In this document: piece by piece, positions 1-64,000 of the stretch
How the letters are laid out: each line of letters opens with the position of its first letter
Position numbering within the stretch: position 1 is the first letter of the stretch
Assembly (NCBI GenBank): GCA_044236265.1
Contig: JBIIGV010000233.1
Span: forward strand, 1 to 64,000
DNA: 64,000 bases
Reading direction: 5' to 3'
Origin: Oligoflexales bacterium
Lineage (GTDB): Bacteria; Bdellovibrionota_B; Oligoflexia; Oligoflexales; RGVZ01
Program-made: the position numbers and the translations under genes
Notes under the pieces: generated by a model
Seen by the model: only the letters and a program-made list of their open reading frames with translations
What the model was told of the DNA's origin: nothing
The model's database searches: none

Positions 1-153
1 CTTGATAAGTTTGACGGTCATGCTGAAACGATGAAGAACATCATGCACGATTTTAATGAACAAAATCTCCAGAGACCTGTGGACGATCGCACGCTTCTCG
101 TGTTGTCATGGAAGCGTGACGAATATCTTTCGCAGCCAAAAAAGACTGCATAA
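1..153 (+). CDS. 3' end (partial) of a probable SpoIIE/PP2C-family protein phosphatase
   Basis: Frame +1 reads LDKFDGHAETMKNIMHDFNEQNLQRPVDDRTLLVLSWKRDEYLSQPKKTA, with TAA at 151-153. DDxTLLVL is the typical C-terminal metal-binding motif of PP2C/SpoIIE domains. Only 50 codons are visible. Confidence 0.6.
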   Translation, partial: LDKFDGHAETMKNIMHDFNEQNLQRPVDDRTLLVLSWKRDEYLSQPKKTA

Positions 154-179
154 GTGGGCGAAGATCCCGCGGAGGTCAG

Positions 180-1355
180 ATGCTTTTAAATCCACTGAGG
201 AACTCTTTTGACCTCAATATAGTCATCATCCTGTTTTCTATGTTGTGTGGCTGTGTCACGTCTAATCCAAGAGCCAGCATTTCCGCAGAGGGTCCAGAGT
301 ATTGTCGACAGCTGAAGAAAGCCCAGGACTGGGATGATCCCATTAGAGCCTTGAACAATATTTCCCGATTCCATGAAAAAGGTTGTTATCAAGATGTCAT
401 CGAGCAGGTCGAAATTGCCCGTGGAAAATTAAGTCACAAAACCCATTCGATTCTGAAGGAAGGTTTAGAGTTTCTGATACCAGAGGGAAAACTTACGGAC
501 TACGTCCTGGAAAGTTATGAGCGTGGTTACCTATCGTTTTTGGCTGCTACGTCATACCTTCACACTGAAAAAATTGAATCAGTCACGCCTGAATTGAATA
601 AGCTTTACAACGAAGAATCCGCCTTGACGTATAACCACGGCCGAGATCCTGTAAATGCCCTCATCCAAGGTGCGATGTGGGATAACTTTAGTAAGCCTGG
701 ATTCTCGTCTAGACCATTTTGGCTTTGGTTGTCCAAAAGCAATGATATTAGTCCAAAGGCTAGGGCGTTTGCCAAGGCTCAGATTTCCAGGATTGATTCG
801 CAGGCAGCTGAAAACAAATCAAAAGCCCTCTGGAAAATTTACGAGGTGGGTCGTTTCCCGGCACTAGACTGGGAGATGAAGTTCCTAGATAACGAGCATG
901 GTTACTTTAAAATTCGTCCAAAACAGCAGTTTCCCGAAACCTGTACCCAAAATGGCGCAATTTTATTACCAACGACCTCATGGTTTACGAAAATAAGTCG
1001 CCGACACGCCTATAGTTATCATCCTTTAGTTAACGCAAAGAGTTGGATTCGTCTGCCCATTGGTGTTTTTTTGGGGGTGAGTACATTTACGGTAGGAACG
1101 TCAATTGCTGTTGGCGGATGTGTTGCTGATGCCAGTGCCAAAATGTCGGGTGATCTGTGTAAATTGAGTCTTCATGGCGGAAAGGCTGTCATCGAATTGT
1201 CGCCGAAAGTAGTGGACTACGCTTTACAACCTGATTTGAGACACTGGGAAGAATTGCCAGCAGCAGTAGCTTTGGTTCCTGTCGACATGGATAATGGAGC
1301 TGCTTCGGAGTGCTTGCGGTCATTTCCCGCCGGTTTCGTCCGACGTGTTCTATAG
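180..1355 (+). CDS. Hypothetical lipoprotein, possibly COG3014-like
   Basis: 391-aa ORF with GGAGG just upstream. A hydrophobic N-terminus ends in LCGC (lipobox-like). The segments YERGYLSFLAATSYL and PDLRHWEELP recall COG3014 motifs (from memory). Confidence 0.6.
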   Translation: MLLNPLRNSFDLNIVIILFSMLCGCVTSNPRASISAEGPEYCRQLKKAQDWDDPIRALNNISRFHEKGCYQDVIEQVEIARGKLSHKTHSILKEGLEFLIPEGKLTDYVLESYERGYLSFLAATSYLHTEKIESVTPELNKLYNEESALTYNHGRDPVNALIQGAMWDNFSKPGFSSRPFWLWLSKSNDISPKARAFAKAQISRIDSQAAENKSKALWKIYEVGRFPALDWEMKFLDNEHGYFKIRPKQQFPETCTQNGAILLPTTSWFTKISRRHAYSYHPLVNAKSWIRLPIGVFLGVSTFTVGTSIAVGGCVADASAKMSGDLCKLSLHGGKAVIELSPKVVDYALQPDLRHWEELPAAVALVPVDMDNGAASECLRSFPAGFVRRVL

Positions 1356-1571
1356 CTGATAGTTTTGACGAATTATAAGCTGGCTTCGGTTTTTCCTCAG
1401 AAATGTAACGCGCTTTTCAAGCAAATTATGGACTAATTTTTTGATAGGACCCTCAGCATTCGCAGGGTTTTTGTAGTTCCCGACATTGGTTTTAAATTTT
1501 AGATGTTGCGGCATCTAAGATGGCTAAGGCGTGCGCATGCTGGTTTGAATGGGTGGGACGATTTTGGACGT

Positions 1572-1616
1572 AAAAATGTCCCATAAGTTGACATTTTTCG
1601 CATCCTATTTGAAAAT
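1572..1616 (+). promoter_or_regulatory. Inverted-repeat operator overlapping a sigma70-like -35 element
   Basis: AAAAATGTC (1572-1580), a 9-nt spacer, then GACATTTTT (1590-1598) form a perfect 9-bp inverted repeat. TTGACA is at 1588-1593 with GAAAAT 17 nt later (1611-1616), upstream of the 1699 ORF. Confidence 0.45.
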
Positions 1617-1698
1617 TCAGTAGGCGAAAGATTAGGCCAAGGGTCCCGGTTATTTTTGAGAACGTGAAGCTTACTAACTCAGGTGATTCAGGAGCTGA

Positions 1699-2355
1699 TT
1701 GATGAGTTACAAAAGATATTTTTCGGCCTGTCTATTGGTTGCCAGCTGGACGGCGCTATCGCTCTCGAGTTCTTGCCTGCCGTCTCAACAGGGATTTACG
1801 TCGGGGGGAGGGCGCAGTGGAGGCGCCGGTTCCGTGAAGCCCCAGGATGAAGGTAGCACGCCTTCAAACTGCACTGAATCAAAGCTCCAATCAGTGAAAA
1901 GTATGACCCAGTTAGTTGATCAGAATAAAGCTGGTGAGTTGTTTCTTGATCTGACGTTTCTTCCCTGCCCATCTCAGAAAAAGCAGCAGGATGTCACACT
2001 GCAAATGGATATTGATGGTCAAACCTATTCACTACCGCCCCATGATGGACTAAGTTATGGAGTGATAGTCAATTCTGAAATTGTCGGAGGCGTGCGGACG
2101 ATGACCCGCATCAAAGATCAGGACATTTTTGGAAAAACGGGCCAAGGCTATGACTACTATCGCTCAGACGCTAACTTAACGATTGGCTCAGATGTGACAA
2201 ATGCGACCATTCAAATAAAAATGGGAAGTCAGAAAGTGGCAGTTCCATCAGGCGGTTTGACCGGTGATAGTTCTAAAAGTTTTTCGGTACCTGTCTACTT
2301 TAAACTCGGTGAGAATGAGCCAGTCAAGTCGATGATCAGCTTCTCTGTCCGTTAG
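1699..2355 (+). CDS. Hypothetical lipoprotein
   Basis: 218-aa ORF with a GGAG RBS (start TTG 1699 or ATG 1702). The signal peptide ends LSSSC and is followed by a Gly/Ser-rich tether and a beta-rich domain. Confidence 0.7.
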   Translation: MMSYKRYFSACLLVASWTALSLSSSCLPSQQGFTSGGGRSGGAGSVKPQDEGSTPSNCTESKLQSVKSMTQLVDQNKAGELFLDLTFLPCPSQKKQQDVTLQMDIDGQTYSLPPHDGLSYGVIVNSEIVGGVRTMTRIKDQDIFGKTGQGYDYYRSDANLTIGSDVTNATIQIKMGSQKVAVPSGGLTGDSSKSFSVPVYFKLGENEPVKSMISFSVR

Positions 2356-2468
2356 ATTTAAACAGTTTGAAGCTCTGAATTCTTCGTATTAGCTCATCTG
2401 TTCGTACAATAGGTCAGTGCTTCTACGGCTTACGATCGATTTACTTGAATAAAATTTCTCCTTGGTTG

Positions 2469-2512
2469 AGCAGCGTAACCAAATTCGAACTTCGTTTAAT
2501 TTGGCCGCTGCT
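2469..2512. terminator. Stem-loop between convergent genes
   Basis: Imperfect long hairpin AGCAGCG..CCAAATT.GAAC-TTC-GTTT.AATTTGG.CGCTGCT between the stops at 2355 (+) and 2530 (-). No clear U-tract. Confidence 0.45.
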
Positions 2513-2529
2513 GCGATCATAAAATTTGC

Positions 2530-2925
2530 TTAAGGCGCGGAGCAGGTCCAGCCAGTTGATTTCAGCTTCTCAACGAACTCACCGGCCTTCTGTTCGCAAT
2601 AGCCTTCCTGGGCAGCTGCGCTGTAAAGCACCTTTTCTTCTCCGCTGGCCGCATCGCGTACGTAGTTAACTTTGCAAGGTACCTTGGAGCCCTCTTTTTC
2701 GTAGGCGACGCGAATCGTGCGTTTGGCATTGTCCATGGTGCAGCTGAAGTCAGTCGCGGATGGTGCAGTGTTAGCCGATGGCGCGGCCTCTTTGGACTCT
2801 TTTGTAGGTTCGCTGGCTTTCGGTGCATCCGCTGGCTTATCTGCAGCAGGAGTTCCTTCATTAGCCATAGATGAAGCGGACATAGTTAGGAAAATAGTCA
2901 TGGCTAGAGATGTTCTTGTTAGCAT
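2530..2925 (-). CDS. Small secreted hypothetical protein with a 4-Cys domain
   Basis: 131 aa with a GAGGAG RBS. Sec signal (SSMA), an Ala/Pro/Glu/Lys-rich linker, then a ~70-aa domain with four Cys (FSC, VPC, GYC, WTC). Confidence 0.8.
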   Translation of the reverse strand: MLTRTSLAMTIFLTMSASSMANEGTPAADKPADAPKASEPTKESKEAAPSANTAPSATDFSCTMDNAKRTIRVAYEKEGSKVPCKVNYVRDAASGEEKVLYSAAAQEGYCEQKAGEFVEKLKSTGWTCSAP

Positions 2926-3060
2926 CAGGTGAGCTCCTCATGGGATAGAGTTTATGATCGATAGATGATCGCGAAAAACAGAACAATTTCAAAGTGAATT
3001 TGTTAGTGAAATTTCCAATAAGGGCAAGGGTCGAGAAAATTTAGAGAAAATCAAAAGCCG

Positions 3061-5661
3061 TTAGGAATTAAGCAGGCTGGTGATGGTTGATTTTTTGACG
3101 GACCTGGTCGCCAGCAAAGTAAGGCCGAGACATATCGGAATGATGATAAACCCTGTCAGTGCGGAGTTTAATTCGAGGGACGTCCACGTGGTTTTTAAGA
3201 TGAGCGTTGCAACAGCCCAGCTGGCAAGCGCTCCGAGGGAGATTCCGAAAATAACTGCTGCCGAGGAGATGATCCCGTATTCAACGAGCAGAGCCTTTAA
3301 GGCGTCATTTGACGTCGCGCCCAAAGTTTTCAAGATCGCCACTGATTTAAATCGTTCAATTGATTGCGCATACGCAATTGCATAAAGAACCCCGGCACCA
3401 CCAGCAAGCGCTAGCCAGGCGACGATCCCCACGGCGATACTGATCTGATCAATAAATTTCATAAGTCGTTGTACGGCAGCTTTGACATCGACAGCGCTGA
3501 CGTTTGAGTGCATTTTGACGAGTGCGGCCTGTAGTCGGTCTATATCGTTCGGGTTAATTCCAGAGGCACTGCCTACCCAGATCTTCGGGGCATCGTCCAA
3601 TACTCCAGGTTGTACCAGGATCATGAAGTTTGGTTCAAACGACGTCCAACGCACTTTGCGGATGCTGGTGACCTCGCCAGTCACGGGTACACCCATCACA
3701 TCAAATTTGATGCGGTCACCGATTTTTACACCTACGCGTTTTGCAAATCCCTCTTCTATCGATAGTGCAGGTAGACCCTGACCTGAGAATGGTTCGGTCG
3801 GGTACGTTCCTGTTATAATCGACTCGGCAGAACTTAATCTTGAGCGGTAAGAAAGATTTTGTGTTCTGGCCTGTAGACCTTCCCGCTGCTGCTGCTCGCG
3901 CTCACCCTCAAAGTCCATTTTTCTTTGATCGATACTGACGTCATTGATAGATTCCAGACGAGCTCGAACCATTGGCGACATAACTCCCGTCGTCGCACCA
4001 TTCGACTCAAAAAAACTTTTAACGGAATCAACTTGATCATCTTGAATGTCAAAGACGAATAGCTGGGGGATGACCGAATCTGGCCGTGATATTTCCCTAG
4101 CAATGATTGAGCGGAGCTGAGGTATGAGATTAATCAGAGAGGTGCCGAGAGCCAGTGCGAGAAACGTGCTGACGGACGCACCTTTATTGCGGCTCATTTG
4201 GCGAAGAGCTAGGGAGATGAGCCAAGACATTTTCTTCCAAGCGGAGGCGATGACTCCTGCCCGTAGCAATGGGACTGCAGCTAACGAGAGTACTAAGGCA
4301 GACCCTACGCAAACGCCGGCAAAAATTGATCCCGTCGTCCATGATTTTGACTCGTGAACGGCTGTTAACCACCACAGCAAAACTGACGGCAGGTAGGCAA
4401 GAGTCGTTATTTTGCGTTGCGAGTCAGCACCTGTGCTTGCCTCTTGAAAAAGAAATCCTGGGCGTAAAAGCGATAGATGGATCAGTTGTGGTAAAGATAG
4501 TAGCAGGCCGCTCGTAATCGCAAAAAGAGATGTCACTAAAATTGATCCAACAGGAACGCTGAGATCGCTCAGGGTGCCAGCGATAGGCGCAAGTGATTTT
4601 GCGAGCACCGGAAGACCGGCGCTAGACACGGCAGCGGAGGCAAAGGTAGCCCCCAATCCCAAAAAAACACATTGAGTCACAAAAACCATTGGCGCGATCC
4701 AAGGGCTTGCACCCAATGATGAAAGTATTGCGAACTCTCTGACTGTTTTTCGTAAATGTCCACGCATGAGATAGCTGGTGCCAACGGCTGCCAAAAAAAG
4801 TGCAGAAAGTGCAATGAGTGACAGGTAGTCGTTAACATATGCTTGTAGCCTGGTGAGATCTTCTGACGCCTTGCTGTGCGAGCGCACTCGAAGGTCCTGG
4901 TGTCCAGGGAGAGGCGATAGCTCTTTTCGAATCTTTTCTACGAGCAAGTCAATATCTTGGTTTGTTGTTTGCGAAGGAAGTCGCATCCGAAATGTATGAA
5001 ATGATCGACTGCCAACCCCTAGAAGTTTTGTCTTAGGCAAGTCTTCAGAGCGGAGGAATATGCGTGGGGCGAACGAAAAACCTCCCGCGCCGGCAGTGGA
5101 GTCGTCAACAACGATGTCCTTCACGGTTAGTTCTGCCTCGCCGAGTTTCAGTTTTGAGCCAATGCTTACATTCATTTGTGTACGGAGCTCGCGGTAGATC
5201 CACATGTCTCCTGGGCTTAACTGTTGCGCTGCCCCAGGCGGAAGATCCCCCCCGGACTCAAGCGTTAAACCTTTGTACAGAGGATAGTTTTCATCCACAA
5301 AGCGCACTTCAACCAAACGGCTGAGTGCATCATTGGTGGCCATAGAAACTAGCGTAGTTTCCTGGGATAAAGTCGCTGCTGCAGGAGCGGAATTTTTGAT
5401 TTGATTCTGTAGTTGCTCCGTCCACGGTTGTCTGGACGAGATAACAATATCAGCTCCAGCTATTTGTCGTGTCCTTTGAGCTATCTCTGACCGAAACGAG
5501 CGATTAAAACCATCCACAACCATGAAGCCCGTTAGACCAAGAGCCATGTTAATCATCATGGATATGGAGAATGCCTTCTGCGTAAGCAACTGACGATAGG
5601 CTAGCTTTAGCGTTAATCGTGTAGACTGCATAAAGTTTTGATTCATTGCACTTGGTCTCAA
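3061..5661 (-). CDS. ybbP: YbbP-like ABC transporter permease (FtsX/MacB family, duplicated)
   Basis: 866 aa in two halves, each with a periplasmic domain and TM bundle. Motifs GADIVI, AILSSLGA / AILKTLGA, LFVFDIQ..Q, R.VRW.SF.PNF. Overlaps the upstream ABC ATPase stop codon. Confidence 0.85.
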   Translation of the reverse strand: MRPSAMNQNFMQSTRLTLKLAYRQLLTQKAFSISMMINMALGLTGFMVVDGFNRSFRSEIAQRTRQIAGADIVISSRQPWTEQLQNQIKNSAPAAATLSQETTLVSMATNDALSRLVEVRFVDENYPLYKGLTLESGGDLPPGAAQQLSPGDMWIYRELRTQMNVSIGSKLKLGEAELTVKDIVVDDSTAGAGGFSFAPRIFLRSEDLPKTKLLGVGSRSFHTFRMRLPSQTTNQDIDLLVEKIRKELSPLPGHQDLRVRSHSKASEDLTRLQAYVNDYLSLIALSALFLAAVGTSYLMRGHLRKTVREFAILSSLGASPWIAPMVFVTQCVFLGLGATFASAAVSSAGLPVLAKSLAPIAGTLSDLSVPVGSILVTSLFAITSGLLLSLPQLIHLSLLRPGFLFQEASTGADSQRKITTLAYLPSVLLWWLTAVHESKSWTTGSIFAGVCVGSALVLSLAAVPLLRAGVIASAWKKMSWLISLALRQMSRNKGASVSTFLALALGTSLINLIPQLRSIIAREISRPDSVIPQLFVFDIQDDQVDSVKSFFESNGATTGVMSPMVRARLESINDVSIDQRKMDFEGEREQQQREGLQARTQNLSYRSRLSSAESIITGTYPTEPFSGQGLPALSIEEGFAKRVGVKIGDRIKFDVMGVPVTGEVTSIRKVRWTSFEPNFMILVQPGVLDDAPKIWVGSASGINPNDIDRLQAALVKMHSNVSAVDVKAAVQRLMKFIDQISIAVGIVAWLALAGGAGVLYAIAYAQSIERFKSVAILKTLGATSNDALKALLVEYGIISSAAVIFGISLGALASWAVATLILKTTWTSLELNSALTGFIIIPICLGLTLLATRSVKKSTITSLLNS

Positions 5662-6359
5662 TTGCTCGTCTGTTGTTCTTCCAGCCTACCGTTGGTCATT
5701 TTCAGGATTCTTTGACAACGCTGCGCGAGCTCCATGTTGTGAGTGACCAGGATCATCGCCATCTCATGACGTGCTGCAACACTAAAAATAAGATCAGAGA
5801 TTTGCTTTCCCGTTTCTGGGTCAAGGCTGCCGCTTGGCTCGTCGGCGAGAAGTAAGGTAGGAGTCGTCACGATAGCTCGGGCAATCGCAACGCGCTGACA
5901 CTCGCCTCCGCTTAACGCCCCCGGTAAATGGTCTAATCGAGCGGAGAGTCCGACCTCCGCCAAGGCCTGGCGTGCTTTGACGCGAGCATCTTCTTTTCCA
6001 GCAATCTCTAAAGGTAGAGAGACATTTTCAAGGGCCGTAAGCGAGGGCATTAGATGGAACTGCTGGAAGATGATTCCCAAGGATCGTCCGCGCCAACGTG
6101 CTAACTCCAAATCGCTCAAACTGGCTATGTTAGTAGACCCAATAACTAAAGTTCCAGATGAAGGGCGATCGAGGGTTCCGAGAAGCGAAAGTAACGTGGA
6201 TTTACCGCTGCCACTCGGGCCGATAATCGCCAGAGATTGGCCACGACGAAGATCAAGATCAACACCTTTTAAGACATCAATGGGGCCTGCAGGCGTCGTC
6301 CATGTTTTCGTGAGTTTTTCTGCTTTTAGGACGATGTCTTGAGAGTTGGAGCTAATCAT
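5658..6359 (-). CDS. ybbA: ABC transporter ATP-binding protein (YbbA/LolD family)
   Basis: Walker A GPSGSGKST, signature LSGGECQR, Walker B LLLADEP, H-loop VTH. Lies between the TesA-like and YbbP-like genes. Confidence 0.9.
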   Translation of the reverse strand: MISSNSQDIVLKAEKLTKTWTTPAGPIDVLKGVDLDLRRGQSLAIIGPSGSGKSTLLSLLGTLDRPSSGTLVIGSTNIASLSDLELARWRGRSLGIIFQQFHLMPSLTALENVSLPLEIAGKEDARVKARQALAEVGLSARLDHLPGALSGGECQRVAIARAIVTTPTLLLADEPSGSLDPETGKQISDLIFSVAARHEMAMILVTHNMELAQRCQRILKMTNGRLEEQQTSN

Positions 6360-6958
6360 AAGAGACTTTCCAGAAATTTGGCGACGTGATCGGCAATGAT
6401 TTTGTGTCCCGAGACGTTGGGATGAATTCCATCTGGTAAATTTAACTCAGCTTTTGCTGCGACGCCGTCAAGCAGAAATGGCAATAATGGAAGTTTCAGT
6501 TGCTTGGCAAGAGTTGGATAAATTGAGTCAAATGATTTTGCATAGGCAGCACCTAAACTTGGTGGGACTTTCATACCAGCTAAAATTACTTTTTTTGCTC
6601 CAAGTTCTGTTGCAATCTGGGCCGTCTTCTCAAGGTTTTTACGGGCAGAGGTGACGTCTTGTCCCCTTAGTCCATCATTAGCGCCCAGAGCTAGAAAAAT
6701 CCAATCTGGTTTGAGCTGAGATTTCATGTGCCATCTTACGCGGGATGGTCCGCTGGCTGTGGTGGATCCACTAACGCCTGCATTAATAAGCGTGACGTTG
6801 TGCTTTTTTGCCTTGAGGGCCTTTTCTGCGACGGCGGGCCATGCGGACTCCTTCGGGACACCATAGCCTTCTGTTAATGAGTCGCCAAGGCAAAGAATGG
6901 TTGTCCCATGCGCTGGGAGCCCAAGACTTAGAATGACAACTAAAAAAAAGTATCTCAA
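6356..6958 (-). CDS. tesA: Arylesterase / acyl-CoA thioesterase I (SGNH/GDSL hydrolase)
   Basis: Signal peptide followed by the blocks LGDSLT, NAGVSGSTT, LGANDG and DGIHPN. Confidence 0.92.
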   Translation of the reverse strand: MRYFFLVVILSLGLPAHGTTILCLGDSLTEGYGVPKESAWPAVAEKALKAKKHNVTLINAGVSGSTTASGPSRVRWHMKSQLKPDWIFLALGANDGLRGQDVTSARKNLEKTAQIATELGAKKVILAGMKVPPSLGAAYAKSFDSIYPTLAKQLKLPLLPFLLDGVAAKAELNLPDGIHPNVSGHKIIADHVAKFLESLL

Positions 6959-6960
6959 AG

Positions 6961-7884
6961 TTATTCCCAGACCGACTCTGCAAGCAGTTTTGTGTCAGAG
7001 TACAAATCGTAAATATCCTGTGAGGCGGTATGACGCTTGAAAAGCATTTCTGTTTCGCCATCTCCGTCGAAGTCACCGGCATCCACTAACATCATATCTG
7101 AGCCAAGATAATGTATCTCTTTACTCGGTAGAATGCGAAATGTTTCTGTCTTGCGCGACTTAGGTATTGTTTGTATCGACACAATCAAACCATGTTTGAC
7201 AGAGGCCCAGGTGCGATGAATACGAACGTCTTTTTCATTAAATTGGTAGAAGTCTGCCTCGCTTTCCGGGCTCGCCATTTTTTTATTCAGTTCATCAATC
7301 ATTTGTTTAAGATGAGATCTTGATTTATCGGCGGTGGCTTGACGCCATTTATAAGGGTCAACGCAGGAGCTGCTAAGCGATGATTTAAGCAAGATCGGTT
7401 TATAAACGGGTGTGGCTAGCCATCCCGCGTAGTCAGCTGATCTTTTTGTGCGCCAGGGTGCACGATCCTCGGGTCGCAGGAGGTAGGGTGGTTTTGCGCC
7501 AGCTTCATTCTCTTTCTCCAGCATGGCCGTTAACTGACCTTCGGCTCGTCCGCCAAAACAGACGTCCCAGGAAAAAGCTTTCGGAAGAGCTACGACAGGA
7601 TTGCTATCTTGAAGTCTTGGGGCGGCCTGCCAAGGTTTCTTGTCGATACGCACAAAAAGAGGTCGCACCCGGGCTTCATACTGTGTGTCATTTTTGACTT
7701 CAGATTTTTCTTGTCCAGAGCCTACTGATTTTTTTTCATCAGCGGGCGCAGTTGTTTGATTTGGCGTCATCGGCCAATCTTCCAAAACACCGACCCAATT
7801 TGTCCATGCGAACGATGGACTGGCAATTAATATTGAGAAGATAGATAAGTAGCGCAACAGGAGCATGGATTCTTTCTCCCACAA
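6961..7884 (-). CDS. Secreted hypothetical protein
   Basis: 307 aa with a signal peptide ending SFA. A C-terminal DAGDFDGDGETE is an FG-GAP/DxDxDG-like Ca-binding motif. The stop lies 2 nt before the tesA start. Confidence 0.7.
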   Translation of the reverse strand: MWEKESMLLLRYLSIFSILIASPSFAWTNWVGVLEDWPMTPNQTTAPADEKKSVGSGQEKSEVKNDTQYEARVRPLFVRIDKKPWQAAPRLQDSNPVVALPKAFSWDVCFGGRAEGQLTAMLEKENEAGAKPPYLLRPEDRAPWRTKRSADYAGWLATPVYKPILLKSSLSSSCVDPYKWRQATADKSRSHLKQMIDELNKKMASPESEADFYQFNEKDVRIHRTWASVKHGLIVSIQTIPKSRKTETFRILPSKEIHYLGSDMMLVDAGDFDGDGETEMLFKRHTASQDIYDLYSDTKLLAESVWE

Positions 7885-7919
7885 CGGTTTAAGACATATG
7901 AGTGCTCACTCAAATGATA

Positions 7920-9227
7920 TCATGCGACGCGTTTGGAGCGGGAGTCGCGGCGCAGGTTTAGAGGTAGAATTTTTGCAGCCGCTTCGATAGACGGACGAAC
8001 GGTCATAAGTGTTGCAATTCCTGACTTTACTCGCAGATCTTTAAAACGGAACAAATGATGACGGCGTAGATACCAAAGAAGGCCAAATCCTGTCAAAAGT
8101 CTAAGAACGCCCGAAAATGCGAATAGAGTATGATAGCTATCTGTTAGTCGGAGAATGTAGCCCCCAGCGATTCCTCCTGCAACGCTTCCCAAACTACTTA
8201 AAGCTAAATAAACGCCGAGCTTCTGTGTAATACTGCGGGGATACATATTCTGAACAAGCAAAATACTGATCAAATCAAAGCCCGCCCAACTGAGTCCTGA
8301 AAGAATCTGCAGAAAGCTCAACCAAGGTGTACTTTCGTTAATAGCCCATAGAACCGGAACGGTACCGATTGCGAAGGTGGCGATAGCCAGGCCTTCAAAT
8401 TTTCGATTGTCGTCCAGAAGGCGTGCCCAGTTAGTCAGGCAGAGAGCCTTTGTAATCAACGGGAGTGCGGTCAAAAATGAGTAGATCGTAAATCCTAAAT
8501 CGATCTCCCGAAGCATGTATGTGGAGTAAAAAGGTGACGAGAGGTTGACGGCGCATCGAAACAGCATCATGACTAAACTTAATTTAATAATTGAAACAAC
8601 GGCCTCATCGGGCGGCACAGTAGCGGAGTGACTTAGGTTTAAGTGTGTTTTCTCTGCCGTTAGATAAATGAGAGACATCGAGATAAATCTTGTTCCAGCT
8701 GCAACAAGCAGGAACATGGCCATAACATTATTTGTTAGTCCTGTTTCCAAAATCCTCGCCGACGAGAGATTACAAACGAGAGTCAAAATTGTCATAAGCA
8801 TGGCGCGGCGACTGAAAAATCGATTGTGAAGAGAGGCATCAACGTTGTGCGCTAAAATTTCCTGAGTCGGGCTAGAAGAAGTCATTCCTCCAACCCAGTA
8901 CATGCACTGACCGATAAACATCCAGGTACTATGACCGCCTCTGATTGCGAGAGAGTGGGCCATGATTACGAGCCCAGCAATTTGCACAGCCATCGCGCAA
9001 AGAGCGAGGCGCTTTGCGTCGGAACAAAACTTTCTAACATTGGTGAGGGCTGCCTGTGACAGTGCTCCTAAAGCCGCTGGCACAGTAATAAATACAGCCA
9101 AGGTGACGGGATCCATATCTTGGCTGCCATAGTAGATCGCCAGCAGCACTTCGCTAAAGCCAATAGTCACACCGAGGCATAGTGCTTCGATATACCAAGC
9201 GGTGTTTTTTGATCGTGTGGACTGCAT
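7920..9227 (-). CDS. MFS transporter
   Basis: 435 aa with about 12 hydrophobic segments in two bundles separated by a polar loop, and a basic C-terminal tail. Confidence 0.8.
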   Translation of the reverse strand: MQSTRSKNTAWYIEALCLGVTIGFSEVLLAIYYGSQDMDPVTLAVFITVPAALGALSQAALTNVRKFCSDAKRLALCAMAVQIAGLVIMAHSLAIRGGHSTWMFIGQCMYWVGGMTSSSPTQEILAHNVDASLHNRFFSRRAMLMTILTLVCNLSSARILETGLTNNVMAMFLLVAAGTRFISMSLIYLTAEKTHLNLSHSATVPPDEAVVSIIKLSLVMMLFRCAVNLSSPFYSTYMLREIDLGFTIYSFLTALPLITKALCLTNWARLLDDNRKFEGLAIATFAIGTVPVLWAINESTPWLSFLQILSGLSWAGFDLISILLVQNMYPRSITQKLGVYLALSSLGSVAGGIAGGYILRLTDSYHTLFAFSGVLRLLTGFGLLWYLRRHHLFRFKDLRVKSGIATLMTVRPSIEAAAKILPLNLRRDSRSKRVA

Positions 9228-9311
9228 CCCCTAAGGATATCACGCCGGCGTCTTTGGTTGTGGCCGGCGTCGATGCAAAGCGCTGAAATTTCGAACAAAA
9301 TATGGCTAATT

Positions 9312-9935
9312 TTATGGTCGTCTAATCGATGATTTAATCATTTTTGCAAGCATATCGATTGTACGATCATTAAAGTGATCCCAATGCACGACAAGGTCAG
9401 CTTGATGCTTGGTTGGAGCTACGAATTGATCATGCATGGGCTTAACGGTTGAAAGATATTGTTTGATAACGCCCTCATTGGTTCGACCACGTTCATCGAC
9501 ATCGCGACGAAGTCTGCGAATGAATCGAACGTCGTCACTCACATCAACAAAAATGGCGCAATTCAGGTGTTTTCTTATTTCGGGGGAGTAAAGGGCGAAA
9601 ATCCCGTCAACTATGATCACATCTACAGGATCAAGTCTGGCGACTTTGGAGCTACGCGTGTGGCTGGCAAATTCGTAGGTTGGGCGATCAATCGCTTTAC
9701 CCATTGCAAGCTGCTCAACGTGGGACGCTAAAAGCTCCATTTCAAGGGCATCGGGATGGTCAAAATTGACCCTCTCACGGGCGGCTGGCTCCAAATGGGC
9801 CAAGTCCCGGTAGTAATGGTCTAGCTGAAAAATTGTGATGGCAAGGTCTGTGCACCGTTCTTGGATTTTGCGGGCTATGGTGGTCTTTCCCGATCCTGAT
9901 CCACCTGCAATGCCTATCATCAGTGGGGTTTGCAT
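9312..9935 (-). CDS. udk: Uridine kinase
   Basis: IGIAGGSGSGKTT, D.YY, NFDHPDA, RFIRRLRRDV.ERGR and VKPMH.QFV.PTK..AD motifs. GGAGG RBS. Confidence 0.95.
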   Translation of the reverse strand: MQTPLMIGIAGGSGSGKTTIARKIQERCTDLAITIFQLDHYYRDLAHLEPAARERVNFDHPDALEMELLASHVEQLAMGKAIDRPTYEFASHTRSSKVARLDPVDVIIVDGIFALYSPEIRKHLNCAIFVDVSDDVRFIRRLRRDVDERGRTNEGVIKQYLSTVKPMHDQFVAPTKHQADLVVHWDHFNDRTIDMLAKMIKSSIRRP

Positions 9936-9983
9936 GTTCTTGGACCTCCAAACCGGGGTGGATAATGCCTTCTAAGCAAGCCG

Positions 9984-10040
9984 AATAATTGACAAAGGAG
10001 CTTGCATTTTCGCTAAAAAATCACCAAAATGTCAATAATT
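9984..10040. promoter_or_regulatory. Inverted repeat / facing -35 elements in the divergent udk-mmsA intergenic region
   Basis: AATAATTGACA (9984-9994) and TGTCAATAATT (10030-10040) match as an inverted pair at 10 of 11 positions. Each arm contains TTGACA, on opposite strands. Confidence 0.4.
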
Positions 10041-10062
10041 TCGATGTAAAAGGTGTGAAAAC

Positions 10063-11535
10063 ATGCTGGTAGAACGTCTTAAGACTGTTCGCGACTGCGA
10101 CAATTTCGTTAATGGAGTCTTTGTAAAAGCAAAGCAGTATTCCGATGTTGTGTCTCCTTGGACCGGTGAGATCATCGGAAGGGTTGCCATGTCGGGGCGT
10201 GAGGATGTCCAAGCTGCAGTAACAGCAGCGACCAAGGTCTTTCCAATCTGGCGTGCTACGCCAATCAAAGAGCGCACCACGAAGTTGTTTAAATTTCGCG
10301 AGCTTGTTTTGGAGAAATTAGATTTTCTTGCCAATGTCGCAGCACTAGAAGCCGGCAAGACCGTTGCTGAAGCCAAGGCAGGAATTTTGAAGGGGCTTGA
10401 GGTCTCCGAGTTTGCGCTGAGTTTGCAGAACATGGATTCCGGTGGAGCCATGGAAGTCAGTCGCGGTGTTACCTGTGAATACAGGCGTGAGCCATTGGGC
10501 GTTGTAACGGGAATCGCGCCATTCAATTTTCCAGCGATGGTCCCAATGTGGATGTACCCAATCGCTGTGACCCTCGGAAACTGCTTTATTCTGAAGCCCT
10601 CCGAAAAAGTTCCGCTGACATCGCAGTGGATGGCTGAACTGATGCATGCCGCTGGATTTCCAGCTGGTGTCTTTCAACTTGTGAATGGTGGACGTGATGC
10701 TGTTGAGGGTCTCATCGATCATCCTGACGTCAAGGCCGTAGGATTTGTCGGCTCGACGCCGGTGGCGAAAGCTCTTTATGCTAGAGCGACATCTCATGGT
10801 AAGCGAGCCTTGTGTTTGGGTGGTGCTAAAAATCATCTTCTCGTGGTTCCAGACGCTGACGAAAAAATAACTGTTCGGGGAGTCGTAGACTCCTTCACAG
10901 GTTGTGCAGGACAGCGTTGTATGGCTGCCAGTCTAATGCTTGCCGTTGGATCCGTGGATCATATCATCAATAAGATTGCACAGACTGCGTCAAGTCTTGA
11001 GCTCGGGCCGCAAATGGGAGCCATCATCGATAAATCCGCGCTTGAGAGAATTCGCACGGCCATTGCGGATGCTGAAAAGCATGGAGCGAAAATTTTGGTC
11101 GATGGGCGCAAGGCCAACCCTCCGAAGGGCTTTGAAAAAGGATGCTGGATCGGTCCGACGATCATTGATCGAGCAACCCCAGACATGAATTGTGCTCAGA
11201 TGGAGATTTTTGGGCCCGTGATCACCATTGTTCGCGTAAATAACTTGAGTGAAGCCATGGCGCTTGAAGCCAAAAGCCCGTTTGGTAATGCCACAAGCGT
11301 GTTTACCACCAGCGGCGCAGTGGCAAGATTTGTTGCAGACCATGCAACCAACGGCATGATTGGCGTCAATATTGGAGTTCCAGTTCCTCGAGAGCCATTT
11401 TCTTTCGGTGGAAGCAAAGAGAGTAAATTCGGAACCTGCGATATTACCGGCGAGAGTGCGCTGGAGTTTTGGTCCCAGAGGAAAAAAATAACCATGAAAT
11501 GGGCTGAGCAGTCCGATGCAACGTGGATGAGCTAG
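10063..11535 (+). CDS. mmsA: CoA-acylating (methyl)malonate-semialdehyde dehydrogenase
   Basis: ALDH motifs PFNFPAMVP, LKPSEKVP, FVGSTPVA, GGAKNH, the catalytic G.AGQRCMA, EIFGPV and GVNIGVPVP, typical of the MmsA/IolA subfamily. Confidence 0.92.
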   Translation: MLVERLKTVRDCDNFVNGVFVKAKQYSDVVSPWTGEIIGRVAMSGREDVQAAVTAATKVFPIWRATPIKERTTKLFKFRELVLEKLDFLANVAALEAGKTVAEAKAGILKGLEVSEFALSLQNMDSGGAMEVSRGVTCEYRREPLGVVTGIAPFNFPAMVPMWMYPIAVTLGNCFILKPSEKVPLTSQWMAELMHAAGFPAGVFQLVNGGRDAVEGLIDHPDVKAVGFVGSTPVAKALYARATSHGKRALCLGGAKNHLLVVPDADEKITVRGVVDSFTGCAGQRCMAASLMLAVGSVDHIINKIAQTASSLELGPQMGAIIDKSALERIRTAIADAEKHGAKILVDGRKANPPKGFEKGCWIGPTIIDRATPDMNCAQMEIFGPVITIVRVNNLSEAMALEAKSPFGNATSVFTTSGAVARFVADHATNGMIGVNIGVPVPREPFSFGGSKESKFGTCDITGESALEFWSQRKKITMKWAEQSDATWMS

Positions 11536-11593
11536 CAGTGACTAAAAGCGCGTCTACGCATTCATGGTTCGGATGGAAATGAAGGAGGCTGTC

Positions 11594-12853
11594 ATGCCGG
11601 ATAAGAAAAAAGTTAAACACATAAAGTTAACGAGTCACCCAGGGCTTCCTGGTGCCGAGGTTGCAAAACCGATTCGCTGGGGGGCAAAGACTCCAGGAGA
11701 GCGTGGTCCCGTGATCGCTTCGGTCACAAATCCTGCGCATCGTAATGTTATTGGAACGCACAGCGGAAGTTACACCGTGTACAGAGCTTTGGCTGTTGCT
11801 GCTGGCGCGCTCAACGCCGAACATCGTCCAGATCTTACCAACACAACGCCAGCCGAATCATTGGGCCCGCACCCTCAGTGGCTGGATCCCGAAAAAATTG
11901 TGTCGATTGATCCCTGGGGTGCAGATATTGCTACGGCATTCGCCGATGACTTGAAAAGTGGTTACGACATTCGTCCTACGATCGCGGTTACAAAAGCGCA
12001 CATCAATATGCCAGAGCTTCAAGCTGCGATTCAGGCAGGACGCTTGAAGGCTGACGGTAAAATCCTCAGCGCAAATGGTGATTGTGTCGTCACCAAAGCT
12101 GCAATCGAGCCTGTGTGGTGGTTGCCTGGCATCGCAAAGCGATTTGGAATCGAAGAGCCAGAGCTGAGACGGATTCTCTTTGAACAAACTGGTGGAATGT
12201 ATCCAGAGTTGGTCACAAGACCAGATCTTGAGGTCTTCCTTCCGCCGATTGGTAGCATGTCTGTGTACTTCTTCGGTGACATTACCAAGATTGGTAAAGA
12301 AAACGTTGAACACGCTTGTCGTGTGCACGACGAGTGCAATGGTTCAGATGTTTTCGGTAGTGACATCTGTACATGTCGTCCCTATTTGGCGCACGGAATT
12401 GAAGTAGCAATCGAAACAGCACAACGCGGCGGCGTTGGCATTATCGTTTACTGTCGAAAAGAAGGACGCGCTTTGGGCGAAGTGACCAAGTTTCTTGTCT
12501 ATAACGCCCGTAAGCGCCAAGAAGGTGGCGACACGGCTGAAAAATACTTTGAGCGAACCGAGTGCGTGGCTGGAGTCCAGGACATGCGCTTTCAGCAATT
12601 GATGCCTGATGTTCTTCATTGGCTAGGGATAAAGAAGATCGATCATTTTGTTTCGATGTCGAATATGAAGTTTGATGCCCTGGCGACCAGCGGAATAAAA
12701 ATTATCAATCGGGTACAGATTCCTGAAGAGCTGGTCCCGGCTGATGCCAAAGTGGAAATGGACGCGAAAAAGGCAGCTGGATACTTCACGGCAACGGGAG
12801 TTCCGACAAATGAGGAACTTAAAAAGGCCAAGGGTCGAGGCTTAACTGAGTGA
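11594..12853 (+). CDS. urc1: URC1-like GTP cyclohydrolase II-family protein (putative UMP ring-opening cyclohydrolase)
   Basis: The N-terminal extension carries PIRWGA...RGPVIA...RNVIGTHSGSY. The RibA-like core has CRVHDECNGSDVFGSDICTC (three Zn-binding Cys), RKEGRALG and MSNMK. I place the start at ATG 11594, after AAGGAGG; the track uses 11564. Confidence 0.9.
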   Translation: MPDKKKVKHIKLTSHPGLPGAEVAKPIRWGAKTPGERGPVIASVTNPAHRNVIGTHSGSYTVYRALAVAAGALNAEHRPDLTNTTPAESLGPHPQWLDPEKIVSIDPWGADIATAFADDLKSGYDIRPTIAVTKAHINMPELQAAIQAGRLKADGKILSANGDCVVTKAAIEPVWWLPGIAKRFGIEEPELRRILFEQTGGMYPELVTRPDLEVFLPPIGSMSVYFFGDITKIGKENVEHACRVHDECNGSDVFGSDICTCRPYLAHGIEVAIETAQRGGVGIIVYCRKEGRALGEVTKFLVYNARKRQEGGDTAEKYFERTECVAGVQDMRFQQLMPDVLHWLGIKKIDHFVSMSNMKFDALATSGIKIINRVQIPEELVPADAKVEMDAKKAAGYFTATGVPTNEELKKAKGRGLTE

Positions 12854-12872
12854 AAGCTCTAGAAGGGGCGCT

Positions 12873-14108
12873 GTGATGTCTGACAATGCCGACATTTTAT
12901 TTATGCGCTCGCCGCGAACTATTCGCGAGCGAAGTCGACAGCTTTATGAAGTCGGACTTCAGGCTAAGTTGCCACACTTTCGCGTTCGCCCAGAAAAAAT
13001 TGCAGACGTTGCAAAATTTGTTATCGATGTGACCAGGGAGAATTATCCGGACGGTAATATTCCATACCATAGTCGTTGGAGTCACTTTCAGGTAGGTGGA
13101 ATCGATCGCATTTCCTGGCTTCGAAAACATGCCCCGGAGGGGCGCCGCGATCAATTGTCCATGGCGCGGATGTTTTATGATTTAGTTGTACCGAGTATTC
13201 TGCTGGATGCGGGTGCTGGTATGAAATGGGCTTATAAGGACTCTTACGGCAAAGAATTTCGCAAAAGCGAGGGTTTGGCGGTCGCAAGTTTTGATATGTT
13301 TGCCCAAGGATTGTTTTCCAGTGATCCTCGGTGTGCTATGCAAAGTGACGCCACAGGTCTTGAGCGACTTCAGGCTGATGTTCTAGCCAATGGTATGCAA
13401 GTTTCTTCAGATAATCCCCTGGTTGGGCTTGAAGGTCGTTTGCTGCTGCTTCGAAACCTCGGCAAAGCTTTGCGTAATCCTAAGTTCTTCTCTGGCAAAG
13501 CAGCGGGTACCATTGGTTCATTGGTGGACTATATACTCAATCAATTTGGTGCTGAGACGGTTAGCGCAACTGATGTGCTCTCAACCGTGCTTGAAGCCTT
13601 TGGGCCAATTTGGCCAGGCAGAATTGAAATCGCAGGTGAAAACCTTGGAGACGTTTGGAAACACTCCCTGGCTGGTGGCGATGGGGTCACGAAGAATTTA
13701 GTTCCATTCCATAAACTCAGCCAGTGGATGACTTACTCTCTGCTTGAACCTTTGGAGTGGGCGGGTGTTCGCATCACCAAGGTTGAGGAAATGACGGGAC
13801 TACCCGAGTACAGAAATGGTGGTCTGTTTCTTGACTGCGGTGTTTTGGAAACAATCCGTCCGGACGCTTTGTCGAGAGAATATAGTCCCGGTGATGAATT
13901 TATTGTTGAATGGCGCGCCTTGACCGTGGCTCTCCTGGATGTGGTCGGTGCTGAGGTTCGTAAAGAACTCGGGAAAACACCGGCAGAACTTCCGCTTGCT
14001 AAAGTACTTCAAGGCGGAACTTGGGCTGCCGGTCGAAAGATTGCGGCCAAGTTGCGATCCGATGGCGGATCACCAATAAAAATTAAAAGTGACGGAACGG
14101 TCTTTTAG
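12873..14108 (+). CDS. urc4: URC4/Urg3-like protein (DUF1688)
   Basis: Motifs [71 protein letters not shown] and the terminal SDGTVF. Confidence 0.9.
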
Positions 14109-14134
14109 GACCTGATTTTGAGAGGAACAAAAGT

Positions 14135-14770
14135 ATGACTACTAGGCAAATTCATGTGATCAATCATCCGATGGTACAACATAAGCTGACCATTATGCGT
14201 GAGAAGGGTACAAAGACAGGCGAATTTAGATCGCTCTTACGTGAAATCAGTATGCTTCTCGGTTATGAAGTGATGCGCGATGTTCCAATGACCACGCGTC
14301 GTATTGAAACACCAGTTGCACAAATGGATGCCCCTGTCATGGCTGGCAAAGACCTTGCGTTCATTTCGATCATGCGCGCAGGCCAGGGGATTTTAGATGG
14401 AATGCTCCGTCTCGTCCCCACAGCAACTGTAGGGCACATTGGATTGTACCGGGACCCAAAGACTCTTGTTGCTGTTGAGTATTACTTTAAGGTTCCAAAA
14501 GATATTCAGGACCGAGATGCGATAGTTTTAGATCCAATGTTGGCGACAGGTCATTCTGCGGTGGCAGCTCTCGATCGTCTCAAGGAAGCAAAACCAAGAA
14601 GTATCAAATTTGTTTCGCTACTGTGCGCGCCTGAGGGTGTTGAGTATTTTCATGAGTATCATCCGGATGTTCCGATCTATACGGCTTCGGTCGATCAAAA
14701 GCTGAATGAAAAAGGATACATCATTCCTGGCCTGGGCGATGCTGGGGATCGTTTGTTCGGTACAGCCTGA
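14135..14770 (+). CDS. upp: Uracil phosphoribosyltransferase
   Basis: [21 protein letters not shown], the PRPP-binding DPMLATGHS, and [17 protein letters not shown]. Confidence 0.97.
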
Positions 14771-14805
14771 GCTTTGGTTGTTTTTTAATGATTCACCAGC
14801 TTCGG

Positions 14806-17094
14806 TTAATTTGAGATGGCGGGTATCTTGTTGCTACCGCAGCCCCAATTATTGCCACCAGGACCAGAAACACTTATCGAGTAAATGGTCGCCCTTTTTG
14901 TTGGGCAGGATGTAACGGCTGACCACACATTCCCTGAGCGAGACCACTTCGACGGCGCATATGGACTCACCCTCGGTGCGCCGATCATTTCACCGGTAAT
15001 TGAAATTGATAGGTTACAATAGCCACGGGTTGAAGCTCTTTTAGCGGTCGCGCTACAGCCTCTGGTTGGAGTCTGTGCAAGAGGCGGTACGGCGCTGCTT
15101 TGACAATTGCTTTTTGAGCCTCCGGGTCCCTCTACGGTTGCTGTAAAAGTTGTCGTTGAAGTGGTAGGACACCCTCCAGTTCCTGTCCAATTATTTGTAT
15201 TCCAACTTCCCGTGGCCAAAGGCGAAACTAAAAGTGGCTTACTGGTATCGATAATTCCAGATCCTGTCAGAGATAGGCTGCATGAGGTCGTCGTGGCCTG
15301 GCGAGATGCTGTCAATGAGCAAGATGGTGGAGTTAACTTCGGTGCTGTCGCTGAGCATGTTGAACTTCCGTCGTTTCCATAGACTGTTGCGGTTAATAGA
15401 GTGTCTGACGTCTGGCTACAGGCTACGTTGTTACTGGCTGGACTGCTGCCATCCCAAGTTACCGAGCTCCCGAGGATGCTAAAACTCGATATGGTTCCAG
15501 CCAATGACGTTCTTGTTAAAGTATAGGTACAATTGGCACTGGTTCCTATGCGCGAAAAACTTAGACTGCAATCCGGCGCTGTGGTTGTCTTTGGCACTTC
15601 ATTGCTAAAGCACTCTTGCCCTTTTCCATCATCAGACTCTAGAGCTGCAGCAAAACGAGTGATATTCGCTTTGGCGCAATAAGTAGATCCAGTCCAAGTT
15701 GTCCCTGACTGAACCAAATTTGTCGGTGCGGAAGGTGATATTGTGGCGCTCTTGGCGTTTTTGCCAGCGATCTGAGTGATGGTCAATTCACAGGTGTCAG
15801 TTTGATCCTTCCTTTTTGCAGTCATCGTGCAACTTGGAAGAGTCACAACGGGAGCGATCACCCCAGTTTCGCAAGGGCGACCGGTGCCGCCTTGCCCTGT
15901 GAGTGTTGCATTAAATACTGTTGATGAACTTGTGGCGCAAGCTGCGTTACCTGTCCACACGTTGCCGGACTTTGTCCAGGATGATGGCCCAACTGGTGTT
16001 ATGGACGGATTACCGTTTATAGGATCAGCAGAGCCTGTGACTGTTAACGAGCACCCTCCGGTATTTCCGATGCGGCTAGCGGTAATGGAACACGATGGTA
16101 CCGCGATCGGCGCAGCGGGTGGGGGAGCTGTGATGATTTTATGTGAGTCGCCAAAACTCTGAATTGCAGATTGAATTTGCGGAGCCAGTACGCTCATTCG
16201 CGGTCCCTGACCTGGGCCTGAATAAGTAACAAGTCCAAATAAGATAGGCATGATTCCATTAGCGGTATTCATGAGTAGAATTGAGGGAGAACTCGAATCG
16301 CCGGAGATCATGTTTTCGTAGTAAAGCTGATAGGCGCTTCCCGGTGGGTTATATTTTGGATCAATAGTAATACCTTGAGGGCCGAAAGGACTAGCTTGGA
16401 CGATGAGCGCCTTATTCTCTTGATCAATTCTGAGCAGGGGGCTGTATTGTGCCGCGTAGGTAGCTGCATTGGGATCCAATATTTTCATCGGTGTGATGCT
16501 GCCAGGTAGGTCGCTGTCAAGGCGAACAACAGCGACGTCGGGATCGAATGTGGACGATAAATATTTCACTTCGATTATTTTTCGAGAAATAACTCGATTA
16601 TCCAGAGTTAAAAAGCTAAGCGTTTGGCCAACCTGACCGTGAAATCCATAATGTTTGGTGTAGATCACATGTCTAGAGGTGATAGCTGTACCTCGTGGCA
16701 CATTCTGAGTTACGGCCGTAAGATTGATCCCTGCGATCCAGCTGGCTGGGTTGTATGCTTCTTTTGAACGCCAAATTTTTGCAACCGATGGGTCTTTTCC
16801 GCAAATTCTTTGCAGTACAGCTCGACTCATTGATTCTCGCCAAGCTCTGTCGGATGTTGTCCCAAAAGTTGAAATTTGCGAGACACACGGCGTTGTATTT
16901 GCTGTGAGCTGCAGTTCCTGGCCCTCCTCGCCAAATGGTGCTCTGGTTGGATTAGGGTCCTTGAGCATCTCGCCTGGGAAAGAATTATATTTTTCTGAGC
17001 CAGAATTAGTTTCTCTAGATTTACAGCTGATTGAATGCGCAAAAGTAAAAGCTAGAATTGATATAAATCCTATACGCATATATCTTGGATCCAT
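14806..17094 (-). CDS. Putative lipoprotein trypsin-like (S1) serine protease with five C-terminal Cys-rich repeats
   Basis: Signal/lipobox FAHSISC. Candidate triad: His in GTAITSRHVIYTKH (16651-16653), Asp in DPDVAVVRL, Ser in GDSSSP (16294-16296). A Pro linker is followed by five ~85-aa repeats. Start is ATG 17094 or 17079; the track uses 17169. Confidence 0.7.
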   Translation of the reverse strand: MDPRYMRIGFISILAFTFAHSISCKSRETNSGSEKYNSFPGEMLKDPNPTRAPFGEEGQELQLTANTTPCVSQISTFGTTSDRAWRESMSRAVLQRICGKDPSVAKIWRSKEAYNPASWIAGINLTAVTQNVPRGTAITSRHVIYTKHYGFHGQVGQTLSFLTLDNRVISRKIIEVKYLSSTFDPDVAVVRLDSDLPGSITPMKILDPNAATYAAQYSPLLRIDQENKALIVQASPFGPQGITIDPKYNPPGSAYQLYYENMISGDSSSPSILLMNTANGIMPILFGLVTYSGPGQGPRMSVLAPQIQSAIQSFGDSHKIITAPPPAAPIAVPSCSITASRIGNTGGCSLTVTGSADPINGNPSITPVGPSSWTKSGNVWTGNAACATSSSTVFNATLTGQGGTGRPCETGVIAPVVTLPSCTMTAKRKDQTDTCELTITQIAGKNAKSATISPSAPTNLVQSGTTWTGSTYCAKANITRFAAALESDDGKGQECFSNEVPKTTTAPDCSLSFSRIGTSANCTYTLTRTSLAGTISSFSILGSSVTWDGSSPASNNVACSQTSDTLLTATVYGNDGSSTCSATAPKLTPPSCSLTASRQATTTSCSLSLTGSGIIDTSKPLLVSPLATGSWNTNNWTGTGGCPTTSTTTFTATVEGPGGSKSNCQSSAVPPLAQTPTRGCSATAKRASTRGYCNLSISITGEMIGAPRVSPYAPSKWSRSGNVWSAVTSCPTKRATIYSISVSGPGGNNWGCGSNKIPAISN
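14809..16098 (-). repeat. Five tandem ~85-aa 4-Cys protein repeats
   Basis: Units begin PSCSITASR, PSCTMTAKR, PDCSLSFSR, PSCSLTASR and RGCSATAKR. Each follows C-x12-C...W..C...G.GG...C. Confidence 0.85.
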
Positions 17095-17269
17095 CGATCG
17101 TCTCGCGATAAGTAAGTCATAAAAATTTGTCGTTAACTTGGTTTTAAGGATGCCATAGAAAAAGTCCAAAAAACAGGCGTATTTTGTACCCGTGCGGCTT
17201 AGGCGGCCGCCTTTGTGACGCTCCTAGATATGACTGCGTGAACCCGTAGAGGCGTTTTTAATTTATGGG

Positions 17270-18046
17270 TCAAATGTGACGACGAACTTGGAGCATTTTT
17301 AGAAGAAAATAACATCCGAGCGCAGCCCATAGGTGTTTGAGTGCGTGACCACTCGTTAGCTCTCTGGTGCTTGCCCAAATTGCTTGGTCCATGTCTTCGC
17401 AAATTTTTGCAAGAACATAGCAGCCGATGGCAATCCCGATATACCCTGCGTGAGTGAAGCGTGCTGGGCATAGCCAAATAAGACAAGGTATGGCGAGGAT
17501 CGGGTAGAACTGTACAAACGCGTAAGGGCGCAGGTCACCAGATCCTGAATCCTCCGTCATAATCCAATACACGACGCTCAGTAAGCCAAGGGCGATCAGT
17601 GGCCATAATACAAATTGGTAGGCCCTATTGCTAATGCGCTCACCAATGATGGATGCAAATAACGCGGAAAAACCGATTGTCATGGGTAAGCGATCCCAAA
17701 ATAGTCCCCAGTTATCAGGGCGCCAATGGTAGTAGCCAGAGCCAAGAGCCGTCATAAGAACGCCGGAAAAAAATATGATCCAACCTGTCTTTTGTTCGCC
17801 AACTGCATATCCGTTTAACTTGGAGCTTGCAATGCTCATGATTCCCAATATTCCAACGATAGCAAATGGCACATTCGAAAGCACATTTTGCCAATTAGGC
17901 AGATGCATGAAAGGTAGTTCATCAGCAAAGCGGTGATAGGATGGGTCCTGCGCGATTGGATCCAAAGAGGCAATAATACTGGCCACAATTAGTGCTGATA
18001 CCATGAGGAAAGAAAGCCGTTGGCGCTCGGTCGTTAACTGCATCAC
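17270..18046 (-). CDS. Alkaline (phyto)ceramidase-like CREST-superfamily membrane hydrolase
   Basis: About 7-8 TM segments, with Q...YH.FAD, NVLSN.PF, GS.YYH (SxxxH), WDRLPMT and GH.LKH (HxxxH). Confidence 0.8.
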   Translation of the reverse strand: MMQLTTERQRLSFLMVSALIVASIIASLDPIAQDPSYHRFADELPFMHLPNWQNVLSNVPFAIVGILGIMSIASSKLNGYAVGEQKTGWIIFFSGVLMTALGSGYYHWRPDNWGLFWDRLPMTIGFSALFASIIGERISNRAYQFVLWPLIALGLLSVVYWIMTEDSGSGDLRPYAFVQFYPILAIPCLIWLCPARFTHAGYIGIAIGCYVLAKICEDMDQAIWASTRELTSGHALKHLWAALGCYFLLKMLQVRRHI

Positions 18047-18115
18047 GCTGCCCTCAAAAATGAATCAAATCTTTCAGGTTGTTAGAATCGGAACGCTTCT
18101 CTTAAACAGAGAAAA

Positions 18116-19657
18116 TTATTGTGTCGCAGTCCCTCTGATTGCGATTAAATCATCGCGCAGTTCTCCGAGGCTGTCACCCATGAGCATTCTAAAGTCATCA
18201 ACGGTCTCAGGGGTCGGCCAAAGGTAGTCGGTAATGACGCGAAGGCCAATGTTCAAAAAGAAATTATCCTTGATCTCAGTCGAAGTGATAGTGCGAATGA
18301 TTGTTGATTGATGAACCGTTGAATTAACTTCCATGGATCCAAATGTTCCTCTGCCGCCATTTCCTTTAACCAGGCCAACCGTTAAGATCTTCGAGTACTC
18401 TCGAAGATTGCCGGGCATCATAACGTCCAGAAATCCAGGGGGCATTAGCCCAAAAAGAGCGCCGCTAAAGCTAGGAATTGGCATGCCAGTAAGTTTCCAG
18501 TCAAAGCGAGCCACCGTCCCATCGCGGTAAGACATACTGAATTTTGTTTCCTTGGAGTTCATTCTTAAACCCAGTACGGACAGATCTACGGCAGAATTTA
18601 GCTCACCATCAAAGGTTTTAAGTTCTGATGGAATCAACGCTTTACTAAAAACTGGTTCGCCGCTCTCGTCTTCAGGCAGGAAGGCGCCACCAGCGGTTAA
18701 AAAACTCATGCTGATTTCATGCGAGGCGCTATTGTAGCCAAAATTTATAATTTTCAAGCCATCACTCGTGAGCAATTCAGTCGAAGATTTAACAACCACA
18801 AACCTCATGATGCGTTCCAGGTAGGCTCCTAAGTTTGCGTAGGATTCTTGTATGCGATCGATATTCAAGCTTGCCCGGATGGTGAACTTGAGCCACTGAT
18901 TTGAGCCAGATGATTTTGTCTCTGCTTTGACAGTGACTTTAGAAACATCGTTCATAAAAGCGGAAAATTTTGGTACGACACTGCCCATTTCGTTGAGGAT
19001 AGTTCGTCCTAATCCTTCATTGTTTGTGAAGTAAGGTAATTGCTTGGGCGTAAGTTTTGCAAGATTGCTCGGATCAATGACTTTTAATTGGCGTGACGTG
19101 AGTGCCATTTGTGCTTTGTGGTTCAGCTCATCAGTTTGTAAAAAGCCCAGCCATGACATCCGGTATCCTGGACCGTATTTTTCCTTTTTGCCGTCATTGT
19201 ACAAAATGCCAAATTGTAGGCCACCATCGAGAAATTTTTGTGGCGATAGGCCATTTGGAGGCGACTTTACATAGTCAACCACATAAGAGTCGCCTGCTGT
19301 TTTACCTGTGAAGGAGAAAAATCTTGTGCCGTCGCTTTGGACGTGCGCGATGGGAGTTGAGGTAAATAGTTGTAGCGAGAGACTTTGCAGCGCATCCGAC
19401 GTAAACCGCAGGGCATTTGACGCAGCGGGAGTGAGTTTGAGTGAATTGGCGATCTGCCATTGAGCTGAGATCCATTTCTCAAATGGTTGCAACTCATGGC
19501 AGGCAGCCGTGTCACCGCATAACGCCTGGCGTGCCGTGTATGCAGGAGTGTCAGCGCCTTTGCTAACTTGTGCTTGATGAGCAATCAGCAATACTAGTGT
19601 TGCTTGCAGTAAATGGCTTAAATTTTTGCTAAATTTTGGGGTTATTTGTCTCACCAT
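18116..19657 (-). CDS. Secreted hypothetical protein
   Basis: 513-aa ORF with an N-terminal signal-like segment and AAGGCAGG upstream. No family recognised. Confidence 0.7.
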   Translation of the reverse strand: MVRQITPKFSKNLSHLLQATLVLLIAHQAQVSKGADTPAYTARQALCGDTAACHELQPFEKWISAQWQIANSLKLTPAASNALRFTSDALQSLSLQLFTSTPIAHVQSDGTRFFSFTGKTAGDSYVVDYVKSPPNGLSPQKFLDGGLQFGILYNDGKKEKYGPGYRMSWLGFLQTDELNHKAQMALTSRQLKVIDPSNLAKLTPKQLPYFTNNEGLGRTILNEMGSVVPKFSAFMNDVSKVTVKAETKSSGSNQWLKFTIRASLNIDRIQESYANLGAYLERIMRFVVVKSSTELLTSDGLKIINFGYNSASHEISMSFLTAGGAFLPEDESGEPVFSKALIPSELKTFDGELNSAVDLSVLGLRMNSKETKFSMSYRDGTVARFDWKLTGMPIPSFSGALFGLMPPGFLDVMMPGNLREYSKILTVGLVKGNGGRGTFGSMEVNSTVHQSTIIRTITSTEIKDNFFLNIGLRVITDYLWPTPETVDDFRMLMGDSLGELRDDLIAIRGTATQ

Positions 19658-19802
19658 CCTGCCTTCACAAGCTGAAATTTTTGAAGCGACAGATCATAGT
19701 TGAGGTTGTCATAATTAATTTTGTCGTTACGTTAATGATAGCAGCTCTATGACCAAGCCGTAAAATTGCGCTCGAAGCGATTAGGGGTATCGGTTAAAAA
19801 AC

Positions 19803-19837
19803 AAAAAGCCCCGGGGCTTTAAGCTCCGGGGCTTTTT
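19803..19837. terminator. Rho-independent terminator (serves the 19874-20071 gene)
   Basis: AAAAAGCCCCGGGGCT-TTA-AGCTCCGGGGCTTTTT is a GC-rich stem flanked by A and T tracts. Confidence 0.85.
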
Positions 19838-19873
19838 CGCGGACTTTATAGGTCCACAATTGATCGCCGTAAA

Positions 19874-20071
19874 TTAGCGAGGAACGCAGCTTCCACGCCA
19901 TGTGCAATGTGGCTGAGCCTCGCAGGTCGCTGGCTTGGTGTAGCCACCGCATGTGTTGAAGCTCATCTCAAAAGAGCCAAGATCCGTAGCAACTGCTGAG
20001 GACTGGAATGTTGAGCCCATCATGAACGCACTAGCCAATACTGCGGCTGCCAATACAAAAGCTTTTTTCAT
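19874..20071 (-). CDS. Secreted 4-Cys mini-protein (65 aa)
   Basis: GGAGG RBS, signal peptide MKKAFVLAAAVLASA...SAVA, C-terminal C-x8-C-x5-C-x5-C, and its own terminator. Confidence 0.8.
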   Translation of the reverse strand: MKKAFVLAAAVLASAFMMGSTFQSSAVATDLGSFEMSFNTCGGYTKPATCEAQPHCTWRGSCVPR

Positions 20072-20396
20072 TTTTTCCTCCGTTGGAAAACTTGGTTGGT
20101 GTTTGCCTTAGCGCCCAGCATTCAAGATAAGCCAACCCGTTTGAACGTCTGGGTTAATAATGAGCATGGTAACTAAGGCTGCCTGTGGGTAGAAACTAGT
20201 ATGTCAAACTGACCAACGCAAGATTTTTTAACTCTAATGATTTTAGCACCTTGGCAAGACAGGTGTGAGTGAGTTCTGGCCTCTCAACCCGATGAACGTT
20301 GATTGTTTCGATAATCGTGATTGCCTGTGAGGTGGAGGTGCTGGTAAGAAGCGGCCTCTAAATAAGCAAGATGTCCTATGTTTTTGCAGGTTCGGC

Positions 20397-20654
20397 ATGA
20401 AATCACTAGTGTCTATCATCGTCTTGAGTGTGGTCTCTGGTGTGTTTGCATCGCGTGTCACGGCGCATGACGAAAATAAAGCTGAGCTGTGGTCATGCAG
20501 GGGCTACTGTTTTATGGGCGGTGATACGCCAACCAATCCTTGGATCCCAGTTAGTTCTACTGGTGCTTCGGAGGAAGAAGCTAGGGATAATATCGACTGC
20601 GGATCATTCATCGAGGTTGAAATCACTTGCCGAAAAGTGGAATACATTAGGTAG
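20397..20654 (+). CDS. Secreted 4-Cys small protein (85 aa)
   Basis: Signal peptide MKSLVSIIVLSVVSGVFASRVTA and C-x3-C-x29-C-x9-C, followed directly by a terminator. Confidence 0.75.
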   Translation: MKSLVSIIVLSVVSGVFASRVTAHDENKAELWSCRGYCFMGGDTPTNPWIPVSSTGASEEEARDNIDCGSFIEVEITCRKVEYIR

Positions 20655-20668
20655 TGCGATCATTAATT

Positions 20669-20708
20669 AAAAAACGATTGGCTGTATTGATGCAGCCAAT
20701 CGTTTTTT
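20669..20708. terminator. Bidirectional Rho-independent terminator
   Basis: AAAAAACGATTGGCTGTA-TTGA-TGCAGCCAATCGTTTTTT, between the convergent stops at 20654 and 20726. Confidence 0.9.
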
Positions 20709-20725
20709 GTCTTCAAAGGAACCGA

Positions 20726-21778
20726 TTAGGACCTTTTCTTCTCGATCATGACGATGGAGAACTTTTTTGATGATCCATTGAATGAGCAATAACCAGTTTT
20801 AATATCGCGTTTTAGATCACTGATGTAGTGGTCAACTACTGCCGGTTTCGCTGTTGCACATGCTTCAATAGATTCATAGACGGTTTCAGGCTTGATGATG
20901 AGCATCTGAGAGGGTGTCTGTGACATGCTAACTAAAGCCGCACCAGTGCGTGCCAATGGGTCCTTTGCACAATAGACACCAAAGCTTCGCAAATCCGAGT
21001 CATTAAGAATTCTTTGAGTGTCCTCAACAAGCTGGGTACAGTCTGTGGGGTTTTGAAATTCAGATATCGTCATTTCTTCCAGGCGAATGGTTTGGTCGCC
21101 GTAGTATCGTACTGCTAGGTTTTGGTGACTGAGAGCATTCTCAACTGTGAGCTGTGCGACTTCGAAACCAAACTTGGCAAATTCCCGGCTCATCATGTCC
21201 GTAAATGTTTCCCGCGTATGGCCGAGAATTGTTCCAAAAACATTGCTGGAAACAGCGTATGGACGGCGCTCCGGATTGCCAAAGCTTGTGACATTGATTT
21301 CCCATGAATCACTGCTGTACGAGGGAATCACACAGTAGGCGGAAAAAATATCAAGCTTCGTTTGGCGGGTGAAGATTTCTTTTTCAGAATCAATCGTGGC
21401 AATGCACGCCTCTTTGGTCTTAAATTGTGGTCTGAAATAACTAAAAACTTCGTAAGTCGAAACAATCGGAAGCTGCTTTTCTGCGGTGTAGCTGATCTCA
21501 ACATCCCATCGCGCAAGTGGTCCGTGGCTTCCGTTATCAACACATCTTGCATCCGTAACGTCGATTTGCAGGCCTAGTGTGTTCGCCAAGAAGGTTTTGA
21601 GACGCTGTCCCTCCGAGTAGGCGACATCGTCACAAAGAGTGCTGCTATCAGGGGTTAATCCATCGATTCTGAACAAAAAGTTACCTGCCACTGCCGCGGA
21701 CGAAGAAATAGCCGCAAGCATAGTCGCAACTATGGCTTTTTTGCTGATGATCTTAAATGACGCTAAATTAAAACGCAT
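20726..21778 (-). CDS. Secreted hypothetical protein with an internal C...YC repeat
   Basis: 350 aa with a GGAG RBS and a signal peptide ending AVA. Carries three to four repeated Cys pairs. Confidence 0.75.
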   Translation of the reverse strand: MRFNLASFKIISKKAIVATMLAAISSSAAVAGNFLFRIDGLTPDSSTLCDDVAYSEGQRLKTFLANTLGLQIDVTDARCVDNGSHGPLARWDVEISYTAEKQLPIVSTYEVFSYFRPQFKTKEACIATIDSEKEIFTRQTKLDIFSAYCVIPSYSSDSWEINVTSFGNPERRPYAVSSNVFGTILGHTRETFTDMMSREFAKFGFEVAQLTVENALSHQNLAVRYYGDQTIRLEEMTISEFQNPTDCTQLVEDTQRILNDSDLRSFGVYCAKDPLARTGAALVSMSQTPSQMLIIKPETVYESIEACATAKPAVVDHYISDLKRDIKTGYCSFNGSSKKFSIVMIEKKRS

Positions 21779-21805
21779 AAGAACTCCATTTCTTGTGGTT
21801 AAGAT

Positions 21806-22927
21806 TCATTTACAGGATGACTGAATGCGATCTGAAAAAGACTGATCGAGTTTGACCACTCGATTATTTTCCTTATCGCAAGGTTCAAGGATTGGATTGC
21901 AGGCATTGGCAGCGCGTGCAAAAACCGTTGACGTTTTGTCGTCGATGACAATGCTCTTGATGCCAGAGAATTCATCAGCCCCCATGTTGATCTCGTCAGC
22001 AAACATCGGCAAGGATGCCTCACCATTCAAGTCAAAAACCTCAACTACATTTGATTCGTCATTGCCGACAACGACGCAATGCCCGGTGATAACAAAAGAT
22101 CGTGGATAGCCTTTAGTCTTGAATTCATGGCGGGTCTCTCCGGAGACTGTGTCGATTACCCTGACTTTGCTCTCCGATAATGCGCTGGTGACGATTTGTG
22201 ATGTTCCAGGAAGTACTGCGATGCCGCGGTATTTTGCTGCTTTTGATTTTGTGATGACCCTGGTCGCTGAGGTCTTTGGATCCACTTCCACGATGCTGGA
22301 TGCGTCCTGGCCCATCCCTTCACTCGAGACTAGCAGCAGTTTTCCATTGAGACTTGTGCCAGACACTGGCATGCGCACTCGCGCAGCAAGGTATTTGGAA
22401 TCTGTGCCTGTCGAGGAAAAGATTGTTTGGGCTGGAAGACCAGCCGCCGGATCACTTGTATCGTTTGGATTGCCGCCCATATCGGTGAAGAAGTGGCGAC
22501 CATTCACGGTGGAAACCCAAAAGGTAATAAAACCGCCGAGGGCGATTTCTTTAGTTGTCTTTTTGATTTTTCCATTTTCGAGACGCGCCAATGTATACTG
22601 CGTCAGACGAGATTCTGGGCTGATCCCGGTGATGATGATGGAGCCGTTACCTGCCACTTTCATGGAATTAAGACTATGCGATAGCGTGACTCTATCAATC
22701 AGGGTGCCATTAGGTTGGTAAGCTTCGAGTCTATAATTTGCGTTAAACTGCAGGCGAGACTGACCAATCCACAAGACGTCTCCGTCTGCCACCATGGAGT
22801 CATAAGGCTCTCCTCGATCTAGTAAAGTCACAGTTTCTGCTGCGTTAGCCCACGTGGACGTTACAATCAGCGCAGCAAAAAATGAATTTAAAAAGCTTAT
22901 CCTCAGCATCATCGTGGTCCTCTTCAT
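21806..22927 (-). CDS. Secreted beta-propeller-like protein (YncE/NHL-like)
   Basis: AAGGAG RBS before ATG 22927 (the track starts at 22975) and a signal peptide ending ANA. Blade-like segments: SIVEVDPKT, KVRVIDTVSG, GYPRSFVI, VVEVFDLNG. Confidence 0.65.
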   Translation of the reverse strand: MKRTTMMLRISFLNSFFAALIVTSTWANAAETVTLLDRGEPYDSMVADGDVLWIGQSRLQFNANYRLEAYQPNGTLIDRVTLSHSLNSMKVAGNGSIIITGISPESRLTQYTLARLENGKIKKTTKEIALGGFITFWVSTVNGRHFFTDMGGNPNDTSDPAAGLPAQTIFSSTGTDSKYLAARVRMPVSGTSLNGKLLLVSSEGMGQDASSIVEVDPKTSATRVITKSKAAKYRGIAVLPGTSQIVTSALSESKVRVIDTVSGETRHEFKTKGYPRSFVITGHCVVVGNDESNVVEVFDLNGEASLPMFADEINMGADEFSGIKSIVIDDKTSTVFARAANACNPILEPCDKENNRVVKLDQSFSDRIQSSCK

Positions 22928-23084
22928 AATGTTGTATCTCCTTGTGAGTATGGTTGAGCTAACACGCCGGCGCAACGGCTAATTTTTGGGTCAAACCGCC
23001 ATCATCAGGTTTAAAATATGAGCTTTAGCTGGCATTGCAAGAATGTTCGTCATGTTGGCTATTTTCACTGAGCGCAGGAATCAA

Positions 23085-23112
23085 TTGATTTGCGCTTTTT
23101 GCGGGCTATACT
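23085..23112 (+). promoter_or_regulatory. sigma70-like promoter abutting the start codon (possible leaderless mRNA)
   Basis: TTGATT (23085-23090), a 16-nt spacer, then TATACT (23107-23112). ATG 23119 is 7 nt downstream and has no Shine-Dalgarno. Confidence 0.5.
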
Positions 23113-23118
23113 TTAGCT

Positions 23119-24636
23119 ATGCTTAATTCCTATGCATTGCTTTTTGTTGATTGTCAGTCCACGGGGGCAAGCCCTCAAACAAGCTCATTGCTGGAGCTTG
23201 CCGTCAATGGGCAGTCCTGGGTTTTACGTCAGGACGAGGCAGTTAGTCCCAAAATACTGCGTCTAATTGGCATATCGTCCGAGGAGATCGCAATCGGCAA
23301 GTCGGCTGACGAGGTGTTCGCTGACTTTACACAGTTGATCGACGATGCACGGGAAGGTTTTGGCGAGAAGATTTTTGCGGTCGCTCATTTTGCCAGGCTC
23401 GAGCAGTCTTATTTGGACCGCCTTTGGCAAAATTTTGCCCAAACAAATTTTCCACTACCTTTGATTTGTACACACAAGTTGGCAAAAATACTTCACCCGC
23501 GTCTTCCCAACTATGGGCTAAGAGCACTTGGTGGTTGGTTTGGCAAACCTTTAGACGATGGTAAACGTGCCGCCCATCACGTTGACGCTACGCGTTGCAT
23601 TTGGAATGCGCTCTCAGTCGAACTTGATCGGCGGGGCATCGGAACACTGGATGATCTAATAAAATTCATGGAGCAGAAGCCAGCTCGCGCCAGTGGTCGT
23701 CGCGAGTTTTTGATTACTCGCGAGAGGCGTTTGGGGCTTCCCTCTGATCCAGGTGTTTATCGTTATCTGGATCGTAATGGAAAAATCCTTTATGTGGGTA
23801 AGGCTACATCGCTAAAATCACGTGTTAACAGTTACTTCACCGGTGGATGTCGTGGAGATCATCGTAAACTTGAAATGCTGGCGCAGGCAGTCGAGGTTGA
23901 GGTCACCACCACTGAAGCTCCTCTCTTTGCGGGTCTCCTGGAATATGACGAGATTCGTAGGTTAAAGCCACCTTACAATATCGCCTTCAAGGGCCGTGGG
24001 CGCGATCACTTGCAGGCTCTGCAGATCCTTATGGTTCCTCCGACTCAGATTGTCATGTTTGAATATGCAAATATCATGAAGGAGTATTTTTATGATCTTG
24101 AGGATCAAAATATTCTCGTTGATGGATTAAAGTTGTGGCGTCACAAAAGAGGTGTATCGGTAGAGGATACGCTATCAGAGAGAAGCCTCCTAAATCTTGG
24201 AATGCCCCTTCTAAAAAACTGGATTGCTGAAGAACGACAAAGACGAAATTGTCGTGAGATAGACGTGGACGATGCCACGGATTCAGAGGAAGAATACATT
24301 GACGGCGTCGATGACGAAGATAATTTTGTATGGACTGCTGAAGTTGTGGTAGCCGTTTGTGAGAGAATCGTCAGACGGGCGACACGGAATTATATCCGGT
24401 CCAAATGGTTGCGCCGGATTGCTGGAGCGACAATACAATTGAAATTTACAGCAGGACGGAAACAGAAACATAACACTGCAGATCGAGAGGCCACGATTTT
24501 TCCGTCAGAACGATATCCTGAGGTAGATCTTCGTCGGGTTGGCGTGTTGGTGCACGAGCTTCGTCGTATGGAATCCAAAGGCGACAAGTGGCAGATTATC
24601 AGTCCGTGGCCCATGACGATTCCCTTTTGGATTTAG
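23119..24636 (+). CDS. DnaQ/DEDDh-like exonuclease domain (degenerate) fused to a UvrC-type GIY-YIG endonuclease
   Basis: N-terminal exonuclease-fold motifs FVDCQSTG, VAHFARLEQSYL, ICTHKLAK and KRAAHHVDAT. GIY-YIG motifs LPSDPGVYRY...LYVGKATSLKSRVNSYF...LLEYDEI..LKPPYN. Confidence 0.85.
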   Translation: MLNSYALLFVDCQSTGASPQTSSLLELAVNGQSWVLRQDEAVSPKILRLIGISSEEIAIGKSADEVFADFTQLIDDAREGFGEKIFAVAHFARLEQSYLDRLWQNFAQTNFPLPLICTHKLAKILHPRLPNYGLRALGGWFGKPLDDGKRAAHHVDATRCIWNALSVELDRRGIGTLDDLIKFMEQKPARASGRREFLITRERRLGLPSDPGVYRYLDRNGKILYVGKATSLKSRVNSYFTGGCRGDHRKLEMLAQAVEVEVTTTEAPLFAGLLEYDEIRRLKPPYNIAFKGRGRDHLQALQILMVPPTQIVMFEYANIMKEYFYDLEDQNILVDGLKLWRHKRGVSVEDTLSERSLLNLGMPLLKNWIAEERQRRNCREIDVDDATDSEEEYIDGVDDEDNFVWTAEVVVAVCERIVRRATRNYIRSKWLRRIAGATIQLKFTAGRKQKHNTADREATIFPSERYPEVDLRRVGVLVHELRRMESKGDKWQIISPWPMTIPFWI

Positions 24637-24644
24637 GTGAGATC

Positions 24645-26993
24645 GTGGCAAAGCTCAAGATTGCAGTGACAGATTTCGCGCAAAAAAATCAGTTGTCTGG
24701 TGATATTGATGAATCACAGGCTACAGGTCAGGTTTCTCCAGAATTGGGAATGGAGATTCACCGTGAGATTCAGGATCGCCGCGCGTCCGAGTTTTTGGAC
24801 TACCAACGTGAACATCAAGTCAAAGGCTGTCTCACAACATCCAGGGATCTAGAGATTGATCTATCCGGACGCATAGACGGCATGTGGTCAGAGGGAGACT
24901 CTCTCCTTGTTGAGGATGTTAAAAGTACGCTTAATCTACGTAAGCTCCGGCGAAATCTTTTGGAGGATCCGGAGCATGATTATATCTTGCAGGTTAAAAC
25001 CTATGGTTGGCTGCTTTGGAAACAGCGCGGCATCGTGCCAAGACTTAGACTTTTACTCGTGTCCGCAGGGAGCCGCGAGGAAGAAGTCTTTCCCGTGGAG
25101 TTTGACCCGGAAAAATTTTCTGAATGGGTAGAGCTGCGCCAAGAGTTTTTGGAAAAACTATGGGTCGAGGTTCGTCAATTCAAGATGCGGCGCAAAGAGA
25201 TGGTAAAAGATCTGAAATTTCCCTTTGCGCGTAAACGCTCAGGTCAGTCTGAATTAATCAAAGAGGTTGAATCGGCATGTAAATCAAAGTTACAACTCAT
25301 TATTCAGGCGCCGACAGGACTTGGTAAGACTGCCGGAGTGCTTTTTCCGTTGCTTAAGTCGGGTCTTCGCCGTGGTGACAAAGTTTTCTATGTAACTCCT
25401 AAAAATAGTCAGCTTCGAGAGGCGGAAAAATTTCTTAAATCTGTATCTGCTGATGGTAGTGGTCCGTTAGGTTTGGTTCTGACGGCCAAGCCCAAGATTT
25501 GCATGAATACAGAGGTTCGCTGCACGCCGGATGCCTGTCCGTTCGCTAAAGGTCACTACGATAAAGTTAATGAACATAGACTTATTGACGCTTTGAGGCA
25601 TGAACCGATGATTACCGGTGACTTGCTTCGGGATTACGCAGCCCGTTATCAAGTCTGTCCTTATGAATTAAGCAGGCTGCTTTTGCCATGGGTGGATCTC
25701 GTCGCGGGAGATTATCATTATGCGCTTTCGCCACAGGCAAACCTGAGAGAGATTGCAAAGCTACCGCTGGTTGATGATCCCAAACCTTTACTTGCGATTG
25801 ATGAGGCGCACAATCTCGCTGAGCGTGCGCTGGATTGGTATAGTCATCCTGTGGGTCCAGTTCCCGATGCGGTCTTAGCCATTAGTCCAAAAAAATTACG
25901 GCGACGGATGGCAAAAGCTAATGAGTGGCTACTGTCTTGTCTGTCAGGCGCTCCTGCCGGTTCTGTTCTTCGCACGCTTGATCGCAAAGCTCTGATAGAG
26001 GTTGTTAATCTTTGGTCGGCAGAAATGCCCTTGGTTCTGGAGTCTGCGACAGGTGATGATGACATTAAGCCGATCATCGAAAACTGGTTTAGTTGGCTAA
26101 GCCTTAGTGAGCTGTGTCAGTGTCCCGATGAGCTTTTTTTCGCCACAAGAAGCCAAGATGGGCTCGGGTTGACGCTCCATTGTGTCAATGCCGGTCCTCT
26201 TATGCGGGAAACGTTGAGTAAATATCATTCCATAGTCGCATTCTCTGCCACGATGAAGCCATTTTCCTATCATCAAACCATGGTCGGCTTTACAGAGGAT
26301 CGCACCATCACAAAGGAATTTACTTCACCTTTTCCCCGAGAACACAGGAAAATTATTGCGATTCCGCAAATTTCGACGGCTTGGCGCGACCGGCCGCGAA
26401 GTTTGAATAGAATCGTTGAAGTTGTCGAGCGAGTGATTGCCATGAAACGCGGCAACTACATCGCTTTTTTTCCGAGCTTTGAACTCTTGAGACAGGCGTT
26501 ACCTTTGGTCAGTGCTGAAGGCTTTGAAGTAATCGAGCAGCCTGCCGGTGCATCCATAAGCTGGGTGCAGGATGTTTTGCGTAAGCTACGTAAACGTCGC
26601 AATATTTTACTTTTTGCTGTGCAGGGCGGAGTCCTTTCCGAAGGTATCGATTTGCCTGGTGATCAGTTGATAGGTGCCTTCATTATCGGTCCAGCGTTAT
26701 CGATGATTACCACTGAGCGAGAGGAGCGTCGAAAACGTCTCAGTGCAGACGGTACAGATGGATATGCTCTAACTTATGGTTACCCAGCCATGGCCAAAAG
26801 TATTCAGTCCGCAGGGCGAGTCATCAGATCGTCAAAAGATCGAGGACTCATCATCCTCATGGATCCCCGATTCCTAAAGCCGCCATACTCCGACGCTATA
26901 CCATCCGATTGGATTGGCGAGGGCGGGTCGGCCGAAACATTGATAAGTCGTTCAATTTTGTCAGATATTGCAAGCTTTTGGTCAGAGTCCTAA
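24645..26993 (+). CDS. DinG/XPD (Rad3)-family Fe-S helicase with an N-terminal PD-(D/E)xK nuclease domain
   Basis: Nuclease motifs G.EIH, GRIDG, EDVKST, QVKTY. Helicase: Q motif RSGQ, APTGLGKT, Fe-S Cys in KIC..RC..DACP..VCPYE, IDEAHNL, FSAT, FFPSF, EGIDL, QSAGRVIR. Start placed at GTG 24645 after AGGTGA; the track uses 24588. Confidence 0.9.
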   Translation: MAKLKIAVTDFAQKNQLSGDIDESQATGQVSPELGMEIHREIQDRRASEFLDYQREHQVKGCLTTSRDLEIDLSGRIDGMWSEGDSLLVEDVKSTLNLRKLRRNLLEDPEHDYILQVKTYGWLLWKQRGIVPRLRLLLVSAGSREEEVFPVEFDPEKFSEWVELRQEFLEKLWVEVRQFKMRRKEMVKDLKFPFARKRSGQSELIKEVESACKSKLQLIIQAPTGLGKTAGVLFPLLKSGLRRGDKVFYVTPKNSQLREAEKFLKSVSADGSGPLGLVLTAKPKICMNTEVRCTPDACPFAKGHYDKVNEHRLIDALRHEPMITGDLLRDYAARYQVCPYELSRLLLPWVDLVAGDYHYALSPQANLREIAKLPLVDDPKPLLAIDEAHNLAERALDWYSHPVGPVPDAVLAISPKKLRRRMAKANEWLLSCLSGAPAGSVLRTLDRKALIEVVNLWSAEMPLVLESATGDDDIKPIIENWFSWLSLSELCQCPDELFFATRSQDGLGLTLHCVNAGPLMRETLSKYHSIVAFSATMKPFSYHQTMVGFTEDRTITKEFTSPFPREHRKIIAIPQISTAWRDRPRSLNRIVEVVERVIAMKRGNYIAFFPSFELLRQALPLVSAEGFEVIEQPAGASISWVQDVLRKLRKRRNILLFAVQGGVLSEGIDLPGDQLIGAFIIGPALSMITTEREERRKRLSADGTDGYALTYGYPAMAKSIQSAGRVIRSSKDRGLIILMDPRFLKPPYSDAIPSDWIGEGGSAETLISRSILSDIASFWSES

Positions 26994-27105
26994 TTCGGAC
27001 TTATATAGCGACATTGCGAAAGCGAGAACTCATCTGTCTATAATAGAGAGAGTTGATGGTTTTTATTTAGGTATTAAGTCGGCTTACGTCCAGAGGTAGT
27101 CATTT

Positions 27106-28260
27106 ATGATGAGTTTCAAATTATCGTCAGAGCAACAAGCAATTATTGATATGGCGCGAGAGTTTGCTCACAAAGAAATGATGCCAAAAGCGGCGCATTT
27201 CGATGAGACGATGGACTATCCTTGGGACATCATTAAAAAAGCTCACGCAAACGGTTTGCTGAATCTTGGTCTGAAAGAAGAGCATGGTGGACTCGGGGTT
27301 GGATCGCTTGTGCAAAGCATGGTTGTCGAAGAGCTCGCATATGGCTGCTCTGGGATGTCGACTGCAATTACAGCCAATGATTTAGCACTCGGTCCATTAT
27401 TGGTGGCCGCCAATCAGGAACAAATCGAAGAATTTGTGAAGCCGATGGTTAACGAGGCTAAAATGGCGGCCTACTGTGTAACGGAGCCAGGAGCCGGAAG
27501 TGACGTTGCTGGAATTAGGACGAGCTGCAAAAAAGACGGCGATAACTATATTTTAAATGGCGAAAAAATGTGGATCACGAATGGTTCCGTTGCGTCTTGG
27601 TATTTTGTTTTGGCAACCATGGACTCCTCACTTGGTCACAAAGGAATGTGCGGTTTTGTTGTGCCGTCAAATTTGCCCGGTATCACTGTTGGCAAGAAAG
27701 AGGTCAACCTGGGACAGCGTTGCTCTGACACCCGAGGCATTGTCTTTAAAGATGTGAAGGTTCCGAAGAAATATTTGCTTGGCAAAGAGGGCGAGGGATT
27801 TAAGTACGCTATGAAAGCGTTTGACCATTCGCGCCCATTCGTTGCGGCAGTTGGGGTTGGTATTGCCCAATGCGCGATGGATCATGCCGTCAAATATTCT
27901 TTGGAACGCAAAACTTTTGGAAAGCCGATTGCAGAGCACCAAGCAGTGGCATTTATGATTTCTGATATGGCAACTGAAATAGAGGCATCGCGACTACTCT
28001 ACCAAAAAGCGGCTTGGATGGCTGATGCAGGAATCAAAAACACCAAGTGGTGCTCCATGGCAAAATGTATGGGTGGAGACATTGCTGTCAAAGTATCGCA
28101 GGATGCTGTCCAGATCTTTGGTGGTTATGGCTATAACTCCGAATATCCGGTTGAGAAGTTATACCGTGACTCAAAAATTTGTCAGATCTATGAAGGCACT
28201 CAGCAAATCCAAAGAGTCATTATCAGTAGAGCTGTTTTTGCTGAGTACTCCCAAAGTTAA
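27106..28260 (+). CDS. Acyl-CoA dehydrogenase (medium-chain type)
   Basis: AYCVTEPGAGSDVAG, NGEKMWITNG, GQRCSDTRG, RKTFGK, QIFGGYGY..EYPVEK..RD and the catalytic YEGT. GAGG RBS. Confidence 0.95.
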   Translation: MMSFKLSSEQQAIIDMAREFAHKEMMPKAAHFDETMDYPWDIIKKAHANGLLNLGLKEEHGGLGVGSLVQSMVVEELAYGCSGMSTAITANDLALGPLLVAANQEQIEEFVKPMVNEAKMAAYCVTEPGAGSDVAGIRTSCKKDGDNYILNGEKMWITNGSVASWYFVLATMDSSLGHKGMCGFVVPSNLPGITVGKKEVNLGQRCSDTRGIVFKDVKVPKKYLLGKEGEGFKYAMKAFDHSRPFVAAVGVGIAQCAMDHAVKYSLERKTFGKPIAEHQAVAFMISDMATEIEASRLLYQKAAWMADAGIKNTKWCSMAKCMGGDIAVKVSQDAVQIFGGYGYNSEYPVEKLYRDSKICQIYEGTQQIQRVIISRAVFAEYSQS

Positions 28261-28325
28261 AATTTGGTCACTCTGAAACAAATAATGAATTTAGCAATCA
28301 TCTCAGCATAGCTTGATCGATGCGG

Positions 28326-28352
28326 TTAAGCTGTGCGCGTAACCTCCGATAA
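28326..28352 (+). promoter_or_regulatory. sigma28 (FliA)-type promoter
   Basis: TTAAGCTG-N11-TCCGATAA against the consensus TAAAGTTT-N11-GCCGATAA, 57 nt upstream of the 28409 start. Confidence 0.7.
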
Positions 28353-28408
28353 CTACTAGGTTAAATTAAAACTGACTAGATGGTCACCTAGGGGCGGAGG
28401 ATCAGCTT

Positions 28409-29434
28409 GTGATTCTGCGGATGATAGCCAGTGTTGCTTGTATGCTGTTTGGCATTAGCTTTTTTACTGCGTGTGGTGGCAAGGCTGGTGATCGAGTTGG
28501 CCAAAGAATGGCGCCTTCATTATCTGGTGATGCAGATTCCGAGATGGGCGAAAGTGATGATGCAACATCTGAGCCACCTGTCGATGCCGTGCTTCCGGGC
28601 GAAGAAGACATGGAATACCACAATCTTTTGAGAGCCTGTGGCGGAATCAATCCTGAGACTCCTGAAGCTTTGATTCTCGATCAGACGCTGAAAGCATATG
28701 CCACAAGGCAGCAAGGGACAGAGTCTATTGGTGGAATTCCCGTGCGCTATCAGGTCGACTTTGATGGCGAGCTGATCATCAAGTCATCTATCAATAAAAA
28801 CGATTTGAATCGAACGCTTAGCCTAATTGAAGCAACTCCACAACTTGCAGCTAGAAAAGCACGTGAGCGCTTGGCTGCTCAAAGTGGTGAGTTGGCGACG
28901 GACTATGTTCCGTATTCCGAGCGGTCTGCGCTCTCTGACGTCGATGCTGCCTGGGATGGTGTGATCTGTACAATTCAACCTGCTCTTAAGACGGTCAATA
29001 CCGTTGGTCGGCGCGTCGTTGTCACCTACAATAAACCGCTGCCCATACATGTTTCTCCGATTGCGGTGCGCGAGCGCTATGAATTGGAACACACCGGCCA
29101 GCGTCGCTGGGAGCTGGAGGCCACGATTGTTGAGTCTGAGCGTCCTGATTTGCCGGTTGGCAGCGTAGTTCCTGGTTTTGTGGTAATCGAACCAGTCTCT
29201 CCAGAGCAAGTGGTCACTTTACCTGACGCATCGTCGATTGTGGTACGAGGGGATTTTGGCATTCGCATCCAAATTCGATTCGGTAGTGATCAGATGACAA
29301 ATATGATGGGATTAACTCCAGATTCAACCTATCTGATTGATCACACCAGGCGGATATTTCGTTCAATCACCGCTGATGTAAAAGATGGTTCGACTCCTGT
29401 CGTGACGTTCGCGGCTCAGGAGGCCGAACTGTGA
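28409..29434 (+). CDS. Hypothetical lipoprotein
   Basis: GGAGG RBS, GTG start and lipobox FTAC, then an acidic tether and a beta-rich domain. Confidence 0.75.
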   Translation: MILRMIASVACMLFGISFFTACGGKAGDRVGQRMAPSLSGDADSEMGESDDATSEPPVDAVLPGEEDMEYHNLLRACGGINPETPEALILDQTLKAYATRQQGTESIGGIPVRYQVDFDGELIIKSSINKNDLNRTLSLIEATPQLAARKARERLAAQSGELATDYVPYSERSALSDVDAAWDGVICTIQPALKTVNTVGRRVVVTYNKPLPIHVSPIAVRERYELEHTGQRRWELEATIVESERPDLPVGSVVPGFVVIEPVSPEQVVTLPDASSIVVRGDFGIRIQIRFGSDQMTNMMGLTPDSTYLIDHTRRIFRSITADVKDGSTPVVTFAAQEAEL

Positions 29435-30345
29435 AATATCTTAGCTTGATGCCAATTATCTTCGTCTGCGTATCGTGCGGTGCTAATCCGCCAGCAAAAA
29501 AGCCCTTGGCGAATGAATTTGAGTCAGATGCCAGTGCCGCGAATGTGGATGGCAAGTCTCCTTATGCGCTCGCATGCTCAGAGGCTGTCAGACGTGATGC
29601 TTACGGCCAAACTCTTGATGAGGCATTCAATATTTTGTGTGCCGGTGATTTGAAACCAAGTGGCACGTTTGTGAAAACACTAGCTGGAGATCCCTGGGAC
29701 GGCTCGTCAGGCCTAAAGATTTTCAAGATTGGAAACGCTGAGCACGACACGGCAGCAAGAACGACAAAACTAACGGGCGGCGGCACAATTCTAATTCCGA
29801 TCGAGGCTGAAAAGTTTGCGGAGATGTCTCTTCTATATGCTGCGAATCCAGATTTGGCGGAGGAGCACGGAATTCGTCTTGTCGATGGATTGAGGTCAGA
29901 ACGGAAACTCGATGAAAATCTTGGGTCGATGGATGGCGTTCTCATGGGTAGAGTTACGTCGCGCTTATTGATCGAAAAAGAAATCAATCATCAGAGAATC
30001 ACGATTGAATATGACGCATCTCGCTCATCAGCCAGGTTCTCCCGAGATGTTTTTGTAACAGCGACAAAACTCATACGCCCGATCCAGGGCATCAAAGACA
30101 TGTACAGCGTCAGTCTTTCTTACCCATGGGAGGGTGCAGTCGCCGTCACGACATTGATTATGACAAAGACCGACAATAAAAATCAGCCTGGTGTCGCTGC
30201 CGAAGCATTAATGAAAACATTTAAAGAGGGGATTCAGAACCTGCGCGCTAACGCAGTTGTCATGGGGCTGCGAGAATCAGAGTTATGGCTTCATGCCCCC
30301 GATGCGTGGGATGATCTATTGAACGGGGTTGCAAATGTGGATTGA
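29431..30345 (+). CDS. Hypothetical lipoprotein
   Basis: GTGA start/stop overlap with the upstream gene. Signal peptide ends CVSC-G. Confidence 0.75.
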   Translation: MKYLSLMPIIFVCVSCGANPPAKKPLANEFESDASAANVDGKSPYALACSEAVRRDAYGQTLDEAFNILCAGDLKPSGTFVKTLAGDPWDGSSGLKIFKIGNAEHDTAARTTKLTGGGTILIPIEAEKFAEMSLLYAANPDLAEEHGIRLVDGLRSERKLDENLGSMDGVLMGRVTSRLLIEKEINHQRITIEYDASRSSARFSRDVFVTATKLIRPIQGIKDMYSVSLSYPWEGAVAVTTLIMTKTDNKNQPGVAAEALMKTFKEGIQNLRANAVVMGLRESELWLHAPDAWDDLLNGVANVD

Positions 30346-31600
30346 AAAACAATTGAAGTTACATTCAGCCGCATTGATCTATTCTTTGTTGAACCCCTCA
30401 GTTGCAAGTGCTTATCCGTTTCTTTACACAGGAATTCATCAGATTGCTAACTCCGGTTTATCGGCTCTCGGTAGTTCGGATGCCACAGCAACTGCAGCAA
30501 ATCCTGCGAATCTTTCGGACGCCCAAGCGACGAGTTCCTACGCAGATATGGCGATTGTATCCATGCAATACATATATGCACATACAAACTACGATCCAGT
30601 TTATCTGAAGACCGTTGCCCCTCCAGTCAATCTTGGACTTAACGTGAAGACTGACTCAGGTCTCAGTTTCGGTCTTCTTGTGAGTCCTCGTACTGCTCCT
30701 GGCGCTAAACCTATCCGTGTGAATTCTGTGCCGACATTTACTGGTGCGGGATACGCCTTATTTAATCTAGATATTGAGCAAAGCGGATTTATGGGTGGAC
30801 TTGGTGCAGGTTACAAGCTTCCTGGAACAGGTTGGTCTGTCGGATTAACACTTCTTTATGGAGAGGATGCTCAGGAGATCTCCGCCTATGCATCAGAAGG
30901 TGATCAAAGTTTGCCGGGCATGGATATGAAGTATTCTGGGCGTAGTATCCAGGGACTAATGGGAATCGCCTACGCAGGTGGTCGATCATCTCTAGGTATG
31001 ACTTTTAGGAGTCCTGCTGCCAGGCGTTATGATGGCGATATCGCAAGTGCATTGACAGATAACGTTTATGACCACTACAACGGCGTTTCTTATCATCCTG
31101 CACAGCTGACTGGAGCCGTGCAAGTTGGTAGAGGTGTGATGGATTATATGATGCAGGTAAATCGTGACTTTTGGTCGCTCGGACGCAACGTCGCAAATCG
31201 CGGTTTACCTTATGGATCTCCAGAAACTGACTTCAAGGATAGTTTTGGGGTGTCCTTCGCTGCAAAGCTTCGCCAAAGCGACTCAACGTCGCTGTCGGCG
31301 TCCTGCGGGTATTATTCAGCTAACACGGGAGACGGAAGTGCCATCGATCACGGCTCAACGGCTCTCGATGACACCGCTATTCCGGTTCAAACTGGGATGG
31401 AGTTCGGTCAAATGGAGGCCATTCCCCGGGCTGTGCTGGGTGCTGGAATGATAAGAACCCTCGGAGACAACAGAGGATCTTGGGTTTTTTCCGGTAATTA
31501 CCAAACGGGTACTAGGACCATTCCCGTGGGCCACAAGGGTGAAGGTTGGTACCATATCGACGTTTTCACGGTGGCGAGCGGGCTAAATGTGAAATTTTGA
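30335..31600 (+). CDS. Outer-membrane beta-barrel, FadL/OmpP1/TodX-like
   Basis: Signal peptide ends ASA. The N-terminal hatch-like motif SDATATAANPANL resembles D.sA...NPA. Alternating amphipathic strands and a C-terminal Phe (GLNVKF). Overlaps the upstream stop; ATG 30335 (track 30329). Confidence 0.65.
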   Translation: MWIEKQLKLHSAALIYSLLNPSVASAYPFLYTGIHQIANSGLSALGSSDATATAANPANLSDAQATSSYADMAIVSMQYIYAHTNYDPVYLKTVAPPVNLGLNVKTDSGLSFGLLVSPRTAPGAKPIRVNSVPTFTGAGYALFNLDIEQSGFMGGLGAGYKLPGTGWSVGLTLLYGEDAQEISAYASEGDQSLPGMDMKYSGRSIQGLMGIAYAGGRSSLGMTFRSPAARRYDGDIASALTDNVYDHYNGVSYHPAQLTGAVQVGRGVMDYMMQVNRDFWSLGRNVANRGLPYGSPETDFKDSFGVSFAAKLRQSDSTSLSASCGYYSANTGDGSAIDHGSTALDDTAIPVQTGMEFGQMEAIPRAVLGAGMIRTLGDNRGSWVFSGNYQTGTRTIPVGHKGEGWYHIDVFTVASGLNVKF

Positions 31601-31869
31601 ATTTGGAACGATTTCCACTAACCGAAAATTCTTATTTTCTTCCGCATGGTTTGCACCGCTTTTTATTAAAATTCAGATGGGTAGATCTGGAATATTTGCA
31701 GAGCCATTATGCGCTCTAAAGTCCTATTTTGACTTTTAAAATCAGGTACTTTTGCGCTAGTGGGAAAGGCCTGCGATTCTTGATGGGCCCATATTTCCTT
31801 GTTAAAATTAAGATATCGAAATCTCTAAGAATTGCGAATTTGGTTTTGTATCTCAAACTCGAGAGTTGA

Positions 31870-33579
31870 ATGCGAAGCAAAGCACGACAAATTTTATCGT
31901 CGTTTAGGCAGCGGCTGCTCTTTTTGTGCATTTGCATATTCAGCACGATATTCATTAGCGCAAACGGTGATCCAATCGATGCGCAAACTACTGACAACTC
32001 CGTCGCCTCTCGCATTTACTACGTCACAATACCCATTGATCGTAGCGTCGGTCCATATCTCAGACAGCTTAAATTACTGATTCCAGACGTTCCTGCGCCT
32101 TATAACGATTCGAAGTTGTACGATGGTGACACGTGGGATCAACTCGTTGATAAATTATTAACGAAGAAAGATTCTAACGTGCGAGATCGTCGTACTCCGA
32201 CGCAAGTGGTTGTTCCACTTCCAGCAGGATGTTTTGATTCTTCGATGAGTATGGAGAAGCGTGAACAGTGTTTGCAAAATCCTGCTGCATTTGCAAAAGG
32301 CTATTTGACCCTTCGCCTCTATGACGTCAAGGACGGCGATTCACTTCCTGACGTTTTGTCTCGTCACGGCGTTTACCCGACTCGGGAAGGTTCCTCTTAC
32401 TATAATCAGCAGCGATGGAGTGACGTTGTACAAAACTTCAACCCGCGCATTAATCAGTGGAATAATCTCAATGCAGGTTCAGTCTTTATTCTTCCGCTCT
32501 TAAATGAGAGCGAATCCCGGGCAAGAGATGCTGCCAAGACTGTGGCTTCTGCTCCTGTCGTTGAATCTGAGCCAGCAATCTCGAATGCTTCTGATGTTAA
32601 GGACGCAGGCGAGCAGTTGCCTGTTGACGGGCAAGCGGTACCGCTTGATGTTGTTTCCCCGGTCACTGAGGTCGCGCCAACAGCGGCCACACCGCCTGCA
32701 CCAATTCCGCAGCCAGTTGTACCAGTTCCTGTGAAGCCGGCTCAACCGGTAGTCGCTGAAACGCCGGCTCCGCCGCGGCAGCCATCTCCTGCACCGAAGC
32801 CAGTGCAGATTGTTGCCGAGCCTCAAGCGCCAGAGGAAGAGGTTGTCTATGTAGACGAGCTTCCTCCTCCTAAAAAGATTGTATACGCACGCGAACCACA
32901 GTCCGATCTATCGTTTAGTGTAGCCAGGAATGTTCTCTCTTCTGTTCGCATTCCAATGATGGCCCGTCAGAATCATTTGAATTTGAGCTATACTCGCTCG
33001 GATCCAGGTAATTCTGATTGGTGGATCAATGTCTATCAGTCTCCGATTGTCAAAGGTAAATCAGATTCGCCTTATTTGATCGAGACCGACGACTCTAGTG
33101 AACGTTTTAAATTCAGTAATCTTGAGTTGGGCACGAAGTTCTACATGTCAGCTCCAGTTCCAACCTGGAGTATCTACGCCGGGTTGTACGCAAGATGGAT
33201 GGCCCTCGATCTACGCTATTGGATTAGTAACAACAGTGATGAAACAGCCTATCTCGTAAATCGCAAAGCCTTTAGAAATGTTGGGGCTGGTGTAACTGCT
33301 GGGGTAGATCATTCACGAGGCAATGTCCGCTATCGTTTCAATGTTGCCAAAGACCTTTACGAATTTGTCGATCAGGCGGTGCATATTGATCGAACGAATG
33401 CGCGCTTTTCTGCATCGTTCCGATTCCCGAAAGTTAAGGAACGTGGAAAGACGCAGCGACATGTGGATCTCTTCACAGAGTCTGAGACGCTAAATGTGAA
33501 TGTAATCAGTGATTCGGCAATGCTTCAGGTGACAATGAAGCGCTTGTCGGTGGGTGTTGGTGCTGGTTTGGTGTGGTGA
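31870..33579 (+). CDS. Secreted LysM-like / Pro-rich linker / C-terminal beta-barrel outer-membrane protein
   Basis: Signal peptide, then a LysM-like segment YDVKDGDSLPDVL...NFNPRINQWNNLNAGSVFILP and a ~120-aa Pro/Ala/Val/Glu-rich linker. About 230 aa of amphipathic strands end in VGVGAGLVW. Confidence 0.7.
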   Translation: MRSKARQILSSFRQRLLFLCICIFSTIFISANGDPIDAQTTDNSVASRIYYVTIPIDRSVGPYLRQLKLLIPDVPAPYNDSKLYDGDTWDQLVDKLLTKKDSNVRDRRTPTQVVVPLPAGCFDSSMSMEKREQCLQNPAAFAKGYLTLRLYDVKDGDSLPDVLSRHGVYPTREGSSYYNQQRWSDVVQNFNPRINQWNNLNAGSVFILPLLNESESRARDAAKTVASAPVVESEPAISNASDVKDAGEQLPVDGQAVPLDVVSPVTEVAPTAATPPAPIPQPVVPVPVKPAQPVVAETPAPPRQPSPAPKPVQIVAEPQAPEEEVVYVDELPPPKKIVYAREPQSDLSFSVARNVLSSVRIPMMARQNHLNLSYTRSDPGNSDWWINVYQSPIVKGKSDSPYLIETDDSSERFKFSNLELGTKFYMSAPVPTWSIYAGLYARWMALDLRYWISNNSDETAYLVNRKAFRNVGAGVTAGVDHSRGNVRYRFNVAKDLYEFVDQAVHIDRTNARFSASFRFPKVKERGKTQRHVDLFTESETLNVNVISDSAMLQVTMKRLSVGVGAGLVW

Positions 33580-33646
33580 TTTGGGCTGGGGGCGGACCAA
33601 CTGTGATTAAGGGCGCAAGTTGGTGAAATTCATAACTATAATAGGA

Positions 33647-33660
33647 AATGCTTAAGCATT
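33647..33660. promoter_or_regulatory. Perfect 14-bp palindrome (candidate operator)
   Basis: AATGCTTAAGCATT is self-complementary and flanked by AGG...CCT. It covers the -35 of the sigma28-like promoter. Confidence 0.5.
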
Positions 33661-33678
33661 CCTGTAGTTTGCCGAATC
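33652..33678 (+). promoter_or_regulatory. sigma28 (FliA)-type promoter of the giant gene
   Basis: TTAAGCAT-N11-GCCGAATC, with the same geometry as the 28326 site, 41 nt upstream of ATG 33719. Confidence 0.55.
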
Positions 33679-33718
33679 CCTCCTAGTACGGGCGTGAGAA
33701 CTAATTCGGGTAGTGCTA

Positions 33719-36700
33719 ATGTTTCTCAAACGACTGAAATTTATGGCGCAGTTCAAAGCTGGTCAAGCTTTGCTATCTATTGTCATATTCAGTTTCCTAC
33801 TCTCCTGTGAATCCAACTTTTCGGGTAAAGTCCTTAACTCCAATAGAAAAAATAATCCATTTGCTACGGCAAATCTGTTGGAGGGTCAGGTTGCGTTTAA
33901 AACAACAAAGTTGTCGACAAAAGCACGCGGAACTCGCCTTTCTGGAGAAGCCTGTACCGATCAAGCAACGGTCTACTTGACACACTTTGCCACATATCAA
34001 GACAGCTTAGTTATTGAGGTTCGCAAACGCATTCTATCGGTTAAGGCCGATAGCGATGGGCGCTTTAAATTTACGAACTTGAAAGAACAGGGCGTAAATC
34101 TTCAGTCAAAAAATGATATTTATAAGGTGGAAGCAGAGCGTTGCAGCGACTACTACTCAAGGGTCGTGACAGGAGCGCAGGAGCAAAACCTAAGTGCAGC
34201 TGGTACCGCATTTGACTTCACACTCGACAAAACTGTTATCAAAGCAAGTCTTGGATCAGACGACTTTTACGCCAAACTGGAGGATTTGGATAAACTGTAC
34301 AGTCTTGCTGACACTCGCAACTCGGTCGAAGGTGTATTGGAAACACTTCGCACGAGTCGTGAAACACAAAAATCATATAGCAATATTTTTGGTGCTGAAG
34401 ATGTCACTCTTCAGAATATCGAACCCCGAATTGTAATTGAGTCCGTACCCCTTAAAATTCCCGCAACTATTCTGACCCGTTTTGAAGTTTTAGCTGTTTA
34501 CTATTCCGCCGAATTCAATGTCGATTATCGGTGGAAGTTAGACGGCGAAGTTGTCAGCACTGACCCTGGGTTTAGTTGGCGCCCGACGTCGACCCAGCTC
34601 GGTCTGCACACTATCGAGTTGAGTGTTGGGGTGCGAAGCCAGTTTAACCTGGACGCATACCTTAACTCTAAGATCATGAATTACTCGATCAATGTTGTTG
34701 AAGCAACCTCCGATCCACGAACGCCCGTCGTGTCGAGTTTTGCTTTGGCTAACGCCGCGGCTGGTGGATTTATCAATAATGCTCATGCTTCGGACGCAGA
34801 AGCTGTCGCAAGTTTGGTTGCCACCAATTATGATCAAGCCTCATATGCAATTGTCGCCCCGAACGTCACTTGCAATGAGTCTACGTCATTCCCGCTTGCT
34901 TCGATCCCGACTTTTGGAAGCTTTACAGTAGATGGAAGTTACAAAGTCTGTGCAAAGGTTTCGCGAAGTGATGGGGGCACTGTTTACGTAGCAACTCAAA
35001 CGTTGCAACGGGATGTTGTGATACCATCCGTGAGCTTTGTCGATGTGTTGCCCAAGGCTGGATCGACGAACCCGAAGCCGACAATCAAAGGAACGGCATC
35101 CGAGGCATCTTTAGTCTCTCTGTACTACGATGCAAGTTGTTCTTCTGCGAAGTCTTCAGCAACGGCAAACACAGTTTTTGCGTCACCAGGAATGACCGTT
35201 GCATCTGATGTTAATTTAAACAATACGACGACAATCTATGCGCAGGCGGTTGATCCGGCTGGAAACCCATCGCCGTGCTCTTTGATGTTGACGTACACCC
35301 ACGACGACGTAACGCCCATTGTTAAAAATATCAAAGCTAATGTGGCCGATAATGGCTACAAGGCTGGCGATGTTATCCCGATTGAAGTGGAATTCTCTGA
35401 GCCAGTAAAAGTAACTGGCGTGCCGACTTTGACTCTTGAAACAGGATCGTCTGATGTTGTGGTTAATTACACATCTGGATCTGACACCAAGTTTCTGATT
35501 TTCAACTTTACGGTCGGATCAAACCAGACAGCTGCGGACCTCGACTACATTTCAGCGACGGCTCTGTCTGCTTCCGGTGGTAGTATTCAGGATCAAGTTC
35601 AAACTGATGCAGTCCTAACATTGCCAGCCCCTGGGGCAGCTGGCAGTTTGTCGGCAAATAGTAACATTCTGATTGATACGACCATACCAGTAGTCACATA
35701 TGCGTCGATCTCTCCTTCGTCCCCAGGTACAAGTCTGACACCAGCCGTATCGATGTCTCTAAGTGAAAACGCGACCGTGACCTTATACGGTAACAGTAGC
35801 TGTTCGGATGCAATTTCATCGGCTACGGCCCTGTCGGGAACCGGTTTACAAGTTATTACGACGAATACGCTCGCAGCTAACGCTGCGACAACGATCTTTG
35901 CCCGCGCCGTTGATGGTGTGACAAATCAGTCTGTTTGTCACAGTATGATTGTCTATACGCATGACAATATTGCGCCAACCGTCGCGTCTTTTGCGAGATC
36001 ATCTGGCCAAAATTCATTCACTAATTCCGTACCAATAAATTTTGGCGTTCAATTTTCTGAAGTGATCGACCCATCAACATTCACGGCAAGTGATATTTCT
36101 AACACGGGTACTGCGACCGATATCGTTTGGACTGTTACGGACTCTGGTGATCACCGCAACTTTGTTGTAGCTGCGACGCAATCTGGAAACGGTACATTAA
36201 AGCCATCTTTTGCAGCGACTGCGGTGAGTGATCCGGCAGGGAATGCAATTCAGTCCATTTCGACGTCATCTAATGACGTGGCATATTCTATCGCCCTATT
36301 CACTGTAACGTTGAATCAAACAGCTGGGCAGGTTGATCCTGCAAACTCGTTGCCGATATCGTTCACAGCCGTGTTCTCTGATGAGGTGGGTACAGGTCAG
36401 TTTGTCGCTCAAGATATTGTTCAGCAGGGCACTGCTTCAGGAATCACCTGGAATTTGGCAACTACGGATAATATCACATGGACGATCACAGCGACTGCGA
36501 TAACGGGTCAGGGAACCGTCGTTCCTCATATTCCTCAAGATGCAGTTTTAGACCGCTACGGAAACAAAAATGGTGCGTCAACTCACACAGATAACTCCGT
36601 GGTTTATGACATTACGGCTCCGACGATCACATTTACAAATCTTACTCCAGCAAACCCTTCTTCGGAGCTGCGTCCAACGCTCAAAGGTACGGTGTCTGAA

Positions 36701-39700
36701 GCGTCGATTGTAACCTTGTACTTTGATAGTAGCTGTTCGGCAGCCAAATCCGATGCTGTTGCGAACACAGTGCTGCCTATGCCTGGTCTTGCACCAAATA
36801 TTGATGTAGCTGCCGATACAATGACGCCGATTTATGCGCGCGCCATCGATCCCGCAGGCAATATTTCGGTTTGTACGTTAATGGTCAATTACAACCACGA
36901 CGGCACGCCTCCGTTCGTGGTGTCAGTTGGCTCGACTAAAGCTGATGGCTTCTATAAAGCTGGCACGGTCATCCCGATCGCCGTCAATTTCTCTGAAAAT
37001 GTATTTGTGGTTGGTACTCCGCAAATAACGCTCGAAACTGGCTCTACAGATCGAGTTGTAAATTATTCAAGTGGATCAGGCACTCCGACATTAGTCTTCA
37101 ACTACACGGTTCAGGCTGGTGATACGGCAGCCGACCTTGATTATCTGGATACCTCAGCCTTCGCACTAAATGGCAGCACCATTAAAGACTGGGTTGATAA
37201 CGATGCTGTCATGACTCTTCCATCCACCGGCAGCGCGACCAGTATCGCTGGCCAAAAATCAATCGTCATCGATACAGCCGTACCCGCTGTCTCGTTCGTG
37301 TCAATCTCACCTGTATCTCCAGGAATGAGTCGAACTCCCTCGGTGACCGTCAATGTGTCAGAAAATGCGAGTGGGATCGCCTTATTCAGTAACCCAACGT
37401 GTGGATCTGCAATCTCGGCGAGCATAGCGGGATCATCCGGCAACAATACTGTGGTGACGAATACGCTGACCGCTGATGCTCTGACTCCAATTTACGCTCA
37501 AGTGACAGACCTCGCCGGTAACGTTTCCTCCTGTGCGAATATGACCGGCTACCAGCATGACGGTACGCCTGCCGTTGTCACGTCCGTGTCTTCATCTTTG
37601 GCGAACGGAACATATGGTGTCGGCCAAGTGATTCCAATCGAAGTCAGCTTCTCGGAAGTCGTTTATGTCAACGGGACACCGTTTTTGACGCTCGAAACTG
37701 GCGCTACGGATGCCGTCGCCAACTACGCATCTGGTTCCGGTACCAACAAGCTGACTTTTAACTACACTGTCGTGGCCGGCGAAAACACTCTTGATTTGGA
37801 ACTGACGTCACTGAGTGCGATAAATCTTAATTCCGGCACAATCAAGGATCTCGCTGGCAATGACTCAACCGTGACGGTAACGCCACTGGCTGGCGGTAGT
37901 AGCTTATCTGGACAAAAGGCTATCGTCGTGGATACGACAGGGCCGACGCTAACATATGCCTCAGTCTCTCCGGTGCCTCCGGCTACTTCAAGAACACCCG
38001 CGGTGACCATGAGTCTTTCTGAGCCTGCTGCCGTGACTCTGTACAGTGACAGCGATTGTTCTGCCGCGATATCGTCGTCAGTGAGTTTTGCTGCTGGCGT
38101 AGGTCGAACAATCACGACCAACACACTGACAGCTAATGCGACGACGCCGATTTTTGCAAAAGGTATAGATGCTGTAAACAACGCATCAGCTTGTACAAGT
38201 ATGATTGTGTACACGCACGATGATACGCCGCCAGTTGTGATGTCCTTTGCTCGTGCATCGAGTCAGATTGCCCAGACGAACTCTGTTCCAATTAATTTCA
38301 CGCTGACATTCTCTGAGCCTATTAATCCCTCGAGTTTGACGGCGGGAGATATCTCCAATATTGGAAACGCGACAGGAGTTACATGGTCGATCTCTAATTC
38401 AGGCGACAATGCAACTTTCACGGTATCTGCAATCGCAGCAAGTAACGGAACCCTCCAGCCAAGATTGGCTGCGGCGAGCATTGCTGATCATGCCGGCAAT
38501 ACAAACGTAGCCGGTGCGGACTCGCCAAACAATGTCGGTTATTTTGTAGCGGTGTTGACGGTGACGATGAATCAGGCTGCTGGACAAGGGGATCCAGTCA
38601 ACGGTTTACCAATTAGTTACAACGTTGTATTCTCTGGAGCAGTAGGTGCGAATAGTTTTACGACTGGTGATATCGTTCAGAACGGCACAGCTGGGGGAAT
38701 TACTTGGACACTGTCGACCACTGACAATATTAGTTGGCTCCTACGGGCTACTGCGATAGCGACTCCGGGTACAGTCATCCCGTCGATTGCAGCAAGCTCT
38801 GTCATCGATGAATTCCAGAACCAGAATGCGGCTTCAACATCGACCGACAATACAGTCGTCTACGATATTACGCCGCCGACGTTAAGCTTTTCATCTTTGA
38901 CGCCATCCAATCCTTCGCAGTCAATGACGCCGACGATTATCGGTACAGCGTCTGAGCCGTCGACGGTGACGCTATACTACGACTCCGGATGTTCTGTCGC
39001 TAAGTCAGCCACGGTTCCGAACACCTCGTTTGCAAGTCCTGGTATCACGCCGACAGGTAATGTGGCTGCTGATACTGCCACCGTGATTTACGGTATGGCT
39101 ACCGATACGGCAGGGAACATTTCTGCTTGTACGAGTCTTGTCTCTTATGTTCACGATGGTACCGGGCCAAGCGTGACGAGTGTCACGTCTACATTAGCTG
39201 ACGGTCCTTATAAGGCAGGTCAAGTTGTCCCTGTCTTCGTGAACTTCAATGAAAATGTAAACCTCGCTGGTACTCTGCAATTGGCACTAGAGACTGGTGC
39301 GATTGATGCAGTTCTAAACTATGTGTCTGGAAGTGGTACGAGCTCCCTAAGATTTAACTACACAGTGGTTGCTGGAGATACCTCGCTAGATCTTGACTAT
39401 GTCAGTTCAGCTTCTCTGGCTCTTTTAACAGGTACCCTTCGCGACGCTGTCGGAAACGATGCAGTCCTCACGTTACCTGCTCCTGGAGCGTCTGGAAGTA
39501 TGGGTGCAAATAAAGCGCTCATCATCGACACGACGGCGCCAACGATGACTTTCTCAAATACGTTGCCGGTTTCGCCTGGTAACACTCAAACCCCACAGGT
39601 GACGTTCACTATTTCAGAGAACGTACCTACCGTAAGGCTGTTTACAGATAATGCTTGTTCGGTGGGTGCCGCTCCTGCAAGTACTGGATTAATGGGCAGT

Positions 39701-42700
39701 AACACGGTCACGACGAGTGCGTTGCCAGCTAATACTGGTACTAGCCTATACGTGCGCTCCACAGATGCCGCAGGAAACGTGTCGAGTTGTACGCTTCTGA
39801 CTACTTACACCCATGACGGCATCCCAGCGACCGTGACAAACGTATCTTCCTCATCAACGAACGGTACTTACGGGGTTGGTAATACCGTTGCGATTGTGGT
39901 GACGTTCTCTGAAATCGTAAATGTGACTGGCGCTCCTCAGTTGACCTTGGAAACAGGCGCAATCGACGGTGTCGCGAATTACGTCTCCGGCAGTGGAACA
40001 ACGGCGCTAACATTTAATTATGTGGTTTCAGCTGGCGAGTCGTCCCTTGATCTGGATTATGGAAGCACGACGGCTTTGGGTTTGAATGGTGGAACCATTC
40101 GCGATCGGGCCGTGAATAACGCCGATCTGACCCTGCCTGCTGTGGGTGGTGCCAGTGCAATTGCAGCACAAAAAGGTATCATCATCGATACGACGGCACC
40201 GACTATTACATATTCGAGCATTTCTCCTGTGCCACCATCAGCTAGCATGTCCGCTTTCGTGACCCTGCAGGTCTCAGAGGCGTCAACAGTAACTCTCTAT
40301 AGTAATCCTGGGTGTTCTGCCGCTATCTCGAGCGCTAAGGCTATGATCTCTGGCGGCGATCAAATGATCTCAACTGTCAATCTTCCTACAAACACATCGA
40401 CGACCATCTATGCGCGTGCCGTAGATCCTGTTAATAACGTCTCTGAGTGCACGAACATGGTTGTCTATACGCACGATAACATTGCGCCTCAAGTAGATTC
40501 CTTTACACGGGCAGCGACTCAGGCATCATACACGAACTCCCTGCCAATGAACTTCACACTGACGTTCTCTGAGCCGATTATTCCTGAGACACTAACTGGC
40601 AGCGATTTTGTGAATATGGGAACAGCAACCGCAGTAACCTGGGGTGTAGCTGATTCTGGTGATCACCGAACATTTACAGTTTCTGCAACGGCTTCTGGCA
40701 ATGGGACTCTGAGACCTCGTTTGGCCAGTGGCGCTATCACTGACCTTGCAGGTATTGGTAACCCGCTCAACGCAACGTCTGACAATAGTGTGAATTATTC
40801 GATTGCTGCGTTTACTGTCACCGTGAATCAGGCTCCTGGCCAGGGCGATCCGGTGAACTCGCTGCCTATTAATTTTAGAGTCGTATTCTCCGGAGCCGTT
40901 GGTTCAAATAGCTTTACCGCGTCCGATGTTGTTCAAAACGGATCGGCAGAGGGTGTGACCTGGAATCTTTCTACAACCGATAACATCACATGGACCGTTT
41001 CGGCGACCGCTGTGAATATTCAGGGCACCGTGATTCCATTTATCTCTCCAAATACAGTTTTGGATGAATTTGGGAATAATAACGCGGCATCAACAAGTAC
41101 TGATAGCAGTGTCGTTTACGATATCGCTGCACCAGTCCTAACGTTTGCGTCGGTGACGCCGTCAAATCCTGCTGCAACGCGTACGCCGACAGTTTTGGGG
41201 ACCTCGTCTGAACCGTCAACTGTCACCCTCTACTACGATTCCGATTGTAGTACCGCCAAATCTTCGGCTGCATCTAACACAGTCTTCGCGAGTCCAGGTA
41301 TCGCTCTTACCTCGAATGTTGACGCTGACGTAACGACAACAATTTATGGTCGTGCTGTTGACGTGGCAGGAAACGTTTCTATCTGTACGAGTCTTGTCGG
41401 CTACCAGCATGATGGAACAAGTCCGACGGTAACGAACGTGACATCCACACTCGCCAACGGACCCTATAAAGCTGGCCAGCTTATTCCTATTCAGGTCACC
41501 TTCTCGGAGCCTGTCTTTGTTACGGGCGCTATGCAGCTGACTCTGGAGACAGGATTGTCCGATGCGGTGGTGGCGTATACCGTGGGGAGTGGAACAAGTA
41601 CTTTGACCTTCAACTACACCGTTGCTGCTGGTAATACGGCTGCCGATTTGGATTATGTGGGAACCTCAGCGTTGGCACTGATTTCGGGAACCATCAAAGA
41701 TAGCGTCGGTAATGATGCTAATCTCGCCCTGCCAAGTCCTGGGTCGTCTGGAAGCTTGGGTGCCAATAAGAGTCTTTGGATTGACACCACAGCGCCGGTC
41801 TTGGCATTCACCTCGATCAATCCTGTGTCTCCTGGTATCAGCCAAAATCCACAGGTCACATTCACAGTGTCTGAGTTGGTGCCGACTCTAAGGCTTTATA
41901 CGGACGCGATCTGTAGTGCCGCCATTTCAGGTTGGAACACGGGTAGTGCCGGCGCGAACACGATCGCGACAAGTACATTGGCCGGCAATGTTGCAACCAG
42001 CATCTTTGCTCAGGGAACTGACCCAGCAGGTAACACATCAAATTGTACGAGCCTGACGACTTATCTTAACGACGGCTTGGCGCCAACGGTGACAGGCGTC
42101 ACGTCAACTGCGGCGGATGGAACTTACGGCGGCGGCCAAGTTGTACCAATCAAGGTTGATCTTAGCGAAGTTGTTTTTGTGACGGGAACTCCCCAGTTGA
42201 CTCTTGAAACCGGTGCCTCCGACGCGGTGGTCAACTATTCATCGGGTAGCGGAACCACGTCTTTGATCTTCAACTACACAATCGTTCCTGGTCACGACTC
42301 CGTTGACTTGAACTATGCGTCGATGTCTGCGCTTGTTGCGAATGGTGGTAGCATTAAGGACCTTGCCGGTAATGATGCTAACCTTGCATTAGCGGCCCTT
42401 GATGCTGCGTCGAGTTTGGCGAGTCAGAAGGCTATCGTGATCGACACGACGGTCCCGGTGATGTCTTATGTTTCAATCTCTCCGGTTCCGCCGGCGCAAA
42501 GCCAGACACCAACTGTAACGTTTAGCTTGTCTGAGCCTTCAACCGTAACGCTGTACCGTGAGTCGGGATGTTCGACGGCGATTTCCAGTGCGATTCCACT
42601 AGCTGCCGGACCTGCTCAATCAATCACGACGAACACGTTGACATCAAACGCAGCGACAACGATTTTTGCCAAGGCCATTGATACGGTTACCAACCCGTCG

Positions 42701-45700
42701 GAGTGTACCCAATTAGTTGTTTACTCTCACGACAACACATCGCCTGCGGTCTCGTCTTTTGCTCGCAATGCAACACAGCCAGCAATGACCAACTCGTTGC
42801 CGATCAACTTTACGATCACATTCTCTGAACCAATCAATCCGTCGTCGTTCGTCTCAACTGATTTATCCAATGGCGGAACCGCGACAGGTGTTACCTGGTT
42901 TATTAATAATACCGGAGACAATCAGTCATTTACGGTTTCCGTCACAAACTCAGGAAACGGTACCATTATTCCGCGGCTTGCGAGCGGGTCAATTGCAGAT
43001 ATCGCCGGCAATACGAATTCAGGTATCACGTCTGCGTCGAATAGCGTCAACTATTCAGTTGCGCCATATACAGTGTCCGTTAATCAAGCGCCAACCCAGA
43101 TTGATCCTGTCAATACACTTCCGGTTAACTTTAGAGTTGTTTTCTCGAGTGCAGTTGGAAATAACACATTCACGCCTGCAGACATTGTCCAAAACGGTAC
43201 GGCAACAGGTATAACTTGGAGTCTTTCGACCACAGACAATATCACCTGGACGGTAGCTGCGACTGCGATTTCGGGCGGATCCGGCACTGTCATTCCGTCG
43301 ATCGCTGAAAATACTGTTACTGATGAGTTTGGAAATATCAACGGTGCATCCACATCGACTGACAACACTGTTATCTACGATGTGACGCCACCAGTGGTCA
43401 CTTATTCGTCCTTGGCTCCAGCCAATCCATCGTCTGAGTTGAGGCCGTCTTTCCTTGGAAGTGTGTCCGAGATATCGACGGTAACACTTTACTATGATGG
43501 ATCTTGTGCAAACGCTCGCTCAGCAACGGTTCCAAATACTCAATTTGCATCGCCTGGCATCACAGTTAACTCGAATGTTACGGCGAATAACTCGACAATA
43601 ATTTATGCGAAGGCCGTTGATACAGCGAACAATGAGTCAGCCTGTACAAGTCTTGTGTCCTATTTACACGATAGTATTGGCCCGTCTGTGGTTAGTGTCA
43701 GTGCAAACATTGCTGATGGTAGCTATAAGGCAGGAATGGTCCTTCCGATCACAGTGACGTTCACTGAAAATGTGTATGTGAATGGAACTCTGCAGATCAC
43801 TCTTGAAACGGGAACCTTCGATGCGGTCGTAAACAATTCATCTGGTAGTGGCACAGATACATTAGTGTTCAACTATGTTGTTGCTCCGGGCGAGGTGACG
43901 CCTGACCTTGAATATAGCGGGTCGGCGGCGTTAGCTCTTATTTCAGGGACTATTAAAGACGCTGTTGGTAACAATGCAGTATTGACGTTGCCGGCAACGG
44001 GAGCATCCGGAAGTCTTGGCCTCAACAAGTCTATTATCATTGATACAACGGCGCCGACGCTAACGTATACAAACATTTTCCCAGCTTCACCTGGCAACAC
44101 CCAAACACCGCAAGTCTCTTTGGATTTGACTGAGCCAGTAACCGTCCTTCGACTATACAGTGATGCAAGCTGTACTGCTGCGATATCGCCTGCGTCGACA
44201 GGGACTATTGGTCCAAATACGGTCACCACAAATACCTTGACTGCGAATGCATCGACTACCATCTATGGTCAGGGAACAGATGCTGCTGGCAACGTCTCGC
44301 TTTGTACGCTTCTGACCTCTTACCAGCACGACGGTATTTCACCAACGGTAACCTCGGTTAGTTCGAGTTCAGCCAATGGTTCTTACGGTGTTGGGCAAAC
44401 TGTCGCAGTGACAGTGGTGTTCTCCGAGCCAGTGCTTGTTTCCGGAACGCCACAAATTACGCTTGAGACCGGATCTAGTGATGCTGTGGTTAATATGACC
44501 ACTGGCACCGGAACCAACACGCTGACCTTTAACTATACTGTTCGCGCTGGTGACACGACTGGCGACCTTGATTATCTGTCAAATGCTGCACTGGCATTGA
44601 ATGGTGGAATCATTAAGGATCCCGCAGAGAATCTCGCGGTATTAGCGCTTCCAAACACAGGAGGCGCTACCAGTATTGCGGGTCAAAAGAATATCGTGAT
44701 CGATACCACCGCCCCAGTCATAACTTATCAATCCGTATCCCCGTCGTCGCCAGCCATGAGCCAGACACCCACGTTGACAGTGACCATGTCTGAGACGGCC
44801 ACTGTGACTTTGTACAGTAACGGTTCATGTTCATCAGCTGTTTCGACTCCGACGGTTTTAAATGGCGGCGTGGGCCGAACGATTTCTACCAACGCCCTCC
44901 CAGCTAATACCACGACGACGCTTTACGCGAAGGCTGTCGACCCAGTTAATAACGTGTCTAGCTGTTCGGTGATGGTGGTTTACACACACGATATCACGAG
45001 CCCAACAGTCAGTTCATTTACGAGATCGGCTGGGCAGCTTGCCTCTACAAACTCCGTGCCGGTCAATTTCACTTTGACGTTCTCAGAGCCAATTAATCCA
45101 AATAGCTTCACTGCAGCTGATATCAGTAATTTCGGTACGTCCACGGGCGTCCTCTGGACGGTCACCAATACAGGGGACAATACGTCATTTATTGTAGCTG
45201 CCACTGTCGCCAGCAATGGAACGTTGCAGCCTCGACTGGCAAGCGGTGGAGTTACGGATGTGGCCGGCAACTCAAACTTTGGTAACGTGAACTCCAGCAA
45301 TACGGTTAATTATTTTGTTGCTGCCTACACTGTAATGGTCAACCAAAATGATGGACAAGCTGAGAGTACAAATGCGCTGCCAATCAATTTCACCGTCGTA
45401 TTCTCCGGTGCTGTCGGCAATAACACCTTTGATACATCGGACATTGTGCAAAATGGTACGGCATCTGGTATCACATGGTCGCTATCAAGTAGCGATGGAA
45501 TCACTTGGAATCTTTCTGCGACTTCGATTCTTGGAGACGGAACAGTTATTCCGTCAGTTGCAGCCAACACTGTTGTGGACGAATTTGGAAACAACAACGG
45601 CGCTTCAACGTCATCCGATAACTCGGTGAATTACGATGTCACCCTTCCAATCGTTGCGTTCTCGTCGGTCAGCCCATCTAATCCGGCTGCAACTCTGAAG

Positions 45701-48700
45701 CCTACGATTCGCGGTACTGTGACAGAGTCCTCGACAGTGGCTCTTTACTATGATTCAGGATGTTCGACTGCAAAATCTTCGGCAATGTCCAATACGGTAT
45801 TTGCAAGTCCTGGTATTACGGTGACTGGTAACGTCAATGCAAATACCACGACAGCGATTTATGCTAAAGCCGTAGACGCCGTTGGCAACGTCTCAAGTTG
45901 TACTTATCTTACGACCTATAATCACGACGGCATTGGCCCAGTAGTCACGGGTGTCAATGCGACCATGAGTGATGCAAACTACAAGGCTGGTCAGACGATT
46001 CCGATTACGGTGACTTTCAATGAGTTGGTTTTTGTTACGGGTACGCCTCAGATAACTCTCGAAACCGGTTCAGCTGACGCGATCGTAAACTATACGTCTG
46101 GTTCGGGTACGAATACCTTAACGTTCAACTATATCGTCTTTGCTGGTGATACATCTGCTGACCTGGATTACATCAGTACCACGGCGTTGACCTTTAACGC
46201 TGGTACTATCAAGGACGGTGTAGGCAACAGTGCGACTCTGACATTAGCTGCGCCTGGAAGTTCGGGAAGCTTGGGTGCTAATCGGGCTATCATTATTGAT
46301 ACAACTGCGCCCGTGATCACTTATAACAGTATTGCGCCGACATCACCAGGAATCAGTCTAGCTCCACAACTGACGTTGACGTTGTCTGAGGCTGTAACAG
46401 CGTTCCGCTTCTACTCAGACCCAGTCTGTAGCTCTCCGATATCTTCGTCCGCTTCAATGGGTTCAGGTTCTAATACCCGCGCTACGGACACTCTTGCTGC
46501 AAACGTGGTAACGACCATCTATGGGCAAAGTGTCGACCAAGCTGGCAACACATCGCTGTGTACCATGCTGACCAGCTATCGCCACGACGATGTCGGTCCG
46601 ACTGTTTCAAGTGTCACATCAACAGCCAATAATGCGACTTATGGTGTTGGTGCGGTGATCCCTGTAACGGTCACATTTACGGAACCAGTTTTTGTCACCG
46701 GAACGCCGCAGATAACGTTGGAAACTGGCGTAACTGATGCAGTTGTGAATTATTCATCAGGATCCGGTACATCGACCTTACGATTTAACTATACTGTTGC
46801 ATTGGGACAGAATACGGGTGACCTGGAGTATGTGGGTACATCGTCCCTGTCTCTCAACAGTGGCTCAATTCTCGATACGGCCGGAAACGCCGTCGATCTG
46901 GCTCTTCCAGCCCTCGGCAGTGCTGGAAGCATTGCAGGTCAGAAAAATATTGTGGTCGATACGACCGCGCCAACATTGACGTATGAGAGCATTGCGCCGG
47001 TTTCGCCTGGTATGAGCCAGATGCCGATTGTGACGGTGGCTCTCTCAGAGCCAGCAAACGTGACTTTATATAGTGATCACACATGTTCGGCAGCTATTTC
47101 TGGTTCGACATCGCTCAGTTCTGGATCCGGTCAGGCAATTACAACTTTTACATTGACAAGCAACACGACGACCGACATCTACGGTAAAGCCGTCGACCCT
47201 GTGTCGAACGCATCATCATGTCTGAACTTAGTGGTCTATACGCACGATAACGTCGCGCCATCGGTGGCGTCATTTGTTAGAGCTGCTGGCCAGCCATCGT
47301 TCACCAACTCAATTCCTATCAATTTCACGATGACGTTGAATGAGCCAGTCGACGTATCAACAATTACTGCGAGTGATATCAGTAATACCGGTACAGCCAC
47401 AGGAATCACCTGGTCAGTTACATCTGTGTCGAATACTGTCTTCACGGTTTCGGCGACGTCCAGTGGAACAGGGACTTTAATTCCAAGACTTGCAAACGGA
47501 AGCTTCCAGGACGTCGCAGGAAATGTGAGCATCAGTCAGTTCACGGCCAGTGAATCCGTTAATTACACGGCTTCGCCGTTCACAGTGACGATCAATCAGG
47601 CATCCAGCCAGGGTGATCCATCTGCTACGGATCCGGTTAACTTTACGGTGGTCTTCTCTCGTGCGGTTGGTTCAGGAAGCTTTACGGCTGCTGATATCGT
47701 TCAGAACGGATCTCTGGGTTCCATCACTTGGACGTTAACCACGTCAGATGATATCACTTGGAATCTTGCTGCGAGCGGTATGGCAGCTACTGGGACTTTG
47801 ATACCATCTATTGCCTCCGGAACGGTTGTTGACCTATATGGCAATAGCAACGCGGCTTCAACCTCGACTGATAATACGGTTAATTTTGACATCACGCCGC
47901 CAACACTGGCGTTTGCATCGTTGAGCCCATCAAATCCAGCGGCGACCCTAAGGCCAACCATCAGGGGTACGGCGTCTAAGGCTTCAACAGTGACGCTTTA
48001 CTATGATGTCTCTTGTTCGACAGCTAAGTCTGCTGGCGCATCTAATACGTCGTTTGCAACGCCGGGTATTACGCCAACCGCCAACGTGAATAGCAACACG
48101 ACGACAATAATTTACGCAAAAGCTGTGGACAGCCTTGGCAATGCTTCGTCCTGTACAAGCCTTGTGACTTATTCACATGACGGCGTTTCACCAACAGTGA
48201 CCGGTGTGAGTTCAACGCTTGCTAACGGTCCCTATAAGGCTGGCCAGTTAATACCGATTACGATTTCGTTTACCGAGGTGGTCACTGTAACCGGTACACC
48301 ATCTCTTACGCTTGAGACAGGTGCCGCTGACTCTGTCGTGAATTACTCCTCCGGATCTGGAACCAATACATTGACCTTCAATTATACGGTCTTCAACGGT
48401 GATACCGCCGCAGACCTGGACTACGTTAGTTCGGCGGCTCTGGCCCTTAATAATGGTTCTATCAAGGATCCTGTTGGTAATGATGCAACCCTAACGCTTC
48501 CAGCGCCGGGGGCTCTAAACAGCCTTGGATCGAATAAAAATCTTGTGATCGATACAACCGCGCCAGCGTTGACCTACACGTCGATTCTGCCCGTACCTCC
48601 TAGCTCCAGCAGTACGCCACAAGTCAGCTTGTCTAGCAATGAGGCAGCAACCAATCTACAGCTTTATTCCAATTCTTCATGCTCGACCGCAATTTCGTCT

Positions 48701-51700
48701 CCCGCTTCTGGAACCGTCGGCGGAAACGTTATTTCCTCAACCGGTGTCAATCTCAATGCTCCTACAACGGTCTACGCCCAAGCAACAGATTCTGCTGGTA
48801 ACATCTCGACCTGTACCCTCATGACCACTTACGTCCATGATGATGTGCCGCCAACTATTACGTCGGTTAGTTCGAGCTCAGGAAACGGCACTTACAGAGT
48901 CGGCCAGTCTTTGGCAATTACGGCCACGTTCTCGGATCCCGTCACCGTTTCTGGCGTACCGCAGTTAGCGATGGAAACTGGTGCTGTTGATACGGTCGCA
49001 AATTATTCGTCTGGGTCAGGATCAAGCACTCTCACATTTACGTATACGATCGCACTAAACGATACGTCATCAGATCTGGATTATGCGGGAACAAGTGCTC
49101 TGGCGTTAAATGGTGGCTCGATTATCGATGCTGCTGGCAACAATGCAGCATTAACGCTGCCTGCGCCCGCTGGTACCGGAAGTTTGGGGGCACAGAAGGC
49201 TTTGGTGATCCAGACGGCGCCTCCAGTATTGTCTTACACATCGATTGCCCCAACCTCTCCTGGAACCAGCCGTCAGCCTGTAGTCACATTAAGTGTTAAC
49301 GAAGCTGCAACGGTTACGTTATACAGTGATTCTGGCTGCGGGACAGCGATTTCGACGGGTACAGCGATTTCCACGGGAGCAGGTCAGACAATCACTGCTT
49401 ACACACTTCCATCAAATACAGGCACCTCGATATACGGCAAAGCGGTAGCGGCTTACGGTAACACGTCAGCTTGTACTAACTTGGTTGTCTATACGCACGA
49501 TAATATCGCCCCAACCGTGACGTCTTTTGTGAAGGCAGCCGGCCAGAACTCATTCACAAACTCGATTCCTCTGAACTTCACATTGACCTTTAGTGAACCT
49601 ATCAATGCGTCTAGCTTCACGGTTAATGATTTGATGAATATTGGCACCGCTACCGGCGTGTCATGGGAGATTGTGCCCGTTAGCTCTACAGTCTACACGG
49701 TGTCCGTAACATCGGCTGGTAACGGCAGTGTCACGCCGCAGTTGGTTTCTGGCACTGTGACCGATCCAGCCGGCAACGCGACCGCAAACAACTATGATTC
49801 CGCCGACACGGTAAACTATACGGCCGCTGCATTCACGGTTTCGGTGAACCAAGCTTCTGGTCAGGCTGATCCAGTCAATGTCCTGCCGGTTTCGTATACG
49901 GTGGTATTCTCAGGTGCTGTTGGTTCGTCCAGTTTTGATGTGTCGGATGTGACCCAGGCTGGTACAGCGTCAGGTGTGACTTGGGGCCTTAGCACCGCAG
50001 ACAACATCACATGGACGTTGACGGCAACAGCTGCTTCGTCATCTGGAACGATCATTCCTTCCATAGCAGCAGACCGGGTTGTAGATGCTTTCGGTAACAA
50101 TAATTCTGCTGCAACATCCACGGATAAGACCGTGACCTATGACATCACGAGTCCTACAGTCACATTTGCTTCATTAAGTCCTGCTAATCCATCGTCTAGC
50201 TTGACACCAACCATTCGTGGAACTGTGTCTGAGGCGTCTACTGTGACGCTATATTATGATGTGAATTGCTCGACTGGTAAATCGGCAGCGACCGCAAGCA
50301 CGGCTTTCGCAAGTCCTGGTATCGTCGTGAACGCGAACGTGAATAGCAACACATCAACGGCGATTTATGCAAAAGCTGTCGATAATGTTGGAAACGAATC
50401 TTCCTGTACGTCGCTTGTTAGCTACACCCATGACGGCGTATCGCCAACGATTACCAATGTGACCTCTGGTCTAGCTGATGGAACCTATAAAGCGGGTCAG
50501 GTCGTCCCTGTGTCCCTCACATTCTCTGAAGCTGTCACGGTAACCGGCACTCCAAAAATTAGTCTTGAGACAGGAGCCACTGACGCGGTGGTTGCGTACA
50601 GCTCCGGTTCAGGAACCAACACGCTAACATTCAATTACACGGTCTTCTCCGGTGATGTGTCTGCAGATCTTGATTACATCAGCACCACAGCGTTGGCTCT
50701 TGATGGTGGAACGATCAGAGATCATGTGGGTAACAATGCGGTTGTGACTTTGCCGGCACCCGGAACCTCCGGAAGTTTAGCGGCGAATAAGGCACTTGTA
50801 GTTGATACGGCTCCGCCGAGTGTTACGTTCACAAGTATCTCGCCAGTGTCTCCAGGAAGCTCGCGTACGCCTCAGTTGGTAGTCAATACATCCGAGGCGA
50901 TGTCTGACATCCAGATTTACACGGATGCAAGTTGTACGACCTCGGTCTCGAGCTCTCAGTCGGCAGGCGTAGGATCTAAGTCCATCACAACGTCACCCTT
51001 GCCTGCAAACGCGCAGTCCTCTCTTTATGCTTATGGATTGGATATAGCCGGAAACCCTTCTGCTTGTACGCTCATGACCAGTTATCTCCACGATGACCTT
51101 GGCGCTACGATTGCATTTGTCACATCGACAAGTTCAAACGGTACCTATGGTGTCGGCAATCAAATTGTGATTACGGTTCGCTTCTCGGAAGCAGTTTATG
51201 TGACCGGAGTTCCGCAATTAACACTTGAGACTGGTGCTTCTGATGCCGTGGTGAACTATGCCTCTGGTTCTGGCACAAACACCCTTTCATTCAACTATAA
51301 TGTCTTGTCTGGCCAATCATCGGTTGATCTTGATTATCAATCGACGACGTCGCTCAGTCTGAATAGCGGTACGATCAAGGACGTCTCAGGTAACAATGCG
51401 ACTCTAACACTTCCAACTCCTGGTGACTCCAATAGCTTGGCTGGTCAAAAGGATATTGTGATTGATAATACGGCTCCAACGATCACTTACACATCCATCT
51501 CGCCGCCATCGCCTGGCATAAGTCAGACTCCAACAGTGACGATGGACTTGTCAGAGAGCGCAACGGTTACTCTGTATAGCGATAACACTTGCACGGCCGC
51601 CATCTCTAACGCGACGCTCTTAAGCGGTGGGGCTGGCCAGACGGTCACAACGATTTCTTTAACTCCAAATGCTACAACCACGATCTACGCGAAGGGTCTC

Positions 51701-54700
51701 GACGCCGTTAGCAACGCGTCAACCTGTACAAACTTGGTGTCCTATGTCCACGATAATACGCCGCCACTTGCGAGCACGTTCGCGCGGGCCTCTGGTCAAC
51801 CAGCACTCACTAATTCGCTGCCAATTAACTTCACAGTTGCCTTCAATGAGCCAATCGCAGCCTCCTCATTCACCTCGGCTGATATCAGTAACGGCGGAAC
51901 TGCGACGGGAACGACTTGGACGGTGACCGCTGTCAGCTCGAACACTTACACAATTGCTGCAACGACGGCTAATAACGGAACCCTGATTCCACGTATTGCT
52001 CTCGGTGGTGTAACAGATATCGCGGGCAACGCGACGACATCCATGAATAATAGCTCTGAGACGGTGAACTATTCGACGGCCGCACTTTCTGTGGTTATCA
52101 ATCAGGCAGCTGGGCAAGCTGACCCAGTTGCGTCTGGGCCAATTACCTTTACGGTTCAGTTCTCTAACCCGGTAAATCCTGGGACCTTCACTGCGGCAGA
52201 TATTGTTCAAAATGGTACGGCGACTGGAATCAGCTGGGCATTAACGACAACTGATGACACCACATGGAACCTGACAGCTTCCGGTATGGCGGGTTCTGGA
52301 ACCGTTATTCCAAGTATTGCGGATACGACCGTTGTTGACGTCTTCGGCAATAACAATGCGGCTTCAACCTCAACCGATAATACTGTCACTTACGACATTA
52401 CGGCTCCGTCCTTGACGTTCTCGTCTCTGTCTCCTTCAAATCCCGGTTCTACCTTGACTCCAAGTGTGCGGGGTACGGCGTCTAAAGCGTCCACAGTTAC
52501 GTTGTACTTCGATAGTCTTTGTTCAACCTCTAAGTCAGCTGCGACGGCGAGCACAGCATTTTCCTCGCCTGGTATCACACTGACCGGTCTTGTGAATTCA
52601 AATACGACCACGACAATTTATGCAATGGCAGTTGACGCCTTGGGTAATGCCTCTGGTTGTACACAGATGGTTGTTTACACCCACGACGGAGCGCCGCCAA
52701 CCGTGACATCGATCAGCTCGACTTTAGCTGATGGTTACTATATGGCAGGTCAATTGATCCCAATTACAGTGACGTTCTCAGAAAATGTTACTGTGACCGG
52801 TACTCCTAATTTGGCGCTAGAGACCGGCTCGACGGACGCCACGATCAACTATACGTCGGGAAGTGGTTCAAATGTTCTGACATTCAACTACACAGTAGCT
52901 GCAGGTGATACATCCTCGGACCTTGATTTTGTTGGATCCTCTTCGCTCGTTCTTAATGGTGGAACGATTCGCGATGTCATTGGTAACAATGCAATCCTGA
53001 CGCTTCCGGCACCTGGAACCGCAGGAAGTCTTGCTGCCAACAAAGCACTTGTAGTTGATACAGCAGCACCTTCGCTGACCTACACGTCCATCAATCCAGT
53101 TTCACCGAATTCAAGTCAAACACCACAGGTAACGCTTGTGCTCTCCGAAGCTGCTCAGAACGTTCAGCTTTATTCAAATCCTGTCTGTAACAATGCGATA
53201 TCGTCCTCCAGTGTAGGTTCAGTCGGGACCAATGTGATCACGACGACCACTCTCCTCAGTAATGCGACGACATCGATCTTTGCCAAAATGACGGACTTAG
53301 CTGGAAATGATTCATTCTGCGTATCGATGACGAACTATGCGAACGACATGACGGCACCAGGTGTTTCGTCCGTCACTTCGACCTCAACCAACGGCACCTA
53401 CGTTGTGGGTCAAACGATTCCGGTTTCGATTACCTTCTCAGAGAACGTTTATGTAACCGGCACACCGCAGCTCACCATGGAGACGGGAGCCACTGATACT
53501 GTTGCAGACTATGCTTCTGGATCTGGAACGAATACGCTCGTCTTTAATTATGTCATCGCTTTAAATGACGCGTCTCTTGATCTTGATTATCATTCGGCCG
53601 GTGCCTTGGGTGCCAATGGCGGAACGATTAAAGATCTTGCTGGTAACAACGCTGTTCTTACGTTGGCATCCCCGGGGGCTGCTAGTAGCTTGGGCGCCAA
53701 CAAAGCGATTGTGATTCAAACGACTCTGCCGACCATTAGCAGTGCTTCAATTAGTCCTGCGTCTCCAGGTAGCACTCGTACGCCAACGGTTTCGATGACT
53801 CTATCAGACGCATCGACGGTCACTCTGTATAGCAACTCTGACTGTTCAACAGCGATCTCGGCAGCAAAATCTCTGGTCGCTGGTTCAGGTCAAACAGTGA
53901 CGACTTACACGCTAGCGTCCAATGTTGCGACACAGATTTATGGAAAGGCTGTAGCTGCCTTTGGTAACACGTCGGTCTGTACATCTTTAATTAGTTACAC
54001 ACACGATGATGTGGCGCCATTCGTGAGCAGCTTTGTGCGCGCTAGCGGTCAAAATGCATTCACAAATTCCACTCCAGTGAACTTCACTCTCACCCTGAGC
54101 GAATCGATCAACGTAAGCACGCTGACCGCGGTAGATATTTCCAATGCCGGTACTGCGACGAATGTGGTTTGGTCTGTAGCATCAGTTAGCAGCTCAGTCT
54201 TTACAATCTCCGCTAACTCGTCTGACAACGGAACAATTATTCCTCGCCTGGCCGCCAATGCTGTGGCAGATCCAGCTGGAAACACGAATGTTGCTCAGGC
54301 AAGCGCAACTGATACAGTGTCATACACGGCAGCAACCTACACCGTGACCCTCAACCAGGCCACGGGACAATCTGATCCGATCAATGCACTGCCAGTAAAC
54401 TTCACAGTTGTATTCTCAAGTGCCGTTGGTTCTTCGAGTTTTGATGTCTCTGATATCACTCAGACAGGTACAGCTAGTGGAATTACTTGGACTCTTGCGA
54501 GCGCTGACCAGATTACGTGGACGCTTTCTGTAACAGCTGTAACGACTCCGGGTTCTATCGTTCCAATGATAGCGTCGAACCGAGTGGTAGACGAGTTTGG
54601 TAACCAGAATGGACAGTCTGCCTCTACCGATAATTCCGTTGTCTATGACACGGCCGCACCTGTGGTCACGTTCTCGTCGGTTACACCAGCTAATCCGTCT

Positions 54701-57700
54701 TCAAGTTTGAATCCTCGCTTCTTTGGCTCTGTATCAGAAGCCTCAGTGGTAACCCTTTACTATGACGTAAGCTGTACGACGGCCAAGTCCTCGGCGACAG
54801 CGAATACGGTATTTGCGAGCCCAGGCATTCTTGTAACCGGTGCGGTGAATGCGAACACGACGACCACAGTGTTTGCAAAGGCGGTCGATACTGCAGGAAA
54901 CGCATCGGTTTGTACCAATATCGTAACGTATACTCATGACGGAATTGGGCCGACTGTCACTGATGTGACCACAGGCCTGGCGAACGGTAGTTATAAAGCT
55001 GGTCAGGCTGTGCCGATCAGTGTCACCTTCTCCGAGGTGGTGACTGTAACCGGTACACCAAATCTAACCCTTGAAACTGGTGCAACAGATGCTGTTCTTG
55101 CTTACAGCAGTGGATCTGGCTCGAATACAATCACATTCAACTACACAGTATTCGCTGGTGATACATCTGCTGACCTGGACTACGTCGCAACAACCTCGCT
55201 TGTGGCCAATGGCGGAACGATCAAAGACGCGGTAGGTAATGACGCGACTTTGACCTTACCGGCTCCGGGTGCAGCAGGTAGCCTCGGTGGAAATAAAGGG
55301 GTCATTATCGATACGACAGCGCCGTCCGTATCGTATACATCCATCTCACCAGTATCCCCTGGAGCGACCCGCACACCTCAGGTCACGATTAGTCTTTCTG
55401 AGGCGGCATCTTCTGTTGAATTGTTCTCAGATGCAGGCTGCTCTGCCTCAGTTTCGGCTGCAGCAGCTGCGGCGGCGGGAAGCAATACAATTACGACAAC
55501 GAACTTGACTGCAAACGGTAGCACATCGCTTTTCGCGAAGATGACTGACATTGCGGGTAATGCTTCAAGCTGTTCGTTAATGACCAGTTATACCCACGAC
55601 GGTAATGATCCGACGGTTACGGTTGTCAGCTCGACTAAGGCTGATGGAACTTACGGAACAGGAACCTTGATCCCAATCACCGTGACATTCTCAGAGAATG
55701 TTTATGTGACAGGCACTCCACGTATCACCCTTGAGACGGGTGCTACGGACGCTCTTGTTGACTACACCTCAGGATCTGGCACAACCACCTTGACCTTCAA
55801 CTACACTGTGGGAGCGGGCGAGGCGAGTGCTGACCTTGACTACGAATCGACCGGAGCGCTAGTCCTCAATAGCGGTACGATCAAAGATCTCTCTGGCAAC
55901 AACGCGAACTTGGCACTTCCTGCTCTAGCAAGTGCAAGTAGCCTTGCCGGTCAGAAGGCGATTGTCCTCGACCAAACAGCACCAACGATTACCTTTACGT
56001 CGATTAACCCAGTCAGCCCCGGCATGAGCCAGACTCCGACCTTGACCCTAAGCTTGTCTGAGGCAGCAACGGTCACTCTATATACAGATAGCGGCTGTTC
56101 GGCTGCGGTATCGTCAGCGACCTCGCTGGCTTCTGGTGCAGGTCAGACAATCGCGACAAATAGCCTCAATGCTAACGTTTCGACCTCTCTGTGGGCGAAG
56201 GGTGTAGACCTTGTTGGTAACGTGGGAAGCTGCTCTAGCATGGTCACCTATATCCATGACAGTGCAGCACCGACGGTCAGCACATTTGCCCGCGCTGGTG
56301 GCTCGCCAACGAATTCGTTGCCAGTCAACTTCACACTGACCTTCAATGAACCAATCAATCCTGCCAGCCTGACCTCGGCTGACTTTACAAATGCTGGTAC
56401 GGCAACAGGAGTCGCTTGGTCTGTAACCAACTCTGGCGATAGCACAACCTTTACGGTAGCAGCGACGGTATCGGGTAACGGTACACTGCAGCCTCGCCTT
56501 GCTAGTGGTGGCATGACTGATGTGGCAGGCAATGCCAATGCTTCTGCAGTAACCGCCAGCAACAGTGTTTCCTACTCTGTGGCAGCGTTCTCGGTGGCAA
56601 TCAACCAGGCAGCTGGCCAGTCTGATCCAGTGAGAACCTTGCCGATTACATTTACGGCGGTCTTCTCTGATGCGGTGAACCCAACAACGTTTGATGCCAG
56701 TGATATCGTCCAAAACGGTACGGCGGGTGGTATCACCTGGAACTTGAGCTCGACGGATAATATCACGTGGACAATCACAGCGTCTGGTCTTGGTGCTTCT
56801 GGCAGTGTGATTCCATCGATTGCATCGAGTACGGTCAAAGATACATTTGGTAATGACAATGCGGCTTCGGCTTCAACTGATAACACGGTGTCCTATGACA
56901 TCACTGTGCCGACCTTCTCGTCGATTACAGTCAGTCCAGCAAATCCTGCAGCGACTTTAACCCCAACCGTTCTTGGTGTCGTGTCCAAGGCCTCGACTGT
57001 GACTCTATACTACGACTCAAGCTGTACGACGGCTAAGGCGACCCCAGCCGCTAACACCGTGTTTGCAACGCCAGGCATCACAGTCACCGGTAACGTTAAT
57101 CCAAATACGACGACCGTAATCTACGGTCAGGCTGTCGACGCTTTGGGTAACACATCACTGTGTACAAACCTTGTAACTTACACCCACGACGGAGCCGCAC
57201 CAACAGTCAGTGGCGTCAGTGCTAACTTGGCTAATGGTCCATATAAGGCTGGTCAGGTGGTTCCAGTTGAAGTGACCTTCAGTGAAAATGTCACAGTGAC
57301 CGGCGTACCACAGATCACTCTTGAAACGGGAGCAACCGATGCGGTGGTCACTTATACAAGTGGCTCAGGTACAAATAAACTGACCTTCAACTACACAGTC
57401 TTTGCTGGTGACACGTCAGCCGACCTTGATTACGTAGCGACGACGTCCCTAGCTCTTAACGGCGGCACGATTAAAGATAGCGTGGGTAACAACGCGACCT
57501 TGACCCTGCCAGCTCCGGGCGCAAGCGGTAGCCTTGGCGCGAGCAAAGATCTTGTGATCGACACGACATCTCCGACTTTGGCTTACACATCGATCACTCC
57601 AGTATCTCCTGGTACGACCCGTACGCCTCAGGTGGCCTTGACCATCTCTGAGGGCGTCACCAATATCCAGCTTTATTCGAATGCTCTTTGTAATGCAGCA

Positions 57701-60700
57701 GTATCTAGTGCTGCCGCAGGTACATCGGGTGCTAACACCATCACGACCAATAACCTGACGGCTGATAATTCGACGTTGATCTTTGCTCAGGCTACAGATG
57801 CAGCGGGTAACGCTTCGGCTTGTACATCGATGACAAGCTACACCCATGATGGCACGGCACCAACGATCACGGGCGTAAGCTCGACCTCGGCTAACGGCAC
57901 CTACCGCGTCGGTCAGACCATTCCAGTAACGGTAACCTTTGCAGAAAATGTCTACGTCACTGGAACTCCATCCTTACTCATGGAAACAGGCTCCACGGAT
58001 ACGGCTGCAAGCTATGTCTCTGGATCTGGTACAAGCACTCTGACCTTCAACTACGTGGTGGCGTTAACTGACCAGTCATCTGATCTTGATTATCAGAGTG
58101 CTGCAGCACTGACGGTCGCTGGCGCAACGATCCAAGATCTTGCTGGCAACAACGCGACCTTAACTTTGGCTGCACCAGGTGCAACCAATAGTCTTGCTGA
58201 TCAGAAGGCAATCGTCATCCAAACGACCAAGCCAACGATTGCTTACACATCAATTAGCCCAGCCTCACCAGGCACAAGCCGTACTCCAACGGTCTCGATG
58301 ACTCTGTCTGAGGCGGCAACGGTCACGCTGTACACCGACAACACATGCAATACAGCCAAGTCTGCAGCAACAGCATTGTCTGCGGGTGCTGGCCAGACGG
58401 TGACAAGCTACACACTGACAGCGAACGCTGCGACAGATCTCTACGCCCAGGCGGTGGGTGCATTCGGCAATACGTCACTTTGTACGATGCTCGTCTCCTA
58501 CACCCATGACAGCATTGCACCGACAGTGACGTCATTTGTCAGAGCAAGTGGTCAGGCAGCGTTTACCAACTCTGTTCCTGTGAACTTCACTATGACCTTC
58601 AGCGAAGCCATTGATCCGGCATTGTTCACCGCAAATGATATTAGTAACTCTGGTACTGCTAATGGTGTAACCTGGACGGTCACCAACTCTGGTAATAACA
58701 CGACCTTCACAATCGCAGCGACCAGCTCAGGCAATGGTACATTGATTCCTCGCCTTGGAGTGACAGGAATTGCTGACCCTGCAGGCAATACGAACGGCAG
58801 CCCTTACGATACAACGCAAAACGTCAGTTACACGGCAGCCACATTCACAGTCACAGTCAATCAGGCGTCTGGCCAGGCAGATCCAGTGAAGACGCTGCCT
58901 GCCCAATACACCGTCGTATTCTCAAGTGCAGTTGGCAACTCAAGCTTTGATGTCATTGACGTCAGCAATAGTGGTACCGCAACCGGTGTTGTCTGGGGAC
59001 TTGCGACGTCTGATAACATCACCTGGACACTGACGGCAACGTCTGCGTCTTCTGATGGAACGATCATCCCAGTTATTGCGCAGAACACGGTTCAAGATGA
59101 GTTCGGAAACCAAAACGGCGCTGCAACAGCCACCGATCGCTCGATTACATTTGACAGCGCTGCTCCGACATTCTCCGGACCATACACTGTCAGCCCAGCC
59201 AATCCTTCGAGCAGTCTAACTCCAACCATTCGTGGTGTAACGTCAGAGGCTTCGACGGTAACGATGTACTACGATTCAGGTTGTATTACGCCTAAGTCTG
59301 CTGGCACAGCAAACACAGCCTTTGTCACCCCAGGCATTACGGTTAACTCAAATGTTAATGCTAACGGTACAACGACGATCTACGCCAAAGCGCAGGACAC
59401 AGCCGGAAACGAGTCCAGCTGTACAACGATTGTGGCTACTTATACGCACGATAGCATGGGTCCATCTGTTACAAACGTGACCTCCAGCCAATCAAATGGA
59501 AGCTACAAGGTCACAGCGGCGCAGATTATTCCAATTAGCTTGACCTTCTCAGAGGCTGTCAACGTGACGGGTACGCCGACCTTGACCCTTGAGACTGGAG
59601 CAACGGACGCTATTGCAACTTATGCAAGTGGATCCGGAACATCCACTCTGGTCTTCAACTATACGGTCTTCGCAGGCGATACAAGTAGTGACCTCGACTA
59701 TGCTGGAACGGCGGCTCTGGCCCTCAGCGGTGGAACGATGACTGATGCTGTTGGTAATAATGCAACATTGACTCTTCCTGCTCCTGGTGCTGCTGGAAGT
59801 CTTGGTGCGAACAAGGCTCTGATTATCGATACGACCTTGCCGACCGTAGCGTTTACGTCGATTTCACCTGTATCTCCGGGCGCAAGCTTGTCACCACAAG
59901 TGACCATCAATAGCTCGGAAGCTGGCAGCATGGAGCTCTTCTCGACCAGCAACTGTAACTCGTCGATTTCGACTGCCATCACGGGCTCGGTTGGAGCCAA
60001 CACGATTGCCACGAATAGCCTTGCACCCAATGCTTCGACCTCTATCTTTGCAAAAGTCACTGATGCTGCTGGTAATGCATCGAGCTGTACATCGATGACC
60101 ACCTATCTCCACGACGGCGTCGATCCAACCGTTACTTCAGTTAGTTCGACTGCAGCAAACGGTAGTTATGGAACCGGTCAGACCATGGCTATCACGGTTT
60201 CATTCTCTGAGGTGGTTTACGTCACGGGTACACCAAATCTGACCCTTGAGACTGGTGCAACCGATGCTGTCATCAATTATGCTTCAGGATCTGGTACGAA
60301 TACGTTGACCTTCAACTACACAGTTGCTTCAACTCATAACTCTCTAGATCTTGATTATGAGTCCACCACGGCACTTCTACTGAATGGTGGAACGATTAAG
60401 GATGTGTCTCTCAATAACGCCGTATTAACCCTGCCAACAGTTGGCGGTGTTAACAGTATTGCAGGTCAGAAGGCGATCGTTATCGACAACGTGGTTCCGA
60501 CGATCACCTACACATCGATGACTCCAGCGTCTCCTGCGATGGGTCTAACACCAACCTTGACCATGTCCTTGTCTGAGGCGGCGACGGTCACTCTCCATAG
60601 CGACCACACATGTACGGCGCCAATTTCTGTAGATACAGCGCTGTCTTCTGGTGCTGGCCAGACGATTACGACTCAGGCGTTGACAGCAAATGCTACAACC

Positions 60701-63700
60701 TCGATTTACGCTAAGGCAATTGATGTTGTGAATAATCCGTCGGTCTGTACGTCGTTAACGACCTATACTAATGACAGCCTAGCACCGACAGTCGTCTCCT
60801 TTGCGCGTGCGGCTGGGCAGGGTAGCGTTACGAATTCCGTGCCGGTGAACTTTACCATCACCTTCTCCGAGGACATGAGCGCTGCAAGCTTTACGGGTGC
60901 TGATATTAGCAATACGGGAACGGCAACTGGTGTTACTTGGGCTGTCACTCAGGTTAGCAGCACAGTCTTCACGGTAGCTGCATCGAGTGCAAATAATGGT
61001 ACTCTCATTCCACGCCTGGCAAATGCAAGTGTCACTGATGTTGTCGGCAATGCGACAACTGCACAAGCTGATGCGACCAATAGTGTGAACTTGGTCAATG
61101 GTGGATTGACAGTGACCGTCAACCAAGCCTCGGGCCAGGCTGATCCAACCAATGGCAGCACAATCAACTACACGGTTGTCTTCTCGAGAGCAATCGACCC
61201 AACAACCTTCGCGTCAGACGACATATTCCAAAACGGCACGGCGACTGGTTTAACATGGACGATCACCACATCGGACAATATAACCTTCAATCTTGCTGCA
61301 AGCGGTATGAGTGCAACGAGTACGGTGATTCCATCGATTTCTTCGACTCGGGTCAAAGATACCTTTGGTAACGATAATGCTGCATCAACGTCGACCGATA
61401 ATACAGTCAACTACGATGTCACTGCCCCAACACTAACCTTTGCATCTATTTCACCTTCAAGTCCTGCATCCACATTAATGCCGATGGTTTCAGGTACAGC
61501 GTCGAAGCCATCGACGGTCACGCTCTATTATGATTCCGGTTGTTCGACGGCTAAGTCCTCTGCGGAGTCCAATACGGTATTTGCGTTGCCAGGTATTGCC
61601 CTGACAGCCAATGTCAGCAGTAATACAGCAACATCAATTTACGGTAAGGCTGTCGACGCATTGGGCAACGCATCAAGCTGTTCGGCATTGACGACCTACA
61701 CTCATGATGGAATCAGTCCAACAGTCACGAACGTCACAGCTGTCCACGCCGATGGCACATTCAAGGCTGGTGAGCTGATTCCAATCAAGGTTACCTTCTC
61801 TGAAGCGGTTACCGTTACTGGAACTCCGCGCTTAACCCTTGAAACAGGCTCTGTCGATGCAGTAGTGAATTATACGAGCGGTTCGGGTACGGCTGAGCTG
61901 ACCTTCAACTATACAGTCTTCGCTGGTGACACAACCTCAGACCTTGACTATATCAGCACGTCAGCTCTCGCGCTTAACGGTGGAACCATTGTTGATCATG
62001 TGGGCAATGCGGCTAGTGTGACGTTGCCAGCCGTCGGCGGTGTCGCAAGTATTGCTGGTCAGAAGTCCCTAGTTATAGACACGACGGCGCCGACGGTGGC
62101 GTTCACGTCCATCACGCCGGTTTCACCATCTAATAATCTAACACCAGCAGTCGCTCTAACATTGTCGGAGACAGCGTCAGATGTTCGTCTCTACAGTGAC
62201 TCTGGCTGTAGTAGTGCTCTCTCGAATGCAGCCAATGCAGCCGCCGGTCCATACACCATCACGACAACGACTTTGACGGCGAATCAAACCAACAATATTT
62301 ACGCTCGTACAACCGATGTGGCGGGTAACCAGTCTGCCTGTACTTTGATGACAAACTACGCACACGATGGCGTGGCGCCTACCGTGACGTCGGTAAGCGC
62401 ATCATCAGCGAACGGAACCTACCACGTTGGCCAAACCGTTGCGGTGACGGTCGCATTCAGCGAAGTCGTTACAGTCTCCGGAACGCCACAGTTAACACTT
62501 GAAACAGGTGCAAGCGATGCGGTGATCGATTACGTATCGGGATCAGGAAGCAATACGCTCACCTTCAATTACACAGTTGCACTCAGTCATGCGTCACCCG
62601 ACCTTGATTACACATCGACCGCGTCTTTGGCGGCTAACGGAGGATCTGTTCAGGATGGATCTGGAAACAATGCGACGTTGACGTTACCTGGTGTCGGTGG
62701 GCCGAACAGTATCGCGGGCCAAAAAGCGATTGTGATCCAAACGTCAAAACCAACGATCGCGTTCACATCTATTACGCCTAGCTCACCGGGAACCAGCCAG
62801 ACTCCGACTGTGACGATGTCGCTATCGGATGCATCAACGGTCACGCTTTACAGCGATGGTGGTTGCTCGACAGCGATTTCTGCTCCAACGGCGCTATCAG
62901 CTGGAGCAGGTCAATCGGTTATTACGCAGACATTGGCTGCAAATGGTCAAACTCAGATCCACGCTCAGGCAGTGGCAGCGTTCAGCAATACATCACTGTG
63001 TACGAGTTTGGTTAGCTACACCCATGACAACGTGGCTCCAAGTGTGACATCTTTTGCGCGCGCAGGTGGTCAGGTTGAGTTCACAAACTCTGTTCCTGCT
63101 AACTTCAGTATTACATTCAGCGAGGCGATCAATCCTGCGTCCCTTACTGCGGCTGATATCACAAACGCTGGTACTGCTGCGGGAGTTACCTGGACAGTCA
63201 CCAACTCCGGTAATAACACGACCTTCACAGTGGCGGCCTCGACTGCAGGTAACGGCACGATTCAGCCACGCCTCGCTATTGGGGCAGTGACCGATCCAGC
63301 GGGCAATGCAAGTGGTAGCCAGGTCGATGCGTCCAACAGCGTTAGCTACACTCAAGCAACATTCACCGTCACATTGAACCAGGCTTCTGGCCAGGCAGAT
63401 CCAGTTAAAACCTTGCCAGTGCTCTACACGGTTGTATTCTCTAGCCCTGTAGGTGCTTCGAGCTTTACGGATGCTGATATCCAAAATCAAGGTTCTGGTA
63501 CGACGGTCACCCAGTGGCAGCTTGAAACCGCCGATAATGTCACATGGACTTTGAAAGCGATGGCTGTCACCGGCAATGGAACGATCATGCCAGTGATCAC
63601 AGCAAATAGCGTTCAGGATGCCTTCGGAAACTTAAACGGTGCGTCGACCTCTACCGATCGCACTGTGACCTACGATACGACGGCGCCGACACTGACATAT

Positions 63701-64000
63701 GTCGCATTGACTCCAGCTAACCCGTCGACGTCGCTGATGCCGACCATCTTGGGAACAGCTTCAGAGACATCGACAGTGACTCTCTATTACGACGGAGGAT
63801 GTAGCACTCCTAAGTCGGTTGCTACAGCGAATACTCAGTTTGCAACTCCAGGAATTGCCGTTACCGGTAACGTCAATAGTAACGCTTCAACCGTCATCTA
63901 CGCACAGGCAGTGGACACGGCAGGAAATCTCTCAAGTTGTACAAGCCTTGTGACCTATAACCATGACGGCGTTGGTCCGACCGTAACGAATGTGACGTCT
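33719..64000 (+). CDS. Giant repetitive Ig-like surface lipoprotein / adhesin (3'-partial, at least 10,094 aa)
   Basis: Frame +2 opens after TGA 33695. ATG 33719 (or 33743) gives MFLKRLKFMAQFKAGQALLSIVIFSFLLSC (lipobox). All 14 repeat anchors I located and the last codons (..YNHDGVGPTVTNVTS) are in frame +2. The ORF track lists no terminated frame +2 ORF here, consistent with no stop. Thr/Ser/Val/Ala/Gly/Asn-rich with recurrent D-x-x-G-N and D-x-x-x-P Ig-like motifs. Confidence 0.93.
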   Translation, partial: MFLKRLKFMAQFKAGQALLSIVIFSFLLSCESNFSGKVLNSNRKNNPFATANLLEGQVAFKTTKLSTKARGTRLSGEACTDQATVYLTHFATYQDSLVIEVRKRILSVKADSDGRFKFTNLKEQGVNLQSKNDIYKVEAERCSDYYSRVVTGAQEQNLSAAGTAFDFTLDKTVIKASLGSDDFYAKLEDLDKLYSLADTRNSVEGVLETLRTSRETQKSYSNIFGAEDVTLQNIEPRIVIESVPLKIPATILTRFEVLAVYYSAEFNVDYRWKLDGEVVSTDPGFSWRPTSTQLGLHTIELSVGVRSQFNLDAYLNSKIMNYSINVVEATSDPRTPVVSSFALANAAAGGFINNAHASDAEAVASLVATNYDQASYAIVAPNVTCNESTSFPLASIPTFGSFTVDGSYKVCAKVSRSDGGTVYVATQTLQRDVVIPSVSFVDVLPKAGSTNPKPTIKGTASEASLVSLYYDASCSSAKSSATANTVFASPGMTVASDVNLNNTTTIYAQAVDPAGNPSPCSLMLTYTHDDVTPIVKNIKANVADNGYKAGDVIPIEVEFSEPVKVTGVPTLTLETGSSDVVVNYTSGSDTKFLIFNFTVGSNQTAADLDYISATALSASGGSIQDQVQTDAVLTLPAPGAAGSLSANSNILIDTTIPVVTYASISPSSPGTSLTPAVSMSLSENATVTLYGNSSCSDAISSATALSGTGLQVITTNTLAANAATTIFARAVDGVTNQSVCHSMIVYTHDNIAPTVASFARSSGQNSFTNSVPINFGVQFSEVIDPSTFTASDISNTGTATDIVWTVTDSGDHRNFVVAATQSGNGTLKPSFAATAVSDPAGNAIQSISTSSNDVAYSIALFTVTLNQTAGQVDPANSLPISFTAVFSDEVGTGQFVAQDIVQQGTASGITWNLATTDNITWTITATAITGQGTVVPHIPQDAVLDRYGNKNGASTHTDNSVVYDITAPTITFTNLTPANPSSELRPTLKGTVSEASIVTLYFDSSCSAAKSDAVANTVLPMPGLAPNIDVAADTMTPIYARAIDPAGNISVCTLMVNYNHDGTPPFVVSVGSTKADGFYKAGTVIPIAVNFSENVFVVGTPQITLETGSTDRVVNYSSGSGTPTLVFNYTVQAGDTAADLDYLDTSAFALNGSTIKDWVDNDAVMTLPSTGSATSIAGQKSIVIDTAVPAVSFVSISPVSPGMSRTPSVTVNVSENASGIALFSNPTCGSAISASIAGSSGNNTVVTNTLTADALTPIYAQVTDLAGNVSSCANMTGYQHDGTPAVVTSVSSSLANGTYGVGQVIPIEVSFSEVVYVNGTPFLTLETGATDAVANYASGSGTNKLTFNYTVVAGENTLDLELTSLSAINLNSGTIKDLAGNDSTVTVTPLAGGSSLSGQKAIVVDTTGPTLTYASVSPVPPATSRTPAVTMSLSEPAAVTLYSDSDCSAAISSSVSFAAGVGRTITTNTLTANATTPIFAKGIDAVNNASACTSMIVYTHDDTPPVVMSFARASSQIAQTNSVPINFTLTFSEPINPSSLTAGDISNIGNATGVTWSISNSGDNATFTVSAIAASNGTLQPRLAAASIADHAGNTNVAGADSPNNVGYFVAVLTVTMNQAAGQGDPVNGLPISYNVVFSGAVGANSFTTGDIVQNGTAGGITWTLSTTDNISWLLRATAIATPGTVIPSIAASSVIDEFQNQNAASTSTDNTVVYDITPPTLSFSSLTPSNPSQSMTPTIIGTASEPSTVTLYYDSGCSVAKSATVPNTSFASPGITPTGNVAADTATVIYGMATDTAGNISACTSLVSYVHDGTGPSVTSVTSTLADGPYKAGQVVPVFVNFNENVNLAGTLQLALETGAIDAVLNYVSGSGTSSLRFNYTVVAGDTSLDLDYVSSASLALLTGTLRDAVGNDAVLTLPAPGASGSMGANKALIIDTTAPTMTFSNTLPVSPGNTQTPQVTFTISENVPTVRLFTDNACSVGAAPASTGLMGSNTVTTSALPANTGTSLYVRSTDAAGNVSSCTLLTTYTHDGIPATVTNVSSSSTNGTYGVGNTVAIVVTFSEIVNVTGAPQLTLETGAIDGVANYVSGSGTTALTFNYVVSAGESSLDLDYGSTTALGLNGGTIRDRAVNNADLTLPAVGGASAIAAQKGIIIDTTAPTITYSSISPVPPSASMSAFVTLQVSEASTVTLYSNPGCSAAISSAKAMISGGDQMISTVNLPTNTSTTIYARAVDPVNNVSECTNMVVYTHDNIAPQVDSFTRAATQASYTNSLPMNFTLTFSEPIIPETLTGSDFVNMGTATAVTWGVADSGDHRTFTVSATASGNGTLRPRLASGAITDLAGIGNPLNATSDNSVNYSIAAFTVTVNQAPGQGDPVNSLPINFRVVFSGAVGSNSFTASDVVQNGSAEGVTWNLSTTDNITWTVSATAVNIQGTVIPFISPNTVLDEFGNNNAASTSTDSSVVYDIAAPVLTFASVTPSNPAATRTPTVLGTSSEPSTVTLYYDSDCSTAKSSAASNTVFASPGIALTSNVDADVTTTIYGRAVDVAGNVSICTSLVGYQHDGTSPTVTNVTSTLANGPYKAGQLIPIQVTFSEPVFVTGAMQLTLETGLSDAVVAYTVGSGTSTLTFNYTVAAGNTAADLDYVGTSALALISGTIKDSVGNDANLALPSPGSSGSLGANKSLWIDTTAPVLAFTSINPVSPGISQNPQVTFTVSELVPTLRLYTDAICSAAISGWNTGSAGANTIATSTLAGNVATSIFAQGTDPAGNTSNCTSLTTYLNDGLAPTVTGVTSTAADGTYGGGQVVPIKVDLSEVVFVTGTPQLTLETGASDAVVNYSSGSGTTSLIFNYTIVPGHDSVDLNYASMSALVANGGSIKDLAGNDANLALAALDAASSLASQKAIVIDTTVPVMSYVSISPVPPAQSQTPTVTFSLSEPSTVTLYRESGCSTAISSAIPLAAGPAQSITTNTLTSNAATTIFAKAIDTVTNPSECTQLVVYSHDNTSPAVSSFARNATQPAMTNSLPINFTITFSEPINPSSFVSTDLSNGGTATGVTWFINNTGDNQSFTVSVTNSGNGTIIPRLASGSIADIAGNTNSGITSASNSVNYSVAPYTVSVNQAPTQIDPVNTLPVNFRVVFSSAVGNNTFTPADIVQNGTATGITWSLSTTDNITWTVAATAISGGSGTVIPSIAENTVTDEFGNINGASTSTDNTVIYDVTPPVVTYSSLAPANPSSELRPSFLGSVSEISTVTLYYDGSCANARSATVPNTQFASPGITVNSNVTANNSTIIYAKAVDTANNESACTSLVSYLHDSIGPSVVSVSANIADGSYKAGMVLPITVTFTENVYVNGTLQITLETGTFDAVVNNSSGSGTDTLVFNYVVAPGEVTPDLEYSGSAALALISGTIKDAVGNNAVLTLPATGASGSLGLNKSIIIDTTAPTLTYTNIFPASPGNTQTPQVSLDLTEPVTVLRLYSDASCTAAISPASTGTIGPNTVTTNTLTANASTTIYGQGTDAAGNVSLCTLLTSYQHDGISPTVTSVSSSSANGSYGVGQTVAVTVVFSEPVLVSGTPQITLETGSSDAVVNMTTGTGTNTLTFNYTVRAGDTTGDLDYLSNAALALNGGIIKDPAENLAVLALPNTGGATSIAGQKNIVIDTTAPVITYQSVSPSSPAMSQTPTLTVTMSETATVTLYSNGSCSSAVSTPTVLNGGVGRTISTNALPANTTTTLYAKAVDPVNNVSSCSVMVVYTHDITSPTVSSFTRSAGQLASTNSVPVNFTLTFSEPINPNSFTAADISNFGTSTGVLWTVTNTGDNTSFIVAATVASNGTLQPRLASGGVTDVAGNSNFGNVNSSNTVNYFVAAYTVMVNQNDGQAESTNALPINFTVVFSGAVGNNTFDTSDIVQNGTASGITWSLSSSDGITWNLSATSILGDGTVIPSVAANTVVDEFGNNNGASTSSDNSVNYDVTLPIVAFSSVSPSNPAATLKPTIRGTVTESSTVALYYDSGCSTAKSSAMSNTVFASPGITVTGNVNANTTTAIYAKAVDAVGNVSSCTYLTTYNHDGIGPVVTGVNATMSDANYKAGQTIPITVTFNELVFVTGTPQITLETGSADAIVNYTSGSGTNTLTFNYIVFAGDTSADLDYISTTALTFNAGTIKDGVGNSATLTLAAPGSSGSLGANRAIIIDTTAPVITYNSIAPTSPGISLAPQLTLTLSEAVTAFRFYSDPVCSSPISSSASMGSGSNTRATDTLAANVVTTIYGQSVDQAGNTSLCTMLTSYRHDDVGPTVSSVTSTANNATYGVGAVIPVTVTFTEPVFVTGTPQITLETGVTDAVVNYSSGSGTSTLRFNYTVALGQNTGDLEYVGTSSLSLNSGSILDTAGNAVDLALPALGSAGSIAGQKNIVVDTTAPTLTYESIAPVSPGMSQMPIVTVALSEPANVTLYSDHTCSAAISGSTSLSSGSGQAITTFTLTSNTTTDIYGKAVDPVSNASSCLNLVVYTHDNVAPSVASFVRAAGQPSFTNSIPINFTMTLNEPVDVSTITASDISNTGTATGITWSVTSVSNTVFTVSATSSGTGTLIPRLANGSFQDVAGNVSISQFTASESVNYTASPFTVTINQASSQGDPSATDPVNFTVVFSRAVGSGSFTAADIVQNGSLGSITWTLTTSDDITWNLAASGMAATGTLIPSIASGTVVDLYGNSNAASTSTDNTVNFDITPPTLAFASLSPSNPAATLRPTIRGTASKASTVTLYYDVSCSTAKSAGASNTSFATPGITPTANVNSNTTTIIYAKAVDSLGNASSCTSLVTYSHDGVSPTVTGVSSTLANGPYKAGQLIPITISFTEVVTVTGTPSLTLETGAADSVVNYSSGSGTNTLTFNYTVFNGDTAADLDYVSSAALALNNGSIKDPVGNDATLTLPAPGALNSLGSNKNLVIDTTAPALTYTSILPVPPSSSSTPQVSLSSNEAATNLQLYSNSSCSTAISSPASGTVGGNVISSTGVNLNAPTTVYAQATDSAGNISTCTLMTTYVHDDVPPTITSVSSSSGNGTYRVGQSLAITATFSDPVTVSGVPQLAMETGAVDTVANYSSGSGSSTLTFTYTIALNDTSSDLDYAGTSALALNGGSIIDAAGNNAALTLPAPAGTGSLGAQKALVIQTAPPVLSYTSIAPTSPGTSRQPVVTLSVNEAATVTLYSDSGCGTAISTGTAISTGAGQTITAYTLPSNTGTSIYGKAVAAYGNTSACTNLVVYTHDNIAPTVTSFVKAAGQNSFTNSIPLNFTLTFSEPINASSFTVNDLMNIGTATGVSWEIVPVSSTVYTVSVTSAGNGSVTPQLVSGTVTDPAGNATANNYDSADTVNYTAAAFTVSVNQASGQADPVNVLPVSYTVVFSGAVGSSSFDVSDVTQAGTASGVTWGLSTADNITWTLTATAASSSGTIIPSIAADRVVDAFGNNNSAATSTDKTVTYDITSPTVTFASLSPANPSSSLTPTIRGTVSEASTVTLYYDVNCSTGKSAATASTAFASPGIVVNANVNSNTSTAIYAKAVDNVGNESSCTSLVSYTHDGVSPTITNVTSGLADGTYKAGQVVPVSLTFSEAVTVTGTPKISLETGATDAVVAYSSGSGTNTLTFNYTVFSGDVSADLDYISTTALALDGGTIRDHVGNNAVVTLPAPGTSGSLAANKALVVDTAPPSVTFTSISPVSPGSSRTPQLVVNTSEAMSDIQIYTDASCTTSVSSSQSAGVGSKSITTSPLPANAQSSLYAYGLDIAGNPSACTLMTSYLHDDLGATIAFVTSTSSNGTYGVGNQIVITVRFSEAVYVTGVPQLTLETGASDAVVNYASGSGTNTLSFNYNVLSGQSSVDLDYQSTTSLSLNSGTIKDVSGNNATLTLPTPGDSNSLAGQKDIVIDNTAPTITYTSISPPSPGISQTPTVTMDLSESATVTLYSDNTCTAAISNATLLSGGAGQTVTTISLTPNATTTIYAKGLDAVSNASTCTNLVSYVHDNTPPLASTFARASGQPALTNSLPINFTVAFNEPIAASSFTSADISNGGTATGTTWTVTAVSSNTYTIAATTANNGTLIPRIALGGVTDIAGNATTSMNNSSETVNYSTAALSVVINQAAGQADPVASGPITFTVQFSNPVNPGTFTAADIVQNGTATGISWALTTTDDTTWNLTASGMAGSGTVIPSIADTTVVDVFGNNNAASTSTDNTVTYDITAPSLTFSSLSPSNPGSTLTPSVRGTASKASTVTLYFDSLCSTSKSAATASTAFSSPGITLTGLVNSNTTTTIYAMAVDALGNASGCTQMVVYTHDGAPPTVTSISSTLADGYYMAGQLIPITVTFSENVTVTGTPNLALETGSTDATINYTSGSGSNVLTFNYTVAAGDTSSDLDFVGSSSLVLNGGTIRDVIGNNAILTLPAPGTAGSLAANKALVVDTAAPSLTYTSINPVSPNSSQTPQVTLVLSEAAQNVQLYSNPVCNNAISSSSVGSVGTNVITTTTLLSNATTSIFAKMTDLAGNDSFCVSMTNYANDMTAPGVSSVTSTSTNGTYVVGQTIPVSITFSENVYVTGTPQLTMETGATDTVADYASGSGTNTLVFNYVIALNDASLDLDYHSAGALGANGGTIKDLAGNNAVLTLASPGAASSLGANKAIVIQTTLPTISSASISPASPGSTRTPTVSMTLSDASTVTLYSNSDCSTAISAAKSLVAGSGQTVTTYTLASNVATQIYGKAVAAFGNTSVCTSLISYTHDDVAPFVSSFVRASGQNAFTNSTPVNFTLTLSESINVSTLTAVDISNAGTATNVVWSVASVSSSVFTISANSSDNGTIIPRLAANAVADPAGNTNVAQASATDTVSYTAATYTVTLNQATGQSDPINALPVNFTVVFSSAVGSSSFDVSDITQTGTASGITWTLASADQITWTLSVTAVTTPGSIVPMIASNRVVDEFGNQNGQSASTDNSVVYDTAAPVVTFSSVTPANPSSSLNPRFFGSVSEASVVTLYYDVSCTTAKSSATANTVFASPGILVTGAVNANTTTTVFAKAVDTAGNASVCTNIVTYTHDGIGPTVTDVTTGLANGSYKAGQAVPISVTFSEVVTVTGTPNLTLETGATDAVLAYSSGSGSNTITFNYTVFAGDTSADLDYVATTSLVANGGTIKDAVGNDATLTLPAPGAAGSLGGNKGVIIDTTAPSVSYTSISPVSPGATRTPQVTISLSEAASSVELFSDAGCSASVSAAAAAAAGSNTITTTNLTANGSTSLFAKMTDIAGNASSCSLMTSYTHDGNDPTVTVVSSTKADGTYGTGTLIPITVTFSENVYVTGTPRITLETGATDALVDYTSGSGTTTLTFNYTVGAGEASADLDYESTGALVLNSGTIKDLSGNNANLALPALASASSLAGQKAIVLDQTAPTITFTSINPVSPGMSQTPTLTLSLSEAATVTLYTDSGCSAAVSSATSLASGAGQTIATNSLNANVSTSLWAKGVDLVGNVGSCSSMVTYIHDSAAPTVSTFARAGGSPTNSLPVNFTLTFNEPINPASLTSADFTNAGTATGVAWSVTNSGDSTTFTVAATVSGNGTLQPRLASGGMTDVAGNANASAVTASNSVSYSVAAFSVAINQAAGQSDPVRTLPITFTAVFSDAVNPTTFDASDIVQNGTAGGITWNLSSTDNITWTITASGLGASGSVIPSIASSTVKDTFGNDNAASASTDNTVSYDITVPTFSSITVSPANPAATLTPTVLGVVSKASTVTLYYDSSCTTAKATPAANTVFATPGITVTGNVNPNTTTVIYGQAVDALGNTSLCTNLVTYTHDGAAPTVSGVSANLANGPYKAGQVVPVEVTFSENVTVTGVPQITLETGATDAVVTYTSGSGTNKLTFNYTVFAGDTSADLDYVATTSLALNGGTIKDSVGNNATLTLPAPGASGSLGASKDLVIDTTSPTLAYTSITPVSPGTTRTPQVALTISEGVTNIQLYSNALCNAAVSSAAAGTSGANTITTNNLTADNSTLIFAQATDAAGNASACTSMTSYTHDGTAPTITGVSSTSANGTYRVGQTIPVTVTFAENVYVTGTPSLLMETGSTDTAASYVSGSGTSTLTFNYVVALTDQSSDLDYQSAAALTVAGATIQDLAGNNATLTLAAPGATNSLADQKAIVIQTTKPTIAYTSISPASPGTSRTPTVSMTLSEAATVTLYTDNTCNTAKSAATALSAGAGQTVTSYTLTANAATDLYAQAVGAFGNTSLCTMLVSYTHDSIAPTVTSFVRASGQAAFTNSVPVNFTMTFSEAIDPALFTANDISNSGTANGVTWTVTNSGNNTTFTIAATSSGNGTLIPRLGVTGIADPAGNTNGSPYDTTQNVSYTAATFTVTVNQASGQADPVKTLPAQYTVVFSSAVGNSSFDVIDVSNSGTATGVVWGLATSDNITWTLTATSASSDGTIIPVIAQNTVQDEFGNQNGAATATDRSITFDSAAPTFSGPYTVSPANPSSSLTPTIRGVTSEASTVTMYYDSGCITPKSAGTANTAFVTPGITVNSNVNANGTTTIYAKAQDTAGNESSCTTIVATYTHDSMGPSVTNVTSSQSNGSYKVTAAQIIPISLTFSEAVNVTGTPTLTLETGATDAIATYASGSGTSTLVFNYTVFAGDTSSDLDYAGTAALALSGGTMTDAVGNNATLTLPAPGAAGSLGANKALIIDTTLPTVAFTSISPVSPGASLSPQVTINSSEAGSMELFSTSNCNSSISTAITGSVGANTIATNSLAPNASTSIFAKVTDAAGNASSCTSMTTYLHDGVDPTVTSVSSTAANGSYGTGQTMAITVSFSEVVYVTGTPNLTLETGATDAVINYASGSGTNTLTFNYTVASTHNSLDLDYESTTALLLNGGTIKDVSLNNAVLTLPTVGGVNSIAGQKAIVIDNVVPTITYTSMTPASPAMGLTPTLTMSLSEAATVTLHSDHTCTAPISVDTALSSGAGQTITTQALTANATTSIYAKAIDVVNNPSVCTSLTTYTNDSLAPTVVSFARAAGQGSVTNSVPVNFTITFSEDMSAASFTGADISNTGTATGVTWAVTQVSSTVFTVAASSANNGTLIPRLANASVTDVVGNATTAQADATNSVNLVNGGLTVTVNQASGQADPTNGSTINYTVVFSRAIDPTTFASDDIFQNGTATGLTWTITTSDNITFNLAASGMSATSTVIPSISSTRVKDTFGNDNAASTSTDNTVNYDVTAPTLTFASISPSSPASTLMPMVSGTASKPSTVTLYYDSGCSTAKSSAESNTVFALPGIALTANVSSNTATSIYGKAVDALGNASSCSALTTYTHDGISPTVTNVTAVHADGTFKAGELIPIKVTFSEAVTVTGTPRLTLETGSVDAVVNYTSGSGTAELTFNYTVFAGDTTSDLDYISTSALALNGGTIVDHVGNAASVTLPAVGGVASIAGQKSLVIDTTAPTVAFTSITPVSPSNNLTPAVALTLSETASDVRLYSDSGCSSALSNAANAAAGPYTITTTTLTANQTNNIYARTTDVAGNQSACTLMTNYAHDGVAPTVTSVSASSANGTYHVGQTVAVTVAFSEVVTVSGTPQLTLETGASDAVIDYVSGSGSNTLTFNYTVALSHASPDLDYTSTASLAANGGSVQDGSGNNATLTLPGVGGPNSIAGQKAIVIQTSKPTIAFTSITPSSPGTSQTPTVTMSLSDASTVTLYSDGGCSTAISAPTALSAGAGQSVITQTLAANGQTQIHAQAVAAFSNTSLCTSLVSYTHDNVAPSVTSFARAGGQVEFTNSVPANFSITFSEAINPASLTAADITNAGTAAGVTWTVTNSGNNTTFTVAASTAGNGTIQPRLAIGAVTDPAGNASGSQVDASNSVSYTQATFTVTLNQASGQADPVKTLPVLYTVVFSSPVGASSFTDADIQNQGSGTTVTQWQLETADNVTWTLKAMAVTGNGTIMPVITANSVQDAFGNLNGASTSTDRTVTYDTTAPTLTYVALTPANPSTSLMPTILGTASETSTVTLYYDGGCSTPKSVATANTQFATPGIAVTGNVNSNASTVIYAQAVDTAGNLSSCTSLVTYNHDGVGPTVTNVTS
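35012..64000 (+). repeat. Degenerate ~2.25-kb (750-753 aa) coding super-repeat: 1 short, 12 full and 1 partial unit
   Basis: The Y(Y/F)DxxC anchor is at 35123, 36719, 38975, 41231, 43490, 45746, 47999, 50252, 52505, 54758, 57008, 59267, 61526 and 63785. Spacings are 1596 and then 2250-2259 nt, all multiples of 3. Confidence 0.92.

Follow-up and report, generated by a model that had tools for sequence, protein, structure and literature searches.

The giant adhesins known to us from Gram-negative bacteria, such as LapA, SiiE and MpIBP, skip the periplasm: exported by type I secretion (T1SS), they have no Sec signal, carry RTX repeats and a C-terminal signal, and use an HlyB/HlyD/TolC exporter. 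Type Vb two-partner secretion employs an Omp85-type 16-stranded partner with POTRA domains, Slam (type XI) joins a TPR region to a 14-stranded barrel, and the inverse autotransporters (intimin, invasin; type Ve) hold a LysM-type region, a barrel and an Ig-like array in one chain. In the tethers OmpM, SlpA and OmpA a wall-binding domain is joined to an outer-membrane barrel, OmpM reportedly having a periplasmic SLH region. InvL of Acinetobacter is an Ig-like lipoprotein adhesin which has no barrel and is T2SS-dependent (PMC9245377), whilst GspN (PulN) is needed for the surface display of both InvL and Klebsiella PulA, the latter depending on Asp at +2 (PMC12802150).

We analysed a window of 64,000 nt, the whole stretch of DNA under study, from the genome of an Oligoflexales bacterium (G000, 89% complete). 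As the initial annotation had laid out, gene A (31870-33579; 569 aa, ending ...GAGLVW, thus in Trp) is followed 139 nt past its stop by the ATG of gene B (Table 1). The host is a lake bacterium and the pair is known from metagenome assemblies alone.

Table 1. Features of genes A and B in the window
Feature	Coordinates	Strand	Basis
Gene A, 569 aa: signal-like N-terminus, tandem LysM-like units, spacer and predicted 10-stranded outer-membrane barrel	31870..33579	+	ORF, AlphaFold2 model
A residues 1-31, probable cleavable Sec signal peptide	31870..31962	+	sequence by eye; N-terminal helix in model
A residues 47-212, two tandem beta-alpha-alpha-beta (LysM-like) units with invariant Cys pair	32008..32505	+	model, alignments
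A residues 213-339, spacer, 127 aa, 21% Pro	32506..32886	+	
A residues 344-569, predicted 10-stranded barrel, OpcA/omptin fold	32899..33576	+	model
Intergenic gap A-B, 139 nt (relatives: about 160 nt), without a listed terminator-like site	33580..33718	.	
B signal peptide and lipobox, Cys30	33719..33808	+	sequence pattern
B residues 31-333, lineage-restricted N-terminal region, Cys pair, PKD-like stretch	33809..34717	+	
B residues ~334-433, one copy of a Cys-pair repeat unit of a kind frequent among large Oligoflexales proteins	34718..35017	+	
B shaft, ~752-aa super-repeat, seven Ig-like modules, three with Cys pair	35018..64000 (window end)	+	

Gene A and its predicted barrel

A sequence search of A itself gave zero Pfam matches (no LysM, SLH, Omptin or IAT_beta), and searches of NCBIfam and PDB sequences returned no match either. 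The LysM family was matched in three of 11 aligned A copies, weakly (best E 0.16), and SLH was absent among the families matched by the aligned N-domains. Fold matches of the N-terminal units were mostly LysM-type domains, again weak (Foldseek E ≥ 0.14, Z ≤ 4.2); support for the LysM-like domain proposed earlier is weak, and the model places two tandem units there, not one. A LysM-like fold and a periplasmic placement are predicted for this part, and A is likely to be tied to peptidoglycan through these units. In G001-type orthologues the entire block equivalent to residues 47-212 is present in duplicate. The spacer is Pro-rich in G000 and is replaced by ~300 Ala/Glu/Lys-rich residues in G001 and G004, with both end domains retained. 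The layout of LysM-like units, stalk and barrel in one chain would fit a tether of the OmpM/SlpA type, the wall binding being suggested by weak LysM matches. A differs from OmpM, SlpA and OmpA in its LysM-like units, its OpcA-type barrel and its want of SLH, and in being confined to few genomes of one genus, beside one giant gene, rather than being a general envelope protein.

The barrel has ten strands in residues 344-568 of the AlphaFold2 model (block pLDDT about 49-88). Its best fold matches were 9nh1, the Legionella Dot/Icm porin I (Z 19.7, rmsd 4.0, 215 aligned), OpcA 2vdf (Z 19.3, rmsd 3.3, 200 aligned) and, in third place, OmpT (Z 17.6, rmsd 4.2, 206 aligned), all of the 10-stranded type and sharing 5-8% identity with A, whereas autotransporter barrels reached Z 10.7 or less. 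The predicted fold of A is that of the OpcA/omptin barrels and the Legionella porin; relative to these A adds the periplasmic LysM-like region and the spacer, and lacks a conserved His. Across nine aligned rows conservation is 0.70 in the outward part, 0.64 in the membrane part and 0.49 in the periplasmic turns, the conserved residues lying in the first two and not in the turns. The membrane part carries invariant charged residues; D407, D408 and D507 are invariant Asp residues of the outward face, and D495 is one at a strand's outward end. His reaches at most 44% of rows in any column. Only six clusters of distant homologues were found among 1.84 billion representatives, the most divergent being P0010 (34%). 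With ten predicted strands, no Pfam match and, for the type Vb comparison, no NCBIfam match, A resembles neither a type Vb partner nor Slam. In the type Ve systems as in the A-B pair a LysM-type region (in A, weakly matched LysM-like units), a barrel and an Ig-like array follow one another in this order along the DNA. The pair is however split over two genes, has 10 predicted strands instead of 12 and no IAT_beta, and in B a separate lipobox is combined with numerous long-range Cys pairs.

Gene B and candidate export machinery

From the ATG at 33719 (an in-frame GTG lies at 33713) B stays open without a stop to the contig end (C202:79186), giving at least 15,156 aa and at least 1.52 MDa with 123 Cys. 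The lipobox FLLSC reported earlier holds: by pattern its Cys is residue 30 (codon 33806-33808), [LT]SC is retained in 6/6 aligned orthologues with the Cys invariant, and the +2 residue is Glu here and Asp in 5/5 orthologues (6/6 acidic). Judged from the sequence, B is likely to be lipidated. The unique N-terminus of ~430 aa described in the initial annotation shrinks to residues ~1-330, for which full-length matches occur in four genomes, the same four that hold the A barrel, whilst residues 334-435 are a widespread repeat unit: a profile that includes it matched 25 of 60 related genomes and, among the matches listed outside the four full-length ones, all fell on that unit. The PKD/Ig-like stretch noted in this region did match PKD_3, at an E-value of 0.00078 that is short of Pfam's cut-off. 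The shaft comprises about 13 super-repeat copies in the window and about 19.6 to the contig end, a chain of some 140 domains. Within the window B has 83 Cys, five in the N-terminal region and 78 in 39 pairs spaced 44-46 aa (59 such pairs to the contig end); the ~39 Cys-pair modules counted previously are correct as pairs, but most modules have no Cys because the paired ones make up three of every seven in the ~752-aa super-repeat.

The C-terminus of B itself is unassembled in G000 and was not found among open-ended ORFs there. At its C-terminal end the G001 orthologue carries Big_12, 13 RCC1 stretches and one last Ig-like unit, on a contig tied to the N-terminal one by flanking genes; no autotransporter barrel or RTX motif was found at this end, in keeping with the supposition that the giant has no barrel or T1SS signal of its own, and RTX nonapeptides numbered zero both in B and in the G001 C-terminal part. 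Contig C30 was rejected as a continuation of B, its start being a letter-for-letter repeat of the C28 lipoprotein end, and an apparent fusion of a barrel with the super-repeat on G001:C1 was discarded as an assembly artefact since it bridges a gap in the scaffold and its front portion belongs to a family that stands on its own in 12/13 genus genomes. Like LapA, SiiE and MpIBP, B has a megadalton Ig-repeat shaft with tip domains, and it likely works as a long adhesin; it differs from these T1SS giants in its lipobox and Cys pairs and in having no RTX nonapeptide, with no HlyD above cut-off in the genome, the C-terminus being judged on the G001 orthologue. B would be oxidised in the periplasm and then carried to the cell surface and, as a chain exceeding 1.5 MDa that would pass through Sec, be lipidated and form dozens of disulfides, it apparently does the opposite of those adhesins.

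The T2SS genes are on two contigs: C100 carries C, D, E, F and G, and C101 the pseudopilins, K, L, N and, in the place of M, a small gene. GspD, GspE, GspG and GspN scored above curated cut-offs, and C, F, K and L were matched below them. The earlier premise that B needs an undescribed exit finds no support, as a T2SS with GspN is the published route for a lipoprotein Ig adhesin (PMC9245377; PMC12802150) and is encoded here. GspN was matched in 92 of 94 Oligoflexales genomes (89 above cut-off), and a gene so nearly universal in the order does not by being present mark out B as a substrate. B resembles InvL and PulA in having a lipobox and no barrel of its own, InvL in its Ig-like shaft with adhesive tip and PulA in its acidic +2 residue, yet with at least 1.52 MDa it is about 30 times the size of InvL (52 kDa), and it differs from both in the seven-module super-repeat, the RCC1 tip (of the G001 orthologue), the conserved upstream barrel gene and the lack of a clear sorting motif. 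Enrichment of the G/S/D/N-rich sorting motif that follows the Cys in Acinetobacter T2SS lipoproteins was not seen (mean 2.3/7 in 18 large lipoproteins of this genome vs. 2.6 in 239 others), and the 4/7 scored by B is equalled by 64 of the 239 background lipoproteins. B is also about ten times the largest T2SS substrates known to us. On balance we think export of B by the T2SS with GspN somewhat probable; if so, the size range of this machine rises about tenfold and how the secretin feeds a tethered chain of so many domains becomes a concrete question.

Linkage of A and B and the possible role of A

Linkage of the barrel gene to B is conserved: A lies 5' of B in 6/6 loci with downstream DNA, each with a stop, a gap and a separate B lipobox, and A without B was found in none of them. 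The A barrel occurs in four of 94 Oligoflexales genomes. ECH, grx and metB are adjacent in G000, G002 and G008; in G001 the interval from ECH to grx is occupied by A, B and an FKBP gene, whilst in G000 A and B occupy another site, so the pair has relocated jointly. Among the genes examined A and B are the only ones common to both sites, and the FKBP gene, within the same insertion in G001, G004 and G006, is elsewhere in G000, which indicates that passengers ride at the site. The linkage is drawn from two lineages, and as background, of 39 same-strand orthologue pairs separated by 61-400 nt, 22 have kept their adjacency between G000 and G001. One deletion or transfer can shift two neighbours jointly without any function. 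Promoter-like sites near A and B show no excess (3 vs. 3.0 in shuffles), and RNA-library contigs, from different runs, cover 244 nt of A and roughly the first 150 nt of B, none bridging the gap, a coverage that gauges neither expression level nor co-transcription. A 423-aa gene upstream of A was rejected as a member of the pair, its family being present in 13/13 genus genomes, as was a TolC/RND pair that in G001 comes after the giant gene, with grx, metB and an iminopeptidase gene in between, and in G000 lies on another contig. A functional link between A and B is, we judge, probable.

The reading that we tentatively prefer is that B is a giant adhesin displayed by T2SS and GspN and that A is a peptidoglycan-tied, dedicated anchor, not a pore. 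A would thus hold B rather than let it out, and of the earlier proposal that A is an anchor or translocation partner the anchor half is plausible. A may possibly bear the load of B, by contact with the N-terminal region of B or by stiffening the envelope at its base. It is more doubtful that the two genes form a mobile display cassette in which the wall-tied 10-stranded barrel grips the N-terminal region of B and hands the pulling force on to the wall. A predicted complex of A (residues 45-215 and 340-569) with B (30-335) scored 0.01 against a mark of 0.32 in a run whose controls were not folded, and this score counts neither for nor against contact. If such a cassette exists, B would exceed all other T2SS substrates about tenfold in size, and A would be the first wall-coupled dock dedicated to a lipoprotein adhesin. 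For a lever of this length a lipid anchor may by itself be weak, and a wall-coupled partner barrel would therefore be a new mode of holding. The A-B pair is narrow in range and binding between the two is putative.

A could instead act on its own as a tether or receptor in the outer membrane, encoded beside B or co-regulated with it but never touching it, with B held by its lipid alone. The background adjacency, the two lineages, the travelling FKBP gene and thirteen large lipobox proteins that sit in unrelated neighbourhoods in genomes without A all speak for this, yet A was found apart from B in no locus with downstream DNA, is single-copy in G000 and, among the genes examined, shares both sites with B only, and a general tether would be expected in more than four of 94 genomes; we hold it to be rather unlikely. 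The view that A is the dedicated translocator of B, a split inverse autotransporter akin to the arrangement that the initial annotation raised, draws on the intimin-like set of parts beside the Ig array, on the perfect co-occurrence so far and on the invariant charges in the membrane part of the barrel. It is very improbable given the ten predicted strands and the gap in fold scores between 10-stranded barrels (Z 17.6-19.7) and autotransporters, the narrow distribution of A, and the similar lipoproteins encoded across the order without it. T5SS translocators are moreover 12-stranded and their passengers Cys-poor with closely spaced pairs (PMC8151025), unlike the 59 pairs of B at 44-46 aa.

Omptins use an Asp-His dyad, and A as a surface protease of the omptin type, acting to trim or release B, for which the OmpT match and the invariant outward Asp residues could be cited, is the most improbable reading, as no His column exceeds 44% of rows and no Omptin family was matched by sequence. 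Another general route for B, by Lol and then BAM- or Lpt-linked flipping or by an unknown order-wide exporter, with A as anchor or bystander, is unlikely: LolA is present in the genome, the Acinetobacter motif is not enriched, B far exceeds the T2SS substrates that we know of, and an Lpt-linked route is reported for Bacteroides (PMC13692018), but the Asp or Glu at +2 in 6/6 B proteins resembles the Lol-avoidance signal of PulA, a T2SS with GspN is present, and the 89%-complete genome has no HlyD above cut-off and no IAT_beta, for which the search control rang in E. coli.

Large lipobox proteins across Oligoflexales

Among the papers listed in a literature search, none described large Cys-rich lipobox proteins from Oligoflexales. 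G012, at 94% completeness, contains an open-ended piece of the B super-repeat, with no match to A or to the B N-terminus. The wider result is that such proteins are common across the order: Cys-rich lipobox proteins of 1,400-6,700 aa occur in many genomes without A, and further large ones are encoded elsewhere in this genome, away from A.

Architecture of genes A and B

Gene A, whose product combines a signal-like N-terminus, LysM-like units, a spacer and a C-terminal barrel, matched no family in Pfam or NCBIfam. An AlphaFold2 model (nine sequences, mean pLDDT 52) predicts ten strands in residues 344-568; among solved structures Legionella porin I comes closest (Z 19.7), followed by OpcA (19.3) and OmpT (17.6), with autotransporter barrels at Z 10.7 or less; Foldseek ranks OpcA top (E 1e-7) and the Atlas look-alikes are OpcA, omptin and OMP_b-brl. 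An even strand number in an outer-membrane barrel turns the N-terminal part towards the periplasm, so that of A should, given the predicted ten, be periplasmic. Modelled alone, residues 46-215 form two beta-alpha-alpha-beta units (11 sequences, pLDDT 69) whose fold matches are weak and mostly to LysM-type domains (Foldseek best E 0.14, Atlas score 0.87); the second unit reaches Z up to 4.2 (rmsd near 2 Å, about 50 residues aligned), and Pfam LysM is weakly matched in three of 11 aligned copies of the N-domain (E ≥ 0.16). Since the spacer is Pro-rich in five proteins of the type found in the window's genome, G000 (127-156 aa, 14-21% Pro), and Ala-rich in the related genomes G001 and G004 (about 300 aa, 38-43% Ala), its sequence is not conserved, although both end domains are kept. 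When the predicted strands are used to tell the sides of the barrel apart, conservation across nine sequences is highest on the outward face (0.70), intermediate in the membrane part (0.64) and lowest in the periplasmic turns (0.49); no His is conserved among them.

Gene B, the giant lipobox gene with Ig-like repeats 3' of A, starts at window position 33719 and runs without a stop to the end of contig C202 (79,186 nt, of which the window covers 1-64000), so that its product measures at least 15,156 aa (1.52 MDa). Of its 123 Cys, one belongs to the lipobox, four form two pairs in the N-terminal region and the rest make up 59 shaft pairs spaced 44-46 aa; the 39 pairs inside the window agree with the roughly 39 Cys-pair modules of the initial annotation. 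The super-repeat (period ~752 aa) consists of seven modules, three Cys-pair, two LETG-type and two other, and Pfam matches are limited to Big_5 and a weak PKD_3. In G001, a genome of the same genus (RpoB fragment 96% identical), a frame of 7,342 aa, its 5' end open, carries on this super-repeat and finishes in Big_12, 13 RCC1 stretches and a final Ig-like unit. As grx-metB follows this frame and ECH precedes A, it forms one locus with the 6,449-aa N-terminal frame, and the orthologue sums to about 13,800 aa or more. The initial proposal required that the giant not end in its own autotransporter barrel or type I secretion signal, and this holds in the G001 orthologue, neither barrel nor RTX nonapeptide being present in the 7,342-aa frame. 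G000 also holds a second giant frame (7,822 aa, 84 Cys, open at its 5' end) with repeats unlike those of B.

Coordinates of the features discussed
Feature	Location	Strand	Remarks
Gene A, 569 aa	window 31870-33579	+	ORF
A pair of lipobox genes plus a 423-aa gene with C-terminal Phe	window 28409-31600	+	Pfam/NCBIfam: no match
Split lipoprotein	G000:C28:2-1822 and C30:1-3378	- (C28), + (C30)	identical overlap between contigs
Second giant frame, start unassembled	G000:C64:29942-53407	-	7,822-aa ORF
Apparent fusion	G001:C1 about 309,800-313,400 (L042:5825-9376)	-	gap of N inside

Distribution and linkage of the pair

A is rare: six proteins of 312-996 aa matched among 5.8 billion, and its barrel profile returned six clusters among 1.84 billion. 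A occurs in four of 94 Oligoflexales genomes, all of one genus, with its 5' part alone at a contig end in G005; those four genomes are also the ones, of 60 searched, with a full-length match to B's N-terminal region, where the orthologues share 44-45% identity. The expectation that A homologues precede giant lipoproteins holds where it could be read: a B orthologue follows in all six loci with DNA past A's stop (G000, G001, G004, G006 and the fetched loci L016 and L017). Adjacency alone is weak evidence, because, over 18 regions of 20 kb from a single G001 contig, 22 of 39 comparable gene pairs are neighbours in both G001 and G000 in any case.

The site of the pair differs between genomes: ECH-grx-metB is contiguous in G000, G002 and G008, whilst in G001 an FKBP gene, A and B sit between ECH and grx. 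Because the pair thus occupies different sites, A and B relocated together at least once. Placing the carriers on a 19-genome RpoB tree requires two changes, and a single clade is rejected (p-AU 0.03); the starred branches force one change, not more. A different gene precedes grx in G012, and a metB match is missing in two of five genomes searched. The joint move lends moderate support to a functional pairing, and moderate only because one event carries neighbours along regardless of function. Neither A nor B's N-terminus is matched in G012 (94% complete), yet its contig C285 (locus L106) holds a frame of 2,093 aa, open at the two ends, in which the super-repeat is 52-53% identical to that of B.

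Routes to the cell surface

A was initially proposed as a candidate anchor or translocation partner of B, in a split inverse-autotransporter-like arrangement, and the translocation half is poorly supported: A is probably not the way out, having ten predicted strands rather than 12 and a single copy in G000, with similar lipoproteins occurring without it. In the available text on type V secretion, translocators are 12-stranded and passengers have few, closely spaced Cys (PMC8151025), whereas A, with its predicted ten, and B, with its many widely paired Cys, match neither trait. G000 encodes 19 ORFs of at least 600 aa with a lipobox-like pattern and S/T/G/N-rich make-up, B among them, and one A barrel; no A homologue lies near its large lipobox ORFs in the neighbourhoods listed, nor was one found near the split lipoprotein, which is built from B's modules at 51-58% identity. 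Fourteen regions from A-less genomes were picked for matching B's repeats: 13 encode a lipobox-type protein (frames about 1,400-6,700 aa, many Cys), with no barrel gene evident by eye directly upstream on the same strand, and the remaining one, from G012, holds a piece of the super-repeat with open ends.

A published export route, the T2SS (type II secretion system) with GspN, is encoded in G000: the operon spans C100 and C101, with GspD, GspE, GspG and GspN over cut-off, and GspN is matched in 92 of 94 Oligoflexales genomes. T2SS substrates such as SslE (about 165 kDa) and PulA (about 117 kDa) are, however, far smaller than B. According to the available text of the reports, the Acinetobacter lipoprotein InvL, which resembles invasin and has Ig-like domains but no barrel, requires T2SS for surface display (PMC9245377), and display of both InvL and PulA depends on GspN (PMC12802150). 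PulA has Asp at +2 in that text (PMC12802150) and B is alike, with Asp in five orthologues and Glu in G000. Counting against this route, as does B's size, the sorting motif defined in Acinetobacter is not enriched in the large lipoproteins of G000. Omnitrophota giant genes, as far as the accessible text describes them, also adjoin T2SS-like loci, yet their proteins are set apart by SecA domains and by numerous membrane-spanning regions (bioRxiv 10.1101/2023.11.21.568195). In G000 (89% complete) nothing exceeded the cut-off for HlyD and IAT_beta had no match; LolA was found.

We suggest that B would be exported by Sec, lipidated at Cys30 and oxidised module by module, then threaded through the T2SS with GspN dealing with the lipid, and finally anchored in the outer leaflet, where about 140 or more Ig-like modules would keep the RCC1 tip, observed in the G001 orthologue, off the cell, presumably for adhesion. 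A may be placed in the outer membrane by BAM with its LysM-like units on peptidoglycan and the flexible spacer between, a layout like that of OmpM-type tethers in the available text; its conserved outward loops could grip B's lineage-specific N-terminal region, or A could stiffen the envelope at B's base. The parts of this system belong to known kinds; neither a lipid-anchored, Cys-paired adhesin this large nor its constant partner barrel appeared in the literature searched, mostly outside subscription journals.

Other genes and environmental occurrence

A crude lipoprotein pattern matches 257 of 2,629 ORFs in G000 (about 10%), and many of these are Cys-rich with varied tip domains; the split lipoprotein has Cys-pair and LETG modules as in B, with Gly-rich domains at its end. 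The apparent fusion in G001 of a signal-peptide protein to one super-repeat was set aside as a likely scaffolding artefact, since the two are separated by a stretch of N and the front part forms a family in its own right. The 423-aa gene upstream of A looks barrel-like by eye, and its family is found in all 13 genus genomes. At window 9312-14770 lie what we take, by eye, to be uridine kinase, aldehyde dehydrogenase, GTP cyclohydrolase II-like, URC4-like and uracil phosphoribosyltransferase genes, a set presumably resembling the URC uracil degradation cluster. Metagenome runs holding window sequence (20 holders in 20 studies) are mostly from lake water or freshwater, and nine of the 20 contain half the window's words or more.

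Follow-up and report, generated by a model that had tools for sequence, protein, structure and literature searches.

We describe a gene of an Oligoflexales bacterium whose assembled part encodes at least 15,156 amino acids (1.52 MDa) and whose product most likely forms a chain of Ig-like beads about half a micrometre long, tied to the cell by a lipid. It would be a variant of the giant Ig-stalk adhesins that is lipid-anchored, disulfide-rich, hierarchically repeated and paired with a lineage-specific barrel. The reading that we favor, with better than even confidence, is that of a surface lipoprotein adhesin stalk that uses general export machinery and has an anchoring barrel at its base. The window (the whole stretch of 64,000 nt analyzed) corresponds to the initial 64 kb of the 79,186-nt contig C202 of genome G000, and three genomes of the same genus, designated G001, G004 and G006, hold orthologues of the giant gene. 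The features of the locus are as follows.

31870..33579, + strand: partner gene, 569 aa, with an N-terminal hydrophobic signal, a LysM-like domain, a linker and an outer-membrane beta-barrel ending in Trp
33719..33808, + strand: lipoprotein (Sec/SPII) signal peptide of the giant protein, aa 1-30, by sequence and pattern match (not SignalP)
33809..34723, + strand: N-terminal head, aa 31-335 (305 aa), containing a single pair of cysteines; aa 263-290 give a weak PKD-like match, below cut-off
34724..35011, + strand: single cysteine-pair module, aa 336-431; other long proteins of relatives carry repeats of this module type
35012..36607, + strand: unit u0, five modules (C1-E1-C3-F-Q) by module HMMs; the same short first unit occurs in G001 and G004
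36608..63673, + strand: units u1-u12, each 750-754 aa (C1-E1-C2-E2-C3-F-Q), by module HMMs and AlphaFold2 model
63674..64000, + strand: start of u13; beyond the window, the frame covers the rest of u13, u14-u18 and six modules of u19, up to contig position 79,186

The giant open reading frame is a real gene. Translation of the window revealed that frame +2 runs from the ATG at 33719 to 64000 through 10,094 codons with 0 stops, as the earlier note had claimed and had proposed to check in this way, and the other five frames over the gene contain 339-695 stops each; base composition alone would yield such a stop-free run with a chance of ~1e-200. The short ORFs tracked here in other frames are, as was suspected, shadows. 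When open ends were allowed, the ORF listing returned a 3'-open frame at 33713..64000; thus, the gene was probably absent from the ORF track because 3'-open ORFs otherwise go unlisted. The lower bound of 10,094 aa put forward earlier holds within the window and understates the protein, since extension along the contig, also proposed there, kept the frame open up to the last base at 79,186, with no stop reached. The gene by itself takes up 1.4% of the G000 assembly, and the assembled part of its product has a pI of 4.08 and a Ser+Thr content of 29%. Size alone is not exceptional; one corpus holds 3,650 proteins of at least 10,000 aa (10.64898/2026.06.07.730766). A promoter scan at the locus stayed at chance level (3 found, 3.1 expected), and RNA data sets numbered 0 among the listed holders of the DNA, a count with no bearing on expression.

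As for the start of the protein, a Met occupies the place of ATG 33719 in all three orthologues, with GTG 33713 and ATG 33743 as alternative starts. The lipobox reads LLSC in G000 (Cys30 at 33806-33808) and LTSC at the same place in G001, G004 and G006, so that it is conserved in all four. The residue at +2 after the lipobox Cys is acidic in 4/4 (Asp in three), and positions +2 to +8 are rich in G/S/D/N to differing degrees (ESNFSGK, 4/7; DSxFSGS, 5/7); a strict GGG or ND(N/D) sorting motif at +2 to +4 is absent from the giant protein. The head is 44-45% identical in the three orthologues, and a search of 130 genomes of the class gave strong matches in four (G000, G001, G004 and G006) and one weak match (E 5e-4) in a fifth. 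The lone cysteine-pair module at aa 336-431 has 42 matches within a 6,734-aa frame of another family of the order (G029:C9:26930-40084, - strand).

Beyond this module, the protein consists of an array of modules, labeled with HMMs of seven module types that were built from the units. The complete unit comprises 752 aa in seven modules (C-E-C-E-C-F-Q), with C modules of 96-97 aa carrying two Cys, E modules of 124 aa and F and Q modules of 106-109 aa; profile comparison grouped the seven types into three classes (C1/C2/C3, E1/E2 and F/Q). The contig holds 137 modules in unbroken order, namely five in u0, then 18 times seven, then six. Exactly 90 of them are complete by residue 10,094, where the window ends, which agrees with the count of about 90 (5 + 12x7 + 1) made by eye in the earlier note, and the array is, as stated there, still running at 64000. 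Each of the 59 C modules contains a pair of cysteines spaced by 44-46 residues, and the other 78 modules are free of cysteine.

AlphaFold2, run on an alignment of the 20 units, predicted an all-beta structure with seven beta-sandwich modules per unit (pLDDT 90.1, pTM 0.43), in which the individual modules are modeled with confidence and the hinges between them are uncertain. With this unit model, Foldseek placed Aureispira GhpA first (E 6.5e-12, TM 0.25), and titin was also among the fold matches. VIA-align related the F module to the S-layer SbsC domain (Z 9.7, rmsd 2.9, 95 aligned). For the C modules, it returned FnIII domains (Z 8.9, rmsd 2.2, 84 aligned), and over a stretch of three modules it matched the adhesin FdeC (Z 8.6, rmsd 8.9, 270 aligned). 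Such matches (TM 0.25 to GhpA; VIA Z 8-10) are generic to Ig-like folds and indicate no function. In Pfam, the F module matched Big_5; the giant protein also gave a weak Big_13 match, and Big_2 was not found in it at E up to 0.05. None of the 8 proteins compared with NCBIfam matched a family, and searching PDB sequences with the unit profile yielded 0 matches. The E-type module is a widespread Ig-like module of 124 aa, with no Pfam match in the unit scan, and marine proteins (L016, L019, L020, L046, L047, L057 and L060) carry 25-34 of them in tandem.

The motifs DxAGN and DxxGN occur 53 and 107 times in the giant protein, compared with means of 0.5 and 3.7 after shuffling. In SiiE, DxAGN connects Ca2+ sites (PMC6272769), and the DxxGN motifs and junction Asp residues here are putative Ca2+ sites as judged from the sequence. 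The RTX motif GGxGxD occurs 0 times in 15,156 aa, and no sortase motif is present at the assembled end. By hydropathy only, the signal peptide is the highest 19-residue stretch in the protein (1.72), followed by one at 1.62. Scaling from SiiE, MpIBP and GhpA gave an estimated length of 450-630 nm for the assembled part and of 300-415 nm for the part in the window, in line with the "few hundred nm" suggested before. The beta-sandwich modules, the Ig and FnIII matches and the conserved lipobox lend support to the earlier reading of an extended surface filament, its location and shape being what we infer from them. The lipid anchor, the disulfides, the two-unit repeat and the partner barrel gene do not figure in the earlier note.

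The partner gene ends 139 nt before the giant gene, and a stop codon and an intergenic gap also separate the two in G001, G004 and G006. Its LysM-like domain (~aa 45-218) is a weak lead (score 0.87, TM <0.5) and the N-terminal domain is doubled in G001; the linker contains 22% Pro over aa 215-335 and is Ala-rich in G001. The barrel (aa 339-569, 231 aa) matched outer-membrane barrels in the ESM Atlas at TM 0.73-0.74, with a feature score of 0.95 and 143/256 features shared. The partner protein matched no Pfam or NCBIfam family, and its AlphaFold2 model, made without an alignment, reached a pLDDT of 36.5 and was left unused. The gene lies directly upstream of the giant gene in 4/4 carriers and was not found in the other 126 of the 130 class genomes. 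Further out, the genes flanking the locus in G000 are unlike those in G001, G004 and G006. Upstream of the partner gene, window positions 28409-31600 (+) encode a pair of lipoprotein-like ORFs plus a protein of 423 aa, by eye similar to an outer-membrane barrel; these had no Pfam or NCBIfam match and do not occur at this place in the three related genomes. Farther upstream (23119-26993, +), a DEDD exonuclease/UvrC-like gene is followed by a Rad3/DinG-like helicase.

The RecA of the host had its best genus-named relatives in Pseudobacteriovorax (81-82%), which fits Oligoflexales, and most of the data sets containing the DNA are metagenomes from lakes or fresh water. Predation is a putative trait of the host lineage: it has been inferred for Oligoflexia from gene content (PMC8067016), and a single isolate has been described (PMC10701089). 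The orthologue frames in G001, G004 and G006 span 6,449, 3,036 and 878 aa, all cut by contig ends, and the module order is kept in G001 and G004, the two scanned; G004 contains five open pieces, 9,829 aa in total. The functional tip was described earlier as unseen, and the C-terminus of the G000 protein indeed lies beyond the assembled contig. On G001:C6, a 5'-open frame of 7,342 aa is built of the same units and ends in Big_12, 13 RCC1 stretches, a last Ig-like domain (read by eye) and a stop, the tip being a propeller of ~700 aa. Judging from module order and open ends, this frame would be the C-terminal half of the G001 giant gene. The last 1,012 aa of this orthologue gave no Pfam match to an RTX or T9SS sorting domain. 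No close copy of the G001 tip was found in G000 (best propeller match, 25% identity). Since stalks in this genus carry different tips (RCC1, FnIII, chitobiase-C-like and Gly-rich, labels assigned partly by eye), the G000 tip may differ from that of G001.

Searches of public data for the missing C-terminus gave 0 matches in a DNA-pattern scan of metagenome contigs and 18 loci, all with E modules only, in a metagenome protein scan from which near-identical records were possibly left out. Protein searches for the full-length giant returned only proteins sharing modules. Contigs of 258-463 kb with identical neighboring proteins exist on record. Outside the genus, the E module forms long arrays in Marinimicrobia, Planctomycetes, Bacteriovoracaceae and others, and the seven-module order was found in 0 of the 9 genome loci, 18 metagenome loci and 7 proteins scanned. 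Downstream of the orthologue's stop by 2.9 kb, after two metabolic genes, lies a pair of outer-membrane-factor-like and RND-like genes, labeled by eye (G001:C6:24930-29290, +; L028).

Export via Sec, rather than by type I or type IX secretion, is the best reading of these data. On the favored model, the giant protein would be threaded through Sec and lipidated at Cys30, and its modules would fold one by one in the periplasm, where the disulfides would form; these steps are deduced from the signal and the cysteine pairs in the light of established knowledge. For transfer of the chain to the external face of the outer membrane, the type II secretin would be the most plausible route, as for InvL and PulA. 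Disulfides, together with Ca2+ bound at DxxGN and junction Asp residues, would stiffen a stalk of 0.45-0.63 µm or longer, which would hold a ligand-binding propeller tip beyond the surface and thereby capture particles, algae or prey from the lake water. Bracing or retaining the base would most likely be the role of the barrel protein, possibly tied to the wall by its LysM-like domain.

Genome G000 encodes GspD-like and PilQ-like secretins, three Lgt (paralogues on C217, C23 and C82), LolA and VKOR; the best model of the GspD-like secretin, TIGR02517, matched only the secretin domain and fell short of the cut-off for the whole protein. A loose pattern picked out 211 lipobox-like ORFs in this genome. 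DsbB was not found in G000, where only VKOR was detected, nor was GspN (PF01203), needed for lipoprotein export in Acinetobacter, found in this 89% complete genome; searches for Slam and SprA gave no match in G000, the control genomes being likewise blank. Export of lipoprotein adhesins by type II secretion systems (T2SS) is documented (PMC9245377; PMC12802150). Passage of a 1.5-MDa chain by this route is an extrapolation, since InvL has only four Ig-like/lectin domains (PMC9245377).

Known adhesins share parts of this design. MpIBP measures 1.5 MDa and 0.6 µm with >130 domains (PMC5550230); the giant protein resembles it in size, and both MpIBP and SiiE in the long Ig-like extender and the distal binding region (here a putative one, in the orthologue). 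With SiiE it also shares the DxAGN motif and a low pI (4.24 in SiiE; PMC6272769), and the tandem BIg extender with Asp-rich Ca2+ motifs typical of giant type I adhesins is matched here by sequence motif. However, MpIBP and SiiE are exported unfolded by type I secretion, whereas the giant protein has a lipoprotein signal, 59 Cys pairs and no RTX motif in its assembled length; MpIBP, LapA and SiiE have a C-terminal secretion signal and RTX repeats near that end and lack an N-terminal Sec signal, in contrast to the lipobox in all four proteins compared here, the own C-terminus of the giant being beyond the contig. Moreover, MpIBP has ~120 identical repeats, unlike the heteromeric seven-module units described here, which are 50-68% identical. 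Leptospira LigA/LigB and Acinetobacter InvL likewise combine an N-terminal lipid anchor with tandem Ig-like domains; LigB has Big_5 domains (PMC7821625), and InvL is exported by T2SS (PMC9245377). The giant protein differs from them in having ten to thirty times more domains, an RCC1-like tip (in the orthologue) and a neighboring barrel gene; leptospiral Lig proteins contain 12-13 tandem Big_2 domains of ~90 aa, whereas its 137 modules include no Big_2. A lipobox and a GspD secretin in the genome go with the T2SS surface lipoproteins InvL and PulA, and G000 has a lipobox and a GspD-like secretin.

GhpA of Aureispira, a T9SS substrate that catches prey, is also a disulfide-bearing Ig-like filament encoded beside genes for a barrel and a peptidoglycan-binding anchor (10.1101/2024.01.29.577165). 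GhpA is anchored through a C-terminal T9SS sorting domain, and its disulfides join neighboring domains (same source), whereas the giant protein is anchored N-terminally, has its Cys pairs within modules and forms a chain 2.5 times longer. The Omnitrophota giants share sizes of >10,000 aa, an origin in uncultured aquatic bacteria and a proposed role in cell contact (10.1101/2023.11.21.568195; 10.64898/2026.06.07.730766), but mostly have many TM helices and enzyme domains instead of an all-beta lipoprotein stalk. The word "lipoprotein" is absent from the main texts of 10.1101/2023.11.21.568195, PMC11573180 and 10.64898/2026.06.07.730766. In the literature covered, no title or abstract start described such a protein in Oligoflexales; subscription journals lay mostly outside this coverage, and survey supplements might list the sequence. 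The compared Gram-negative adhesins of such size rely on unfolded type I export or the type IX translocon, and the compared lipoprotein adhesins have 4 to ~14 domains, far below at least 137 modules and 59 cysteine pairs. How the giant protein leaves the cell is a concrete problem, for which the adjoining gene is a candidate partner, and the protein offers a way to study attachment to food or prey in Oligoflexales, a group with a barely known lifestyle.

The intimin/invasin family has an N-terminal LysM. This type Ve family shows the same order of barrel, Ig repeats and tip (PMC9245377); there, barrel and Ig passenger form one polypeptide, whereas here the genes are separate and the giant protein has its own lipobox. 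The LysM-like/barrel protein might itself be the translocator of the giant, with the pair representing an inverse autotransporter cut into two genes, an alternative that we regard as unlikely. In its favor, the same four class genomes carry both the barrel and the head of the giant, adjacent in all of them even where other flanks differ; the barrel family is tiny, with 6 representatives among 1.84 billion proteins; its best Atlas cluster carries OpcA and Autotransporter families; and in G000 and G001 a second giant lipoprotein family also lies beside a small barrel-like gene. Yet the four carriers are kin within one genus, so that the pairing probably had one origin; at ~230 aa and ~ten strands by eye, the barrel is narrow for disulfide-bonded modules, and it matches no Pfam or NCBIfam family; and smaller lipoproteins with related modules (C28 and C32) have, by inspection, no barrel directly upstream. 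A broader version, an undescribed two-gene system in which a wall-tethered barrel either exports or clamps a periplasm-folded, disulfide-bonded lipoprotein of >1.5 MDa and the two genes make a half-micrometre prey- or alga-catching filament in Oligoflexales, has perhaps a modest chance of being right; if so, the second giant family with its own barrel-like neighbor would be a parallel case.

It is also improbable that the chain serves as a protective or spacing coat (anti-grazing, anti-phage, anti-predator or drag) instead of an adhesin, in which case its length and Ser/Thr surface would matter and its tip would not. Stalk accounts for >95% of the assembled chain, the Ser+Thr content makes glycosylation possible, module order and unit length are strict, and the F module resembles an S-layer domain, all of which would suit a coat; however, the G001 frame ends in a distinct propeller tip, and tips are exchanged among related stalk proteins, as ligand-binding parts would be. 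Still less probable is a protein that stays in the periplasm as an envelope scaffold or is cut and shed as a matrix component. An acidic +2 residue can hold lipoproteins in the inner membrane (PMC12802150), and LigA (PMC7821625) and InvL (PMC9245377) are partly released, but a rod of at least 0.45 µm with a terminal propeller would be ill-suited to the periplasm, and known chains of such build are extracellular. The adhesin stalk thus remains our preferred reading.

That a repetitive gene from a metagenome assembly is an artefact or a decaying pseudogene is hardly credible here. The longest exact DNA repeat in the array is only 26 nt, the 20 units are 50-68% identical to each other in protein and 53-64% in DNA, and 4-fold sites between units are 21-40% identical, near saturation; repeat collapse or inflation is therefore unlikely. 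Contigs of four runs (from four studies) covered 30/30 bins of contig positions 59,187-79,186 in each case, with no indel listed; these are 4 of the 20 runs holding the stretch, one possibly the source of the assembly, and the comparison extended over this 20 kb, which no single record spans. Among 128 differences, the 40 classed comprised 35 synonymous, 5 non-synonymous and 0 stop changes, which argues against a pseudogene, and the orthologues keep the same module order. Between G000 and G001, codon positions are 60/70/32% identical (52% aa), and the giant gene is, as far as sequence comparison can tell, under purifying selection. On the side of an artefact, the G001 copy at G001:C1:1-19348 (L023) has at the contig end an exact 1,336-nt repeat, with copies 9,027 nt (four units) apart, which reflects either a recent duplication or misassembly. 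A further array piece lies behind an N gap at G001:C1:310-313 kb. One contig of run X1 reaches ~480 nt beyond the end of C202, and 56 nt there match a C1 module exactly where the next unit is due, so the array probably continues past 79,186.

Starting with u5, pairs of units that share parity resemble each other more closely than other pairs do (61.3% versus 56.8%; permutation p 0.00085), an effect not seen among u1-u5. A tree of u1-u18, from which the incomplete units u0 and u19 were left out, split u5-u18 into two groups of seven, the even units (support 100/99) and the odd ones (90/90). The array expanded through duplication of a block of 14 modules (~4.5 kb). In a quick tree of the C3-F-Q block, the units of G001 alternate in this way too, in separate clades. 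The nested repeat (module, seven-module unit and 14-module block) is a clear record of giant gene growth and of stability after DNA repeats diverge.

The second giant lipoprotein family comprises the following pieces.

G000:C106:1643-4213, + strand: piece of 857 aa with a lipobox, the probable N-terminus
G000:C64:29942-53407, - strand: piece of 7,822 aa, a 5'-open frame
G001:C2, - strand: orthologous frame of 7,605 aa, start near 196,900

It contains about five repeats of ~1,110 aa at 42-46% identity, with no Pfam match over 3,000 aa and a chitobiase-C domain near the end; in G000 and G001, a small lipoprotein and a gene of 216-219 aa, barrel-like by eye, lie divergently upstream. The C64 frame was considered as the missing C-terminus of the giant protein and rejected, its repeat being a different one; with its probable N-terminus on C106 and its orthologue inside G001:C2, it is hence not the giant's end. 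C30, another candidate, was likewise rejected: it shares an overlap of 394 nt (96%) with C28 and matches C202 at no more than 76%. C28 and C30 (G000:C28:2-1888, - strand; C30:1-3378, + strand) hold a smaller paralogue, at which the assembly broke because of near-identical C-E repeats (88-96% in DNA), and whose tip consists of two Gly-rich domains.
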